Shown: positions 1 to 64,000, numbered from the stretch's first letter. The stretch: DNA of 64,000 nt from an uncultured Verrucomicrobiae bacterium (GCA_963764165.1 CAVXRD010000002.1:448001-512000); one strand, 5' to 3'. Made by a program: numbers and translations. The notes: generated from the sequence alone by a model not told the origin.

Positions 1-3000
1 TTCGCCGCCGCAAACACGCAATTCTGATGAAGATTCATCATTCCACCATTGGCCAGCGTCAACGTCCCTGAGCTCGCCAAATCATAATTGACCTCCACCA
101 CCGCTGGCCCGGCGGGAGAGCTCGCGCCTGGCATGTTTGTCAAATATCCGATGTAAAGCGGGTCGACGGTGATGCTGTTGGTGCCGAGCGAATTTGGCGT
201 CGCCCCTTCCAGCCAGCCCGCCTGCACAATCCATTGCCCCGAAAAAGTATTGGAAGCGCCGGAGATAATTTCCGGCGCATTCGTCGCGCAGTTGATGATG
301 ACGATGTTTCCCGCCCCGCTCAAATTCGCGGATAGCGTGAGTGGCCGTGGATTCGGAGCCAGTCCGCCGCCGCCCCCGTTCTCGCCCTGCATCGAATCGA
401 TGGATTGCGAAATCACGCGAACGCTGCCCGTGATCGTCATTGCGCCGTCCGTTCCGCCGTTCAACATGCCACCGTTGAGGATCAAGCCCGGGTTCGCGCC
501 GACGCCGGGAAAATTGACCGAGCCAGTCTCATTTTTCATGCGCAACTCTGTGTTCGCATTCATCGTGAGGGAATCGCCCGGAAACGTATAATTGCCCGCG
601 TTCCCCGGCGAGCGCAGCCGCGTGTTGTTCAAGCTGTTGCCAATCGAAATGCCGTTGGAATTCAACACGTAATTGTTCCCCGCCACCGCCGCCACCGCGG
701 TTCCGGTGCCGTTGGTTTTCCAAATCGCCGCCGTCCAATCCGTGCCGGACGCTTCAGTGGTCGTGGAAATCAGCGTGTGATCCGCAAAGGGCGTCGCGCT
801 GGCTTCGATGGAGTTGGAACTTGCGCCGCCGGTGATTTGGCCAAAGCCGGGAACGGTGATTGTGTAAAGCGGCGCGGTCGCGCTGGAATTCAAATTGCCG
901 ATCCAATTCCCGTTCGCGTAAAAGGAAACATTCGTGAGGGGATTATTCGGCGCGTCGGACATGGCGCCGATGGTGACTGTGCCGGTGGCGGTGAAATTCT
1001 GGCCGTTGGTCGGAGTCGTGATGAGAATTGTCGGCGGGGGATTTGTGTAAGAATAGAGCTGCGTCGTCGGTATGATGGACTTCGGAGTCGATGGGCTGCT
1101 CCATGCCAGCGACACCTGCGAGCCGTTGTCGTTCTGGTAATAATAATCGAGTTCAACATTGTAGAACTGCTGCGCGGTGAGCGCGATGCGGTTGCTGAGC
1201 GCCGTCGCGCTTTGGTTGACCCAATCGTTGACAAACAATTGGCCGTTTACGAAGAGCCGGACACCGTCGTCCGCCGTGGTGTAAAATGCATACGTCTCCG
1301 TGAATTGCGGCTGGATCATCCCCGTCCAGCGCACGACATAATTCGTTCCGCCAATTGCGGGCGCGGGACCCGCGGTTCCCCATGCAAAATTGATGTTCGT
1401 GTCAACCCTCACCAAGGTGGGCGCCGCGCTGAAATTTGAATTGGTGAAGGCGGCGCTGGTGGTGTTCGACCAGTATTGGCCCGTCAACCCCGTTCCCGTT
1501 CCAATCTCCGAGCTGTCAATAAAAGCGGCGCTCGCAACCGGGCTGTTGAACGCGCCCGGCACGGCGGCCATCGCATTGACCGCCGCGGAATTGGTCAATG
1601 TAATCGGGCCGGTATAGACGGCGGATTCAATCGTCGGCGTGCTCCCATCGAGTGTATAATAAATAGTGGAATTGCTGCTTGTCTCCGTGATCGTCACAAT
1701 AATTGAATTGCTGAACACTCCGCCGTTCGGCGAAATGACCGGTGGCGCAACCAGGTTTCCCACACCGTAGACATCGAGGAAATATTGGCCGCGCACAAAT
1801 ACTTTGCCGTTGGCAACGACGGGCGCCGCATAATTCACCGGGCCGCCCGCCGCGTCGCGCGCGGCGTTCTGGCTGCTGTTGTATAATTCCTGGGAAAGAT
1901 TGGTGGCGTTGAAGGCGTGCAAAATCGTCGGCGAGCTGTCTGTCTGAATGTCCCATGCGATGGCATTGCTCGTGCCGTTGGCGGAAATGGTTGGCGTCGA
2001 ATATCCGCCGCCAAAACTCACGCCGGACTTCGTCACCGGCGAGGCCGTCATCACCGCGTTGCTGATGCCGAACGCTTTCAGGACATCGCCAGCGCCCTGA
2101 AAATAAACCATGTTGTTGAAGTAAGAAGGAGAACTCCACAACCCGCCCACCGCCGACTGCAATTCCTGCACGATATGATTGCTGGCCACATTGAAGTGCC
2201 CGAGATTATTGCAGTCGACGACGAAGATGTGCCCTTCCTTCCCGGTGCCCACGACGAGGTTCGGATGCGCGGCGCTGCCAGCGGCGGCTGGCAGCATCAC
2301 GGGACCGCCTGAACCAAGATCCTCATCGTTGATCGCCAGCGACGCGGCGTTGGATGGACTGAAATAATCCACCACCGCGAAACCATTCGATGTGGAAAGT
2401 TTCACAAAGCTGTCCCCGTAATCTCCGCCGTTGGTATTGGCGCTGAAGCTGCCGTTGCCCGACATGAAATAAAGATTTCCACTGGCATCGACGCACGGCC
2501 CATCGCCCCCCATCCAAAGCGCGCCTTCGCCGGCATTCACGCCGAAGGCGTTGCTGCTGGCATTCGGCGTCGTGGCAAAAACGCTGTTCGCCAGCGGTTG
2601 AAGATTCGTTGCGTTGAAACCAAAAACCCAGCCGTGATAGGGATCGGTGTCGCCGTAACTTCCATAGCAAACGTAAAGCGAACCCCCGGACAGCGTCAGC
2701 GCCGGACGATTCATGTGGTGGCTTGGATTGAAATGCACAACCCCGTTGACCGCCTCGACGCCGACACCTGGAACCGAGCCCGCCACCACCACCGGGCTGT
2801 AAGGCTGTTCCGCGCCGTTGGTTATGTTGAGCGCGTGGAGCGTGTGAAAGCCCGCAGCCGAATTCGACTCCGGCCCGGAAAACACGTCGACATACATGGT
2901 GCCGTGAGCAAGATCAATCACCGGCGTCCCGGTGATGCCAATGAGCGGGTTCAGGACGTTGTGATGATACCGCACGCCGTAATAAGTGCTTGTCAGCGCG

Positions 3001-5057
3001 ATGCCGAGATTTGTCCGCCAAAGCAGCCCGCCGTTGGGACCCTGATTGCTGTCCGCGTCAAACGCATAAACGCTGTCATTTTCCGTTCCTATGTAGACGA
3101 CGTTGTGCGTCCCTTGCCCGGGAATTTCCACATTCGGCACAAAGAGCGGCGAGGCATAACAATATCCGTCCACCGCGTAGCTGAATAATTTGGCGAATGT
3201 ATTCGTATTGACATTCGCCAGCGTCAGAATCGTTTCGTTGGTGTTGGCCCCGCTGCGAAAATTATCATACTTGTAAGTGAGCACAGGCGGCGCGGTGAAA
3301 GCCGGATTGCTCGCAGCCGTGGTAAAAGAAAGCGAAGACGCGGCCCATCGCGCTCCATCGGCATTGACGGCGCGGGCGGTAAAATAGTAAGTCGTGCTTG
3401 GGGAAAGGCCATTGACGGTTTCAGCGAAAATTCCCGCCTGCGCCCCGATGGATACGCTCGATTGCCAATTCGCAGAGTTCGTGCCGCCATCGCTGGTTCC
3501 GTAAAAAAGTGTGATGACGGTCGGACTGTCTCCCGTGAACAGCACCTGCCCATTGAGTGTGGCCACGGTGCCCTCAACCGAATTTGCCGGAGCAATGGCC
3601 ACTTGCGGCAGCGAACTCGGTTCGGTCAGAAACTTTGCAGAAGGCGCCGCCCAGAAAATGCCAACATCGTTGCTGCACATCGCGGTGTAGTAATACGTCG
3701 TATTGGAGCCAAGCCCCACTGCGCCCGCGGAAAACGCATTGCTCACATATCCGGCGGAAACGCTGCTCGCCCAATTGGCGGGATTGGTGCCGCCGTCATT
3801 CGGCCCGTAATAAAAGGTCCCCACGGGAGTCGTTCCCGTCGAAGAGACCACCTTGCTGTTCAAGGTGGCCGAGACTGCCGTGATGTTGTTCGCCAATAAA
3901 TTTGTCAGGACAACGCCCGGGTTTGTTTGCGTGCTCGGCAAAGGCAGAGACAGCGCGCCAGTCGTAAAATCGCCACCGCCATCGACCGCCGCGATTTTGT
4001 AGTAAGCCATTCCGGAAGGCGCGGGGGTATCCGCGTAAAAGAGATTGGTTCCCGTGCCCGATGTGATCGGCGAGTAAGGCCCGGCGAGATTCGTTGACCG
4101 GTAGACAAGATAATTTGAAGCTCCGAGCACGCCAACCCACGACAGAACATTCGTGTTGCCTTCAACCGTTAGCGCCACCTGTGTCGGCGCGAGCGCGGAC
4201 CAGCGAATGTCTTCAATTTGCGCGGGCGACATGGCCGTCGTCGCGGTTGTCGAACTGTAGAATCGAAAATCATTAAACCAGCCGTCGAAAGAATATTCCT
4301 GGTCGGAGGCGCGATTGCCAATTTGCAAGGTGCTGCCCGCCCCGCTTGGCGTTCCCAGGTTAAGAGTTTGATTCGGCAAATGCGCGGTGATTTGCTCCTG
4401 GATGCCAACGGTTCCGTCCGTTCCATCCGTGCCCTGATAACCCAAGAGCGACGTGCCGTCATAGGTGACCGCGTAGAAATACCATTGATCCAGGATGTAG
4501 TTAGGGCCGCCTTCCTCCGAAAGCGGATCCAATTCCGTGCCGTTGAAGTTGAACGAGATCTCGTTGGCTTGCTCAAAGTAAAGGCCAATGCTGTTGGCCG
4601 CACCAATGTCTTTGACACCGTTAGTCCCCAGCGCGAAAAGGCGTGGACCGGTTGTGCCCTGCTGGTAAAGAACGTATCCGCTTGGCCGAAACCAAATCGT
4701 GGCGGTGAAGCTTTTGACCGCGCCAAAATTGAGCGCGGCGCTGCTCTTCGTTATCGCCATCGGCCCGAGCCCAAAATAGTCGCCGCCGGAATAGCTGAAA
4801 TCGGAGTTGGTGGAAAAATCGAGCGCCACATTCAATCCCGAAACGCCGCTGCCCGGCACGCCGTGAAAATTCATGCCCGCGCCGTTGGAAGCCAGCAACG
4901 AAAGCGAAAGAGGCCCGAGTGCGCTGACCGTTGCCGCCGCGTTCGTTCCAGCGCCAAGGTCAGTGAACGGGATTTCCAGTTGGAGAGCAGGCTGGGCAGC
5001 CAGCGAGACGGTCGAGATGAGCCACGCCATGGCAGCGGCCGCAGATAGATGTTTCAT
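1..5057 (-). CDS. Large secreted multidomain protein, partial (runs off left edge): signal peptide, LamG/ConA-like, FN3-like x2-3, PQQ-like beta-propeller, chitobiase/CHB_HEX_C-like, PA14, Ig-like, beta-rich tail
   Basis: Absent from the ORF track because it has no stop in the window. Translated by hand from ATG at 5057: MKHLSAAAAMAWLISTVSLAAQP. Recognisable segments are WYFYAVTYDG..IGNRAS..FDGWFNDFRFY (LamG), VLTYKYDNFRSGAN..GITGTPVID..DEDLGSGGP (PQQ-like propeller), IYYTLDGSTP, and VRWTGMIQPQFTETYAFYTTADDGVRLFVNG (PA14). The same frame is still open at base 3. Confidence 0.85.
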   Translation of the reverse strand, partial: MKHLSAAAAMAWLISTVSLAAQPALQLEIPFTDLGAGTNAAATVSALGPLSLSLLASNGAGMNFHGVPGSGVSGLNVALDFSTNSDFSYSGGDYFGLGPMAITKSSAALNFGAVKSFTATIWFRPSGYVLYQQGTTGPRLFALGTNGVKDIGAANSIGLYFEQANEISFNFNGTELDPLSEEGGPNYILDQWYFYAVTYDGTSLLGYQGTDGTDGTVGIQEQITAHLPNQTLNLGTPSGAGSTLQIGNRASDQEYSFDGWFNDFRFYSSTTATTAMSPAQIEDIRWSALAPTQVALTVEGNTNVLSWVGVLGASNYLVYRSTNLAGPYSPITSGTGTNLFYADTPAPSGMAYYKIAAVDGGGDFTTGALSLPLPSTQTNPGVVLTNLLANNITAVSATLNSKVVSSTGTTPVGTFYYGPNDGGTNPANWASSVSAGYVSNAFSAGAVGLGSNTTYYYTAMCSNDVGIFWAAPSAKFLTEPSSLPQVAIAPANSVEGTVATLNGQVLFTGDSPTVITLFYGTSDGGTNSANWQSSVSIGAQAGIFAETVNGLSPSTTYYFTARAVNADGARWAASSLSFTTAASNPAFTAPPVLTYKYDNFRSGANTNETILTLANVNTNTFAKLFSYAVDGYCYASPLFVPNVEIPGQGTHNVVYIGTENDSVYAFDADSNQGPNGGLLWRTNLGIALTSTYYGVRYHHNVLNPLIGITGTPVIDLAHGTMYVDVFSGPESNSAAGFHTLHALNITNGAEQPYSPVVVAGSVPGVGVEAVNGVVHFNPSHHMNRPALTLSGGSLYVCYGSYGDTDPYHGWVFGFNATNLQPLANSVFATTPNASSNAFGVNAGEGALWMGGDGPCVDASGNLYFMSGNGSFSANTNGGDYGDSFVKLSTSNGFAVVDYFSPSNAASLAINDEDLGSGGPVMLPAAAGSAAHPNLVVGTGKEGHIFVVDCNNLGHFNVASNHIVQELQSAVGGLWSSPSYFNNMVYFQGAGDVLKAFGISNAVMTASPVTKSGVSFGGGYSTPTISANGTSNAIAWDIQTDSSPTILHAFNATNLSQELYNSSQNAARDAAGGPVNYAAPVVANGKVFVRGQYFLDVYGVGNLVAPPVISPNGGVFSNSIIVTITETSSNSTIYYTLDGSTPTIESAVYTGPITLTNSAAVNAMAAVPGAFNSPVASAAFIDSSEIGTGTGLTGQYWSNTTSAAFTNSNFSAAPTLVRVDTNINFAWGTAGPAPAIGGTNYVVRWTGMIQPQFTETYAFYTTADDGVRLFVNGQLFVNDWVNQSATALSNRIALTAQQFYNVELDYYYQNDNGSQVSLAWSSPSTPKSIIPTTQLYSYTNPPPTILITTPTNGQNFTATGTVTIGAMSDAPNNPLTNVSFYANGNWIGNLNSSATAPLYTITVPGFGQITGGASSNSIEASATPFADHTLISTTTEASGTDWTAAIWKTNGTGTAVAAVAGNNYVLNSNGISIGNSLNNTRLRSPGNAGNYTFPGDSLTMNANTELRMKNETGSVNFPGVGANPGLILNGGMLNGGTDGAMTITGSVRVISQSIDSMQGENGGGGGLAPNPRPLTLSANLSGAGNIVIINCATNAPEIISGASNTFSGQWIVQAGWLEGATPNSLGTNSITVDPLYIGYLTNMPGASSPAGPAVVEVNYDLASSGTLTLANGGMMNLHQNCVFAAA

Positions 5058-5432
5058 GCAAATGACTATGCCCACCACACAGGGCTGGTTGTCACTGCGA
5101 GTTGGCTCGCCGTCATTTTCCCCACAGCGGGAAGCCAATTAAATCATTAAAAATGATGATTTTAATCAATAAGCCCGGGATGCAGACCCATAGCTGGCGC
5201 ACCTCGCAAGATTACGCTTCAGAAACCCCTGATGATACGGCATCAAGGCATGGAGCCAACTGCCGGATTTGGGCTGCCCTGCCTGATTCGGATACGAGGA
5301 TGATCGCCGATTCCCTCGTAAAGCTGAGGGAACAAGATTGAAACAGTCAGCCACGGAGTGCGGGTTAAATCCAACGGACTTTCCGCAGCGACCCGGACAC
5401 CAAGGAAGTCGCAAGTTATGCCGCCAAGCGCA

Positions 5433-8400
5433 TCAGCGCGGGGCCTGCGGCGCCACAACCCGATAATAGCGGTAGCCGCGGTTGGTTGAGGCTGGGTCGC
5501 TGAAGTAGCGCAGGCTCGCCGGCGACACGTTGGTGCTTATCGAACTCCAACTGGCCAAATTCGTGGTGGCTTGCAAAATGTATGTGCTATCGGCGATTCC
5601 AGAGAATTCCAACGTGAATACGCCATTCACGAAATGCGCTCCCGTGATTTGATTGAAATTCGGCGCCAGGGTCGTAAAGCTTACGGCATTCCCAGTGGCG
5701 ACACCGCCGGCGTTGGACGCTACGATGGCGTAGAAGTAGGGTGTCCCCACCTGCAAGCCCGCCAGCACGTTGCTGATATTGTAGCCGCCGGTTTCCGCCG
5801 GAAGCGTTGCGACCATATTGGTGTTTCCGAAGTTTGTCGTCGTGCCCCACACAAAGCTGACCGTCGTCGGGGCGTTTTGCGGATTCACGACGCCGTTGAG
5901 GGTGGCGGAGTTTGTCGTCACGCTGCTGGCGGGCAGCGTCGTCACGCTGGGCGGGAAATTATTGACAGTGACCTCGATGTTGTTGGTGGCGGCCACATAA
6001 TCGTTCGTGTCAAATGGCGTGTAGGTGACGCTTTGCAGGCTGGTGCCGAGCGGGGGCGTTGTCTCGGGCGCGGTGAAGGCAAAGTTACCCGGCGGGGTGG
6101 CGGCGCCGCCGCTCAAAGTTGCCGCCGCCAATGTTTGTCCAAGAACAATCGGGCTGGCAGTCGGCCACGTGATGACAGTCGAATTGGTTCGGTCTATCGT
6201 TATCCAACCGCTTGCGCCGGTGAGTGTGTAGTTGCTTGAGGCGCTCCCGGTCAAATCCAGCGGCGAAAAATTGACGATGGCTTCCATGCCCGCGTTTGTG
6301 CTCGCGAGGATGGCATAACCGTCCAGCGCGAGGTTAGTGGAATCGAGATCGTTGGTGATGGACAAAATGGAGGCCATGGCGGTGGCCGTTCCGTCGAATG
6401 ACCGCTCGCCTGTCAATATAACAGGCAGCGGCGTCACAATGACGTCGCCGCTAAAGCCCGCAAGCGTGTAATTGCTGACGGACGCGCCCCCGAGCGCGAT
6501 GGTGCCCAATGAGGTCATGGCATTTGTGCCCACGCTTGCGCTGGAAAGACCGTTGCTTCCGGATGCCACGATGATGTCATCGCCAGCGACGGCGTTCGAC
6601 ACGGACAAAATCCCATAGATGGCGTTGGTTGTCGCATCGTAATTGCGGGTGCCGGTCAGAACCACGGGCAGCGGATTGACCGTCAGGGCGCCGGCGTTGT
6701 AGGTGATGGCATAGTTGGCCGGGTTGAAGGTGCCACCGGTTGCGGCGCTCGGCGTGATGGCGTAAGGCGAACCAGAAACCGGCGCGTTGGCCGCTCCACC
6801 GTTGCCACCGATGGCGAGGGTGACGGACCCAATCGTTTCGCCATATTGCAATCCGACGCTGGTGAATTGCGCTCCTCCGCCGCCGAGGGTTTGCCCATAG
6901 GTTTTGCTTAGCGAATTGGCGGTGATGGAAAGAGGCGCCGGCGTAACCTGAATGTCAACGAAGTTCGTTGCTCCCGTGTAATCGTTTGTGTCCAGCGGTG
7001 TGAAGACGGTGGTCAGCGAATAAGTGCCCACGTTCAACATGGCGCCATTGGTCGGCAAATAAACGAAGCTGCCTTGAATATTGGCGGTGGCTATCAACTG
7101 GGTGGACAGGCTCAACGGTGTGCCATAGATGATTGGTGCCGGGTTGGACCAGGTCACGACCGACGGGGCGGTTTGGACTACGATGGTCACGCTGGCGCTC
7201 AGACTGGAATAGGCGGCGGGGTAGAAAGGCGTGAAGGTCACCAATAGCGTATTTGTCCCGACCGGCAGCACTGTCCCGAGCGAGGGTGTATACATAAACG
7301 CGCCCGGCCCGGACGCGGTTGCGTTTAATTGGGCCTCCGTCAATGCCGTGCCGTAGACAATGGCGGCTGGATTGGTCCATGTGATCGCATTGGCCGACAG
7401 CAGGGCCTGGCGACTGTCAATCATACATCCGTCCGCGGAAGTGACCTGGCAGCGCACCACCGCGCCATTATAAGCCAGCGCCGCGGACCCGACCGTGACG
7501 GTCGCCGAATTGGCCCCGGTAAATCCAGGCACGCCCGCCAGCGATGTAAACGCATTCGTATTGCCGGCCGGGGCGATCTGCCAGGCGTAGGTCAAGCCGT
7601 CGCCGGCCGCGGAAATGGAGAACGCGTTGGATCCCGGGGTGGGATAATACAAGTCCTGCGGCTGAGCTGCGATGAGAAGTGAAGCTGATTTTGTTCCCGT
7701 AAATTCATATGGCCCCAAATCAATCTGGCCGCCGACTTCGCGCGCATTTCCGGCGAGATCAGAATTTAAGCCGGCATCGAAATTGGTGCTGCCGAGACCA
7801 ATCAACGGCGAGCATGGCGACAATTGGAAATCACCGCTGACCGACGGCGCTTGCGCCGGGTCAATCGGAGTGACGAAGGCCGGAGCCAGATTGGTCACCT
7901 CAGTGCCGCTGTAGGTGGCAAGGCTCTCGATCGAAGCATACGCCAGAGTCACGCTGCCCTGCTGCACCGTCAGTTGCTGCAACTCCACCGAGGCGCCGTT
8001 CGGATTGGCGGATCGGTTGTTCCAAAGAATGCTGTTTTCAATCGCGAGTGTTGATCCCAGCGCGTTGATGCCACCGAAGAATACGCTGCCAGCCGTGACA
8101 TCTTCGTTGGCGGTCACAGTCGAGTTGACCAACGTGCCGGTGCTGTTGATGATGGCCAATCCGCCGGCGTTGCCCGCCACGAGGGCGTCGGCCAGAATGA
8201 TTTCGCTGTTGGTGGCATACAACGCGCCTTCAAGATTTCCTTGGAATGCGCAATTGGTGAACGCCCCGCCGCCGTCCATCAATTCAGCGCCGATGCCCTC
8301 GTTGGCGATGAATTGGCAATTGCGAATCACGGGGCTGGCGTTGGAAATCATCAAACCCGTTGACGAACCGGTTACGACAAAGCCATCGAGGACAGTGTCC

Positions 8401-11400
8401 GAACCCGCTGTCGATTGAACCGTTACCGCCGCCGCACCGCCGCTGTTCGTGAGCATCGTCGGATTGGCGATCCAATTGCGGGAGGCCAAAGTGCCGCCGG
8501 AAACGAACCCACCGTAAACCGCGACATGAGCCGGAATGGAATAACCGGCACTCGCTGTATAAGTCCCCTGCGCCACCCAGATGCTCACGTTGTCGCATGC
8601 GTTTTGCGCGGCAGTCGCAAGGGCCGGCGCCAGGTCATTATAGGCGGTAGCCCATGTGAGGCCGTTGCCGCCAGTCGCCGCCGAGGCGTCCACATACAAA
8701 ACCGACGGTGGGAACGTAATGGTCGCGACGGCAGTGGTGTAGGAAATCCCGGAGTAAACGGCGTGGACCTGGAGAGCGGTGAGATTTGTGCTCAGATTGG
8801 ACAAAGTGAGCGTGGAAATCCCGTTGTTGGAAGCCAGGCCCGCGGAAGAGCCATAAAGCCACGAGCCAGAGGCGAAATTCGTCCAACCGCCGCCAAAACT
8901 GTATTGCCATCCAATCGCGTACGACGGCAAGCCGCTGGCTTGGAATGCGGTGCTCCCACCCGCGCACGCGATCACTGACAACGGCGCCGGCCCGACGGAA
9001 ATCGCGCCCGCCCCGGTGCTTGCGGATTCATAGGCGCCGAGGTCCACCACGGAATGTTGAACGCGCGCGTTGCCAGCCAAATCCGTTTCGCCGCTAAAGA
9101 CGAATCCGTTGCTGCCAGCGTTGATGGCAGGTGAAATTGAGGACAGCGCAAAGCCGCTGCTGAAAAGCGGATCGAAATTCAAAACGTTCGCGCCGCCCAG
9201 AGCTGTGTCGAACTCCACAATATCGTTGGTCGCGCTCACGCTTCCTTGCGCGACGTAAATGTTGCCGCTCTGCGTGTTTGAGGCTGACAGACTGGCGGCG
9301 TTGTTGCCCCAGAGAATGGAATTCAAGATCGTCGCCGAGCCGCCCGACTGCCCGATGCCGCCGCCATAAACCCCGGCAAGGTTGGAAGCCACGGTGCAAT
9401 TGACAAGAGCCACGGTTGCTCCCGCGTTCTGAATTGCGCCGCCTTCAATGCTCGCGTTATTCAAGGCGAACAAAGAATTGTAAACCGTGAGAGCACCGCC
9501 GCCCAAATACAACGCCCCTCCGTTGGCGCCCGAATTATTGGAGAAAGTGCAAGACTGCACGGCGAGTGTCGAATTCGTGGCGTTGATTGCGGCTCCATTG
9601 CCGGCGGAAAGATTGTTGGTGAAGACGCAATTGCTAATCACCAAGCCCGACGAATTATGAACGCTGATGGCGGACAAGCCGGCGCCTGTCAGCGCCAGGT
9701 TCTGCAAGGCAGGAGTCGCGTTGGAAACAAGAATGCCGCTGCCATATTTCCCCTGGACCACGAGCCCGTCGAGAACGGTATCGTTGGTCGCTCCCGAGCC
9801 GAAGACCACAATGTTGGAGACTGCTCCATTCAAGATCACAGGATTGGCCTGCCAATTTCGCGTGCCGCCGCCGGAAGGATACCCTCCGTAAACCGTGACG
9901 TGGGGGGAGACGAGAAAGTTTGACGTCGTGGTGTAAGTGCCTTTCGCCACGAAAATGTCACCACCGCCGCATCCGTTGAGTTCAACTGCAACCAGCGCGG
10001 AACCGAGGTCGCGATAAGCAGTGGCCCAAGAACTTCCATTGCCGCCAGCCGCCGCGTTTTGATCCACATAAATGTTGAGTGGCAGCAACACCGTCAAAAC
10101 CGCCGCCGGTGTCGTGTAAGATTGGTCGACATACACCGCCTGCACTTCCATGCCATTGAGATTGGTGGGTATGCCGCCCAAGCCGAGGGTGGAAGTGCCA
10201 TTGATGCTGGTGACCGTGACATTGGCTCCGTCAAGGAACGTGCCGTTCGTCAAATTGATCCAGCCCTGGCCAAGGTTGTATTGCCACTGGAACTCATAGA
10301 GAGCCAATCCGGTGGCTTGGAACGAGGCAGTGCCCCCCGGGCAGGCGGTGTAGGAAGAAGGCGCCGATCCATGCACTGGGGTGCCCGAACCATTATAGGC
10401 GGATTCGTAAGCGCCGATATCGACGATTCCTTGTTGAACGCGCGGGTTTCCAGCGATGTCCGTCTCGCCTGCCAAACTGTAGGCATTGTTGCCGTCATTG
10501 ATGGCGGGGGAATTTGAAGACAGCGTGAAATTGGTGTTCAACAGCGGATTGACATTCACGTAAGCGCCGCCCGATCCGTTTTGAACGATGTTATTGGCGG
10601 CGGTGGGTGTTCCACCAGAGGCGATTATTTCCCCGGAAGGCGCATAATTGCCCCATAAAATGGAGTTCTCGATGGTCAATTGGGCCGCGTTGGTGTGCCC
10701 GATGGCACCGCCGCCGGGGCCTCCATAGACTGTCGTGTTGCTGGCTATGGTGCAATTAACGATCGTCAGCGGCGAACCAGCCTGGATCGTGGCTGACCCG
10801 TAGTCCACCATGTTGCTGACAAACAGGCAGTCGCGGAATGTGGCGGGGTAGTTGACAAGGGCCGCCGATCCGCCGTCGTAGGCAACGTTGGCGGAAAAGG
10901 AGCAGCCTTCAAAACTCCAGGAGCCGGTGGCGTTGGCGCCGGTCTGGGATACGCTAAGGCCGGCTCCAAATGCCGTTTCCGAGTACTCGCCATTGCCCCT
11001 GAACTGGCAGTTCAGCACGGTCACAGTGCCATCGTGGCCGGCCATGCCGGTATCACAACCTATCAAGGCGCAATTGCTAAGCACAATTCCACTGGCAGGG
11101 AATTCGGCTTCGATTCCAACGGTCGAGCCTACGACCGTGAGATTTTGCAGCGCAGGAGTTGCGTTGGAAGTATAGATTCCATATTGGCCGCCGTAAATGG
11201 AGAAGCCATCCACCACGGTGTTTGTTCCAGTCGTTCCAACGATACTCATCACGTAGTAGGGGCTGCCAGCGCCTATTTCCAATATGGTTTGATTCGTGGT
11301 CCAGTTGCGCTTTGCCATGGTGCTTCCGCCGGGTGGAAAGCCGCCGAAGAGAACTGTGCCGTCAGTAACGTAATACGGGCCACTCTCGGATGTGTAGGTT

Positions 11401-14400
11401 CCCGCCGCGACTTCGATGATGCTCGCGCAACTGCCCGCCATGTTCGCAGTGAGGGCAGCGGACAATTGAGTGAAAGCATTGGACCACGAGGTGCCGCTGC
11501 CATTGCCGGTGGCTGTGGCATCGACGTAGATGATCGGCGTCGGAACGACCGTCAAGGTGGCCGCCGGTGTGGTATAGGTGGTGCCGCCATAGACGCACCG
11601 AACTTGCAGGTTGTTGAGATTGGTGCCGACGTATTCCAGAACCAAAGTTGAAACCCCGCCATTCGTTTGGGTGACGACCGTCGCCCCCATCCAGGAGCCG
11701 TTGGTGAAATTAGTCCAGGTCGTCCCGAAACTATATTGCCACTGGAAGTTATACGAAGCCAAGCCGGTCGCTTGGAAGGTCGCTTCATATCCAAGGCAGG
11801 CAGCCACCGGCTGCGGTGGCGTGCCGTAAGTTGGGCCGCTGCCGGTCCAGGAGGCTGCTTCATAAGCTCCCACATCCACCGTTCCGCCTTGAATGCGCGC
11901 ATTGCCGGCCAGATCCGTTTCACCCGTCACCGTGTAGGCATTGTTCCCGGCGTTGATTGCCGGGGAGTCGGCTGACAACGTGTAATCGCCGTTTAACATC
12001 GGGTTGACATTCATAATGTCATTCTCAAGCAGGGCCTGGGTGTAAGGCTGGGTTAATTGCGATCCGACATTGCCCCAGATGATGCAGTTGGCCAGCGTTG
12101 AAACCGAACGCGTGTAGTTGGCAATGCCTCCTGACAGGTTGCTCACAATCGTGCAATTGACAGCCTCGATGGGCGTATCGTTCATGATGGCTCCCGGCCC
12201 CCCGGAATTCGACGCCATCAAGCAATCCCGGAAAAGCGTTGGAGTTCCAGACACGTAGATGGGAGCCACATCGGGGCTTGAATTTCCAATGAAAGCGCAG
12301 GCGTCAAAAGTTCCTCCCGTGGCAATGTTGACCGGGTCTGAATTATTGATAAACCGGCAATTTGTCGCCGACAGAAAAGCACCAGTGCCCGCCGTCCCAT
12401 ACACACCCGCGATGCAATTGCTGATGGCGGAATTGAGCATGGTGACATTGCCTCCCTCGCATTGAATGGCAGCACCCGCGCCGACGCCGTTGAAGTAGGT
12501 GTTGCTGATGGTAACGGACGAGAACGGAAACATGGTCAGGCTCGACGCCAGGAACGCGCAGTTGCGAATGATGGGTGATCCTCCGTTCTGCTCGATCACC
12601 AGCGACGACGCATTGCCGAAGGTCAAGCCGTCAAGGATGGTATGCTGGCCAAACGTCTCGGCCGTGGTCTGACTCACCGGGGTGCCCGCCGCCGTGGTAA
12701 TTGTAACCGTGTGCGTGGCGGGGTTGCGCGTGGCAGACGTGCCGCCGTTGGTGAACCCGCCGTCGATTTCCACCCCGGGCGGAATGGTCACTCCCGAGAG
12801 CGAATAAGTTCCCGTGGCTACATATATGGCGTCGCAGGAACCGGACGCGCCGATGGCCGTGGCAAGACTGTTGTAGGCGTTCGACCAGGTCGTTCCATTG
12901 TTGGCGCCCTTCGCATTGGCATCGACGTACACGATGGGCTGCGGATTCACGGTGATCGTAATCGAGGGCGAAGTAAAGCTGACCGACCCGGAGGTGATGA
13001 ATCGATAAATATAGCCGCTGAAAGTGGACTGGACGTTTTCAAGGGTCAACGACGAGCCGTTGGCTGTCGTCGTAATGACATCGTTCGCGTCATTGGTCAC
13101 GGTGCCGAATCCCGTCCCCCTGTTCACCTGCCAGGTGACGGACAAGGCGCCCCCGTTTTGATTATAAACGTACATCGGCAGGCCGCCGAAGCGGCAAACC
13201 GAACTGTTGGCCAGCGCATAGTTCAAATACGCGGGCAGGACCGCCCCGCTGCCGAATGCATATGCCCCGATATCCACCACGCCGTTGAAAAGGCGCGCAT
13301 GGCCCAGCAAATCCACCGTCGCCGCGGAAATGCCGTTGGTCTGGCCGGCGCCCACCGCGGGCGAGACCGACGTCAATTGATAATTTCCAACCGCCGGATT
13401 GACGAACACCGGGTCGTAGGAAAGCAGCCCCGGTCCCGAATTCGCATAGTAGAACAGCCCCTGGATGATGCTGTTGGCGAGGGCGGCTGAGCCGGCGAGA
13501 TTCATCTGCGCCTGCTCCACCGTTCGGTCGCTCAACGTTGTCGTGTTTCCCCACAGGATCGTATTAACGATGCTGGCCGAGCCGCTGCCGATCCAGAGGC
13601 CGCCGGTCAGGCCGCTGGCGCTATTGTTGACAACAGTGTCATTAAGAAGATTCACCGCCGACGCGCTGCCATAAATGGCGGACGACGCAGCCGTGCCTAC
13701 GTTTCCGACGACCACGGAATCATTGAGCGAGAGCACGCTGCCGCCATACGCGGACAGAGCACTGAAGCCGCTGTTGTTGGAAATAATGCAGTCCTGCACA
13801 ATCAAAGCGGACTGGCTGGCGACAATCGGCTGGCTGTTCGGCACGGTGTTGCTCGAAATCACGCAGTTGGTCAGGCCCGCCGCCGAATTGGTGAGTGTCA
13901 AGCCGGCCACTCCCCGGCCATTGAGAAACTGGCAGTTGAACAACTGAAGATTCGTCGACGCCTGCACCGCCATCGACGAATTGGTATTGTTGGTGAAGGT
14001 GCAGTTATAGAAGTAGGCTCCGGTGGAATTGCTAATCGATACGGCGAAGTTGTTGCTCACGAACGTGCAGTTTTGAATGATCGGCGCCGCGTTGGAAACA
14101 ATCAGGGCGGGAATGGAAGTGGAAACACCGTTGGCGGTGAGCTGGAATCCATCGAGGACGCCGCTCCCGACAAATGGTTGATTCAGCAAGTTGGTGGCCG
14201 TGACCATGATGCCCTTGGTCGCCGCCGAATTGGTGGTGCTGGGCGCGAGAATGGAGATGTTGGTCAGGAAATTACGCTGGCTCAAGTTGGTTTCCGTCCC
14301 ATTGAATCCCCCGTAAATAGCCACTCCGTCTATCAATTCGACGCCGCTGCCGCATTGGTAAGTTCCTTTCGCGACCCATACTGCGGTGCAAGTGTTGGTT

Positions 14401-17400
14401 ATGCTGGCCAATGCGCTCGGAAGGTTTTTGAAGGCCGTCGCCCAGGTTTTCCCTGTGCCGCCAGCCGCCGCGGCGTTGACATAAACGACGCTGGGCGCAG
14501 TGAAGGTCACAGGCTGTGGATCGAGGGCCACGGCGCCGTTCACCACGGCCTGGAACTCGTAACCGAGAAAGGCATCAGGATTCAGGATGGTCAGCGTGTT
14601 CGTGGGGCCCGATTGTGTGATTTGGATATACCCACTATTTGTCAGCGGGATGGAGACGCTGTTGCTGACGGCATACCATTGATAGGTGTAATTGGACCCC
14701 GTCGCCGCCACGACGGACATGGCCGCAGCCGGATCCGCCACCCCGCAGGTTGAGGCGGTGGTCGATGAGTTGACAAGATTGATCACTCCGGTGCCCGCCC
14801 CTTGGAATTCATAGCAACCAATGTCCGGCAAACCGCCGTTGTATTGACGCGCGTTGTCAAGCAAGTCCAGCTCAGGGCTCGCCTCGTGCGGCGCGCTCGC
14901 GGAACCGGCGTTGATGGCCGGCGACGACGACGTCAATTGATAATTGCCGCCTGCATCGTTGGCGAACAGCGGGGCATAGGAAATGTTGTTGTTCCCGACA
15001 TATTTGGAAAGCCCTTGAATGATTGAATTGGAAACGACGGCGCCGAATTGATCAATTTGCATGGACTCCGTTGTGACCCCGGTCGTGACACTCACGGAAT
15101 TTCCCCAAAAGATCGAGTTCCAAATTGTGATATTGGTGCCAAGGGTGGCGTCCAACCCGCCGGTGGCCTGGTAAGACATGTTGTTGGCGACGGTGCTGTT
15201 GACAATGACAAGATTTGTTCCGTCAAATTGGATGGTTCCTTTTCCGGTCTGGGTGGTGTTGCTGGCGAACAGACAATTGTCAATGACGGCGGTATTCGTC
15301 TCAATGGCAAGCGCAGACGGGCCATTGGTCGTTCTGTTGCCGGTGAAACTGCATCGCACCCACGATGACGGCGCGCCAGTCGAGAGCCGGACCGCGCCGC
15401 AGAGCGTTCCAATATTATTTTCAAAGGCGCAGTCGACGGCGGTAATGCGGGCTCCGTTGGTGCCCGTTATGGCCCCGGCGTTGGTTTTCTCGGTATTGCC
15501 GTAGAAGAGACAGCTTTGCAACGTCACCGCGCCCGCGGTCACCAACGCGGATTTCGGATAGTTAAGAAACTGGCAGTTGCTGAAGGTCACACCCGCGCCG
15601 CCGGCAATGGACGCGCCGTAAGTGTTGCCGGCAACGCTGGACAACACACAATTCTGGACCGTCGGCGACCCGGCGGCAATCAGCACGGCGGGGCCGGCAA
15701 TGGTTTGTTGCAAATAGAATCCATCCACCAACGTGCCGTTCGTTCCGGCGGCGCTTGTGAATTGGAGGGTCGAGCCGTAGCCGGGTTGCAAAATGGTCGG
15801 ATGGGCCTGCCAATTCCGTTGCGACAGGTTGGTTTCAGTTCCGCTAAAGCCGCCGTAGATAAGTTCATTCGGCGACGGTATGAAGGCCCCGTTATTGTAC
15901 GTTCCAGTCGCCACCCAAATCTGTCCGCATCCACCCAAGGACGCAATGGCCACGTTCAAGTCCGTGAACGCATTCGCCCAACTGGTGCCGTCATTGTTTC
16001 CGATGGCTGCGGCGTTCACGTAAACCAGCGCGTTGTATTGGGAGATTGAAGCCGGGGCGGTGACGTACTCCGGCGAAGTGGCGCTGCCAGACTGCCCGCC
16101 GAGATTCCACAGCCGAAATTGGTAGCCGCTCATCGAGAGGGGCGGATCCACGATCACCAACTCAGACCCGGATATCGCAACGTCCTGGTCCGGGAACAAT
16201 TTGGAAACTCCCGTCGGCGAATCGGACGCCGAAGTGTAGGAAGTGGTGCCGTAAGTAACTTTCCCGGTTACGGCTTTGATGATCAAATCCGTGAACCCAT
16301 TGCCATCGAGCGCGTCGACCTGCCAGCGCGCGGATGAATAATTCGGCACGCTCGGCGAGGCGGTGAAAATCGTGGTGGGCATGCCGCCGGTCCCGCATTC
16401 CGTCGTTGTGGCAATGGAGGCATTAAATATGACGGAGGGAGCCGTACCCTGGTACTCATACGCGCCAATGTCAATCACGCCACCAACGATGCGGGGATTT
16501 CCGGCTGCGTCAGTCGAGGTGAACAAGCTGGAGGAATAATTGCTGGCGCCAGCGTTGATCGCCAGCGAGTTGCCGACACCGGAATTTTCGGCGAACGAGT
16601 CGATTTGCAGGGCTTGAATCGGCAGCAACCCGTTGACAAGCGAATACTTGGCGAACTGGATCTGCAATTGCGGGCTGACGTCCAGCGAATTGACGCTCGG
16701 CAGCAAAGTCAGGCCTTGCAAGATGCAGTTCTGAATTTGCGACGCTTGGTTGACTTGTTGGTATTCCAGCGTTCCCGCCGTCACCGATGTGTTGGAATAA
16801 ACAATCGAATTCAGCAACTGGCACGTACCGTTGCCCACGTAGCAAATACCGCCGCCCAGGTTGAGTCCTCGGTTGCCATAGATTGTGCAATTCTGAACGG
16901 ACAGGGAAGCCTGCTGGCTGCCAATTCCTCCCCCAAATCCTCCGCCCGGCGTTATGCTGGTGTTCTGGTAAAATTCCGATCCCCAAATTTGAGATGAATT
17001 ATTGCTGCCCGCGAGATAGCAGCCACCTGTGAGCGTCCCTAGGTTGAAGTCAAAACGACAGTTCTGAACAATGGTAGAACTCCCCGAACTGTACAACGCG
17101 CTGATGCTGGAATTGTTGCTCGTAAAGTTGCAGCCGGAAACGGTGACGGTGGAACCCGAGGTATGCAACGCTCCCTGCGGCGCGTAATTGGCCATGAAGA
17201 AGCAGTTTTCGACCACCGCCGGCCCTGCCGCCGACACGGGGCCTCCCGAGGTATAACTTGCGTTGGAGAACGTCAGCCCTTCAACAACCGAATTGCCGCC
17301 CAGCACCGTCAGCGCATTGGTTTGGTTGTAAGGCTTGATGATGGTCGGATGCTGCGAGGGGTTGCTCTGCGAGGTGGATGTCTCGTTGCCCGCGAATCCG

Positions 17401-20144
17401 CCGTAAATGGAGACTCCAGCCGGTACCGTAAAGTTGCCTGTATACGTTCCCGCCGCCACCCAAACGGAGTCCCCGGGCACCAGCAACGGGCTGATCGAGA
17501 GTGTCGTCGCCGCATTGGCCCAACTGCTGCCGTCGTGGGTGCCACCGGACACGTTACCGTTGACATAGTAAGTGAAGCCGGGAGGATCTTCGCCGGTGTT
17601 CTGGGTCGCGCCCATGTCGCGCCCCGAATAGGAGAAGCCCAGCAAGTCATAGTTCGCCAAAGGCCCCGTCACGGTGTAGGCAAGATTTGAGTTGCCCTTC
17701 CCCAGGCCAGGCGAATTTGGGAAACTTCCCAAAAGCGAGTCCAGGTGCGGATCAATGCTGATATTGCCGTAAGCCGGGTTAAGCATCGTTTCACGATTTC
17801 CTTCGCCGACATTGGGATAACCTGTCCTGCCTTGGAGGGACGGAGGCGAATACCCATTCCAAGTATAGATGGCGCCAACCGGGACAGGAAAATACAAGGT
17901 ATCCGAGCCGCCATAATATCCGGTGGCGTAGCTCGCATTGTTGTCGCCGGCGAGGGGCGTGCTCGAAGGATTGCCGGAAGAATCCACAAATTGCCCGGTG
18001 CCGATTTCCAACCGGCTCAAGCTCTGCACGTCGGAATTGCGGATATCGCAGACCGCCACCCACTGCCAGTGCGAATTTCCCGCCGCATTATAACTCGTCG
18101 CTTCGTTGGCGTTCAAGTCGCTGTATTTGGCCGTGAAAACGTCGATTCCGGCGGCCCCGTTGGAGACCGTGTTGCCCCACAGAATGGAATTGCCGATGAC
18201 CACATTGGCGCCCGTTTCATTATCCACGGCAGCGGCCTGGGTGGCGTCCGCGGTATTGTTGCTGAGGATTGTGCAGTTGATAATGCGCGTCTCCTCCTGG
18301 GCAAAATTAACAATGGCGCTGGCGCCGTAGGCGCAGTTGTTGCTGAAGAAGCCGTCGTTGAACAAAACCGGGGCGCCCATCCCCGAGAAGGCCACCGCCC
18401 CGCCCGTGCTCACCGCGTTGTTGCCCTGAAAAAGGCAATTCTCAATAAATTCATTGTTGTAACAACTCGCAAAAGCCCCGCCCATGCCGAACGTCGTATT
18501 GTTCAGGAATTGGCAATTGTAAAAGACCGTCGGGACGGAGTAATTGCAGAACATCGATTGATTCGCCGCCCAGAGACCCGATGCCGATTGCTCATAGGTG
18601 GGGCCGGGGGGGGCAAAGATGCCCGCGATGATCGAGCTCAGTTCGTAGAGAAGCTCAATCGGATTGGTTCGATCGCTGACCAGCGTGAGGACATCGCTAA
18701 CAGCCACCACCGTCGGATTGTTGGGGCTTACGCCAAGGTATTCAGCGAGAGCGACGGCTCCCTGGCCAGCACTCACCACGGCTGAGGCCACCGCAAAGAC
18801 GGTGCCAAGCGATCCCTCGGAGGCCTCTGCAATGACGCTGGCCAGATCGATGCCGTCATCTTCTGCCGCAGTCGCCGCCAGGCTGTCTGCAAGCGCCACC
18901 CCATAGTTTCCCAATTTGCTCCCGACCACCACCGCCAAATGAATCCGGAGTGAAAGAGGCGGATTCTCGACCAGCGCCACCAATTTGGCAAACCGGCTTT
19001 GGTCCTCCGCAATCTGCGTGTCCAATCCCTCGTTCAATTGCACGATGTAAGAGGCCGCGTTGCCGATGGCGTTGGTGTTCCATGGAAAATCGATGTTGTT
19101 ATATCCCGGCAAACTGATGCATTGGACGGCTCCGCCCGACCGGCCCCCGACGTTTTGCGCAAAGTTACAGCCGTTGAACACGCTGTTTTGATTGCATCCC
19201 CAGAACGCGCCTCCCGAATAGTCCGCCTCGTTCAGCCAGAAAGACGAGTCGATGACGAGCATTTGCGCGCCATAACAAGCCACCGCTCCACCCATCCCCA
19301 CAGCCCTGTCGTTGATGAACAAGCAGTTCTGAACCATGATATCGCCGCTATCATCCTCGCTGGTGATGTCTGGAAAAGACGGATTTTGCCAGTAGTATGA
19401 GACATATTCGGGCCTCTGGTTGTCCACCACCGCCAAACCGCCTCCCGCCACCCGCGTGTCCAGCGCAGTCAGGGGAAAGCCCGGCCCGGTGGAATTTTGA
19501 CTGCTGGGATCCGGCATGGTCATGAGTGGAATTGTCCCCGGATCCACCCCGCTTCCACTCACGTAATTCGTGCCTGGATCCGCGTCTCCATTGGCGATGA
19601 TCAATCCGTCCAGCACAATTTCCGCGCTTGCCCCGTGGCCGCTGGCCGTCACAACATTGTAAGAATTATCCTGAAACCCAGGGTCGGTCGGATCGAACAA
19701 AAGGGAAGCAGGATTAGCCAGCAATGTTTCCGCTGTCACCGCATTGGTGGCGGGCGTCCCAATATCACCGCTCAAGACCGTTTGATAAATGGGCAAGCCG
19801 TTGGTGCCGAACCGTCTCTGTTGGGGATACGATTCCGTGCCCGCAAAGCCACCCCGCACCACCATTCGCGTCGTGAGGGCAAACGAAACAGTTCTGTCAG
19901 TGCCAGAGGTGGGCTTGTATGTTCCCGCCGCGACCCAATATTCCGTTTGGTAAGGATTCCCGCCCCCGTTGGTAATTGCATTGCGCAATTCGTGATAGGC
20001 CGTGGCCCAACTATTCCCGTCCTGTTGGGAATTCGCGCTGCCTTGGTTCACGTAAATGATCCGGTCTTGCGCGCGCGCAAGCTCGGGCACGACAACGCTC
20101 AGCAATAACGCTCCGACGGCTAAAATGCGAATTGGGGTTTTCAT
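5433..20144 (-). CDS. Giant (~4,903 aa) secreted/surface protein: 8 tandem right-handed beta-helix modules with choice-of-anchor-Q-like ends and Ig-like linkers, then MBG/YDG-like and FN3 domains and a Verrucomicrobia-type C-terminal domain
   Basis: Track ORF 5433..20207. The likelier start is ATG 20144 (MKTPIRILAVGALLLSVVVPELARA, signal peptide). Eight copies of YV(N/D)...G..W..A are each closed by a DLxGNxR...D(I/L/V)GxYE-like motif. The C-terminus reads YILQATTNLASW...FSDPASTNRGYRYYRVV. Confidence 0.88.
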   Translation of the reverse strand: MKTPIRILAVGALLLSVVVPELARAQDRIIYVNQGSANSQQDGNSWATAYHELRNAITNGGGNPYQTEYWVAAGTYKPTSGTDRTVSFALTTRMVVRGGFAGTESYPQQRRFGTNGLPIYQTVLSGDIGTPATNAVTAETLLANPASLLFDPTDPGFQDNSYNVVTASGHGASAEIVLDGLIIANGDADPGTNYVSGSGVDPGTIPLMTMPDPSSQNSTGPGFPLTALDTRVAGGGLAVVDNQRPEYVSYYWQNPSFPDITSEDDSGDIMVQNCLFINDRAVGMGGAVACYGAQMLVIDSSFWLNEADYSGGAFWGCNQNSVFNGCNFAQNVGGRSGGAVQCISLPGYNNIDFPWNTNAIGNAASYIVQLNEGLDTQIAEDQSRFAKLVALVENPPLSLRIHLAVVVGSKLGNYGVALADSLAATAAEDDGIDLASVIAEASEGSLGTVFAVASAVVSAGQGAVALAEYLGVSPNNPTVVAVSDVLTLVSDRTNPIELLYELSSIIAGIFAPPGPTYEQSASGLWAANQSMFCNYSVPTVFYNCQFLNNTTFGMGGAFASCYNNEFIENCLFQGNNAVSTGGAVAFSGMGAPVLFNDGFFSNNCAYGASAIVNFAQEETRIINCTILSNNTADATQAAAVDNETGANVVIGNSILWGNTVSNGAAGIDVFTAKYSDLNANEATSYNAAGNSHWQWVAVCDIRNSDVQSLSRLEIGTGQFVDSSGNPSSTPLAGDNNASYATGYYGGSDTLYFPVPVGAIYTWNGYSPPSLQGRTGYPNVGEGNRETMLNPAYGNISIDPHLDSLLGSFPNSPGLGKGNSNLAYTVTGPLANYDLLGFSYSGRDMGATQNTGEDPPGFTYYVNGNVSGGTHDGSSWANAATTLSISPLLVPGDSVWVAAGTYTGNFTVPAGVSIYGGFAGNETSTSQSNPSQHPTIIKPYNQTNALTVLGGNSVVEGLTFSNASYTSGGPVSAAGPAVVENCFFMANYAPQGALHTSGSTVTVSGCNFTSNNSSISALYSSGSSTIVQNCRFDFNLGTLTGGCYLAGSNNSSQIWGSEFYQNTSITPGGGFGGGIGSQQASLSVQNCTIYGNRGLNLGGGICYVGNGTCQLLNSIVYSNTSVTAGTLEYQQVNQASQIQNCILQGLTLLPSVNSLDVSPQLQIQFAKYSLVNGLLPIQALQIDSFAENSGVGNSLAINAGASNYSSSLFTSTDAAGNPRIVGGVIDIGAYEYQGTAPSVIFNASIATTTECGTGGMPTTIFTASPSVPNYSSARWQVDALDGNGFTDLIIKAVTGKVTYGTTSYTSASDSPTGVSKLFPDQDVAISGSELVIVDPPLSMSGYQFRLWNLGGQSGSATSPEYVTAPASISQYNALVYVNAAAIGNNDGTSWANAFTDLNVAIASLGGCGQIWVATGTYNNGAFIPSPNELIYGGFSGTETNLSQRNWQAHPTILQPGYGSTLQFTSAAGTNGTLVDGFYLQQTIAGPAVLIAAGSPTVQNCVLSSVAGNTYGASIAGGAGVTFSNCQFLNYPKSALVTAGAVTLQSCLFYGNTEKTNAGAITGTNGARITAVDCAFENNIGTLCGAVRLSTGAPSSWVRCSFTGNRTTNGPSALAIETNTAVIDNCLFASNTTQTGKGTIQFDGTNLVIVNSTVANNMSYQATGGLDATLGTNITIWNSIFWGNSVSVTTGVTTESMQIDQFGAVVSNSIIQGLSKYVGNNNISYAPLFANDAGGNYQLTSSSPAINAGSASAPHEASPELDLLDNARQYNGGLPDIGCYEFQGAGTGVINLVNSSTTASTCGVADPAAAMSVVAATGSNYTYQWYAVSNSVSIPLTNSGYIQITQSGPTNTLTILNPDAFLGYEFQAVVNGAVALDPQPVTFTAPSVVYVNAAAAGGTGKTWATAFKNLPSALASITNTCTAVWVAKGTYQCGSGVELIDGVAIYGGFNGTETNLSQRNFLTNISILAPSTTNSAATKGIMVTATNLLNQPFVGSGVLDGFQLTANGVSTSIPALIVSNAAPIIQNCTFVSNNFAVSISNSTGAYFYNCTFTNNTNSSMAVQASTNLQLFNCQFLNGRGVAGLTLTNSAAGLTNCVISSNTVPNSQPIVASQSALIVQDCIISNNSGFSALSAYGGSVLSLNDSVVVGNVGTAASSAIYGSASAVNLLNDTVVNNSASGLTGGLWIGSGSASIVNTILWGNTTTLSDRTVEQAQMNLAGSAALANSIIQGLFYYANSGPGLLSYDPVFVNPAVGNYQLTSVSPAVGAGQTNGISAATVDLLGHARLFNGVVDIGAYAFGSGAVLPAYLNYALANSSVCRFGGLPMYVYNQNGGALSVTWQVNRGTGFGTVTNDANDVITTTANGSSLTLENVQSTFSGYIYRFITSGSVSFTSPSITITVNPQPIVYVDANAKGANNGTTWSNAYNSLATAIGASGSCDAIYVATGTYSLSGVTIPPGVEIDGGFTNGGTSATRNPATHTVTITTAAGTPVSQTTAETFGQHTILDGLTFGNASSLVIEQNGGSPIIRNCAFLASSLTMFPFSSVTISNTYFNGVGAGAAIQCEGGNVTMLNSAISNCIAGVYGTAGTGAFLSATNCRFINNSDPVNIATGGTFDACAFIGNSSPDVAPIYVSGTPTLFRDCLMASNSGGPGAIMNDTPIEAVNCTIVSNLSGGIANYTRSVSTLANCIIWGNVGSQLTQPYTQALLENDIMNVNPMLNGDYTLSADSPAINAGNNAYTVTGETDLAGNARIQGGTVDVGAYEAASWTGSGPTYGTPPQPVAACLGYEATFQATGLASYNFQWQYSFGTTWTNFTNGSWMGATVVTQTNGGVSTLVLEYVGTNLNNLQVRCVYGGTTYTTPAATLTVVPTPIIYVDATATGNGSGTSWSNAFTQLSAALTANMAGSCASIIEVAAGTYTSESGPYYVTDGTVLFGGFPPGGSTMAKRNWTTNQTILEIGAGSPYYVMSIVGTTGTNTVVDGFSIYGGQYGIYTSNATPALQNLTVVGSTVGIEAEFPASGIVLSNCALIGCDTGMAGHDGTVTVLNCQFRGNGEYSETAFGAGLSVSQTGANATGSWSFEGCSFSANVAYDGGSAALVNYPATFRDCLFVSNMVDYGSATIQAGSPLTIVNCTIASNTTVYGGPGGGAIGHTNAAQLTIENSILWGNYAPSGEIIASGGTPTAANNIVQNGSGGAYVNVNPLLNTNFTLSSNSPAINDGNNAYSLAGETDIAGNPRVQQGIVDIGAYESAYNGSGTPVHGSAPSSYTACPGGTASFQATGLALYEFQWQYNLGQGWINLTNGTFLDGANVTVTSINGTSTLGLGGIPTNLNGMEVQAVYVDQSYTTPAAVLTVLLPLNIYVDQNAAAGGNGSSWATAYRDLGSALVAVELNGCGGGDIFVAKGTYTTTSNFLVSPHVTVYGGYPSGGGTRNWQANPVILNGAVSNIVVFGSGATNDTVLDGLVVQGKYGSGILVSNATPALQNLALTGAGLSAISVHNSSGLVISNCVFTNNLSAGNGAAINATNSTLAVQSCTFSNNSGANGGALYLGGGALTVYNSLFALNNASIEGGAIQNAGATVALVNCTVASNLAGVYGGGIGQSGGSATILNSILWGNNAASLSASNTQSGNIYVAQGSVSATNDIVEFDTALGGANVLNFDPLFSSGFALSSISPAINAGSNGFVFSGETDLAGNARVQHSVVDLGAYESASTGAGAISVGPAPLSVIACAGGSTAFQASGLPSYAIGWQYSFGGGWTNFASGSWLYGSSAGLASNNGISTLTLSNLSTNLTALQVHAVYSGISYTTAVATITFPPSVLYVDASAATGGNGLTWATAYNDLAPALATAAQNACDNVSIWVAQGTYTASAGYSIPAHVAVYGGFVSGGTLASRNWIANPTMLTNSGGAAAVTVQSTAGSDTVLDGFVVTGSSTGLMISNASPVIRNCQFIANEGIGAELMDGGGAFTNCAFQGNLEGALYATNSEIILADALVAGNAGGLAIINSTGTLVNSTVTANEDVTAGSVFFGGINALGSTLAIENSILWNNRSANPNGASVELQQLTVQQGSVTLAYASIESLATYSGTEVTNLAPAFVTPIDPAQAPSVSGDFQLSPCSPLIGLGSTNFDAGLNSDLAGNAREVGGQIDLGPYEFTGTKSASLLIAAQPQDLYYPTPGSNAFSISAAGDGLTYAWQIAPAGNTNAFTSLAGVPGFTGANSATVTVGSAALAYNGAVVRCQVTSADGCMIDSRQALLSANAITWTNPAAIVYGTALTEAQLNATASGPGAFMYTPSLGTVLPVGTNTLLVTFTPFYPAAYSSLSASVTIVVQTAPSVVTWSNPAPIIYGTPLSLSTQLIATANIQGSFVYLPTNGAMLNVGTYSLTTVFTPLDTNDYTGATNFVDIQVTPAPLSITANSLSKTYGQTLGGGGAQFTSVGLQYGETIGSVTLAIGGNGGAANAPVSGSPYAITPSAATGGTFNPANYAITYNAGALTVNPLPVVLTGTRNYDATTNAIYGILSVSNAVAGDDIIVASGSNGLSSASVGTNAMTSLGTIALGGASVSNYTLAGFSGDVIVTPLPVILTGERSFDGTATAMASILSITNDLDSTNLALDGYAILASTNAGMEAIVNFSPLDLTGSASSNYTLTGASGWITIDRTNSTVITWPTASPIVLGQTLAAATLSGGAATPPGNFAFTAPETTPPLGTSLQSVTYTPFDTNDYVAATNNIEVTVNNFPPSVTTLPASSVTTNSATLNGVVNPQNAPTTVSFVWGTTTNFGNTNMVATLPAETGGYNISNVLAGLQVGTPYFYAIVASNAGGVATGNAVSFTTLAPNFNQITGAHFVNGVFTLEFSGIADSTYILQATTNLASWSSISTNVSPASLRYFSDPASTNRGYRYYRVVAPQAPR

Positions 20145-20536
20145 AAATGGAAATGAAATGAACCTTTCACTTTTGCGCGGCTCTGGTTTTAGGGTTAAAG
20201 ACTCCACAGATCAGCGGAACTTTTTATAATATCCGGACAAAGTCGCCCATCCCCGAATATTCGTGAGGCTCATGGAATCTTTACAACGCCCGGGATCCGT
20301 TTGAGTGGAGGAAACGAATTTGGCAAGAGGAGTCAATCGGCAAACCAAAAAGCTTACGACCAATATCCGTCAACGGTCATTCAACTATAATCGATGCATG
20401 CTGCGCTGGTCGCCAGAGCCCCTGGCCCGGACAATCCACGCGATTGCGTCGGTGTGGATTTGAGCGTGCCGTTGGTGCCCCATTTTAGTGTCCACCGCCG
20501 CCATCACCTCTTCAAACTCCTGTGTCAATACATTAT

Positions 20537-20560
20537 GAATGGAGCCAGTTGACGGATTTG
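20537..20560 (-). repeat. att core, left boundary copy of the tRNA-Thr 3' end
   Basis: gaatggagccagttgacggatttg versus gaatggagccagttgccggatttg at 62411-62434. Confidence 0.92.
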
Positions 20561-20667
20561 GGCTGCGTTCACGATTCAGCTACGAGGAGAATATTGATTC
20601 TTCCCTCCGAGAACCAGCACCATTTGGCTTTACCCCTCCACTACTCTTTCATTACTCCGTCGATGCT

Positions 20668-20691
20668 TTCACTGACAGTTTCACCGACAGT
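20668..20691 (-). repeat. Arm-type repeat set B (ACTGTC(G/A)GTGAA x2), probable integrase arm-binding sites
   Basis: The minus strand reads ACTGTCGGTGAA ACTGTCAGTGAA at 12-bp spacing. The same motif occurs at 23136-23159. Confidence 0.75.
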
Positions 20692-20717
20692 CGCCGCCGA
20701 ATTCAAAGGGATGATCT

Positions 20718-21107
20718 CTACGCCCAGATACGGCGGATGGCATAAGCGTCGAAGGCGAAGTCGGCACTAACAATCGGAAAGTCCTCGACCTGGCATTGGG
20801 CGGCCATCAGGCGGTCAAATGGGTCTCGATGATGAACGGGCATCGCCACGACCGCAGCCACATGCGGCAACTCAATGGCAAGCACCTCAATCTGGTTTAA
20901 TTGAAGTTGGCGGGGTATGAACTGGTCGAAGGGTTGAGCCAGCGTGAGTTTGCCCAGGCTGACCTTGATCGCTAACTCCCACAAACTGGCCATGCTCAAC
21001 AATCGGCGGTTGTCGGGATCCTGAATCAACGATTGCGCCCGGCTGCTGAGGCGGGGATCATTGGCGATGAACCAAAGAAACGCGTGCGTGTCCAGCAACA
21101 GGTTCAC
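20718..21107 (-). CDS. vapC: PIN-domain toxin, VapC family (type II TA)
   Basis: MNLLLDTHAFLW...SMASLWE...HHRDPFDRL...SAD; overlaps the upstream small gene by 4 nt. Confidence 0.92.
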   Translation of the reverse strand: MNLLLDTHAFLWFIANDPRLSSRAQSLIQDPDNRRLLSMASLWELAIKVSLGKLTLAQPFDQFIPRQLQLNQIEVLAIELPHVAAVVAMPVHHRDPFDRLMAAQCQVEDFPIVSADFAFDAYAIRRIWA

Positions 21108-21310
21108 TTCATGTAAGGCTCAAAGTCCGCCAACGGTGCGTCGAAGTCTTCCGCCATGCTGACCAACCCTCGGGCGCTGCCTGGCTCGATGCGAGCCAGC
21201 GTCTTGACGGATGGCTCCCTGGCCAGCAACTCCACAAGCTGCAACAACGCCGTCTGCGCCGAATCGGGCAGCGTCTTAGCCTTCGAGTAAATTAATTCCG
21301 CTGTACTCAT
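21104..21310 (-). CDS. Antitoxin (DUF2281-like / VapB)
   Basis: 68 aa ending PGSARGLVSMAEDFDAPLADFEPYM, typical of partners of this PIN subfamily; lies directly upstream of the toxin. Confidence 0.8.
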   Translation of the reverse strand: MSTAELIYSKAKTLPDSAQTALLQLVELLAREPSVKTLARIEPGSARGLVSMAEDFDAPLADFEPYMK

Positions 21311-21345
21311 GGAGCTAATCTAATTGCTCCCAGGCTGGCATGCAA
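21311..21345 (-). promoter_or_regulatory. Sigma70-like promoter of the TA operon, probably leaderless, with overlapping inverted repeat
   Basis: Minus strand TTGCAT-17 bp-TAGATT, then 6 bp to the ATG. The inverted repeat GGAGC-N10-GCTCC (21311-21330) covers the -10 element. Confidence 0.6.
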
Positions 21346-21474
21346 GCTCCGGGACCGTGGCCGGTTGAGTGGAAGGGGAGCGCGTCGGCGGGTCGCCACT
21401 TCGCCACAATTCGGAATTACTCGCCGACTGCTCGCTAACGTCTCGCCGCCAATTTCATTCACGCTGGCGGGTGA

Positions 21475-22170
21475 GTGGAAAACATTGAGACACAAAGCAG
21501 CGAGGTAAAACGAGCTGAACCGGAAAGCGAGCCATTTAGCTCGCCGGTTCTGCGGTCGGACGTAGCTAAAACTGGCATAGTGGAAAGACCGGGGGCGGAG
21601 CGGCGCGGAGCGCCGCCCGCCCCCGGCCTTCCTTGTCTATTGAGTAACAACTCAGACAAGGAGGTCGTCGAACCCTTGGGGGAAAATGCGGAAGAGGTGC
21701 CGAAATTCAACGTCCTGACAGGTGGACACAAGAGAACAGCCTTTGTTCTGGCGGAAGAAATCATAGGCCTTGCCAACGAATTCGGATTGGAGCGATTGGG
21801 GTTCTTCACGCTGACGTTTTCTGACCGCGTGCAAGAAATGAAGGAAGCCAATCGCCGGTTCAACAATCTGAACAGGCGCGTATTAAAGGCACGTTACCAG
21901 CGGGCAATTGTCGTCACGGAGCGTCAGAAGTTGGGCCGTGTCCATTTTCATCTGCTCGTGGTGTTGCCCGTGGATATTCGCACGGGCGTCGATATTGAGG
22001 CGTTCAAGCGTGGGCACTATCAAACCGCAGGGAAGGCATTGCGCTCAGAGTGGGCCTTCTGGCGGAAGACGGCACCGATGTACGGCTTTGGCCGTCATGA
22101 ACTGCTACCCGTCAAGTCGAACAAGGAAGGGATTGCCCGCTACGTCGGCAAGTATGTTTCCAAGAATATC
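21475..22170 (+). pseudogene. Rolling-circle replication initiator (HUH endonuclease, phasyl/inovirus-like Rep), probably 3'-truncated
   Basis: Motif 1 FFTLTF, motif 2 VHFHLLV, motif 3 ARYVGKYVSK. After ~22170 this frame reads as nonsense while another frame reads as protein. Start uncertain. Confidence 0.65.
21589..21660 (+). other. Double hairpin, candidate rolling-circle origin (dso)
   Basis: CCGGGGGCGG(A)GCGGCGC-GGA-GCGCCGCCCGCCCCCGG (17-bp stem), followed by CTTGTCT(ATT)GAGT-AACA-ACTCAGACAAG. Confidence 0.5.
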
Positions 22171-22538
22171 CGGCAAGCCGAGTTCTCCTGTGCCGTCCAC
22201 GCAACAGCCCCGATTGGTCCGTTATCCAGGAATTTGAGGAAGGCTCCGCCTACGCCAGAAATCACGGACGCACGGAAGTTCTGGTGCAGGGCCAAAATGT
22301 TCGGGACGTGGTCATGGAGTATGTCGCTCAAGCGAATCACACGCTCCGCTTTTCGGAGCGCAATCTTGTGGCTAACGCGCAGAAAATGGTGTGGCGCCAA
22401 TTCCCGGAACACAACCCCGGCAAGGTCGTGGAAGCCTTGATGGAGCACTGCGATAAGGCGGTCACGCACAATCGCTCGATTGGCGAGAGCCAGTCGGAGG
22501 CCCAAGACAACCGTCGATCTCGCGGCATGAGAGTATGA
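22161..22538 (+). pseudogene. C-terminal fragment of an unknown protein, fused out of frame to Rep
   Basis: Open frame QEYPASRVLLCRPRNSPDWSVIQEFEEG...DNRRSRGMRV*; its stop overlaps the next ATG (ATGA). Confidence 0.4.
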
Positions 22539-22888
22539 GCATCCCGAAGGACAGGCCGTTAAGTTCGGAGCGGGAAAGGTTCCTGAATCTACGGCACCTT
22601 CCTGCGCAATTAAGCGCAAGTGAAGCGTCGCATCTGCTGGGCTGCGCTCCGCACGACGTTCCCGTCTTGGTTGCCCGGGGCTTGCTTAAGCCACTGGGCA
22701 ATCCGACTCCCAATGCCGTTAAGTACTTCGCCCGCGTCACGCTGGAGGAATTGAGCAATGATGCGAAATGGGTCTTTCGCATCAGGGCCGCCATTAACGA
22801 GTTCTGGCGGATGAAAAACGCCGGGCGCGCTGCCGTTGAATTTCAAATGTCCGAGCAGACTCAAGACGCGGCCCAGCGTGTCGCCTGA
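22535..22888 (+). CDS. Excisionase-like / MerR-type HTH DNA-binding protein
   Basis: LPAQLSASEASHLLG..HDVPVLVARGLLKPLG (Xis-like winged HTH pattern); lies immediately before an att junction. Confidence 0.6.
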   Translation: MSIPKDRPLSSERERFLNLRHLPAQLSASEASHLLGCAPHDVPVLVARGLLKPLGNPTPNAVKYFARVTLEELSNDAKWVFRIRAAINEFWRMKNAGRAAVEFQMSEQTQDAAQRVA

Positions 22889-22940
22889 TTTTATTTCATA
22901 TTGACTAGCGCGGCTTTGATTCTCTTTAGCCCCCTTTGCG

Positions 22941-22973
22941 CGGACACCAACGGACACCAAAACGGACACCAAA
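22941..22973 (+). repeat. Arm-type repeat set A (CGGACACCAA x3)
   Basis: Copies at 22941, 22951 and 22963. The same motif occurs on the minus strand at 62344-62366. Confidence 0.8.
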
Positions 22974-23068
22974 CGTGTTAAAAAAGGTATAGGCTGGTAA
23001 ACGGAATTATCCTTGATTACCGAGGGAAAACGGGTATATTTTACCTCGTAAACGCGGTGAAAAATGCC

Positions 23069-23097
23069 CAAATCCGGCAACTGGCTCCATTCCTAAC
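23069..23097 (+). repeat. Internal, inverted att core (third copy of the tRNA-Thr 3' end)
   Basis: caaatccggcaactggctccattcctaac is the exact 29-bp reverse complement of 62406-62434. Similarity continues to caatggtttag. Confidence 0.92.
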
Positions 23098-23135
23098 CGC
23101 GTGTGCGGCAATGGTTTAGAACCGCCGGACTGGCC

Positions 23136-23159
23136 ACTGTCAGTGAAAGTGTCAGTAAA
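23136..23159 (+). repeat. Arm-type repeat set B
   Basis: ACTGTCAGTGAA AGTGTCAGTAAA at 12-bp spacing, ~47 bp from the core CCA. Confidence 0.75.
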
Positions 23160-23271
23160 TGGGGGTGCGGCGCAACTGCTCGCCCACAACTCCGACACTA
23201 CTCCGCTGAAACTCGCCCACTGCTCGCTAACGCGATGCGAGTGGACTGGTTCACAATTCAGTGAATCAGTT

Positions 23272-24117
23272 ATGAAACAACGATTCATCTTGTTCCGGCG
23301 AGCGGGCGTTTTCTACGCCGAGGAAACGGCAACTGGCAAGCAAACCAGTCTCCGCACCAAAGACCAAGCCGAAGCCATCACCCTGCTGAACACCAAGAAC
23401 GAGGCCACCCGGCAACCGGCCATGAACCTGCAAATCGCCCAAGTCTATTTGCAGCACGCCGACCCGACGTTGGCGCAGCGGACATGGCAGGATGTCATGG
23501 AGGCCATGCTGCCGCTCAAGAATGGCCCGACGCAGGCGCGGTGGGCATCCGCAATGAGGGACAGGGCCTTTGATCTCATCCGCAGCCGCAAATTGATGGA
23601 GACGGCATCCGAGCATTTTTTGCAGGTGTTGAACGCCGGCACGATTTCCACCAATATGTTTTTGCGCCGTCTGCATCATTTCGCGGTGGGGATGCACTGG
23701 CTGCCGTGGCCAGTCCTGCCGAAGCTCAAATGGCCCGCCGTGGAGCACAAGGAGCGCCGGGCGATCACAGCCGAGGAACACCAGCGAATCATTGACCGCG
23801 AGCACAATCCCGAAATCCGGGCCTATTACCAGCTTTTGTGGCACCTGGGCGGCTCGCAAACGGACATTGCAGATTTAAACGCCGAGGACATTGACTGGAA
23901 AGAACGCACGGTTTCTTACCAGCGGCGTAAAACTGGCGTGCCGGTCATTATCACTTTTGGCGCGGAGGCGGCCAGCATGTTAGAGTCGCTGCCCAAGTTA
24001 GGCCCGTTGTTTCCGAGCATGGCGCGAATCAAGGAGAACCACCGCGCCAAGATGTTCATCAAACGGCTCAAGACGGTGGGAATTTCCGAATCGGCAAAAC
24101 CAGATAACGCTGATTGA
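23272..24117 (+). pseudogene. Tyrosine recombinase/integrase (IntB), C-terminally truncated
   Basis: Starts MKQRFILFRR at 23272. Close paralog of 61160..62239 up to KRLKTVGI(S) at ~24087, after which it lacks HSYR, LGH and the catalytic Tyr. Confidence 0.88.
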
Positions 24118-24322
24118 GTGATCTGGCGGGGGTTTTACTTTCTGTCAAAAGCTTTTGAAACCGGTTTGCGTCCACCATGACAATAATCCGCCGTGCCTGT
24201 GCCAGGGCTTTTGAACCGAGTAGATACCTTTCAAAGTGAACCGGGTCAAATTCGTAAGTTGAGAAAACCGCGAACCGCGCGTTCTTCCCCTCGAAAAACG
24301 TACTGAATTCCAAGGGTTTCAT
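24068..24322 (-). pseudogene. N-terminal fragment of a PLD-superfamily-like protein (defence-associated)
   Basis: FAVFSTYEFDPVHFERYLL...RIIVMVDA resembles N-termini of PLD-like defence proteins. It is translationally coupled to the 594-aa gene and cut at the junction with IntB. Confidence 0.5.
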
Positions 24323-26103
24323 TTTTTCTGCATTCGTGCCAGCTCCCCTTTGAGGAATTTCCCGCCTTCTGCCGTAAGCATCGCCAGCCGCCGGTCATTG
24401 TCGTCGTGTTCCAACAGCGCCAGGTCTTTTAAAATCTGCACCGCCGAATAAAAGCGCGAGTTTTCCACGACAATGTCGTCGTAGCTCAACCCCCGCCACC
24501 GTATTACGCCTTGCTCGCTGTGAAAAAGCGCTCGGGTACCGTCCCAAACTTTTTCATAGGACAAAACCTCGTGCTGTTTTACAACGAAACGGCCAATAAT
24601 CAGCATCGCAATATCCCGCCAGCTTGCCTCCCAAAAATTCCCCAATGATTCCCGAAGTTCCCGCAGCACCACCGGAACTGTTATGTCCCTATAGGGATCG
24701 TGTGTGGCGCCAGCCAGCCAATTGCCGTACGGCCCCTGATTCCATCTTGTGTATCGAGAAACCGTCATCGTCAACAACACGAGGGCGCACGCAATTCCCT
24801 CCGGGGTGGCATACCCCAGATCACGCTGAATGAGTTGACCGGCCAAGTTGTTTTCAGAGAGCGGATGCGAGTAGTTGAAATGTCGGTCGAAATCATCCCC
24901 GGTAACCAGGTCTTCACCTGTGGATTTGAAACCCCCAATTTGGAACAACTGGCACGGGGTTATTTCAAGAAAATCGTCCTCGCATTTTTTGCGCAGCACC
25001 TCACCCATGAATTTCAGTACGCTTTTTGACTTCAAGGAATCTACTATTGTTTCCAGCCGTGTGCCGGCCATCCCCGCCTTTTGTGCGTAACCAACTACTC
25101 CCGCAAACAAACTCTCCAATGCCACCGACAGGAAATAATGGAAATAAAACATTCGCCAGCGGTTCGCGATGTTCTCCAATGGGCGGGATAATTCAAGATT
25201 CAGAACTTTGTTTCTGTCTTCATCGGTTGCCGTGGCGTTAAAATAAACTGCGTCTCTCAACACAAAATGATCCAGCCTGATGCCGTGCGGTGAAACTTTG
25301 TCTGTCAATTCGAGGAATAGTGTCAGGCTGTCATGTCGGAATTTATGGCTTTGTCCCGGACTATGGACCCGGTCAAAAAAAACCTCTCGCAGTAGGGTAC
25401 GATCAGGTGCGCTGGAATTCGTCACTTCGCACAGCCCTCCAAACTCGCCCCATTTTTTCAACTCGCTGGGCTTGCAGCCATCCGGTTCCTTCGTCAGTTT
25501 TACCACTACCGGCAGATGTCGGATCGCGCGTTGATAAGATGAAGCGACACGATTTCCAAGCTCGCTTAATTCAAGGTCGGTAATTTGCTGGTCGGAATCA
25601 TCATCCGTTTCAGCCTCGTCGTTAGCTCCATTTTCGTCCGGTGTTTCATTGAAAAATCCCAAGTGGACGAGGGAATTGTAATAGGCGCGCAACGCTGGGT
25701 TTTTTACAAAACTCAATTGCGAAAACTTCGGGGTTCTACCCGGGTTTGCCGCCAGCCATTGCATCGCCTTTTCAGAGCCAACCAACCTCCCGTCCTCGCA
25801 GGCATCGCCGTTGTGGTGCAACACACATCCGAGCGTCAGAGCCTTTTCCCGCAATCGGACGGCTTCAATCAAGTCAGTGTCCGCCCGGTTGGCCTTCTCT
25901 CGTTTTGAAAAATCCGACACACACCACGGAAGAAATGAAAAATACCTGGCTCGTGGTGTTATGGATGTGATGCAGTGCAGCAGTTCGGAAGAGAGACGCG
26001 CCGAAACACGAAGGGACAAACCCAACGGGTCCTGCGCCTGTGAAATCGGAACCATTTTGCTCCAGGCCAAAAGCACTTTGGAGTTGTCGTTTTTGGCAGG
26101 CAT
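24319..26103 (-). CDS. Hypothetical 594-aa protein with a DPLGL...TxRARY motif (DUF6361-like, defence-island associated)
   Basis: QDPLGLSLRVSARLSSELLHCITSITPRARYFSFLPW; more AT-rich than its flanks; next to Abi and PLD-like genes. Confidence 0.6.
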   Translation of the reverse strand: MPAKNDNSKVLLAWSKMVPISQAQDPLGLSLRVSARLSSELLHCITSITPRARYFSFLPWCVSDFSKREKANRADTDLIEAVRLREKALTLGCVLHHNGDACEDGRLVGSEKAMQWLAANPGRTPKFSQLSFVKNPALRAYYNSLVHLGFFNETPDENGANDEAETDDDSDQQITDLELSELGNRVASSYQRAIRHLPVVVKLTKEPDGCKPSELKKWGEFGGLCEVTNSSAPDRTLLREVFFDRVHSPGQSHKFRHDSLTLFLELTDKVSPHGIRLDHFVLRDAVYFNATATDEDRNKVLNLELSRPLENIANRWRMFYFHYFLSVALESLFAGVVGYAQKAGMAGTRLETIVDSLKSKSVLKFMGEVLRKKCEDDFLEITPCQLFQIGGFKSTGEDLVTGDDFDRHFNYSHPLSENNLAGQLIQRDLGYATPEGIACALVLLTMTVSRYTRWNQGPYGNWLAGATHDPYRDITVPVVLRELRESLGNFWEASWRDIAMLIIGRFVVKQHEVLSYEKVWDGTRALFHSEQGVIRWRGLSYDDIVVENSRFYSAVQILKDLALLEHDDNDRRLAMLTAEGGKFLKGELARMQKK

Positions 26104-26193
26104 GTTCAGAATTTGAACCTATCTTCACTCGTCGCGATTTCATTATGTCTGCCCTTTGTCATGTCGCCTCGTGGGTTCCTGCTGAATTGTGGT

Positions 26194-27087
26194 TCATCTC
26201 CAAATGGGTGACGTATCCCATGTAGAGGGGAATCCAGCCAGATTCAGTGGAATATCAGGGTAATTTTTGAGCAACTCGCGTAATCGGTTGGCCCATTGGC
26301 TTTGTGGAGCTATTCGTAGCAGCAACCATTTAAGCAAAGTGAGAACCGCGAACGTCCGGCGGTTGTCTGGTGTCATGGGCACATGCCATTCCGGGAGGTT
26401 TTTTCGGTCGGGCACGAGTGGCCGGATGCCCAATTCTCGGTTCCAAAGCCGGGAATGATGGGCGCAGAGGTTGCGGATGTAGTTCAGGCAAAACAGCCAG
26501 TTTTGCAGCACGTTGGCCGGAAGTCCGATCTGGCCTGAAAGTTGTTTTTGTTCTGGCAGGTGCAAATAGCGGTAAAAAGTGAACAAAGTTCCGAAACTGG
26601 CCACTTCTGCCGCCATCCAGAGCGGCAGCCCCGGTTCGCTGGTGTACTTCGCGCGAAACTGATCCACAAACGGCTCCCGACTTCGACTCGTCGCTTGGTC
26701 AATCTCATCAACCATTCGTTGGTGGTCGAGGCCCGCAAATTCCGGGCGGAAATTCCTGGCATCTCGATACCCAAACGGCCCGTATTTCCGGGCGTGGTGT
26801 TCCACCATCAATGTCCGCAATACGGCCACTTCCACACGCTCAATGGCATCCATCACTAACAACCGCAATTGCCGGTCAAACGTGTAGCGACGCCACACCT
26901 TCTCCAAAGTCGTGCCTGGCGCGAAGGATTCATCCGGTCGCTTGAACGGGTGCCAATAGGCGCTCAGGCGGTAGTAGCTGACTCGGCTCAAAGTTTCAAT
27001 CAGCCGGGCGCGGTCTGCCTGAAAACCACGGTTGAGAAGTTGGTCCGCCTGCTGCTCGAAGGACAGCGCCGGTTTGGCATATTTCAC
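26194..27087 (-). CDS. Abi family protein (AbiD/AbiF, Abi_2; HEPN RNase)
   Basis: GTG start at 27087 with a GGGGAGG RBS. Motifs KPALSFEQQ..L..RG, SYYRLSAY, Y.FDRQLR...IERVEV, P.WMAAEVASFG and HEPN RNLCAHHSRLWNR. Confidence 0.9.
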   Translation of the reverse strand: MKYAKPALSFEQQADQLLNRGFQADRARLIETLSRVSYYRLSAYWHPFKRPDESFAPGTTLEKVWRRYTFDRQLRLLVMDAIERVEVAVLRTLMVEHHARKYGPFGYRDARNFRPEFAGLDHQRMVDEIDQATSRSREPFVDQFRAKYTSEPGLPLWMAAEVASFGTLFTFYRYLHLPEQKQLSGQIGLPANVLQNWLFCLNYIRNLCAHHSRLWNRELGIRPLVPDRKNLPEWHVPMTPDNRRTFAVLTLLKWLLLRIAPQSQWANRLRELLKNYPDIPLNLAGFPSTWDTSPIWR

Positions 27088-27116
27088 GCCAGCCTCCCCG
27101 ACGCAATCGCGGCAAT

Positions 27117-27170
27117 AAAAAACCCGCCACATTTGAGCTTGGCTTGCGCCAGAGGCTTGGCAGGTATGCT
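27117..27170 (-). ncRNA. Structured RNA upstream of the AbiF-like gene (abiF-motif-like candidate antitoxin/attenuator)
   Basis: AGCAUACCUGCCAAGCCUCUGGCGCAAGCCAAGCUCAAAUGUGGCGGGUUUUUU: outer stem ACCUGCCA/UGGCGGGU, inner UGGC-GCAA-GCCA hairpin and a U-tract. Confidence 0.6.
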
Positions 27171-27177
27171 GGAAATA

Positions 27178-27205
27178 ACAATACCCAACGTTGGGTATTC
27201 GTCAA
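27178..27205 (-). promoter_or_regulatory. Promoter for the RNA/Abi unit containing a perfect 20-bp palindrome
   Basis: TTGACG-16 bp-TATTGT on the minus strand; palindrome AATACCCAACGTTGGGTATT at 27180-27199. Confidence 0.6.
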
Positions 27206-27300
27206 CTCTCATTTTATCAGCATTTTTCATTCGACCAGAGGTAATGTGCCATCAATGGATGGGGAATGTCATCAAAGGAACCACAGGATGGCGATCTCCA

Positions 27301-27972
27301 TTATCGTCGGAGCATGATGCCCAACATCAGCCCGAACGAAACGAGCAGAGACGCAACCAAAAGATAGGCGAACCAGTCCCGCTTGGTCAGGCGCTGCTCC
27401 AACCGCTCCCGTTCTTTGTTCATTTTTTCCCGCGCCATATTGAAATCCTCCTTTGCCTGGTTCCACGATTCAGTTCCCTGATTGAGATCGTCCGAGATTT
27501 TTCGGGCGACAGCCTCAAGCTCCCGCGCTTTCGAGCATATTTGGGTGGCGATGCCGTGGATGACATCGTTGTAACCTGACACCGTCATGTCATATTGCTT
27601 TAATCTTCCGTCTATTGCTTCGATGGTGGTCTTGGACTGAGCCGCAATCTGTCGGCGGTGGTCGGCTTGGACGGCGTCCAACATTTTTTTGGAGTCGCTG
27701 GCAAGCCGACGCGCATCATCCAGTGCGCTGTTGAATTGCGCCGAAAAGCGGGCGCGGTGGCTGGCTTGGTCTTGCTGCCAATCTTTTTGAGAATCCCTCA
27801 GAATATGAGGCAACCGTCCGATGGCTCGCCATTGGACCTTGGTCAGCAAGGCCAGTTGGACTGGAAACGAGTTTTCATCGCCGCTGCACCATTCGGCCAG
27901 AATTTTTCGCAGGCGCTTCGCCTCTGCCGGATTGACGCCGTCACACAACAAATCAAAGTCGGTGTCGATCAT
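27301..27972 (-). CDS. Hypothetical coiled-coil protein with C-terminal transmembrane helix (mobilisation region)
   Basis: 223-aa ORF, helical, ending WFAYLLVASLLVSFGLMLGIMLRR; begins 3 bp after the ATPase gene. Confidence 0.65.
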   Translation of the reverse strand: MIDTDFDLLCDGVNPAEAKRLRKILAEWCSGDENSFPVQLALLTKVQWRAIGRLPHILRDSQKDWQQDQASHRARFSAQFNSALDDARRLASDSKKMLDAVQADHRRQIAAQSKTTIEAIDGRLKQYDMTVSGYNDVIHGIATQICSKARELEAVARKISDDLNQGTESWNQAKEDFNMAREKMNKERERLEQRLTKRDWFAYLLVASLLVSFGLMLGIMLRR

Positions 27973-27975
27973 AAA

Positions 27976-28794
27976 TTACTCTCCAAAATTAAGTTGTGGT
28001 TGCGGCCTCTCGGTTTTCCATTCCCGTTGAGGCGGCAATTTTGGTTCAGGCATGAGCGCCGTTGGCAAGAGCGACTCCGCAATCGAGTCGTATTGTTGAA
28101 ACATCCGTTGCATGGCCCACTGGATTTCCCCGGCCAGCAACCGTTCCAAGTGGCCTGCTTCGATGCGGGACAATTCGGCGAAGCTCAAACCGTGCTTCGC
28201 GTTGGCCTCGGCCTTTTCTGCGGCCAGCAACGTCGTCGGTGTCACGGTCGGCAGCGTGAGGGTCTTCGCCCCGAATTCTGCCAATTGCTGTTCCAGTGGC
28301 GAACCTTTGAACAAGTCGCCCCTCGCCTTGGCCGGATTATGGACGATGACATAATCCACCCGGTCGCCCGCATACAAGAACAGTCGTCCCGCGTTGGTCA
28401 TGCTCTCCGTGTCGTCGGTTGGAAACAGGAAGAAGGTCAATCGCACGTCCTGTTCGGCGCAGACATCGAGCACCTGCAATTCCTCCAATGCCGCCATGAT
28501 GAGCGCATCCGCCTGGGCGCGTGTGTCAATGACGTGAACCGGCGCGGCGTCTTTGAGCACCCGGCGAAAAAGACTGAGCAAGGCCGTCTTGCTCTCGTGC
28601 TCATTGCCAAGTTGATACGAACGGACGGCATCCTTGTGCCGACTGGCAAACGTGTGGTGCCGGTCGTCGAGGTCTGATCCGTTCCATTGAACGCCAAGCT
28701 GGTCGAGCCAGGCCGTGCGGAATTCCGCTTCAAAGCTTTTACCAAGGTTTCCTTTGGACTGTGGATTTAAGTGAATACGTCGTGTGATGTTCAT
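27976..28794 (-). CDS. ParA/MinD-like P-loop protein (TraL-like mobilisation accessory)
   Basis: Deviant Walker A QSKGNLGKS, DLD motif, VIDT. Confidence 0.7.
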   Translation of the reverse strand: MNITRRIHLNPQSKGNLGKSFEAEFRTAWLDQLGVQWNGSDLDDRHHTFASRHKDAVRSYQLGNEHESKTALLSLFRRVLKDAAPVHVIDTRAQADALIMAALEELQVLDVCAEQDVRLTFFLFPTDDTESMTNAGRLFLYAGDRVDYVIVHNPAKARGDLFKGSPLEQQLAEFGAKTLTLPTVTPTTLLAAEKAEANAKHGLSFAELSRIEAGHLERLLAGEIQWAMQRMFQQYDSIAESLLPTALMPEPKLPPQREWKTERPQPQLNFGE

Positions 28795-29192
28795 AATTTA
28801 TTTGGATCGTTAAGGTTTAGACTTTCAGGACTCGGTTGGCGAAACGAACGTGCGGCCGGAATGGCCGCAAGAACCGGCTTGCGGTTTGATTCTGGCCGAC
28901 TGGCCGACTCATGTGGGAGGATGGGTGGCGCGGACAGCGTCTGGCCTTCGTCCTCCCAATGATGCCGCCCCTGCCGCTTCAAATATCTGCGGTAGAATTG
29001 ATGCAGACCTTGGAGCGTGATGCGGCAGCCTTCTTCAACTACGAGCCGTTCGGCGATTTCCCTCCACGTTTTGCGCTGCTGGCGCTGTTCGCGAATGATC
29101 GCCACGAATGGCTCGACGCGGCTGTGAAAGGCGCGTCCGCCGCCATTTCTGGCCGCCACTGCGTTCGTTTTCGTTTCCGATTCCATTGCCAT
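28791..29192 (-). CDS. Small HTH DNA-binding protein (probable relaxosome accessory/regulator)
   Basis: SRVEPFVAIIREQRQQRKTWREIAERL..EGCRITLQGLHQFYRR; start 29192 or 29186; coupled to the ATPase gene. Confidence 0.55.
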   Translation of the reverse strand: MAMESETKTNAVAARNGGGRAFHSRVEPFVAIIREQRQQRKTWREIAERLVVEEGCRITLQGLHQFYRRYLKRQGRHHWEDEGQTLSAPPILPHESASRPESNRKPVLAAIPAARSFRQPSPESLNLNDPNKL

Positions 29193-29284
29193 AACTTTAA
29201 ACCCGCAATACTCGACTGCGTTAACGGGCAGCAGGCGAGTTAGCCCGATTTGTGGGAGAGTTAAGCCGATTAGGTTTTGCACCT

Positions 29285-29343
29285 GTTGAAAAGTGCTGAA
29301 AGGCGTTGAATCGCTGCGTTGAAATCCGTTGAGACGTGTTGAA
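29285..29343 (+). repeat. Six helically phased G(T/C)TGA(A/G) hexamers
   Basis: Copies at 29285, 29295, 29305, 29318, 29328 and 29338. Confidence 0.55.
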
Positions 29344-30156
29344 TCTGTCAACGCCCTTCAAGGCCTTTCGACACGAGAATTCGTGCAGATCGGCGCATAG
29401 CCGCCAAACCTACGATTTGTTCGTAGGGGTAGGGCGTCCATCTTTTAATTCCACACGCATAGAGTGGAAACAAACGCAATTTTGCCTATGAAAGTGAGGC
29501 GAATGCTGCCGTGTGCCAATGTGTGAATGAGAAATGCGTCCCGGTTCCAGCAATTCAATATGTGACCGTTCCCATGCACTGAACGCGTGACCCGAAGCCG
29601 GAGCGGAACGAAGCGAGCCGAGGGGTTATGGGGCGGCAGGCGAAGTGAAGCGTGGCTGAGGGCACGCGTTGAGTGCGAAACCCGCATGGATGTTTCCGGT
29701 TGAGGCGCTTTGTCTGTCCGGTTTTCGGTGGCGGAAGGGGAAAAGCGGGCAGTCAAGGGGCCGGAAAACGCCGCGCCATCGTCTCGCCCACAACAACCAT
29801 CTGCATGATAAAAAAATCGGTCTGGTCCACGTTTGGAATCCTTCGGGCAACAATTTCAGACCGAGCCAGTTCGATATTCTGGTGAAATCGGGTTAATTGC
29901 GCGTCTCCATCCACCGTTTTGAACGTTCGGGCCATCCTGCGCCTGGCCCATAGGAAAACGGTCGTGGATCACCTCTGGCTAAATCGAAACGAGCGTCAAA
30001 TTGGTTTAATCTGTTTATTCGAAGCCTGCTCTCGTTATTATGGCGGTCGAATTCTGTAATGACAATGCTGTTCATCGAATTCAATTATGTGGAAACGGAT
30101 AGCTCAACGGCCTGGTTTAAGGCAGATCCCGGAGATCGGCGAAGGGGCCACCTATT

Positions 30157-30682
30157 CCAAACGATGAAACCAGGAGGACCGATTATGCGCTTCGCATCCC
30201 GCATGGCCTAAGTTTGCTCCTCACGCATGAATTTGATTCGAAAGTGACCGGACTAGACGAATTCCCCCGGAGCGACTGGCCCAACGTGCGTGTCGTTCAC
30301 TGGTCGTTTGACCTCATGGTTGGCTGCGGAACGGCGCTGTTTCTGTTATCGGCGGCGGGAGGATTGCTCTGCTGGCGACACCGCCGGCTGCCTGATATGA
30401 AATGGTTTCTGTGGGCTCTGGTGATCTGTGGGCCTCTGGGCTTCGTCGCCATTGAGGCCGGCTGGGTGGTCACAGAGGTCGGAACGCCAGCCGTGGATCA
30501 TCTATGGCGTTATGCGGACGGAACAAGCCGTCACGCCCATGCATGGGATCGCGGCGCCCTTCGCAATGTTCACGGCGCTCTACATTTTCCTAGGCGTTGT
30601 CGTGGCCGTTCTCCTGCGCCGCCAGTTTCTGCAAACCTCCAATCCGCTTCCCGGCCCCTCTACGCCTTCAACCCATGCTTGA
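30157..30682 (+). pseudogene. cydA: Cytochrome bd oxidase subunit I, 3' fragment with frameshift
   Basis: LRIPHGLSLL..VHWSFDLMVG..AIEAGWVVTEVG, frameshift at ~30482, then RQPWIIYGVMRT; the 5' part is missing. Confidence 0.85.
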
Positions 30683-30989
30683 GACCATCGTTGCCACTTT
30701 CATTCTACTTTCGCTGATCTTATATGCGCTCCTAGGCGGCGCAGACTTTGGCGGCGGCATTTGGTATTTGCTGGCAGCCGGCCCGCGGTCCAGACTGCAA
30801 AGGAAAGCCGTGGCCGATGCCATCGGACCAATTTGGGAGGCCAACCATGTATGGCTGATTCTCGTGATCGTTTTGCTGTTCACCGGCTTTCCGCGCGGAT
30901 TTGCGTCGTTGATGACCGCGCTGAACATCCGTAAGCGTCACGCCGAGCGCCTCTGTAACAAGACAGCATTTTCGTCATAGCCTTTTGCT

Positions 30990-31400
30990 ATGACATCTAC
31001 ACAGAGCTCTGGTCAGATTCTTAAAACCGATTCATTGGCGCGCCTTCAGACGCCCCGACTGCGCAAAGAGCAGTTGCTGGATGAGTTTGAGCGCAGCGGG
31101 TTGAGTTGTCCTAAATTTGCTGGGCTGTCAGGGGTTAAGTATTCGACCTTCGCCGCCTGGGTGGCCAGGCGCAAGCGGAGTCGTTCCACGGAAGCCCCGC
31201 TGGCCAAGGGTCCCGAGGAAAAGGCCCAGGTGCAGTGGTTGGAGGCGATGGTCGATCAGGCCAGGGTCGCGACTTCCAAGGAGACATCCGTGCTGAAAGT
31301 CTATTTCGGCAAAGACGCTCGCGCCGAGATTGCCGATGCCCGGCAAGCCGAGCTGGCGGCGGCGCTGTTGCTGGCTCTTAACACACCATCGCGATGCTGA
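30990..31400 (+). CDS. tnpA: IS66 accessory protein TnpA
   Basis: FERSGLS..FA...GVKYSTF..W HTH; first ORF of the IS. Confidence 0.85.
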   Translation: MTSTQSSGQILKTDSLARLQTPRLRKEQLLDEFERSGLSCPKFAGLSGVKYSTFAAWVARRKRSRSTEAPLAKGPEEKAQVQWLEAMVDQARVATSKETSVLKVYFGKDARAEIADARQAELAAALLLALNTPSRC

Positions 31401-31750
31401 GTTTTTCCGGAAGCATCAAAGTGTTGCTGGCGATGGAGCCGTGCGATCTGCGCAAGAGTTTTAATGGCCTCCATGGTCTGGTCACCGAGCGGCTGGGCGA
31501 GGATCCCCGCCAAGGCGCGATCTTTGTGTTTACCAACCGCCGCCGAACCCGGCTCAAAATGCTCTGCTGGGATGGCACCGGACTTTGGCTTCTGACGAAG
31601 CGCCTCGAAAATGGCACTTTCTTCTGGCCGCAGACGGTGGATGCCGGGCAAAAGAAAATGTCGCTGACGCCGCAGGCTTTGGCGATGCTGACTGATGGCG
31701 TTGATTTGCGGGGCGGCACCTTGCGGCCGTGGTATGAGCGGCAGCCATAA
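31394..31750 (+). CDS. tnpB: IS66 accessory protein TnpB
   Basis: PCDLRKSFNGL..FVFTNRRRTRLKMLCWDGTG.WL..KRLE.G.F.WP. Confidence 0.93.
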   Translation: MLSFSGSIKVLLAMEPCDLRKSFNGLHGLVTERLGEDPRQGAIFVFTNRRRTRLKMLCWDGTGLWLLTKRLENGTFFWPQTVDAGQKKMSLTPQALAMLTDGVDLRGGTLRPWYERQP

Positions 31751-31817
31751 AAAAGTGAGGGATTTTCTTAATTATACTTGACTGTAGGGGCGTTTTCCGT
31801 TAAACCCTTGCTCTGTC

Positions 31818-33359
31818 GTGACGGAGCAGGAACTTCAACTGGCCCAACTGCTGGAAAAATGCCAGCAGGCCTTGACTGAATCGCTGCGGAGGGAGGAAGC
31901 CCTCCGGCGGGAAAACACCGTCCTTCGGCAAAAGGTGGATGCCTTGGTCCGCCGGGTGTTTGGCTCCAGCAGCGAGCAGATAAATCCGGCCCAGTTGCAG
32001 TTCTTGTTGCAAGGACCGGAGCCAATCAAATCGGTCGTTGATGTTCCGCCAACCATCGCTCCGACGGTTAAACCATCCAAGCCCGCCGCCACTGAAAGCA
32101 AACCCCGCTTGCCGGAAAACCTGCCGGTGGTGGAAGAAGTCATTGATCCAGACGTGGTCAAAGCTCAACCGCAACTCTGGCGTTACATTGGCCAGGAGGT
32201 GAGCGAACAACTGGATTACGAGCCGGGCCGTTTTCTGCGCCGCCGCACCATTCGCCGCAAGTATGTTCACCGGCAGGACCAGGATCGCCCGCCTATTGTG
32301 GCGCCGCTGCCTGAGTGTTTGCTGGAGCGCGGCATGGCCGCGCCGGGATTGCTGGCCCATGTGCTGGTCAGCAAGTATTGCGACCACATGCCGCTTTACC
32401 GGCAGGAACAGATGTATCGGCAGCGCCACGGCGTTGCACTGCCCCGGCAGACGCTGGCCCGCTGGGTGGAACTGGCGGCGGATTGGCTGCGACCCATTTA
32501 TGAACAAATCCTCACCGGAGTGATGGCTGGCGGCTACGTGCAAGTGGACGAAACGCCAATCCAGTTCCTGGAACCAGGCCATGGGAAAACCCGGCAAGGT
32601 TATTTTTGGACCTGCAGCCGTCCGGGAGGTGATGTCGTCTTTCGGTGGGAAACCAGTCGCGGAACGCAGTGCCTGAACAATTTGATCCCGGTTAATTTTC
32701 GGGGAGTCATCCAGTGTGATGGCTACTCGGCCTATCGCTCCTTTGCCGACAGCCGCAATGGAACCGTCCAGTTGACAGGTTGCTGGGCCCATGTTCGGCG
32801 CAAGTTTTACGAGGCCCTGGAGCAATCGCCTCGCACGGCGGCTTGGTTCCTGGGTCAAATCCAGCAACTTTATCGAGTCGAAGCCAAGCTGAGAGAGCAT
32901 CGAGCGGGTCCGAACTTGCGCGCCGCCCACCGGGCCAGCCAAAGCAAGCCGGTCGTTCAGCGACTTCAACGCGCCCTGGTCCGGCTCAAGGCCAGCCATC
33001 GCTATCTGCCGCAAAGTCTGCTGGGCCAGGCCATGGATTATGCCTTGGGCCAATGGCCAACCCTGAGCGTCTACCTTGAAAAAGGAAGCGTTGAAATAGA
33101 CAACAATTTAGTCGAGAATTCCATTCGTCCCACGGCGGTTGGAAAGAAAAACTGGCTCTTTGTCGGAGAAGCCGGCGCTGGCCAGCGCGGAGCGATTGTT
33201 TACAGCATCATCGAAAGCTGCCGCCGCCGAAACATCGATCCATACGCATACCTCTGCGATGTTCTCGCCCGCCTGCCTCGAATGACCAACCACCAAATAC
33301 CAGAAGTCACCCCAGGAGCTTGGGCCAAATCTCGCCGCCCCTCTGCAAAAGCAGCGTAG
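31818..33359 (+). CDS. tnpC: IS66 DDE transposase TnpC
   Basis: FGSSSE, KYCDHMPLYRQ, QVDETP, QCDGY, CWAHVRRKF, IDNNLVENSIR. Confidence 0.95.
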   Translation: MTEQELQLAQLLEKCQQALTESLRREEALRRENTVLRQKVDALVRRVFGSSSEQINPAQLQFLLQGPEPIKSVVDVPPTIAPTVKPSKPAATESKPRLPENLPVVEEVIDPDVVKAQPQLWRYIGQEVSEQLDYEPGRFLRRRTIRRKYVHRQDQDRPPIVAPLPECLLERGMAAPGLLAHVLVSKYCDHMPLYRQEQMYRQRHGVALPRQTLARWVELAADWLRPIYEQILTGVMAGGYVQVDETPIQFLEPGHGKTRQGYFWTCSRPGGDVVFRWETSRGTQCLNNLIPVNFRGVIQCDGYSAYRSFADSRNGTVQLTGCWAHVRRKFYEALEQSPRTAAWFLGQIQQLYRVEAKLREHRAGPNLRAAHRASQSKPVVQRLQRALVRLKASHRYLPQSLLGQAMDYALGQWPTLSVYLEKGSVEIDNNLVENSIRPTAVGKKNWLFVGEAGAGQRGAIVYSIIESCRRRNIDPYAYLCDVLARLPRMTNHQIPEVTPGAWAKSRRPSAKAA

Positions 33360-33583
33360 ATGTCAGAGATAGCTGCCTCTGGCGTCTCTACAAAACTCTA
33401 GTTCAGTCACACGGTGCGTCGCGTGACGCTTACGAACATCCCCCTGACCGCCATGCTGGTCGGCATTGTCCTCCGGGGCGCGGCTTTTACGTTTCGCAAA
33501 TATGGATCGGAACCCACCAGGCATTAAGCGAAACTGGCGCGTCATAACTTGTCCAGTAATGGCGACACCGGATTCGTTAGCTT

Positions 33584-34447
33584 TTAAAGCTGTTTGCGGA
33601 TGGATTCTAATTCCCGTCGGCGTTTCGCCGTAGTTTTGGGAAAGGCCATCTTAAGATCTTTGAGGGCATCAACGACAATTTGGGAAACGATAAGACGGGC
33701 GTTCTCCTTATCGTCAGCGGGAACGACGTGCCAAGGCGTGTGATGGGCGCTGGTCGCGGTCAGGCAAGCCTCATACGCCTTGACGTACTGTGGCCAGAAT
33801 TTCCTCTCGCGGATGTCAGCGAGGCTGAATTTCCAGTTCTTGTCCGGCTCATCAATGCGCTCCAGGAATCGCCTTCGTTGTTCGCCCTTCGACAAGTGGA
33901 GGAAAAACTTGATGATGCGGGTGCCGTTACGGTGGAGATGTTGCTCCAAATCCACGATGGACTGATACCGGCCCTCCCAAATTGACTTTTTCTCGATCAA
34001 CTCGTCCGGCATCCCCTGGCTGCGGAGAATTTCCGGATGCACGCGAACGACAAGCACATCCTCGTAATAGGAACGATTGAAAATGCCGATCCGTCCGCGT
34101 TCCGGCAAATGGCGGTTCGTGCGCCAAAGAAAATCATGTTCGAGTTCCTCGGCGGTGGGCTGTTTAAAACTGAAAACCTCGCAACCTTGCGGATTGACCC
34201 CGGACATGACGTGGCAGATGGCACCGTCCTTGCCGGCTGCATCCATTCCCTGAAAAATCAGCAACAAGGCATAATGGTTGGAAGCGTAGTGTAGTTGTTG
34301 CAGCGAACTCAATTGCTCAACATGCACTCCCAGAAGTCTTCGATACGCTTTTTTGGATTTGCAGAAGGGCTGCACTGCCGTCGGCCACTCCCGGAGTTTG
34401 ACCTTATCACCGGGCCTCACCCGGAAATCCTTCGAATTGATCTTCAT
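33584..34447 (-). CDS. ppk2: Polyphosphate kinase 2 family protein
   Basis: Start [39 protein letters not shown]. Confidence 0.93.
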
Positions 34448-34475
34448 CGTCACTAATTTGTTCTGCTTGCTCTTC

Positions 34476-35378
34476 CTACAATCCGAAGCTCTTTCCTTTG
34501 GACAGCGCCTCGAACCCGGCGATGACGTCGAAAAGTTCCTCGTCAATGCCGGCTTGACGTATTCGGTGGTAGGTCCCATGAAGCGTCTCCAGCAAATCAT
34601 CAATGTTTTTATCGGCGCGTTCCATCGCGGACAGACGGCTCGCGTTCTCGCTGGCAAGGGATTCGGCACAGGCGCGGAAAAGCGAGATGAAGAGATATTC
34701 GCGAATGAGCGCTCGCAAGGTGACGATGCCGCTGCACATCACCTCGGGCAGCATATTTGTCGGCCAAGCAAGTTTGGCCAAGCCATTTTGCCATTGCGCG
34801 TCCAGCGGCAGCAACCGCTGGCTGACCGGTTCGTAGAGCGCCCCAGATTTTGGTCGGTTGTGGAAGACATAAAGTCGCGCATACTCGCCTTTGGCCCGAC
34901 GCGCTTCACTCTCGATTTGAATCTGTCCGACGAGTGGGGTGATGGCCTGCACGGAATTGGGCACGGCAAAGATTCCCGCCAGCGGGACGCCCGCGTCCGC
35001 TAAACGTGCGTGAACGCGCTCTCCTACAGCCCAGACTTCGGGTTTGCCGGGTAATGCAGCGAGGGTCTTGACCGCATAGTCGGCCACTACGTCATTAAAT
35101 TGACCCACTAATCCCTGATCAGAGCCGAACACGACCGCGCCAATGGCGCCGGCGTCCGCTTGTCCTTTTCGTGTTTCAATCGGAGCCGCTTCCCTGCTTT
35201 CCCGAAAACACGCGCCCAGTCCCAATTCCACAGTGCGATAATAGTCGCCTAATGCGCGCACTGATTTATCGTATTGTCCGATGCTTGAAGCAGCCAAAGC
35301 TTTCATCGTGCGAACCACGGATTGAAGATCGCCGGCACTGCTAATTTTTCGGGACAGGCTCGCTGTATTTTCGCTCAT
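34476..35378 (-). CDS. atpG: N-type F0F1 ATPase gamma subunit
   Basis: [41 protein letters not shown]. Confidence 0.93.
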
Positions 35379-37135
35379 GGCTTCTCCTTGGGGCGGGTCT
35401 CCGCGCGTTTAACTTCCGGCGACGGTTCCGGCTTGGATTCGATTCCAGGTTTAGTCTCTGCCTTAACTTCAGGACCAGGTTTGGGTTTAACCTCCTCCTT
35501 GGTTTTGGCATCGGCTTTGTCTTTAATATCGCCTTTCGTTTCGGCCTTCGACTCGACCTTAACATCAGCTTTGGTTTCATGCTTAACTTCAGGCTTGGGA
35601 TCCGGCTTGGGTTGAAAAGGTGCGAGCGCTTGACGGGCGATTTCAATTATCGCCTTTTTATCCTCCTCATTCAATTTTGCGGCGGTTTCAAATCGCGCAC
35701 TGATCTCCCCTGGAATTTTGGACGCAGATTCCCGCACGGCGTGCCCCGCCTCCGCCATCTGCTCAAGCGGCACTGGATCGAACAGGTTCGCGGTCAATGC
35801 CAGCAAGACGGTGATCTGTGCGGGCACCGCCACCGGGGCGGATTCGGGCTGCTTGAGACAGGCGCGGATTCGCCGTCCATGCTCGATGATCTTGCGCGTG
35901 TCATCGTCAAGACGCGCGCCAAACCGCGCGAAAGTTTCGAGTTCTTCGAATTGTGCGTAAGCGAGCTTGAGGTCGCCCGCGACCGCGCGATAAGCGGCCC
36001 ATTGCGCCTCGCCACCGACGCGCGAAACAGATTTGCCCACATCCACCGCCGGCAGCACGCCCAATTCAAACAGGGACGGTGAAAGATAAATTTGTCCGTC
36101 GGTAATGGAAATAAGGTTCGTCGGAATGTAAGCGGAAATGTCCTGTGCTTCGGTTTCGATGATCGGTAGCGCGGTGAGCGAACCACCCCTGCGTTCTTTG
36201 CTCAAGTGGGTCGCCCGTTCCAGCATCCGGGAATGAATATAGAAAATGTCGCCGGGGAACGCTTCGCGCCCGGGTGGACGGCGCAACAGGAGGGACAACT
36301 CGCGATAGGCTTCAGCGTGCTGCGTCAGATTGTCGTAAACAATCAGCACGTCACGGCCCTTTTCCATGAAATATTCCGCGATGCTGGTGGCAGCGTAGGG
36401 CGTAACATAGGTGAGGCCGGGCGCGTCGTTGCCCTCGGCGACTACGACCACGGTATATTCCATCGCCCCCTTTTCGCGCAGGTTCGCTATGACCTTGGCG
36501 ACGGCGGAAGCCCGCTGGCCGATGGCACAATAAACGCAGATCACATTTTTTCCGCGCTGGTTCAAAATGCTGTCCAGGGCAATGGCCGTTTTGCCCGTTT
36601 GACGATCGCCCAGAATCAACTCGCGCTGGCCTCGCCCGATGGGGATGAGCGCGTCAATGACCATAAGGCCGGTCTGGAGAGGCACCGTGACCGGCGCGCG
36701 GTCCATGATAGCCGCCGCCGGACGTTCGATGGGCAGACGCTGGCTGGAAGCCACCGGCCCTTTGCCATCGAGTGGCCGGCCGAGCGGGTCAATGACACGC
36801 CCCAGCAATTCATCGCCAACGGCCACGTCCATCACGCGCCCGGTGCGTTCGACCTCATCGCCTGCGTGCAGATCTTGATACGCGCCGAGCAACACGACGC
36901 CTATTTCATCCTCGTCCAGGTTGAACGCGATGCCGAAAACATCGCCGGGGAATTTTACCAACTCCTCAAAACCCACGCCCGGAAGGCCCGAGACCTTGGC
37001 GATGCCGGTGGCGACACTGATGACCGTGCCCACCTCCTTCGTCGTCATTTGCGGGGTGAAGGCTTCGCGCGCCTGGCTGATTCCAGCAAAGGTGCGGTCG
37101 AAGACGCTCAGCAAGCTTTCAGGAGCGGTGTTCAT
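35375..37135 (-). CDS. atpA: N-type F0F1 ATPase alpha subunit with K/P/E-rich C-terminal tail
   Basis: [38 protein letters not shown]. Confidence 0.96.
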
Positions 37136-38139
37136 GAGGCCTTCAATGCGGGTTCGAGTTCTTCAACCTTCGCCTCGGCCCTGGCTTTAGGTTTAAGGTC
37201 CTTCTCTGTTGCAGGCCTGGGTTTAGCGTCGATTTTGGCGATAATGTCAGTCTTAGCCTCTGGCTCGGCTTTGGCAGCAGTATTTGGCTCAACTTTGATG
37301 TCGGGATTTGGTTCCGGGATTGTTGGAGGTTTCGGCGTGGCCTTATTTTCGGGTTTCGCCTCGACTTTGGCTTCAGGCTTTTCCTTCTCTTTCAGCAAAT
37401 CGTCGACACCCTTTTCTAGTGACGTCAAATAATCGGTGATGGTCCATCCGACTTTCTGGCCGTTCGCGCTGAGTTCGATGCCGCTGATCAAATCCGGCGC
37501 GGTCTCGAACCGGATGTGAATTTCAGCGGAAAAGGTTTCGTTGAGCGCATTTTGGATCGCCGCTTGTTGCGCCGCCGGCAGATCAAAAGTGCTGCGAATC
37601 ACGGCGGGTTCAGAATTTTTCTTAAGGGCGTCGCAAAGCAAAGATTTCGCCTTCTGGTCCAGTTCTCGCAAGCGTCTATCAAACACCTCGCCCATCCGTT
37701 CTTCCAGACTTGTCGTGGCCAGATCCGTCAGTGCCTTGCGCGTGATGGCGAATACTTCCTTCTGCGTAAAGCGACTGATGGCTTGATTTAAGTTCTGGGC
37801 GTCATGGTTCAGCGACTCCTGTCGCTTGGCGCTCAGAGCATCGGCCGCTTTCCGCGCGTCGTCGAGGAGCCGCTCACGTTCGGCTTTCGCCTCGTCCGTC
37901 GCTTTGGTCAGAAGTGCGGCGCGTTGCTGGTCAAACTCCTCGTTTTTCTTCTGAAACTTTTCGTGTTCCTTTTGGGCTTCCGCTCTTTTCGCATCAGCGT
38001 CTGCGAGCTCTTTGGCGATCAGTTTCTCCCGCGCGTCAATGGCCTTGAGGATGGGTATATAGAGAAAGCGCTTCATCAACCACACGAGGATGAGGAAGTT
38101 TAGCGCTTGCGCCGCCACGGTGAACCAGTCGATTAACAT
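37132..38139 (-). CDS. atpF: N-type ATPase b subunit (long b/delta-like) with K/P/E-rich tail
   Basis: [21 protein letters not shown]; coiled coil; LISGIEL...KVGW. Confidence 0.92.
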
Positions 38140-38143
38140 AGGC

Positions 38144-38434
38144 CTACTTTCCTGCCGCAGTTGCCACTCCGGCTATGACGTGGTTCCAGAACGGGTTGGC
38201 GAAGATCAGAATCATCGAGACCACGAAACAATAAATGGCCGTGGATTCGATCATGGCCAGACCGACAAACAGCGTCCGCGTGATGGTGGCGGAGGCGTCG
38301 GGTTGCTGCGCCAGCGCGGTAAGCGCCGTCGCGACCGAGCGCCCTTCTCCAAGTGCCGGGCACATGCAGCCAATGCCGGTGGTCAGGCCTGCGGTGGCGA
38401 TTGAGGCCACTGCGATGATTGTCATATTATCCAT
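38144..38434 (-). CDS. atpE: N-type ATPase c subunit
   Basis: PALGEG..AQQPD..LAMIESTAIY. Confidence 0.95.
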   Translation of the reverse strand: MDNMTIIAVASIATAGLTTGIGCMCPALGEGRSVATALTALAQQPDASATITRTLFVGLAMIESTAIYCFVVSMILIFANPFWNHVIAGVATAAGK

Positions 38435-38465
38435 AATTTTGTCCTTGGGTTGCTTTGTGAGTGTT

Positions 38466-39161
38466 TCAAGTTTTAGGCGCCACCGCAGGTTTCGGTTTGC
38501 CAGAGCGCGTGGCCGCAGCGATGTAAACCGCTGCCAAGATGCTGAAAATGTAGGCTTGCACCATGCCGGTCAACAGACCGAGCGCGGTCATTACGATTGG
38601 AAAAAGGAAAGGCGTTATAGTCAGCAGAATCGCAATGATCATCGCCCCGCTCATCATATTGCCGAATAGGCGGACGGCCAGCGCCAGCGTGCGCGACAGT
38701 TCACTGATGATGTTAAACGGCAGCAGGATGAACGTCGGCTTGGTGTAGGAGCCGAGATAACCCCGCAGTCCCTGTTCCTCGATGCCGAACAACGGCACGG
38801 CCACAAAAACGCACAACGCGAGCGCCGCCGTGGTTGAGAGCGAACCGGTCGGCGGCTCAAAACCGGGAATGATCGTGCAGAGCGCGGCCAGCGCGACGAA
38901 CAGAAAGAGCGTACCCAGAAAGCCGATATATTTTTCAGGGTGCTTCAGGCCGACATCTTCGATTTGTTTCTCGATGCCAGTGACGACAATTTCCAGAAGG
39001 TTCTGCCAGCGTGAACGCTTCAAGTCGGTCGAAAGTTTGCGCGTGATGAGTTTTGAACCAACGGCCAGCACAATCATTAGTCCCCAAGTGAACACAATCG
39101 TGCCGTTAAGCTTGAAAAAGCCGTGGTGCCAGAAGATCAACTGGTCGGGGCTAAGGCGCAT
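38466..39161 (-). CDS. atpB: N-type ATPase a subunit
   Basis: SRTLALAVRLFGNM..QAYIF.ILA.VYI. Confidence 0.95.
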   Translation of the reverse strand: MRLSPDQLIFWHHGFFKLNGTIVFTWGLMIVLAVGSKLITRKLSTDLKRSRWQNLLEIVVTGIEKQIEDVGLKHPEKYIGFLGTLFLFVALAALCTIIPGFEPPTGSLSTTAALALCVFVAVPLFGIEEQGLRGYLGSYTKPTFILLPFNIISELSRTLALAVRLFGNMMSGAMIIAILLTITPFLFPIVMTALGLLTGMVQAYIFSILAAVYIAAATRSGKPKPAVAPKT

Positions 39162-39459
39162 CCGGGGCCTCCTTCACCGTAAGGCAGGGATGTTCGACTG
39201 GCGTGCGCGTAAGCCGTATCACGCAGAACCGCGCGATGATAAATCCCAGAAGACACGACACCAGCCGCTGCCAATTTCCGCGCCCGACAAAATAAAATCC
39301 AAGCAGAACAATGCCCATCCGCAGCAGCATGCTTCCGATAAACCACAGCGCCGGATTTTTGGAAGAAACACCCTTGCGCACGGTCCACCAAAGACCGCCG
39401 AAGAAAACTGCGCCGAGCAAAAGTCCAGCCGCCAACGCCAAGATTAGTAATTCATTCAT
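39151..39459 (-). CDS. atpR: N-ATPase AtpR subunit
   Basis: LGAVFFGGLWWTVRKG..SMLLRMG; sits between atpQ and atpB. Confidence 0.85.
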   Translation of the reverse strand: MNELLILALAAGLLLGAVFFGGLWWTVRKGVSSKNPALWFIGSMLLRMGIVLLGFYFVGRGNWQRLVSCLLGFIIARFCVIRLTRTPVEHPCLTVKEAPDAP

Positions 39460-39777
39460 CGTCGTCCTCCGTTTCGTCCTGCATTGCTTTTTCTTCCTTG
39501 GCGACCCAATACCACGCATTCAAACAGCCGACCGCCAACCCAACCACCAAAAGCGCCAGTGTCCACGGATGTTTGCCCGGATGGTGTTTATCCAACCAGA
39601 TGCCGAGCGCCGCGCCGAGCAGCGTAGGCACGACCACTGACCAGCCGACCAACCCCATCATGCCCAGGCCGAACCAGAACGCCCTGCGTGGATTTGCGGG
39701 CTTTGATCTTTCGGGTTGCCTTCGCACCGATTTCTTCGGCGAAGGATGGTTCGTTCCGCAGAGTTTTTCTTGGCTCG

Positions 39778-39785
<8 letters not shown>
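39452..39785 (-). pseudogene. atpQ: N-ATPase AtpQ (AtpZ/AtpI-like), frameshifted
   Basis: MNNEP..IGAKATRKIKARKSTQGV in one frame continues as WFGLGMMGLVGWSVVVPTLLG..GIWLD in another; one extra base near 39677. Confidence 0.8.
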
Positions 39786-42566
<2,781 letters not shown>

Positions 42567-42588
42567 GGGGTTATTCGTGTCGTCATGC

Positions 42589-43611
42589 TCATGACCTTTC
42601 CATCGCGGCAGTATATTCGCCACGCCGCGCGGCACGATTGCACTTCGCACGATGAAGCAATGCTTGCTGCGCCGCCAACACGTTGGCGTCCCCGCCCTTC
42701 CAAATCTCCAATGCCGGTTGCTGGATGGCGCGGGCAAAAGAAAATGCCAGCGCCCATGGCAGTTGAGTCTTGAAACGAAGATTCATTACGTTCAAACGGG
42801 CCGAAGCCAATTCCGCAGATTGGCCCCCGGACAAGAATGCAATCCCTGGAACCGCAGCGGGGACGGTTCGCCACAGACTCTTCATCGTGGTATCGGCGAT
42901 CTCGTCCACGGATTCTTGCGCGGGGCACGCCAATCCCGGAAGCACCATGTTGGGCTTCAGAATCATGCCTTCCAGTATCACGCGCTGGGAATCCAGTTGG
43001 TTGAAAACCATTCGCAGGACTTCCTCTGTCACTTTGCGACAGCGCTCCAGAGTATGTTCACCATCCATGAGCACTTCCGGCTCGACTATCGGAACCAATC
43101 CGGCTTCCTGACACAACGCGGCATAGCGAGCCAGCGCGTGCGCGTTGGCCTCGATGCAACTCCGGCTGGGAATTCCATCGCCAATAGCAATCACCGCCCG
43201 CCACTTCGCAAAACGCGCGCCTATTTGAGAATATTCTCTGAGGCGGTCGCGCAATCCGTCCAGGCCTTCGGTGATTTTTTCACCGGGATGAGCAGCCATC
43301 TCCTTGGCTCCAGTATCTACTTTGATGCCGGGAATGATGCCCGCGTCGGTGAGGACTTTAAGAAATGAGGTGCCGTCCTTTTTCTGCTGGCGGATTGTTT
43401 CGTCGTAAAGAATCGCGCCACTGATGCACTCGCCGAGACCGGGTGTGGTCACAATCAACTCCCGATAGGCCCGCCGGGTGTCCACCGTTTGCGGAATGTT
43501 GAGCTTTGCAAATCGTTTGTGACAGGTCGGATTGCTTTCATCCATCGCCAGCAATCCCTTGTCGTCGGCAACCAGCGCCTTCGCAGTATCAATCAGCTTT
43601 TGTGCATTCAT
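42589..43611 (-). CDS. Fructose-bisphosphate aldolase class I
   Basis: KGLLAMDES, GIKVDTG, FAKWR, PIVEPEV, LKPNM, FLSGGQS. Confidence 0.95.
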   Translation of the reverse strand: MNAQKLIDTAKALVADDKGLLAMDESNPTCHKRFAKLNIPQTVDTRRAYRELIVTTPGLGECISGAILYDETIRQQKKDGTSFLKVLTDAGIIPGIKVDTGAKEMAAHPGEKITEGLDGLRDRLREYSQIGARFAKWRAVIAIGDGIPSRSCIEANAHALARYAALCQEAGLVPIVEPEVLMDGEHTLERCRKVTEEVLRMVFNQLDSQRVILEGMILKPNMVLPGLACPAQESVDEIADTTMKSLWRTVPAAVPGIAFLSGGQSAELASARLNVMNLRFKTQLPWALAFSFARAIQQPALEIWKGGDANVLAAQQALLHRAKCNRAARRGEYTAAMERS

Positions 43612-43639
43612 TTTGCGTTGCCTTGTTTCCAGTAGCGGA

Positions 43640-44413
43640 CTAAGAACTGACCGGAGTTCCCTCCTTGAGCCAGCGCAGCGCGACCTCGTACTGCGATTCT
43701 GAAAAGTGTTTGACCTGCACATCAACAAGATGGGCGGCAATCTTGGGCAATTCCCCCAGAAGTTTGCTGTCGGTCACCATCGCAAGTCGGACAATCTTCT
43801 GGTGATGGCTTTTGATGAATTGCATATGAGCGAGGAACGCTTCGGGATTCGCCCAGCCGGGAAATGCTCTGGCGTGAATCAGCAAACCGGATAGTTTTCC
43901 ATGTTTCGCGATATATGGATCGATCTCGCGAACCAGGCCCTCGAAGTCTGCCGCTTCAAGCGGCGCTTCGGGTTCGAGTATGAGTATCCCTTCGGGCAAG
44001 AGCAGTTGGTGTTTAAGCCTGTGTTGTCCTCCTGTTTTGTTTCCTGTCGCTACAGATTCATCCAACCACCTCCGTGCCTCAGCGGCATCGGTGTGATTGA
44101 AATACTGGACCGTTGCTTTCGTGAACGGTTTGCAGAATGTGGCCATGCCATGCTGCCACTTTTTATCCCCGACCATCGCGAGCCGTTCGATGTCTGCAAA
44201 ATGTCTAATATCGAATTTGATGTCCTCCCATAGCGCGCCAGCGTCCCAGCCGTGGAAACCAGTCATGTCGAACAGCACGCGCAGTTTTCCGTGCTGCCGG
44301 ACAAGTCGCTCGAATTCGGGAACAAAGTGTTCGTAATCCGCTTTTGTCAGCTTGCCGCTGATGTGAACGACGAGCGTCTTTCCGGCGTTTTCTTCATTAA
44401 GTTGAATGGGCAT
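43640..44413 (-). CDS. Tandem SpoIIAA-like (STAS/SEC14) domain protein
   Basis: Two repeats: [21 protein letters not shown] and LEAADFE..FPGW..RLAMVTD. Confidence 0.8.
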
Positions 44414-46844
44414 ATTGGGCTCCTTTGATTGGTTTCAGTTTGGGGGTGCGTTTATTATCCGCCAGCGGTTTTCCGTTGCGCGATTCGTTGTGATTCCACT
44501 TCCAATTCCGAATCTCCGGCAAGTCCTGGCCATGCTTGTCTATGTAATGCTTGTGCTCGATGAGCTTGTCTTGCATCTGCTGTTTCAAGTAGGTCCCCTT
44601 GGTGCCCAGTCCCGGCACGCGATCAACCACATCTTGCACCAAGTGGAATCGGTCCAAGTCGTTCTGAACTCTCATGTCGAAGGCCGTCGTGATCGTTCCT
44701 TCCTCTTTGTAGCCCCTAACGTGGATGTTCCGATTAGTTCGGCGGTAGGTCAGCCGGTGGACTAGCCAAGGGTATCCATGGAATCCAAATATGATGTGTT
44801 TGTCTTTGGTGAAGAGGGAATCGTAATCCGTTTCGCTCAGGCCATGAGGGTGCTCGCTTTGCGGCTGCAACTTCATCAAGTCAACGACATTGACCACTCG
44901 GATTTTCAGGTCAGGCAGATGCTGACGAAGAATGGAAACAGCCGCGAGAATCTCCAGCGTCGGCGTGTCGCCGCAGCAGGCCATCACGACGTCCGGTTCG
45001 TCTCCTTGATCGTTGCTGGCCCACTGCCAGATGCCAATACCTTCGGTGCAATGCATGACAGCGGCGTCCATGTCCAGCCATTGGGGGAGAGCGTGCTTTC
45101 CGGCTACGACGACATTGACATAATGGCGGCTCCGCAAGCAGTGATCAAATACTGAAAGCAGGCAATTTGCATCCGGCGGTAGATAGACGCGAACGATGTC
45201 GGCTTTTTTATTGATAACATGGTCCAGGAAACCAGGGTCTTGGTGTGTGAAGCCGTTGTGATCCTGCTGCCAGACGTGCGATGCGAGGAGATAATTGAGC
45301 GACGCAATTTTTCGACGCCAAGGCAATTCCGACGTCACCTTCAACCATTTGGCGTGCTGGCTGAACATGGAGTCAACAATCCGAATGAAAGCCTCATAAC
45401 TGTTAAACAGCCCGTGGCGACCCGTCAGCAAATAGCCTTCCAACCAACCCTCGCATTGGTGCTCGCTGAGCATGGAATCCAGCACTCTCCCGGCAGGCGC
45501 AAGATACTCATCATTTTTTACTTCTCTTGCGTCCCATTGACGGTTTGTGACTTCAAAAACCGCGCCTAAAAGATTTGACAGTGTCTCATCGGGACCGAAG
45601 ACGCGGAAATTATCATGATTGAGCTTGGCCACGTCGCGCAGGAATTTACCCAGAACGAGCGTGTCCTGGCCGTCAACGGCCCCGGGCGAAGGCACATCCA
45701 ACGCGTGGATGTGGAAGTCTGGCATGCGCAGGTCGTGCAATAACATGCCACCGTTGGCGTGCGGATTGGCACCCATCCGCCGGTCTCCCTTGGGCGCGAG
45801 TTCCGCTAACTCCGGTCTGAGGCGGCCATTTTCATCGAACAATTCCTCGGCCTTGTAGCTCTTCATCCAACTTTCAAGTTGGGCAACATGTTGCGGATGC
45901 TCGGAATCCACCAACAGCGGCACTTGGTGAGCCCGGAAAGTTCCTTCGACTTGCAGCCCATCAACTGTTTTCGGTCCGGTCCACCCCTTGGGAGACCTGA
46001 GAACAATCATCGGCCAGCGCGGCCGCATGGTGTCCTTATTGTCCCTGGCATTCTTTTGGATTTGTCGGATGTCCTCAATAGCCTTGTCCAACGTGGCAGC
46101 CATGAGTTCGTGCATCTTTTCAGGCTCATTCCCTTCGACAAAATACGGCGTCCAGCCGCACCCACGAAAGAATTGCTCCAATTCTTCGTGTTCGATGCGG
46201 GCCAGCACCGTCGGATTGCTGATCTTGTAACCATTGAGATGCAGGATCGGCAGAACGGCTCCGTCGGTAATTGGATCGAGCAGTTTATTGGACTGCCAGG
46301 CGGTCGCTAGGGGTCCTGTTTCGGCCTCGCCGTCGCCAACAATACACGCGACGATCAGGCTGGGATTATCGAACGCCGCTCCAAAAGCGTGACTGAGCGA
46401 ATAGCCCAGTTCGCCGCCTTCGTGAATCGAACCTGGCGTCGTCGGAGCGACGTGGCTGGAAATTCCACCCGGAAACGAGAATTGCTTGAACAGTTTCTGC
46501 AGCCCGGCTTCATCCTGGGTTATATCTGGGTAAACTTCACTCCAAGTGCCTTCGAGATAGACATTGCCCACAATCGCCGGGCCGCCGTGACCTGGTCCAG
46601 CGACATAAAACATATCCAGATCATATTTCTTGATGACTCTGTTCAGATGCACGTAGATGAAGTTCTGCCCCGGCGTCGTGCCCCAATGCCCGACCACTAA
46701 AGGTTTCACGTCGGATAATTTCAGCGGGCGTTTCAGCAGCGGATTATCGTAGAGATAAATCTGGCCGACCGACAGATAGTTCGCCGCACGCCAATAGGCG
46801 TCGGTTTTCTGGAGCAGGTCCGAGGAAAGAGTTTTAGTGTTCAT
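44397..46844 (-). CDS. xfp: Phosphoketolase (XFP family)
   Basis: [45 protein letters not shown]. Confidence 0.96.
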
Positions 46845-46858
46845 ATTTTATTATTTAA

Positions 46859-49042
46859 TTACAGTTTTATATTTTTCAGACGGAGCGCGTTGGTGATGAC
46901 GGAGACGGAACTCAAGCTCATCGCCGCCCCTGCGATGATGGGACTAAGAAGCCAGCCGAAAATTGGATAGAACAAACCGGCCGCGAGCGGAATTCCCAGC
47001 GCATTGTAAGCGAACGCGAAGAAAAGGTTTTGCCGAATGTTTCGCATCATGGAACGACTCAAGGTTATTGCCTTGGCGATACCGAGCAGATCACCTTTCA
47101 CGAGCGTAATTCCCGCGCTTTCCATCGCCACGTCCGTGCCGGTGCCCATGGCAATGCCGACGTTTGCCGCGGCGAGCGCGGGCGCGTCATTGATGCCATC
47201 ACCAGCCATCGCCACAATTTTGCCTTGCCGCCGCAATTGTTGGATTCGCTCGTGCTTGTCCTTCGGTTCAACACCCGCTGCCACTTCATCAAGTCCCAGT
47301 GTTTTGGCAACGGCGTTCGCTGTGCGCTCGTTGTCGCCGGTGAGCATGATGATTTTCAAGCCAAGCTTGTGCAGTTGCGTGATGGCTTCCGGCGTTGAGG
47401 CCTTGATGGGATCGGATACCGTGATAATTCCGGCTGCCTTACCATTGATGGCGACAAACATGGCCGTCTGTCCCTCCGCCTGTAGAGCGGATGCCTTGGG
47501 TACAATGCCCTCCAAATCCACGACATTGCGTTCGTGAAGAAATTCCAGTTTGCCGACAGCGATCTCGCGCCCGCTGATTTTTCCAACGACTCCGCCGCCC
47601 GTGATGGAATTGAAATCCGCGACCGATTGCAATGGGAGATTACGTTCCTTCGCACCGCGAACAATCGCGGCGGCGAGGGGGTGTTCGCTGTATTGTTCAA
47701 CCGACGCGGCCATGAGCAACAAATCATCCTCGGTTATGCCATTGACCGGAAGAATCTGCGTGAGGCGCGGTTTCCCTTCGGTAAGTGTGCCGGTTTTGTC
47801 CACGACGACGGTGGTGACTTTCTCCATGACTTCCATGGCTTCGGCATTGCGAATAAGCACGCCCGCCCGCGCACCGCGACCAATCCCGACCATGACGGAC
47901 ATCGGCGTGGCGAGTCCGAGCGCACATGGACACGCAATGATCAGCACTGCAACCGCATTTACAATTGCATGAGCGAAGCGCGGTTCTGGACCGAGCAAGG
48001 TCCAGATTACGAAGGTTAATACCGCACAGGCCAGCACCGCCGGAACAAACCAGCCAGAAACTTTATCGGCTAATGCCTGGATCGGCGCGCGGCTGCGTTG
48101 AGCATCGTCAACCATCTTGACGATGCGCGCCAGCACGGTCTCGCTGCCGACGTGTTCAGCTTGCATGAGAAAGCTTCCGGTGGTGTTGAGCGTGCCGCCA
48201 GTTAGCTTGTCACCGGCGTTTTTCTCCACGGGAATCGGCTCGCCGGAAATCATGGACTCATCCACCGAGGTTTTGCCGTCGAGCAAGATGCCATCCACCG
48301 GAATCGTTTCGCCGGGACGGACCCGCAGTTTCGCTCCGGCTTGAACCGATTCGAGTGGAACGTCGCGTTCTTCGTTGGCTTGAACTATACGCGCGGTTTT
48401 GGGCGCGAGATTGAGCAAGGCACGGATGGCACTGCCGGTTTTGCTCCGTGCCCGTAATTCAAGCACTTGGCCGAGCAGCACCAGCACGACAACCACCGCT
48501 GCCGCCTCGAAATAAATTCCCACCTTGCCATCAGGTGCGAATGAAATCGGAAATGCGCCCGACACAACCATCACCACTGCGCTAAACAGATAGGCCGTGC
48601 CCACGCCAATGGCGATGAGCGTGAACATATTCAAGTGGCGCGTGACGATTGAATGCCAGCCGCGCTTGAAGAAAGGCCAACCCGCCCACAGCACGACAGG
48701 TGTTGAAAGAACAAACTGAATCCAGCGCGAAGTGTCACTCATCACCCAGCTTTGGTGACGCACCGCAGGAACGATGTGCGCCATTGCTAATACGAAGACC
48801 GGGAGTGCGAGCGTTCCGCCGATCCAAAACCGGCGAGTCATGTCCGTGAGTTCGGGATTTTCTTCCTGAACGGCTGATAAGGTTTGAGGCTCCAACGTCA
48901 TGCCGCATATCGGACAGTTACCCAGATGGTCCTGTTGGATTTGAGGATGCATCGGGCAGGTGTAAATCGTTTTGACCGATGCAGGGAAGACTGGCGCTGG
49001 TCCTCGCGTAACAAAGGTGGCAGGAATGGAATCAATCGTCAT
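46859..49042 (-). CDS. copA: Heavy-metal (Cu-type, P1B-1) P-type ATPase
   Basis: [41 protein letters not shown] and MSLSS. Confidence 0.9.
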
Positions 49043-49181
49043 ATCGTTTCCTTTGGATTAGGCCGATGCGATCAACCGTTCCGTGCAGTCCGCGCTTAAG
49101 CGGTTTGACCGTCTCATGCAGCGCAAACTTGATGCTCGAAGAGCCGCCATTGATAGTCAGGATTGATGGTTTTTCGCTCAT
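49032..49181 (-). pseudogene. ackA: Acetate kinase N-terminal remnant
   Basis: SILTINGGSSSIKFAL...G.VDRIG, then ends after ~45 codons at the P-ATPase start. Confidence 0.8.
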
Positions 49182-49804
49182 CCTGCGACCTCCAATCCGT
49201 ACGCAGCAAGTTTCGTGCAAGTGGATTTGTAATCAGTATGGAGGATGCCCCGAATCCCAAAACCTTCCGCGACTTGGACGAACAGCGGGGTGTTTTCGAT
49301 ATAGACAATCCGCCGGGCGGGCCTTTGGGCAATGTCAAGCGCCAGTTTGAAAATATCCTCGTCCGGTTTTCGGAGACAAACGAAGCAGGAGGAAATAAAA
49401 GCATCTACAAATCCGTCCAGCTTGAATTGTTGAATCCGGTAGGCATTCAATTCGCGGGATTCGTTGCTGACAACGATAATCTTCAACCCATATTTGGCCT
49501 TCAATTTGCGAACCAGTGCAATCATTTCGGCGAAAGGCTTCGACTGCGCGAACATGAAGCGTCGAAACTCGTCCCGTGTGAAAGCACGCTTTTGATAAAA
49601 AACAACCCGGTCTAAATATTCTTTGAAAGTAGTTTTATCCTCCTCATGAGTTTCAAAGTTTAACTCATGGCGCTCCTGCATTTCGGACGAATTCAGCTTG
49701 AAGTGCTTCGCCGCCCGTCGTCGCGCTTGATGATCCCAACCGTTGGTGAGCAGTACACCACCAATGTCCACAAACAAGGCCGAGATGGGGGCTCCACTTT
49801 TCAT
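49178..49804 (-). CDS. HAD-family phosphatase
   Basis: LFVDIGGVLL, VSN, RKPDEDIF. Confidence 0.85.
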   Translation of the reverse strand: MKSGAPISALFVDIGGVLLTNGWDHQARRRAAKHFKLNSSEMQERHELNFETHEEDKTTFKEYLDRVVFYQKRAFTRDEFRRFMFAQSKPFAEMIALVRKLKAKYGLKIIVVSNESRELNAYRIQQFKLDGFVDAFISSCFVCLRKPDEDIFKLALDIAQRPARRIVYIENTPLFVQVAEGFGIRGILHTDYKSTCTKLAAYGLEVAG

Positions 49805-50001
49805 GAGGCTGGGAGGGGTGAAGCCTGGACAATCGACCTCGTCATAGCCTGATACATCATGTCCTCGCTGAGGAATGGTGCGCCAACGAGTTCGTAACCA
49901 GCGCGTAATTGTTCGTTCACTTTTCGTGCCAGCTCGTCATGGGTCGCGGCATCGGCGTGAAACGGTACCGCGACGATGATGTATTCGATTGGAGCTTTCA
50001 T
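49801..50001 (-). CDS. Small protein, DUF1737-like
   Basis: LARKVNEQLRAGYELVGAP...YQAM; coupled to the next gene. Confidence 0.55.
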   Translation of the reverse strand: MKAPIEYIIVAVPFHADAATHDELARKVNEQLRAGYELVGAPFLSEDMMYQAMTRSIVQASPLPAS

Positions 50002-50088
50002 GCCGGGTTAAGTCGAGAGTTCTTTCTCTTGGCGATTTCCTACTTTTGTTGTGATTGCTGGGTTATCATAAAATGGGCTGCGGAAAGG

Positions 50089-52659
50089 TCATCGCTGCCA
50101 CAGGATTCGTGAGTTTTCCAGAGGGATTGCAACCCCTTCGCAAAAAGGTATCGCGCGTGCAGTATATACGCCTGCTGGTCGGACCGCAGAAACGGTCGCG
50201 CTGTAAACGTAACCACCGGATTTGCCATTGATTTGGCAAATGCTCTTCATTTCCTGTCGGACTGGATTGCCCCCGTTAACGCCGTCAGCGTAAAGTTCGA
50301 CTCGCACCGCCTTGGGGTTTAGGTCATTGAGATAAAGTTGAATTTCGAAGAAATGTTGATTGTCCTTAGTCTGCACCTTCACTTCGCCGAAATGGAGACC
50401 GGCCCATTTCTGTTCCAGACTATGCCGCCAATCAACCATTTGCCTGCCGACCGCGCCTTTGCTGCCAATTCGTGCCTGGCAAGCTATCGACGCCGGGAGA
50501 TAATGCTTTTCGGTATATTCGCAGACGGCGCGGTTGGCGGAGAAGCGCGGCGTCAACCGCGCCATGCTTTCCCTCATTCGCCCCACCCAGGCCGTAGGAA
50601 TGCCTTTTTCGTCGCGGGAATAAAATTCGGGGATCACCTCGCGTTCAAGCCGTTCGTAAAGCGCCTCGGCTTCAGCCGCGTCCCACGACGGATCGCCGCC
50701 ATGTTCCCGACAGTCGCCCAGTGCCCAGCCCAACTCCGGCAGATACGCTTCCGCCCACCAGCCGTCCAATTCCGAAAGATTTATGCCGCCGTTGACCAGC
50801 ACTTTCATTCCACTCGTGCCGCACGCCTCCCAAGGTCGCTGTGGCGTGTTGAGCCAGACATCCACCCCTTGCACCAAGCGTTCGGTCAAGTGCATGTCGA
50901 AGTCGCTCAAGAAAATTGCGTGAGGCCGGACATCGGGTCGGCGAATGAATTGAATCCATTTCTGAATCAACACCTGTCCCGCTTGATCCGCAGGATGAGC
51001 TTTGCCCGCAATGATGAGTTGCACCGGGCGCTGGGGATTTGATAACAGGCGAAGCAGTCGCTCCGGGTCTTGCAGCAGCAGATTTGGTCTTTTGTAGGTC
51101 GCAAAGCGCCTGGCAAAACCCAATGTCAGCGCATTGGGGTCAAACAGATGTTTCGCCTCTTCAATCGCCTCGGACGACGCTCCGGCGGCGGCAAAGTGCT
51201 GGGCCAGCCGTTCGCGAGCGTATTCAACTAGGGAGTTGCTGGTGGCGAGGCGAAATTTCCAAAGGGTGTCGTCAGAGACACCGCGAATGTCCTGCTCCAA
51301 CTTTTCCGAGTTTCCCAGCCAGCGGTCTTTGCCACAAGCTTTCGTCCAAAGTTCGTCGGCTGCCGCCGAATCCCAAGTCGGCATGTGAACCCCGTTGGTC
51401 ACATAGCCGATGGGCACTTCGTCTGCCGGCCAGTTTGGAAAAAGCGGTTCGAAAAGATGGCGGCTGACTTTTCCATGCAGACGGCTCACGCCATTCACCG
51501 ACCCGCTGCCACGGATTGCCAGATAAGCCATGTTGAAACTTTCCGACGCGTCGTTTGGATTCTGGCGGCCCAAGGCCAGCAAATCGTAAAGGGAAATTCC
51601 GAGTTTCTTCTCTGCATAACCGCCGAGATATTGCTCGATGAGCGCCGGAGTGAAACGATCAAAGCCCGCAGCTACCGCCGTGTGGGTTGTGAAAAGATTT
51701 CCCGCGCGCGTGGCGGACAGTGCCACTGCAAAAGGCACCGCGTTCTCCTGCATGAAACCGCGAGCGCGCTCCAACACGGCAAAGGCCGCATGACCTTCGT
51801 TCAGATGACAGACATCCGGTTTGATGCGGAGGGCCGCGAGCAACCGCCAGCCGCCGATGCCCAGCAGCATTTCTTGTTTGAGGCGCAACTCCGGTCCGCC
51901 GCCGTATAACTCGCTGGTGATGCCGCGATGCGCGGGGAAGTTGGCCGCGTCATTGCTGTCCAACAGGTAAAGTTTCACCCGCCCCACTTGCACTTGCCAC
52001 GCGCGCAGCCAGACCGAGTAGCCCGGCAGGACGATTTCCAATCGCAACCACTCGCCATCTGGCTGGCGTAACGGTGTGATCGGCAACTGTCCGGGATCGT
52101 TATACGGGTAAAGAGCCTGTTGCGCTCCGTCCTTGTCGATCACCTGACGAAAATAGCCTTGCTGGTAAAGCAGTCCCAAGCCGACCACCGGCACGCCCAG
52201 GTCGCTGGCGGCTTTGAGTTGATCGCCGGCCACATTGCCGAGACCGCCGGAGTAAATGGGGAGCGCCTCACTCAACATATACTCCATGCTGAAATACGCG
52301 ACGCACTTCAATGGCGACTCCGGGTACTTCTGTTGAAACCACGCAGGCGTCTCCGCCGCCTGACGCTTGGCATGCAGCAGGTCATCCATGTTTTTGCGAA
52401 AAGTTGAATCGGCCAGCGCGCTTTTGAGTTTGTCCTTGGAGACAGTTTGCAAAACCACCCAGGGGTTTTGCGTGAGTTTCCACAGCGCCGGATCGAGTTG
52501 CCACCACACTTCGTCGGTGGTGTGGTTCCATGACCAGCGCAAATCCAGCGCCAGCTCTGCCAGGGAATCGAAGCCCTCGATTTCCGTTGGCAAAGAATCA
52601 TAGTTCGGGTGTCTGGCCGATGCTTGTTTGTTTGTCATCAAAGTGTTTTTCGTGTTCAC
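50089..52659 (-). CDS. glgP: Alpha-glucan (glycogen) phosphorylase
   Basis: YFSME, YSGGLG, HLNEGH, ARRFATYKR, EACGTSGMK. Confidence 0.95.
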   Translation of the reverse strand: MNTKNTLMTNKQASARHPNYDSLPTEIEGFDSLAELALDLRWSWNHTTDEVWWQLDPALWKLTQNPWVVLQTVSKDKLKSALADSTFRKNMDDLLHAKRQAAETPAWFQQKYPESPLKCVAYFSMEYMLSEALPIYSGGLGNVAGDQLKAASDLGVPVVGLGLLYQQGYFRQVIDKDGAQQALYPYNDPGQLPITPLRQPDGEWLRLEIVLPGYSVWLRAWQVQVGRVKLYLLDSNDAANFPAHRGITSELYGGGPELRLKQEMLLGIGGWRLLAALRIKPDVCHLNEGHAAFAVLERARGFMQENAVPFAVALSATRAGNLFTTHTAVAAGFDRFTPALIEQYLGGYAEKKLGISLYDLLALGRQNPNDASESFNMAYLAIRGSGSVNGVSRLHGKVSRHLFEPLFPNWPADEVPIGYVTNGVHMPTWDSAAADELWTKACGKDRWLGNSEKLEQDIRGVSDDTLWKFRLATSNSLVEYARERLAQHFAAAGASSEAIEEAKHLFDPNALTLGFARRFATYKRPNLLLQDPERLLRLLSNPQRPVQLIIAGKAHPADQAGQVLIQKWIQFIRRPDVRPHAIFLSDFDMHLTERLVQGVDVWLNTPQRPWEACGTSGMKVLVNGGINLSELDGWWAEAYLPELGWALGDCREHGGDPSWDAAEAEALYERLEREVIPEFYSRDEKGIPTAWVGRMRESMARLTPRFSANRAVCEYTEKHYLPASIACQARIGSKGAVGRQMVDWRHSLEQKWAGLHFGEVKVQTKDNQHFFEIQLYLNDLNPKAVRVELYADGVNGGNPVRQEMKSICQINGKSGGYVYSATVSAVRPAGVYTARAIPFCEGVAIPLENSRILWQR

Positions 52660-53150
52660 GGCTTGTTTTCCAAATCCACCACTTTCGCCAAGCGGCGACG
52701 AAAACGCGCCGCGCCGGTAAATCGGGCCGCAAGAAATGTCTGCGCCAATTCCAAGGCTAATGCGTGACCAACCACAAGGCCGCCGAAGCAGATTAGGTTC
52801 AAATCGTCGTCTTCGACGCCTTGATGAGCCGAAAAATTTTCATGAATCAAACAAGCCCGCACTCCCGGCACTTTGTTCGCGCAAACGGATGCCCCAACAC
52901 CGCTGCCACAAATGCCCACACCGCGACCCACCGTCCCGGCGGCAACCGCCCGGGCCAGCGGCGTGATAAAATCCGGATAGTCATCGTGCTCTTTCGGCCT
53001 ACCGTCCCCGAAGTCAATTACTTCATGTCCGGATTCGCGCAATTTCCCGGCCAGATACTGCTTTAATTCATAACCGCCGTGGTCTGCGGCCATCCCGACG
53101 CGAAGGCGCGTTCCCTCCGGTTCTTTCGTCGGCGCGCTTGGCGCGCTCAC
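52656..53150 (-). CDS. rpiB: RpiB/LacA/LacB family sugar-phosphate isomerase
   Basis: ADHGG, DDYPD, ICGSGVG, ANKVPGVRA. Confidence 0.88.
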   Translation of the reverse strand: MSAPSAPTKEPEGTRLRVGMAADHGGYELKQYLAGKLRESGHEVIDFGDGRPKEHDDYPDFITPLARAVAAGTVGRGVGICGSGVGASVCANKVPGVRACLIHENFSAHQGVEDDDLNLICFGGLVVGHALALELAQTFLAARFTGAARFRRRLAKVVDLENKP

Positions 53151-54127
53151 TGCGGAAGCTCCGGCCCTACGCGGTTTGAGACTTCCTTGGCACGATTCGT
53201 GTCATCAATTTGCTTTTTGATTTCGCCTTCCTTGTGTCCATTGGATCGTTCCTGGCCAAGACCCATGGTCAATGCTGTCATTCCGGCTAATCCTCCGAGC
53301 TGCATGGATTCCACAGCGGTGCTGGGAACAATCACTATCGTTGAGTTTTCCTTCAACCCCTCGTATAGCATGTTCATGGCCCGCAAGTGAAAGGCGATTG
53401 GATTGTGCTCGTAGCTTTTGCCGGCTTCGGCGAACTTCTCCGCGATCTGGCGTTCGGCGTCACCCAGGATTACACGAGCTTGCCGCTCTCGTTCCGCCTG
53501 CGCCTGCATGGACATCGCGTCCTCCAGTCCTGCGGGAATCAAAACATCCTTCACTTCCACCGAAATGACATTGATGCCCCAAGGTTCAGTCCGCTCATCA
53601 ATGATCTTTTGCAAGACGCTGCTGATTTTGTCCCGTCCCTCCAGCATGTCTGAAAGCATGGTTTTGCCGATCACATCGCGCAGAGCCGTTTGAGACGCCC
53701 AACTGATGGCGCTTTGATAGTCGGCTACGTCCAAAGCCGCCTTCTTCGGGTCCACCACTTTCCAAAACAGCACGGCATCCACATCCACTGGCACGGTGTC
53801 TTTGGTCAGAGTTTTTTCCGCTTTGAAACCGGTCGTGATAACGCGGGTATCAATCCAATACGGAATTGCATCAAGGACAGGCAGAATGAAAAACAGCCCA
53901 GGCCCTCGCAGAGCGTGGAAGTGGCCCAAGCGCAATATCACCGCCCTGTCCCATTGATCCGCGACCTGAATTGCCGAAGCGACGACCAACGCCACAATAA
54001 AACCAACAACCCCAATCCCGGCGGCTTCCACGATGTTGCCGACTCTATATCTGGCGTAGGCCAACGCAGCCCCCACCCCCAGGATCACGACAAATGTCAA
54101 AATTGCGAACGATCTGTTTTGTTTCAT
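53147..54127 (-). CDS. SPFH/band-7 (stomatin-like) membrane protein
   Basis: RAVILRLG, LTKDTVPVDVDAV, QTALRDVIG, QAQAERERQA. Confidence 0.92.
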   Translation of the reverse strand: MKQNRSFAILTFVVILGVGAALAYARYRVGNIVEAAGIGVVGFIVALVVASAIQVADQWDRAVILRLGHFHALRGPGLFFILPVLDAIPYWIDTRVITTGFKAEKTLTKDTVPVDVDAVLFWKVVDPKKAALDVADYQSAISWASQTALRDVIGKTMLSDMLEGRDKISSVLQKIIDERTEPWGINVISVEVKDVLIPAGLEDAMSMQAQAERERQARVILGDAERQIAEKFAEAGKSYEHNPIAFHLRAMNMLYEGLKENSTIVIVPSTAVESMQLGGLAGMTALTMGLGQERSNGHKEGEIKKQIDDTNRAKEVSNRVGPELPQ

Positions 54128-54525
54128 AAATCACCTTCAATCTTTTCTCTGGCGCCTTGACGCATTTGATCATGCTCCGCGCCTTCAACGCCTTCTTCCA
54201 CGAGCCTCTGGTTATCGCTGCGCCCTTCCTCATCTTCATCCTCACTGGGAGCCACCGTGACTTTGCTTCCAGTGGAGCCGGGGATTGGATCCCAGCGCTC
54301 AGATTCGGGCGCGGACTCCAGGATGGCTTCTTTGGGGTCGGCATCCGGCTTGCCTGTAAGTTCCCGTTTGGCTTGTTCCCAATCAGATTTCGACACCTCC
54401 TGCTTGGATCGTCCGTTGATAACAGACAATTCAACCGCCCGTTCGCGCACCATCTTGCGTGTCACGGTGCCGAGGCCGGCGGAATTTTCCGTCAACGTCC
54501 CTTCCTTCAATGGATTCGTTTTCAT
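54124..54525 (-). CDS. Hypothetical acidic protein (DUF2934-like N-terminal part)
   Basis: VRERAVEL..NGR....DWEQAKREL; in operon context. Confidence 0.6.
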   Translation of the reverse strand: MKTNPLKEGTLTENSAGLGTVTRKMVRERAVELSVINGRSKQEVSKSDWEQAKRELTGKPDADPKEAILESAPESERWDPIPGSTGSKVTVAPSEDEDEEGRSDNQRLVEEGVEGAEHDQMRQGAREKIEGDL

Positions 54526-54536
54526 GAAGCTAAGAA

Positions 54537-54755
54537 TTATCGCCCGTGCGGAAATGTTTGCGCATTGTGCGACGTTTTCATCTGGCGCGCGCCGCGATCC
54601 TCGCGCGTGTCGCGGGATTTGGAAAAGGTGTTATCCCGCTTCTGCTGCTTTGGCTCCAACGTCGCTAGACTGGTTTTCGGTCGGAGCCTGTGAAGCGTTT
54701 TTGGGAAAACAGATGTTTGAAGGGTTGATGCCACTTCGAGTGATGCCTTTGTCAT
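54537..54755 (-). CDS. Hypothetical small basic protein
   Basis: 72-aa ORF filling the gap between co-oriented genes. Confidence 0.4.
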   Translation of the reverse strand: MTKASLEVASTLQTSVFPKTLHRLRPKTSLATLEPKQQKRDNTFSKSRDTREDRGARQMKTSHNAQTFPHGR

Positions 54756-54774
54756 AAATTTGTTTTTGCCTTAT

Positions 54775-55032
54775 TTACGTTTTGTTGTGGAATCCATGGA
54801 CACGAGTGAGGTTGCGTTCCGCGAGCAAGTCCGCCTCGGCTTTTAGCCAGTGCTGTACGTCGCGGCCCGGCAAAGAACCCTCGTTCACATAACTGAAGTA
54901 AGCCTTTCTGGCTACTTCGTCCGCGGATGGCACAAAATCATTTCGACCTTGCGTAAGCTCGGCTGCGGCGGTCGAACGCGTGGCCTGGGTCGTTGATTGG
55001 TCTTTCTCCCGAGAGGAATTAGTGTGTTTCAT
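54775..55032 (-). CDS. DUF2934-family protein
   Basis: DEVARKAYFSYVNEGSLPGRDVQHWLKAE. Confidence 0.75.
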   Translation of the reverse strand: MKHTNSSREKDQSTTQATRSTAAAELTQGRNDFVPSADEVARKAYFSYVNEGSLPGRDVQHWLKAEADLLAERNLTRVHGFHNKT

Positions 55033-55056
55033 AAATAGAAAATCGTCTGGACGAGC

Positions 55057-55770
55057 TCAATCTGGAGCGCCAACCAAGACCATCGAGTGCGCGGGACTCT
55101 TTTCAACACCGTTGGTGGTCAGATTTACAAATACCGTGGATTCATCGTAACTGATCCGTTCGACCTTGCCGGTCGGTATCTGCACCTCTTTGCCTGAGAA
55201 GCGGTGTCCGGTTTTGATGATTACCTGGGTAATCGCCCAGCTTTCGTCGTCCATCATAAAGTCGCAGACATGGCCCATCAGTCCGTCGCTTGCCTTGATA
55301 TGGTAACCATTGACAGCTTTCGTGCTGCGCAGATGCGCTGCGGCCTGGTTATGCAGCGGGGCTTCGGCGGAAATTGATTTTGCTGGCGCAGAGGTCGGCG
55401 GCAATTCCATCATTGGCACGCTGCTCATGCCCCATAACGCATCTCCCTGCCAGTAGTAGGGCCAGCCGTAGTATCGGTGATACTCTTCTTCGTATTCACG
55501 GGACACGGGTTTGTGCGTGTCAATCGAAGGGCTGTGCTCGATTTGTTTTCGGGTCAACTTTACCCGCAGAACCTTCTCTGCTTGATGAAGACGCCCGAAC
55601 GCATGGGGTGAAATGAGCACCGCCCGGCCCGCCAACCATGAACCGGTTTCCACGACCACATAACGAATGGCCCACTTCTGGTCATCGAAATAAAAATCCT
55701 TCACATGGCCGATCTCACCGTCTGAGGCGCCGAGCGCATTTCCTTCCAATTGTTTGATGCTTCGTAACAT
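55057..55770 (-). CDS. Tandem PRC-barrel domain protein
   Basis: ASDGEIGHVKDFYFDD..WAIRYVVVETG, repeated as ASDGLMGHVCDFMMDDESWAI. Confidence 0.88.
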   Translation of the reverse strand: MLRSIKQLEGNALGASDGEIGHVKDFYFDDQKWAIRYVVVETGSWLAGRAVLISPHAFGRLHQAEKVLRVKLTRKQIEHSPSIDTHKPVSREYEEEYHRYYGWPYYWQGDALWGMSSVPMMELPPTSAPAKSISAEAPLHNQAAAHLRSTKAVNGYHIKASDGLMGHVCDFMMDDESWAITQVIIKTGHRFSGKEVQIPTGKVERISYDESTVFVNLTTNGVEKSPAHSMVLVGAPD

Positions 55771-56204
55771 AATTTCTAAAGTTCGCTTGGCGGCGTTCAA
55801 CTACCCAGCCGGTTGCGCCATCCTTGGCTGTGTCACCTAATCGTCGGCGTCAGCCAGTTTCGTGACATTGAGGTGACGGATGTTTTAATCATCGACCACT
55901 AAGATGCGGCAGGAGGGATCGCCATCGCGTAATGATGGCCGGTTGTCCGGCTCGCGACACGACATAGTCTGTCCTCGATCCAATATACGTGGAAAGGCTT
56001 TGCCGACGCCATACGGTGTTCTTCGTATAACGTATCCCTAGAGTCGCGGTGCGTTTCTAGGATCAGAGGTATGGTGCCCAAAGCTTCTTGATTGCGTGTC
56101 AAGCCGGATTTGATGACGTGTCTGGCATGGAGTGGGGGCCAAATTTTGCCGACAGCGGCGATTCCTCGCTCGTGAGCCCGGCAGGCAACCAAGCGATGAA
56201 AGTT

Positions 56205-56360
56205 TTATGCTTCGTTGCAAAGGCCGCGCGAACCCCACGAATTGTGTTCGCCCAATAACCGTGCCTCGGCTGCCGACCAGCCCTCGACATCGTGCCCCGG
56301 CTCCGAGTTGCGGTTTACGTAATTAAAATAGGCCAGTTTGGCTAATGTCATTCCATGCCG
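56205..56360 (-). pseudogene. Degenerate paralog of the DUF2934 gene
   Basis: AKLAYFNYVNRNSEPGHDVEGWSAAEARLLGEHN aligns with ARKAYFSYVNEGSLPGRDVQHWLKAEADLLAERN. Confidence 0.55.
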
Positions 56361-56500
56361 GCGAGAAATCACTATTACTTCTATTGAGGTTCGAAATCGC
56401 AACGGGACGTGATTCGCCGCCTGGCATTTCGTTTCGATCCCAGGCGATGCTGCAATCTTTCATAAACGGAAATATTTGACAGGGCAACGCGCTCCAAGGA

Positions 56501-56806
56501 TCAAGTCACGGTCAAAACAGAGTTTCTTCCTCCAAATGCGTTGGGCACAGTTTCTCTAGCTGTCGGATCGGGCATCCATTGGCCGTCCACCACCAGGCAA
56601 TATTCATACTTCCCCGGAGCCAAAACGGTTTCCTTATACCAATGGCCTGCGGTTGATGGATGCAGTGTTTTGTTCTCAGGCTGCCAATGGTTAAATGTTC
56701 CCGCGAGGCAAACGGTTTTGGCCGTCGGATGAGTGAATTCAAAGCGGACGGACACCAATTGGGAGTTGGCGGCAGGGGTGTTGCTGTGGTTTTTGTTGTG
56801 TTTCAT
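56501..56806 (-). CDS. Stand-alone glycogen-binding (CBM48/AMPK-beta-like) protein
   Basis: AKTVCLAGTFNHW...LAPGKYEY..VVDGQW.PDP...NAFGGRNSVL. Confidence 0.88.
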   Translation of the reverse strand: MKHNKNHSNTPAANSQLVSVRFEFTHPTAKTVCLAGTFNHWQPENKTLHPSTAGHWYKETVLAPGKYEYCLVVDGQWMPDPTARETVPNAFGGRNSVLTVT

Positions 56807-56842
56807 AATTGTTGACGATTCCTCTTCATTGGAGTGTTTCGT

Positions 56843-57388
56843 TTATAGTGTTGTCACCAGTTCCGGATGGATTGCCTGATGGTGCTCCATCGTTTCCGGA
56901 TTGGTGCCTTCAAGCATTTCTTTGGCCCCGGCTATTTCCTCCTGGGAACCGTGAGCAAGCAGAAGAAATTTGTCGGTTTTGAGAGCCGTTTGGTACTGCA
57001 AGATACTGTCTTTAGGAATTCCAAGACCATAAAGGCCCGCCCCCAGCGCGCTCAATCCGCCGAACACGACAGCGCCCTCCAGTGCCCCGAGAAGCCAACC
57101 AACGACTGGCCCGGCCATCGCCATCGGCCCGATGCCCGGAATCAAAAAGAAACCGGCACCGAGAAACCAGCCCCATATCCCGCCCCAGAAAGCTCCTCTC
57201 TTTCCCCAAGCCTTCATTCGGTCGCCGGCATTGTAATAGCCGACCACATGTTCATCGGTGTGATACTCACGTCCGACAATCGACAATTTCTTCATGTCGA
57301 AACTGGACCGCTGCAATTCTTTGACAGCCGCCTCGGCAGCCGTGTGCGATGGATATATCGCCACAATGGACTCATTTTTGGCCATCAT
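56843..57388 (-). CDS. General stress protein-like membrane protein (YflT/DUF1269-like)
   Basis: VAIYPSHTAAEAAVKEL..KKLSIVG; Gly-rich GAFWGGIWG..IPGIGP segment. Confidence 0.75.
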   Translation of the reverse strand: MMAKNESIVAIYPSHTAAEAAVKELQRSSFDMKKLSIVGREYHTDEHVVGYYNAGDRMKAWGKRGAFWGGIWGWFLGAGFFLIPGIGPMAMAGPVVGWLLGALEGAVVFGGLSALGAGLYGLGIPKDSILQYQTALKTDKFLLLAHGSQEEIAGAKEMLEGTNPETMEHHQAIHPELVTTL

Positions 57389-57582
57389 AATTTTTCTTTC
57401 TTTGCGCGCTTTTGGATTTGTCGCCATTGGAACCTTAATGCTTGGATCGGGGTTTTAACATACGGTGTTCTCCCCACGAAGGAGTGCCGACAGACGTCTC
57501 TGAACATACAATTCGGCGTAACCCGACTAAACTTCCCCACTACCCATTAACGCAGGCGACTTTGAACATCGTACTTTGGGTC

Positions 57583-60471
57583 ATGCTTTCGCCCAAAGCG
57601 CAATACAGCCTGGCTGACGCCAAACGGTACTTCAGGGAACACCTGTCGGCTGGTGAGTATTACGCGGAAGGCCAACAAGTCCGGGGCCAATGGTACGGCA
57701 AAGGGGCGGCAGAATTAGGACTGACGGGCGTCACGAATGTCGAACAGTTTGAGCGGCTCTGCGATAATCTTCATCCGCAAACGGGCCAGCGCCTGACGCT
57801 GCGCCAGAAAACTACCCGGACGGAATCGGATGTGGACGGCACGGAGCATGAGTACGCCAACCGCCGGGTGTTTTATGATTTCACCATATCGCCGCCAAAG
57901 TCGGTTTCCATCGCCGCCCTGGTCGGCAACGACCGGCGGATTGTCGAGGCCCACGAGCGGGCGGTGACGATGGCAATGGAGCAATTGCAAACCTTTGCCT
58001 CCACTCGCATCCGCAAGGATGGCCAATGTACAGACCGCACGACGGGCAACATAGTCGCCGCCACGTTTCGCCACGGCACATCGCGGGCGCTGGACCCGCA
58101 CTTGCACACCCACTGCATTGTCTTCAACGCCACTTATGACGCGGTGGAAGCTCGATGGAAGGCATTGCAGAACCATGACATGCTCGTGGCGCAAAAGTTC
58201 GTCGAGAACGTCTATTACCACGAACTGGCGCGGTCGCTACAGGAATTTGGTTATGAAGTCGGGAGTCGGAATGTCGGCGATTTTCAGATCAAAGGCATTT
58301 CCAAGGAGCTTCGTGATTTGTTCTCCAAACGTCACCGGCAGATTGACGAGAAGACCCGCGAGTTGCTGGCCCGCCAACCTGAAAAAGCCGATGGCAACAT
58401 CGCCGCCATTCGGGAGCATATCTCCCACAAGGAACGCGATAGGAAAGTCCCGGAAATTGGGTTGTCCCGATTGCAGGCCCACTGGGATGATCAAATGACT
58501 TTGGAACAATGGAAATCGTTGCGGAATCTCATTCATGTCCAACCGACGAGTCGGGAGGACGCGAAGGTTGTGGCGGGGCGAGCGGTCGCGTGGGCGGAAG
58601 AACACTTGTTTGACAGGCGTTCGGTGGTCCATGAACACGAGCTTTGGCGGCACGCGCTCGGCTATGCCAGAGGCCAAAACGTGGCTTTGAAGGATATTCA
58701 ATCCGTCACCGGCAAACGTGATTATATCCGCGACGAAAAACATCCGGGCAAAGTTACGACCCGCGAGCATTTGCTCCGGGAATGGGAGATTGTGGACATG
58801 GTTCACAGGGGTCTGCGCCGCCATCATTCTTTCCGCCCGGATTATCATTGCGCCAATCCTTCCCTGGATGCGGAGCAACGACTGGCGGTGGAAAGAATTT
58901 TGGTATGGTGCGGCTTTGTCGCCGTTTTCCGTGGCGGAGCGGGCACTGGCAAAAGTTTCACACTCCGGGAAGTCGAGAAAGCATTGAAAGAGACGGGCCG
59001 GGCCGTCCACGTAATCGCGCCGCAACGCCAACAGGTCATGGACTTGGAAAAAGACGGCTTTCAGAATGTCGAGACGGTCAGTGCCTTTTTGGCGAAAGGC
59101 AGTTTGGAGGCGCAATCGGTCATCATTGTGGATGAGGCCGGGCAGATCGGTGGCAAACAGATGCACACGCTGTTGGAATTCGCCCTGGCGAACGAGAGCC
59201 GCGTGATTCTCTCCGGCGACACCCGCCAGCACGGCGCGGTCGAGGCGGCGGACGCTCTGCGGGCTATTGAAAAGTATTCAGGTGTGCGTCCCATCGAATT
59301 GACCACCATTCGCCGTCAGAATCCAGAACTGGCTAAAACCATCGAGGAACGCGAATGGATCAAACAATACAGACAGGCCGTGGCCGAAGCGCAGGACGGC
59401 AAGTTCGCCGAATCCTTTAATCGTCTGGATAGACAAGGAGCCATCGTCCAATGCAGCTTGGCTGACCAGCATCAAAAGCTGGCGGAACATTACCTGGCGC
59501 TGGCGAAAAACCATCAATCCATAGTGGTCGTCTCCCAAAGCTGGAATGAGATTCATCAGGTCAATGAACAGATTCGTCTGGCTCTCAAAGGCGAAAAACT
59601 GGTGGGCGAGGCTGACAAAGTCCTGACGACATTTCAGCCGGTGGATATGACGGACGCGCAAAAGCGCGATAAACGGTCTTACGATGAAAACTCCGTGGTG
59701 GTCTTCAACCGCAACGTGCGCGGCTTCAAAGCGGGCGAGGCGGCGCGATTGCAGGCCATTACCGAAACGCATGTGGTCGTTGAAAACGAGGGGCATCGCG
59801 TCTCGATACCGTTCAAGCATCTCGACCGAATCACGGTTTGCCAGACCAGGGAATTGGCCTTGGCATCGGGCGACCGGCTGCTCTTGAAGGCCAATGGCCG
59901 CAGCGAAGATGACCGGAAGCTGGCCAACGGCGAACTGGTCACGATCAAGGAAATCCACGAGGATGGCCGCATCGCGCTCGCCGATGGCCGGACGCTTTCC
60001 CCACAATTCCGCCAGTTCGTGCGCGGCTACGCCGTCACGTCCTATGCCTCGCAAGGCAAATCGGTTGATCATGTGTTGTTCTCAGATTCAGCGGTGAAGG
60101 CGGCGACGAACCAACAGCAATGGTATGTGACCATTTCGCGCGGTCGTAAGGGCGTCCAGATTTTCACAGCCGACAAAATCCAGCTTCGCCAAAACGTCCT
60201 CCGCTTCGGGGGCCGCGAACTGGCCTTGGACATCGCCAAAGAATCCTCCGTTCATGCGCTGGCAAAGGCTTGGGGCCGCGATATTGGATACGTCTTGAAT
60301 GTCCAGCATTCGCAGCGTCAAACCGCGCAGCGCCGGGCTGAATTGCTTCAGCGGGCAGAAGTTCAGGAAAGATCCGTATCTGCCCAGCAATCGCAAACCG
60401 TTCGGACGGCGCGGAAAATTAACCCCGCGTACAAGCACAATCAAAATTATGGAGGAGGCATCGGAGTATGA
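57583..60471 (+). CDS. MobF (TrwC/TraI-like) relaxase-helicase
   Basis: Start MLSPK at 57583; EYY, W.GKGA..LGL, D.T.SPPKSVS, DPHLHTH, helicase GGAGTGKS, VDEAG, GDTRQH, YAVTSYASQG. Confidence 0.93.
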   Translation: MLSPKAQYSLADAKRYFREHLSAGEYYAEGQQVRGQWYGKGAAELGLTGVTNVEQFERLCDNLHPQTGQRLTLRQKTTRTESDVDGTEHEYANRRVFYDFTISPPKSVSIAALVGNDRRIVEAHERAVTMAMEQLQTFASTRIRKDGQCTDRTTGNIVAATFRHGTSRALDPHLHTHCIVFNATYDAVEARWKALQNHDMLVAQKFVENVYYHELARSLQEFGYEVGSRNVGDFQIKGISKELRDLFSKRHRQIDEKTRELLARQPEKADGNIAAIREHISHKERDRKVPEIGLSRLQAHWDDQMTLEQWKSLRNLIHVQPTSREDAKVVAGRAVAWAEEHLFDRRSVVHEHELWRHALGYARGQNVALKDIQSVTGKRDYIRDEKHPGKVTTREHLLREWEIVDMVHRGLRRHHSFRPDYHCANPSLDAEQRLAVERILVWCGFVAVFRGGAGTGKSFTLREVEKALKETGRAVHVIAPQRQQVMDLEKDGFQNVETVSAFLAKGSLEAQSVIIVDEAGQIGGKQMHTLLEFALANESRVILSGDTRQHGAVEAADALRAIEKYSGVRPIELTTIRRQNPELAKTIEEREWIKQYRQAVAEAQDGKFAESFNRLDRQGAIVQCSLADQHQKLAEHYLALAKNHQSIVVVSQSWNEIHQVNEQIRLALKGEKLVGEADKVLTTFQPVDMTDAQKRDKRSYDENSVVVFNRNVRGFKAGEAARLQAITETHVVVENEGHRVSIPFKHLDRITVCQTRELALASGDRLLLKANGRSEDDRKLANGELVTIKEIHEDGRIALADGRTLSPQFRQFVRGYAVTSYASQGKSVDHVLFSDSAVKAATNQQQWYVTISRGRKGVQIFTADKIQLRQNVLRFGGRELALDIAKESSVHALAKAWGRDIGYVLNVQHSQRQTAQRRAELLQRAEVQERSVSAQQSQTVRTARKINPAYKHNQNYGGGIGV

Positions 60472-60821
60472 GCCTGAATATGAGAGCATTCGATGATCGT
60501 CTATCGTGTTATGAACTGAGCCGTCAAGTGATGGGCTACCATGTGCCCTTGGACAACGTAAGGTTGGAACTGACTCCCAGCCGGTTTTACTTGCTGCCTT
60601 ATCACCATTTGGAAGTCGCCGAGTTCGAGTCGGCCCATGAAGGCGACATGATTTCCCTTTCATTTGTCAACCATAAGGTGCGAATCACCGGCCGCAATCT
60701 GCGCGACCTGGCCGTTGCTTTTCAGGAACGCGCCGTCGTGTCGGTCACACCCGTGCCGGAACGGTACGGCGCATTGGGGGAATGTGTGCAGGGCTTGGTT
60801 GACTCAATCCAGATTGAGTAA
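60468..60821 (+). CDS. Hypothetical protein coupled to the relaxase
   Basis: ATGA overlap with the relaxase stop; 117 aa; LLPYHHL..V.ITGRNL..L. Confidence 0.65.
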   Translation: MSLNMRAFDDRLSCYELSRQVMGYHVPLDNVRLELTPSRFYLLPYHHLEVAEFESAHEGDMISLSFVNHKVRITGRNLRDLAVAFQERAVVSVTPVPERYGALGECVQGLVDSIQIE

Positions 60822-60898
60822 AGGATTTCGGTCGGCGGGTGTTCGTGGTGCTTGCAGGAAGCGCGAGCGGACCCGATTCCGCCCGCGCCATTTCTGCA

Positions 60899-61150
60899 TT
60901 ACCCGCCAAACGGGCCGCTGCCGTCGTTGGGCGGCTCGATTTCCCACCGAATGACGGGCGGAACTTCCGACAGCCCCGTAGGTGGTCGTATAACCAAGAT
61001 GAAGGTGTGGTTGCCTTTCGTCTTCTTCCGCTCCGCCCGTTGCCCCAAATGCCAGGCAATGAACGGGACGGCAACATACACGAAAAGGCCGGAAACAAAC
61101 GTCCCGTGTTCCCGCAATAGCCAGTCAATCAAACGAAATATCGGATTCAT
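60899..61150 (-). CDS. Small hypothetical membrane protein
   Basis: GGAGG RBS after the integrase stop; one hydrophobic helix. Confidence 0.55.
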   Translation of the reverse strand: MNPIFRLIDWLLREHGTFVSGLFVYVAVPFIAWHLGQRAERKKTKGNHTFILVIRPPTGLSEVPPVIRWEIEPPNDGSGPFGG

Positions 61151-61159
61151 GCTGCCTCC

Positions 61160-62239
61160 TTATTCGTTGACAGCTTGCGCCGCGAGTTGTGTCAGGTTGC
61201 TTGCAGGCTGTGCCGCCGCATTTACGCGCGGCATCGGCACTATCTTCCGCTCGTAATCCTCCAGCGATGGCACGATAACCTGCGCTTTTTTGGAATAAGC
61301 CCTGGCGATGGCCTTGGAACTGTGCCCAAGCGCCTGCTGGGCGAACCGCTCTGGCATTCCCACTGTCTTCGCCCGCTCGGCCCATGCGTAGCGATAGCTG
61401 TGCAAGGAAATGCCGGTGATGCCAACGGTTTTGAGCCGCTTGATAAACATCTTTGCCCGGTGGTTCTCCTGAATCCGCGCCATGCGTGGAAACAATGGGC
61501 CTTTTTTCGGCAACGATTCCAATAGCGCGGCGACATCCGCGCCGAAGGTGATAATGACCGGGACGTTGGTCTTGCCCCGACGGTAGGAAATTGTGCGGTC
61601 TTTCCAATCCACGTCCTCGCCGGTCAATTCCGCCATATCAGTCTGCGAGCCGCCCAGGTGCCACAGGAGTTGGTAATACGCCCGGATTTCCGGGTTGTGC
61701 TCCCGGTCAATGATCGCCTGATGCTCGTCCGCTGTAATCGCCTTCCGGTCTTTATGCCTCACTGGCGGCCAGTGAAGTTTCGGCAGGACCGGCCAAGGAA
61801 GCCAGTGCATCCCAACTGCGAAATTGTGCAGGCGGCGCAAAAACATATTCGTTGAGACGGTTCCCGAATTGAGAACCTGCAAAAAAAGCTCGGACGCCGT
61901 TTCCATGAGTTTGCGGTGGCGGATGAGGTCGAAGGCTTTGTCCCGCATCGCCGCTATCCATCGGCGTTGGGTTGGGCCGGTTTTGAGCGGGGCCATTGCG
62001 TCCATGACATCCTGCCATGTCCGTTTGGCCATGACGGGGTCGCCGTGTTGCAAGTAAGCCTGGGCGATTTGCAGGTTGATGGCGGGCTGGCGCACGGCCT
62101 GATTTTTGGCCTCGACGATCTGCCGGGCGGCGTCCTCGTTCGTGGTGTTAAGGCTGGCGCGTTTGCCAGTGACTTTGTCAAAGCAATAATACATCCCACC
62201 CCGGATGCCACGATGAACTAAGCGGTAACGTGTATTCAT
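61160..62239 (-). CDS. Tyrosine recombinase/integrase (IntA), full length
   Basis: SLHSYRY (HxxR), ALGHSS and terminal ARAY; next to the tRNA att site. Confidence 0.92.
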   Translation of the reverse strand: MNTRYRLVHRGIRGGMYYCFDKVTGKRASLNTTNEDAARQIVEAKNQAVRQPAINLQIAQAYLQHGDPVMAKRTWQDVMDAMAPLKTGPTQRRWIAAMRDKAFDLIRHRKLMETASELFLQVLNSGTVSTNMFLRRLHNFAVGMHWLPWPVLPKLHWPPVRHKDRKAITADEHQAIIDREHNPEIRAYYQLLWHLGGSQTDMAELTGEDVDWKDRTISYRRGKTNVPVIITFGADVAALLESLPKKGPLFPRMARIQENHRAKMFIKRLKTVGITGISLHSYRYAWAERAKTVGMPERFAQQALGHSSKAIARAYSKKAQVIVPSLEDYERKIVPMPRVNAAAQPASNLTQLAAQAVNE

Positions 62240-62343
62240 AATTTCCTCACGTAACCGCGATGATAAACTACCCGAAGCCCGGACCGTTAGCGGGTAGTCG
62301 GAGAGTTATCCTCCGTTACCCCTGTTTAAAGCGGGCACACAAG

Positions 62344-62366
62344 TTGGTGTCCGTTTCGGTGTCCGT
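62344..62366 (-). repeat. Arm-type repeat set A
   Basis: The minus strand reads ACGGACACCGAA ACGGACACCAA at 12-bp spacing, ~48 bp from the tRNA CCA. Confidence 0.8.
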
Positions 62367-62413
62367 TGCCGACCATCTGCCACCTAAACCATTGTTGCAC
62401 TAGCAGTTAGGAA

Positions 62414-62489
62414 TGGAGCCAGTTGCCGGATTTGAACCGGCGACCCACGCTTTACGAAAGCGTTGCTCTACCAACTGAGCTAAACTGGC
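62414..62489 (-). tRNA. tRNA-Thr (CGT)
   Basis: GCCAGTTTAGCTCAGTTGGTAGAGCAACGCTTTCGTAAAGCGTGGGTCGCCGGTTCAAATCCGGCAACTGGCTCCA: 76-nt cloverleaf, anticodon loop TTCGTAA, encoded CCA. Confidence 0.97.
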
Positions 62490-62505
62490 TTACCGAAGGG
62501 GACGG

Positions 62506-62534
62506 ACTCTAATCCACACCCGCCTTCCGGGCAA
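62506..62534 (-). promoter_or_regulatory. Sigma70-like tRNA promoter
   Basis: TTGCCC-17 bp-TAGAGT upstream of the tRNA. Confidence 0.6.
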
Positions 62535-62598
62535 GCGGTTTTCACAATGATTTTGAATTGCGTCCCGGTTATGACGGACTGCTTGGAGTCTCGCTGGG

Positions 62599-62627
62599 AA
62601 AAAAATAGGCGCCCCACACGGGGCGCC
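62599..62627 (-). terminator. Rho-independent terminator-like hairpin
   Basis: GGCGCCCC-GTGT-GGGGCGCC followed by TATTTTTTT on the minus strand. Confidence 0.55.
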
Positions 62628-62795
62628 CCATGAAAACTAACTCTACTGCGTGATTAGCTTAGGCTTGCCTTAATACTTTGTCTGCAAGGAGAAAGCCGGT
62701 TTTCGTTGTAATGCGTTACCTCACAAATGCCCACCCGCCTCTCGCCTCATTTCCGGCGTGACCGCAAGGGGCTATCGTGTATGTTCCCCGTTGTC

Positions 62796-63542
62796 ATGAC
62801 GACCGACGACGCCATCAAGCTCCTTAACCAGTTCCGCGCGGGTTCCATCTCGCTGGAGGCTGCGGTGCGGGCTTTTCAGGCGCCGCCGGTGGCCGATCTC
62901 GGCTTCGCCCAAGTCGATTCGCATCGGGCTTTGCGCAAGGGGTTTGGCGAGGTGATTTACGGGAAAGGCAAGACGCCCGGGCAAATCGTCGAAATTGCAA
63001 AGCGAATCCTTCAAAACGAACCGCGCGTCCTCATCACCAGGCTTGAACCGGACGCCGCGATGTTTGTCAAAAAGAAACTGAAGAACGCTCGCCACCATGC
63101 GGCGGCCCGGTGCGTCATCGTTGATCCGAAACCGCTCCCGAAACGTCCCGGCGTCATCGCGGTTCTTTGCGCGGGAACGAGTGATTTGCCGGTGGCGGAG
63201 GAAGCCGCCCTTACCGCGGATGTGATGGGGAATGAAGTCGAACGCATTTATGATATTGGCGTCGCGGGGTTGCATCGGCTTTTGAACAAACTGGAGCAAA
63301 TCCAGAAGGCGCGCGTCATCATCGCGGTGGCGGGCATGGAGGGCGCTCTGCCAAGCGTCGTTTCGGGACTCGTCAGCCGGCCAGTGATTGCGGTGCCGAC
63401 CAGTGTTGGTTATGGCGCGAATTTTGCCGGGTTGGCGCCGCTGCTGGGCATGCTGAATTCCTGCAGCAGCGGCGTGACGGTGGTGAATATTGACAACGGT
63501 TTCGGCGCCGGTTACGCGGCCAGCCAGATTAACTCGCTTTGA
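62796..63542 (+). CDS. larB: Nickel-pincer cofactor biosynthesis protein LarB
   Basis: D.HR.LRKGFGEVIYG.GKT, AGTSDLPVAEE, AGMEGALPSVV, PTSVGYG, VVNIDNGFGA. Confidence 0.93.
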   Translation: MTTDDAIKLLNQFRAGSISLEAAVRAFQAPPVADLGFAQVDSHRALRKGFGEVIYGKGKTPGQIVEIAKRILQNEPRVLITRLEPDAAMFVKKKLKNARHHAAARCVIVDPKPLPKRPGVIAVLCAGTSDLPVAEEAALTADVMGNEVERIYDIGVAGLHRLLNKLEQIQKARVIIAVAGMEGALPSVVSGLVSRPVIAVPTSVGYGANFAGLAPLLGMLNSCSSGVTVVNIDNGFGAGYAASQINSL

Positions 63543-64000
63543 ATGAAAACGCTTTTTCTGGATATTTTCAGCGGCATTAGCGGCGATATGTTTTTGGGCG
63601 CGATGCTCGATCTCGGGATGCCGTTCGAGCATCTTCAGCGCGAATTGACCAAATTGCCGGTCAGCGGCTATCACCTGCACACATCGCGCGCGAAGCGGTT
63701 TCAAATCGAAGGCGCGAAGTTCGAGGTGCATTTGAAACACTCGCATGACCATGACGACAAACACGAACACGAACACGACCATGCCCGCGAAAGCGAACAC
63801 TCGCACGGGCACATGCGCGAACATGCTCATTCGCACTCACACAGCCAGAACCCAATTTTATTCCAATTTCATGTTCATCCCCATGCGCACGAACACCAGC
63901 CCGGCGGTGAATCTCATGAACACCCGCACGGGCACGAGCACGGGCGCAGTTACGCCGAAATTCGGAAGCTGATCGGGAACAGCTCATTGTCAGGCTGGGT
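63543..64000 (+). CDS. larC: Nickel insertion protein LarC, partial (runs off right edge)
   Basis: Translated by hand: MKTLFLDIFSGISGDMFLGAMLDLG, followed by a long His-rich insert and RSYAEIRKLI; directly after larB. Confidence 0.9.
   Translation, partial: MKTLFLDIFSGISGDMFLGAMLDLGMPFEHLQRELTKLPVSGYHLHTSRAKRFQIEGAKFEVHLKHSHDHDDKHEHEHDHARESEHSHGHMREHAHSHSHSQNPILFQFHVHPHAHEHQPGGESHEHPHGHEHGRSYAEIRKLIGNSSLSGW

Follow-up and report, generated by a model that had tools for sequence, protein, structure and literature searches.

Does an island whose two attachment sites face each other carry an evolved inversion switch, or has an accident trapped it? The question is raised by a window of 64,000 nucleotides, the whole stretch of DNA analysed here, from the genome (G000; 7.0 Mb in 5 contigs, 97% completeness) of an uncultured Verrucomicrobiae bacterium, and the initial annotation had answered it with an island wired to invert rather than excise. 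To us the inverted junction looks like an accident that trapped the island, not an evolved switch.

A tandem tRNA-Thr array with distinct arm codes

The locus is a tandem array of elements A, B and C of a widespread Verrucomicrobiota integrase family (6636 matches among 8000 candidates scored), and its integration target is tRNA-Thr(CGT) (62414..62489, minus strand). The tRNA's 3′ end is the core of attL-A (62406-62434 (–)), the middle core joins attR-A to attL-B (23069-23097 (+)) and the left core joins attR-B to attL-C (20537-20560 (–)). A sequence search agrees with the annotation on these three cores, but also finds a fourth, decayed one that had been missed at the distal end of the array (5246-5274 (–)), with a flank 80% like the left site over 51 bp and no arm pair found beside it. 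The middle core is inverted relative to the other three; it is identical to the right core over 29 bp, while the left core carries one change, a mismatch in the crossover stretch. With up to 2 mismatches, the 20-mer core has 4 matches in the genome, compared with 0 for a reversed control.

Two arm codes, each paired, had been proposed, and genome-wide counts bear them out. With at most one mismatch per arm copy, there are two tandem arm-A pairs in the 7.0-Mb genome, both inside the window: one upstream of the middle core (22950-22973 (+)) and one downstream of attL-A (62343-62366 (–)). The four arm-B pairs comprise those downstream of the middle core (attL-B, 23136-23159 (+)) and upstream of the left core (attR-B, 20668-20691 (–)) and two outside this array, one beside a related integrase at tRNA-Thr(TGT) and one before a core on contig C5. 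Downstream arms begin 47-48 bp past the CCA and upstream arms finish 96 and 107 bp before the core, as annotated. At the middle site the annotated order (arm A, core, arm B, intB) holds, but arm A is a triplet (22940..22973 (+), copies starting at 22940, 22950 and 22962) and not a pair; at the left site arm B is present as described, but a decayed arm-C pair (about 20472..20495 (–)) had been overlooked, which marks the left end of an integrase-less third segment and matches what relatives have at the left ends of a third element, of type C. The proposal of two sister elements on one tRNA target is supported. An integrase adjoins the tRNA and the tRNA 3′ end is repeated at the far end, as in a tRNA island, with the repeat inverted for A; the attL/attR pairs with matching arms are inverted for both A and B, where a direct pair would be expected. 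No far boundary of the array was obtained from an empty site, because gene order around tRNA-Thr is not kept in the six relatives tried. A scan of the att sites for IHF sites gave nothing beyond chance (2-mismatch matches only), and GC skew across the segment is too flat to orient it.

Element A encodes a MobF (TrwC) relaxase-helicase (57442..60471, plus strand) that scores above the profile cut-off, and no conjugation-channel families were found among the 43 ORFs scanned in the window, so that A has the relaxase without its own mating apparatus that characterizes an IME. Its cargo (26194..57427) includes AbiD/Abi_2, IS66, PPK2, a second ATP synthase operon, an aldolase, a phosphoketolase, a heavy-metal P-type ATPase and a glucan phosphorylase. 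Adjoining attR-A is a 117-aa ORF (22535..22888 (+)), 97-98% identical to copies before attR-A in relatives, which has no match in Pfam, NCBIfam or PHROG and whose nearest named clusters (Cox and HTH_17) are a lead only; we suggest that it may act as Xis. Element B carries an HUH rolling-circle Rep (21691..22176 (+)) cut just past its catalytic Tyr motif, a DUF2281 antitoxin and PIN toxin pair (20718..21310 (–)) and an IntB remnant, a 281-aa ORF (23272..24117 (+)). Segment C has as cargo a 4924-aa beta-helix/YDG protein (5433..20207 (–)).

IntA and its integrase family

IntA is full length (359 aa; 61160..62239 (–)). It has Ser198 at the Arg-I position, followed by Arg221, Lys223, His280, Arg283, His306 and Tyr315. 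Arg-I is replaced in 120 of 120 homologues (Ser in 97, Ala in 23), so the family departs from the complete R-K-H-R-H/W-Y catalytic set, while the remaining catalytic residues are conserved in 110-120 of the 120 and an Arg stands two residues ahead of the catalytic Lys in 119. By its residues the family matches the description of the IntCTnDOT subgroup, with Arg-I replaced and an Arg downstream. The N-terminal Pfam domains specific to that subgroup, which we take to be Arm-DNA-bind_5 and Phage_int_SAM_5, were found in none of 106 members at E values up to 0.05. In the sections of PMC8138268 and PMC2817482 that deal with its active site, IntDOT of CTnDOT likewise lacks the first catalytic Arg and has a substitute Arg further downstream; unlike IntDOT as described there, the present family targets a tRNA 3′ end and has no Pfam arm-binding or SAM domain in those members. 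Because the canonical Arg-I is absent, it is the conservation across the family that suggests IntA is active.

The predicted structure of IntA has an N-domain of three strands and a helix, and its best fold match is full-length lambda Int (E 5e-10). The lambda-type resemblance extends to direct arm repeats flanking the core and a small Xis-like gene by attR; unlike lambda Int, however, IntA shows only about 16% identity to it, has Arg-I replaced and has sites with no clear IHF consensus. In a set of 36 integrases, which as kin are not independent, A-like N-domains go with arm A in 8/9 cases, B-like with arm B in 6/6, and C-like with a GGACACC arm in 8/9, the ninth being seen in a separate arm scan. 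The annotation had called the arm codes integrase-specific, and N-domain type does track arm type here; the arm code follows the N-terminal domain, making it a candidate arm-binding domain. Full-text searches of Creative Commons PMC papers and bioRxiv found no description of this integrase family or of this layout.

A symbolic check reproduces the annotated outcome for the A pair, in which recombination of middle and right sites would invert 39.3 kb and give attP-A and tRNA-core-armB. IntA would be expected to make this flip because, among the matched attL/attR pairs, only the inverted A pair has an intact integrase. The 2.5-kb flip between the left and middle arm-B sites that had also been predicted does not survive. 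Homologue matches to IntB end at about residue 272, to which point the sequence is genuine, and the remnant lacks the HxxR, His and Tyr motifs; judged by its residues it is catalytically dead, and because these His/Arg/His/Tyr residues are missing the flip is unavailable. The other B-type integrase in the genome, at tRNA-Thr(TGT), is likewise truncated (in all, G000 has 9 family integrases, of which 4 are truncated), and a mismatch lies in the crossover stretch of the left core.

The inverted junction and its direct relatives

The inverted block measures 1.9 kb (22175-24088), and a start at 21.4 kb, as annotated, is rejected by the collinearity of 20537-21652 with the right end of an intact B element. 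At J1 (22168..22176 (+)) rep passes with a 2-bp overlap into alt, the 3′ part of an unnamed 208-codon ORF of element A (22175..22538 (+)), and at J2 (24082..24088) the truncated intB meets the reverse complement of a truncated PLD-domain (PF13091) gene, of which the first 79 of ~725 codons remain (24086..24322 (–)). Four genes are truncated, namely rep and alt at J1 and intB and the PLD-domain gene at J2. The window Rep diverges directly past its Tyr motif, where 12/12 Rep homologues read on in the same frame. In 7/9 related loci the 594-aa ORF (24319..26103 (–)) is followed by a full-length PLD-domain gene, which is 719-727 aa long in 6 of these 7, the seventh ending with its locus. The G000 assembly contains no match to an integrase C-terminus alone and no alt N-terminus. 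Breaks that truncate four genes whose missing parts are not found in the assembly point to an illegitimate inversion with deletions rather than a designed switch.

Intact relatives of A and B are ordinary direct elements. A sister element in G016:C7 matches A at 93% at the IntA end (with 27301-29764 of the cargo also 93% identical) and at 95% at the alt-xis-armA-core end, has both cores direct with matching arms, and begins to match the window exactly at 22175; five matches in three genomes start at 22175-22176. Of the B-type elements, G010:C44 (about 3.6 kb; int, reversed rep, armB-core) and G021:C123 (about 4.2 kb; core-armB-int, toxin-antitoxin, armB) both have their two arm pairs on one strand, which agrees with the annotated inversion of the junction in the window. 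Contigs of other genomes with at least two exact cores hold single-strand arrays in 7/7 cases in a 401-genome survey and in 2/3 in a 31-genome survey, and a tRNA-Cys array in G000 has three direct cores. Opposite-strand cores do occur in G016, 214 kb apart on C17 and 59 kb apart on C9; the latter was considered as a second case and rejected, as its arms are unmatched, its tRNA-Thr types differ and its cores flank DNA with an integrase gene unrelated by eye. The inverted layout was found in none of the relatives examined (the 31- and 401-genome surveys, G016 and the B-type loci), most of these genomes being fragmented.

If the layout were a selected, regulated switch, the 39-kb flip would change cargo expression and the layout would be kept. 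IntA, the Xis-like gene, both arm-A arrays and two identical 29-bp cores are indeed intact. However, no relative examined keeps the layout, four genes are broken, the cargo operons would move with their own upstream DNA, the tRNA would be joined only to the dead intB, and a promoter scan near the middle core gave nothing beyond chance, its single match being weak (9/12). We regard such a switch as highly improbable, and the annotated design is not supported, as the breaks lie inside four genes and not in att cores and the relatives of A and B are direct.

The junctions rest on one assembly because no matching public run and no bridging contig was found: words from 20.3-25.3 kb reached a best share of 0.21 in public runs, with 0/20 holders above half, no piece bridging J1 or J2 was among 32 of 448 pieces listed from the contigs of 4 small-share runs, and metagenome contigs gave no exact match to a 24-base pattern taken from the PLD side of J2. 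Chimeras are known to show inversions accompanied by loss of flanking DNA. In public contigs, alt and the integrase run on unbroken beyond 22175 and 24088, and from 22175 onwards one such contig is identical to the window, as would be expected if a chimeric read or assembly artefact hid an ordinary direct A-B-C array. Yet the genome is in few contigs and largely complete, the missing intB and alt pieces are found nowhere else in G000, no repeats of at least 18 bp at J1 or J2 are among the top repeats listed, and a random error would fall on a core-like 9-mer, as J1 does, about 0.5% of the time. An artefact is in our judgement quite unlikely.

An accident that may have grounded element A

From this anatomy we infer a history in which tandem insertion was followed by a non-att inversion of the junction with deletions that grounded element A, which we consider probable. 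Integration at tRNA-Thr would have placed first C, the oldest and now without an integrase, then B, a small Rep and toxin-antitoxin element, and last A, the newest and mobilizable. The 1.9-kb A|B junction would then have been turned round by a non-att rearrangement in which DNA was lost to either side, at the cost of intB, rep, alt and the PLD gene. Because the ends of A now face each other, IntA and the Xis-like protein could only invert 39.3 kb, and because both genes are intact this inversion is presumably the only matched reaction left. It would yield a chromosomal attP-A and a tRNA site, from which IntA alone should recombine back to the present state; to set the cargo free, a B-type integrase from elsewhere would have to carry out a second step.

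How the ends were cut is a question within this explanation. It is possible, if tentative, that secondary sites resembling the core in rep and the PLD gene were cut by the integrase itself, and that trimming and end joining then completed the flip. J1 coincides with a 9-mer that matches part of the att core exactly and has three copies in the window, the other two being in the middle and right cores, and a distance of at most 5 bp from any core 9-mer applies to only 0.47% of genome positions; at J2, a perfect core 9-mer is read in one of 7 PLD loci, and another differs by a single mismatch. The family uses secondary sites (a GH5 gene in G016; one reconstructed site shares 10 bases with the core and is compatible with either overlap rule), its active site is IntDOT-like, and Ku is present in the genome. 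However, the motif was noticed post hoc, with a chance, taken over two junctions, of about 1%, the partner sides do not resemble the core in register, the motif is broken at J2 by the Lys-Pro of 5/8 PLD proteins, and the overlap is 2 bp at J1 and would be 2-3 bp at J2 if IntB had Ile-Thr-Gly, as do 6/6 of the listed homologue stretches with that motif. A 7-bp microhomology at J2 was rejected, as it needs Ile-Ser-Gly where the homologues have Ile-Thr-Gly. Inversion driven by an insertion sequence was likewise rejected, as the sole one identified in the cargo (IS66, about 31-33.4 kb) lies 7 kb from J2.

The same end state could also have been reached by illegitimate capture of an A circle inside B, followed by IntA inversion through attP-A and the tRNA, or by capture of a B circle in A, followed by a 2.5-kb inversion by a B-type integrase. 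The present state would then be an integrase product. Symbolic inversion links all three states by single att recombinations, IntA is intact, and attP x attB recombination needs no Xis in lambda-type systems according to the relevant part of PMC4111918. Nevertheless, these histories require both an intermolecular illegitimate event and an inversion, no intact integrase for the B route was found here, and relatives often have plain tandem junctions (armA-core-next, armB-core-armA, armC-core-armA). The end sequence alone has no power to separate these histories, and we hold the capture routes to be decidedly unlikely.

The accidental inversion proposed to have grounded A has counterparts in known systems. 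The parts of PMC2297512 on SGI1 and SXT describe tandem arrays of integrative mobilizable elements at one site, and those of PMC6379469 deal with grounded prophages or islands. The window shares with these a site-specific tyrosine integrase, stacking at one att site, secondary-site use, a MOB relaxase with no conjugation genes of its own in the window and excision that is lost when att sites or the integrase are damaged. In contrast to the arrays as described there, different elements with different arm codes share one core, and unlike in those grounded islands it is the way an intact attR points, and not its loss, that grounds A, so that inversion should remain. In the tripartite ICEs of Mesorhizobium (ICEMcSym1271), as the pertinent sections of PMC5882170 and PMC8627217 present them, att pairs are interleaved, single attL x attR reactions do not excise and sequential integrases are needed, as here, and an origin by chromosomal inversions between single elements is proposed. 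The window differs from those accounts in having two att pairs, not three, one shared core and target, a dead second integrase, no conjugation genes found and a single genome. A multipartite ICE would have at least two functional integrases with their own att pairs and a layout conserved and transferred between strains; here IntB is truncated, and the genomes searched, most of them fragmented, hold no such conserved layout. By analogy, the locus would at most be an accidental, broken two-part counterpart of a tripartite ICE.

A bolder reading, which we think unlikely, is a half-built two-part element, in which an integrase that is IntDOT-like and lacks Arg-I used secondary sites to flip its own junction, IntA and Xis reversibly invert 39 kb in a minority of cells, and an incoming B-type integrase finishes excision in two steps, giving a 42-kb A+B circle that re-integrates via attP-A. 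If true, the locus would show the beginnings of multipartite ICE-type wiring, caught in a family whose orthogonal arm codes arise when a single domain is exchanged while the core is shared.

With the accident as the preferred explanation, a single event would be one route to trapping a mobile island while its integrase stays whole, and the locus agrees with the step of inversion from which tripartite ICEs are proposed to have arisen. The family pairs one tRNA-Thr core with several arm codes, apparently through a swappable 45-residue domain, and may offer a ready system for testing arm-code orthogonality and mismatch tolerance outside Bacteroides.

The tRNA-Thr array and its cargo

The source genome (G000; 7.0 Mb, 5 contigs, 97% complete) carries the array within G000:C2:448001-512000, where sequence checks of the window recovered the three tRNA-Thr 3′ end repeats or cores (left, 20537-20560, – strand; middle, 23069-23097, + strand; right, 62406-62434, – strand), both arm motifs and their spacing as described in the initial annotation. 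The taxon labels of homologues indicate Verrucomicrobiota. Cores and arms are far above chance, as the 20-base core has 4 copies in G000 versus 0 for the reversed control, and a genome scan yielded 2 arm-A pairs and 4 arm-B pairs; a core adjoins every arm-B pair (4/4). There is also a fourth, decayed core (5246-5274, – strand), and past the left core lies a decayed pair of a third arm type (arm C). Outward from the tRNA come attL-A, intA, MobF relaxase, cargo, an inverted block (intB remnant, armB, core, armA, xis-like ORF, remnant of the ORF alt), and then the rep remnant, a toxin-antitoxin, armB, core, decayed armC, a 4924-aa gene and the decayed core. The anatomy of this array is real as assembled.

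The third segment, which has no integrase, is occupied by the 4924-aa protein (5433-20207), which contains YDG domains and 11 beta-helix stretches; beyond the far core are further very large ORFs (1942 and 2343 aa). Short motifs at 21400-21440 (upstream of rep) and 23180-23230 (between armB and intB) are alike, and similar ones follow the arm in other members of the integrase family. The cargo of A includes a cytochrome bd subunit I fragment adjoining an IS66 element (30214-33359) and a second ATP synthase operon (34476-41827). This operon reads beta, epsilon, two small ORFs, a, c, b, alpha, gamma, an order like that of N-ATPase operons, and has genes for PPK2, aldolase, phosphoketolase and phosphorylase as neighbours. 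Beside AbiD, a conserved pair (24086-26103) made up of a 594-aa ORF, weakly matching PADLOC ZacA (E 2e-5), and a ~725-aa PLD-domain gene is a candidate defence pair, broken here.

Arm type and integrase N-terminus

The integrase family is present in 46/61 genomes searched. Across 36 integrase starts having upstream DNA, arm type tracks the N-terminal 45 residues rather than the remaining protein: three proteins with A-like N-termini carry arm A with bodies only 45–46% identical to that of IntA, and IntB and two relatives carry arm B although their bodies are 81–82% identical to it. Arm and N-terminus agree for 8/9 A-like, 8/9 C-like (the ninth shows the arm on separate inspection) and 6/6 B-like proteins; the remaining 12/36 differ in N-terminus and mostly also in repeat. 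The counts are descriptive only, as the compared integrases are kin.

IntA (61160-62239) is a full-length protein that retains Lys, His, Arg, His and Tyr, and its AlphaFold model (mean pLDDT 81) has an N-terminus of three strands and a helix, the nearest structure being full-length lambda integrase. Alignment to XerA places Ser at the Arg-I position, a column holding 97 Ser and 23 Ala among 120 homologues, and 119/120 have an Arg two positions ahead of the catalytic Lys. In both features the family resembles the CTnDOT integrase (IntDOT), for which passages of the literature describe an Arg-I substitution of the same kind (PMC8138268) and tolerance of overlap mismatches (PMC2817482); Pfam domains did not place the IntA family in the CTnDOT-integrase subgroup. 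Full-text searches of Creative Commons PMC papers and bioRxiv returned no account of this integrase family or att layout. Elsewhere in G000 the same family forms a direct three-core tandem array at tRNA-Cys with its own arm repeat per unit (G000:C2:3255000-3278100), and a B-type element sits at tRNA-Thr(TGT) (G000:C2:3564248-3565046), with a matching armB-core right end near the start of another contig (G000:C5:2216-2370).

Extent and origin of the inverted block

A sister of A in a relative (G016:C7) shares 93% identity with it at the integrase end and 95% at the end formed by alt, xis, armA and core; both of its cores are on the same strand, and it starts to match the window at 22175. B-type elements in two other relatives (G010:C44 and G021:C123; ~3.6–4.2 kb) have both arm pairs on the same strand, and a B right end in G016:C9 is collinear with, and 85% identical to, 20537-21652. 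The flipped DNA is thus 22175-24088 only. At J1 (22168-22176) Rep is broken directly after the Tyr motif, a point past which 12/12 homologues read on, and is joined to the 3′ part of alt (208 codons); at J2 (24082-24088) IntB is broken ahead of HxxR and joined to the PLD-domain gene, on the opposite strand and broken at codon 79-80 of ~725. Searches of G000 found neither the lost part of the integrase nor that of alt. The inverted orientation reported in the initial annotation stands, but not as a clean att × att product, since neither junction coincides with a core.

None of the 24 public runs listed contains half of the words of the region (20.3-25.3 kb). Among contigs of four runs, one matches the window exactly from 22175 on and differs before, a second (9.7 kb) also diverges before 22175 with 87% identity after, and loose contig ends at 24088 read on as an intact integrase; no contig bridges J1 or J2 among the matches listed (32 of 448 pieces). 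Set against intact elements, these contigs confirm the breakpoints, while the J1 and J2 joins rest on one assembly.

In a survey of 401 genomes of the order, 7/7 further contigs bearing two exact cores carry them on the same strand; in 31 genomes of the family, 2/3 contigs with two or more do, and in the exception two left ends are separated by 214 kb. A looser scan brought in two more contigs, G016:C7 (direct) and G016:C9 (opposite strands, unmatched arms), and the inverted A|B layout was not found among the mostly fragmented genomes searched. The G016:C9 cores (385077 and 444243) are back-to-back, 59 kb apart, with tRNA-Thr cut at the anticodon stem and an apparent unrelated integrase gene beside.

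The junctions have short overlaps (2 bp at J1; 2–3 bp at J2, or 7 bp, but only with Ile-Ser-Gly as the IntB reading). J1 sits on the window's sole non-att copy of one core 9-mer, and 0.47% of genome positions lie ≤5 bp from any core 9-mer; together with the secondary-site use observed for the family and the Ku encoded by G000, this makes abortive integrase cutting followed by end joining a possible, if tentative, lead. The corresponding figure for two junctions (~1%) is after the fact. At J2 a perfect core 9-mer occurs in 1/7 PLD loci, but 5/8 PLD proteins have a Lys-Pro there, which disrupts the motif. Template switching is an alternative means of making such junctions. A symbolic recombination check reached the present end state also when the circle of one element was captured within the other element and an integrase then inverted DNA, a history that may have occurred instead. 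The flip of the A|B junction was probably accidental. A C plus A composite lies inside a glycoside hydrolase gene, which we take from its NEP motif to be family 5, at L034 (G016:C17:223379) and G016:C7:483121; its two flanks join as one continuous frame, placing the crossover within 10 bases common to the core.

Predicted recombination and fate of the cargo

Over 29 bp the middle core matches the right core exactly; the two bear matching arm-A arrays and are inverted to each other. A 117-aa ORF before attR-A (xis-like; 22535-22888, + strand) is 97–98% conserved in two copies in a relative (G022), with Cox/HTH clusters as its nearest likeness, a lead only. Lambda Int inverts DNA between inverted sites. 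The general rule relating site orientation to outcome is stated in a passage of PMC4111918, and our att-site anatomy draws on part of bioRxiv 10.1101/2023.11.06.565760. If both proteins work as in lambda-type systems, IntA and the Xis-like protein would invert 39.3 kb, leaving attP-A and a tRNA-armB site, and IntA alone should reverse this. A symbolic check made the two B ends direct in the flipped state, so that a B-type integrase could excise A+B. We consider live inversion with two-step excision by IntA and a B-type integrase unlikely.

The att wiring here is a broken two-part analogue of tripartite ICEs, which have been proposed to arise through nothing more than inversions between single elements (PMC5882170, PMC8627217); the locus is not a member of this class, as it has only one predicted live integrase and was observed once. 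It functions like a grounded unit within a tandem array of islands, as described in PMC2297512 and PMC6379469. With IntB predicted to be catalytically dead, the B-type integrase at tRNA-Thr(TGT) truncated and the left core carrying one mismatch within the crossover stretch, the cargo would be locked in unless a B-type integrase arrives.
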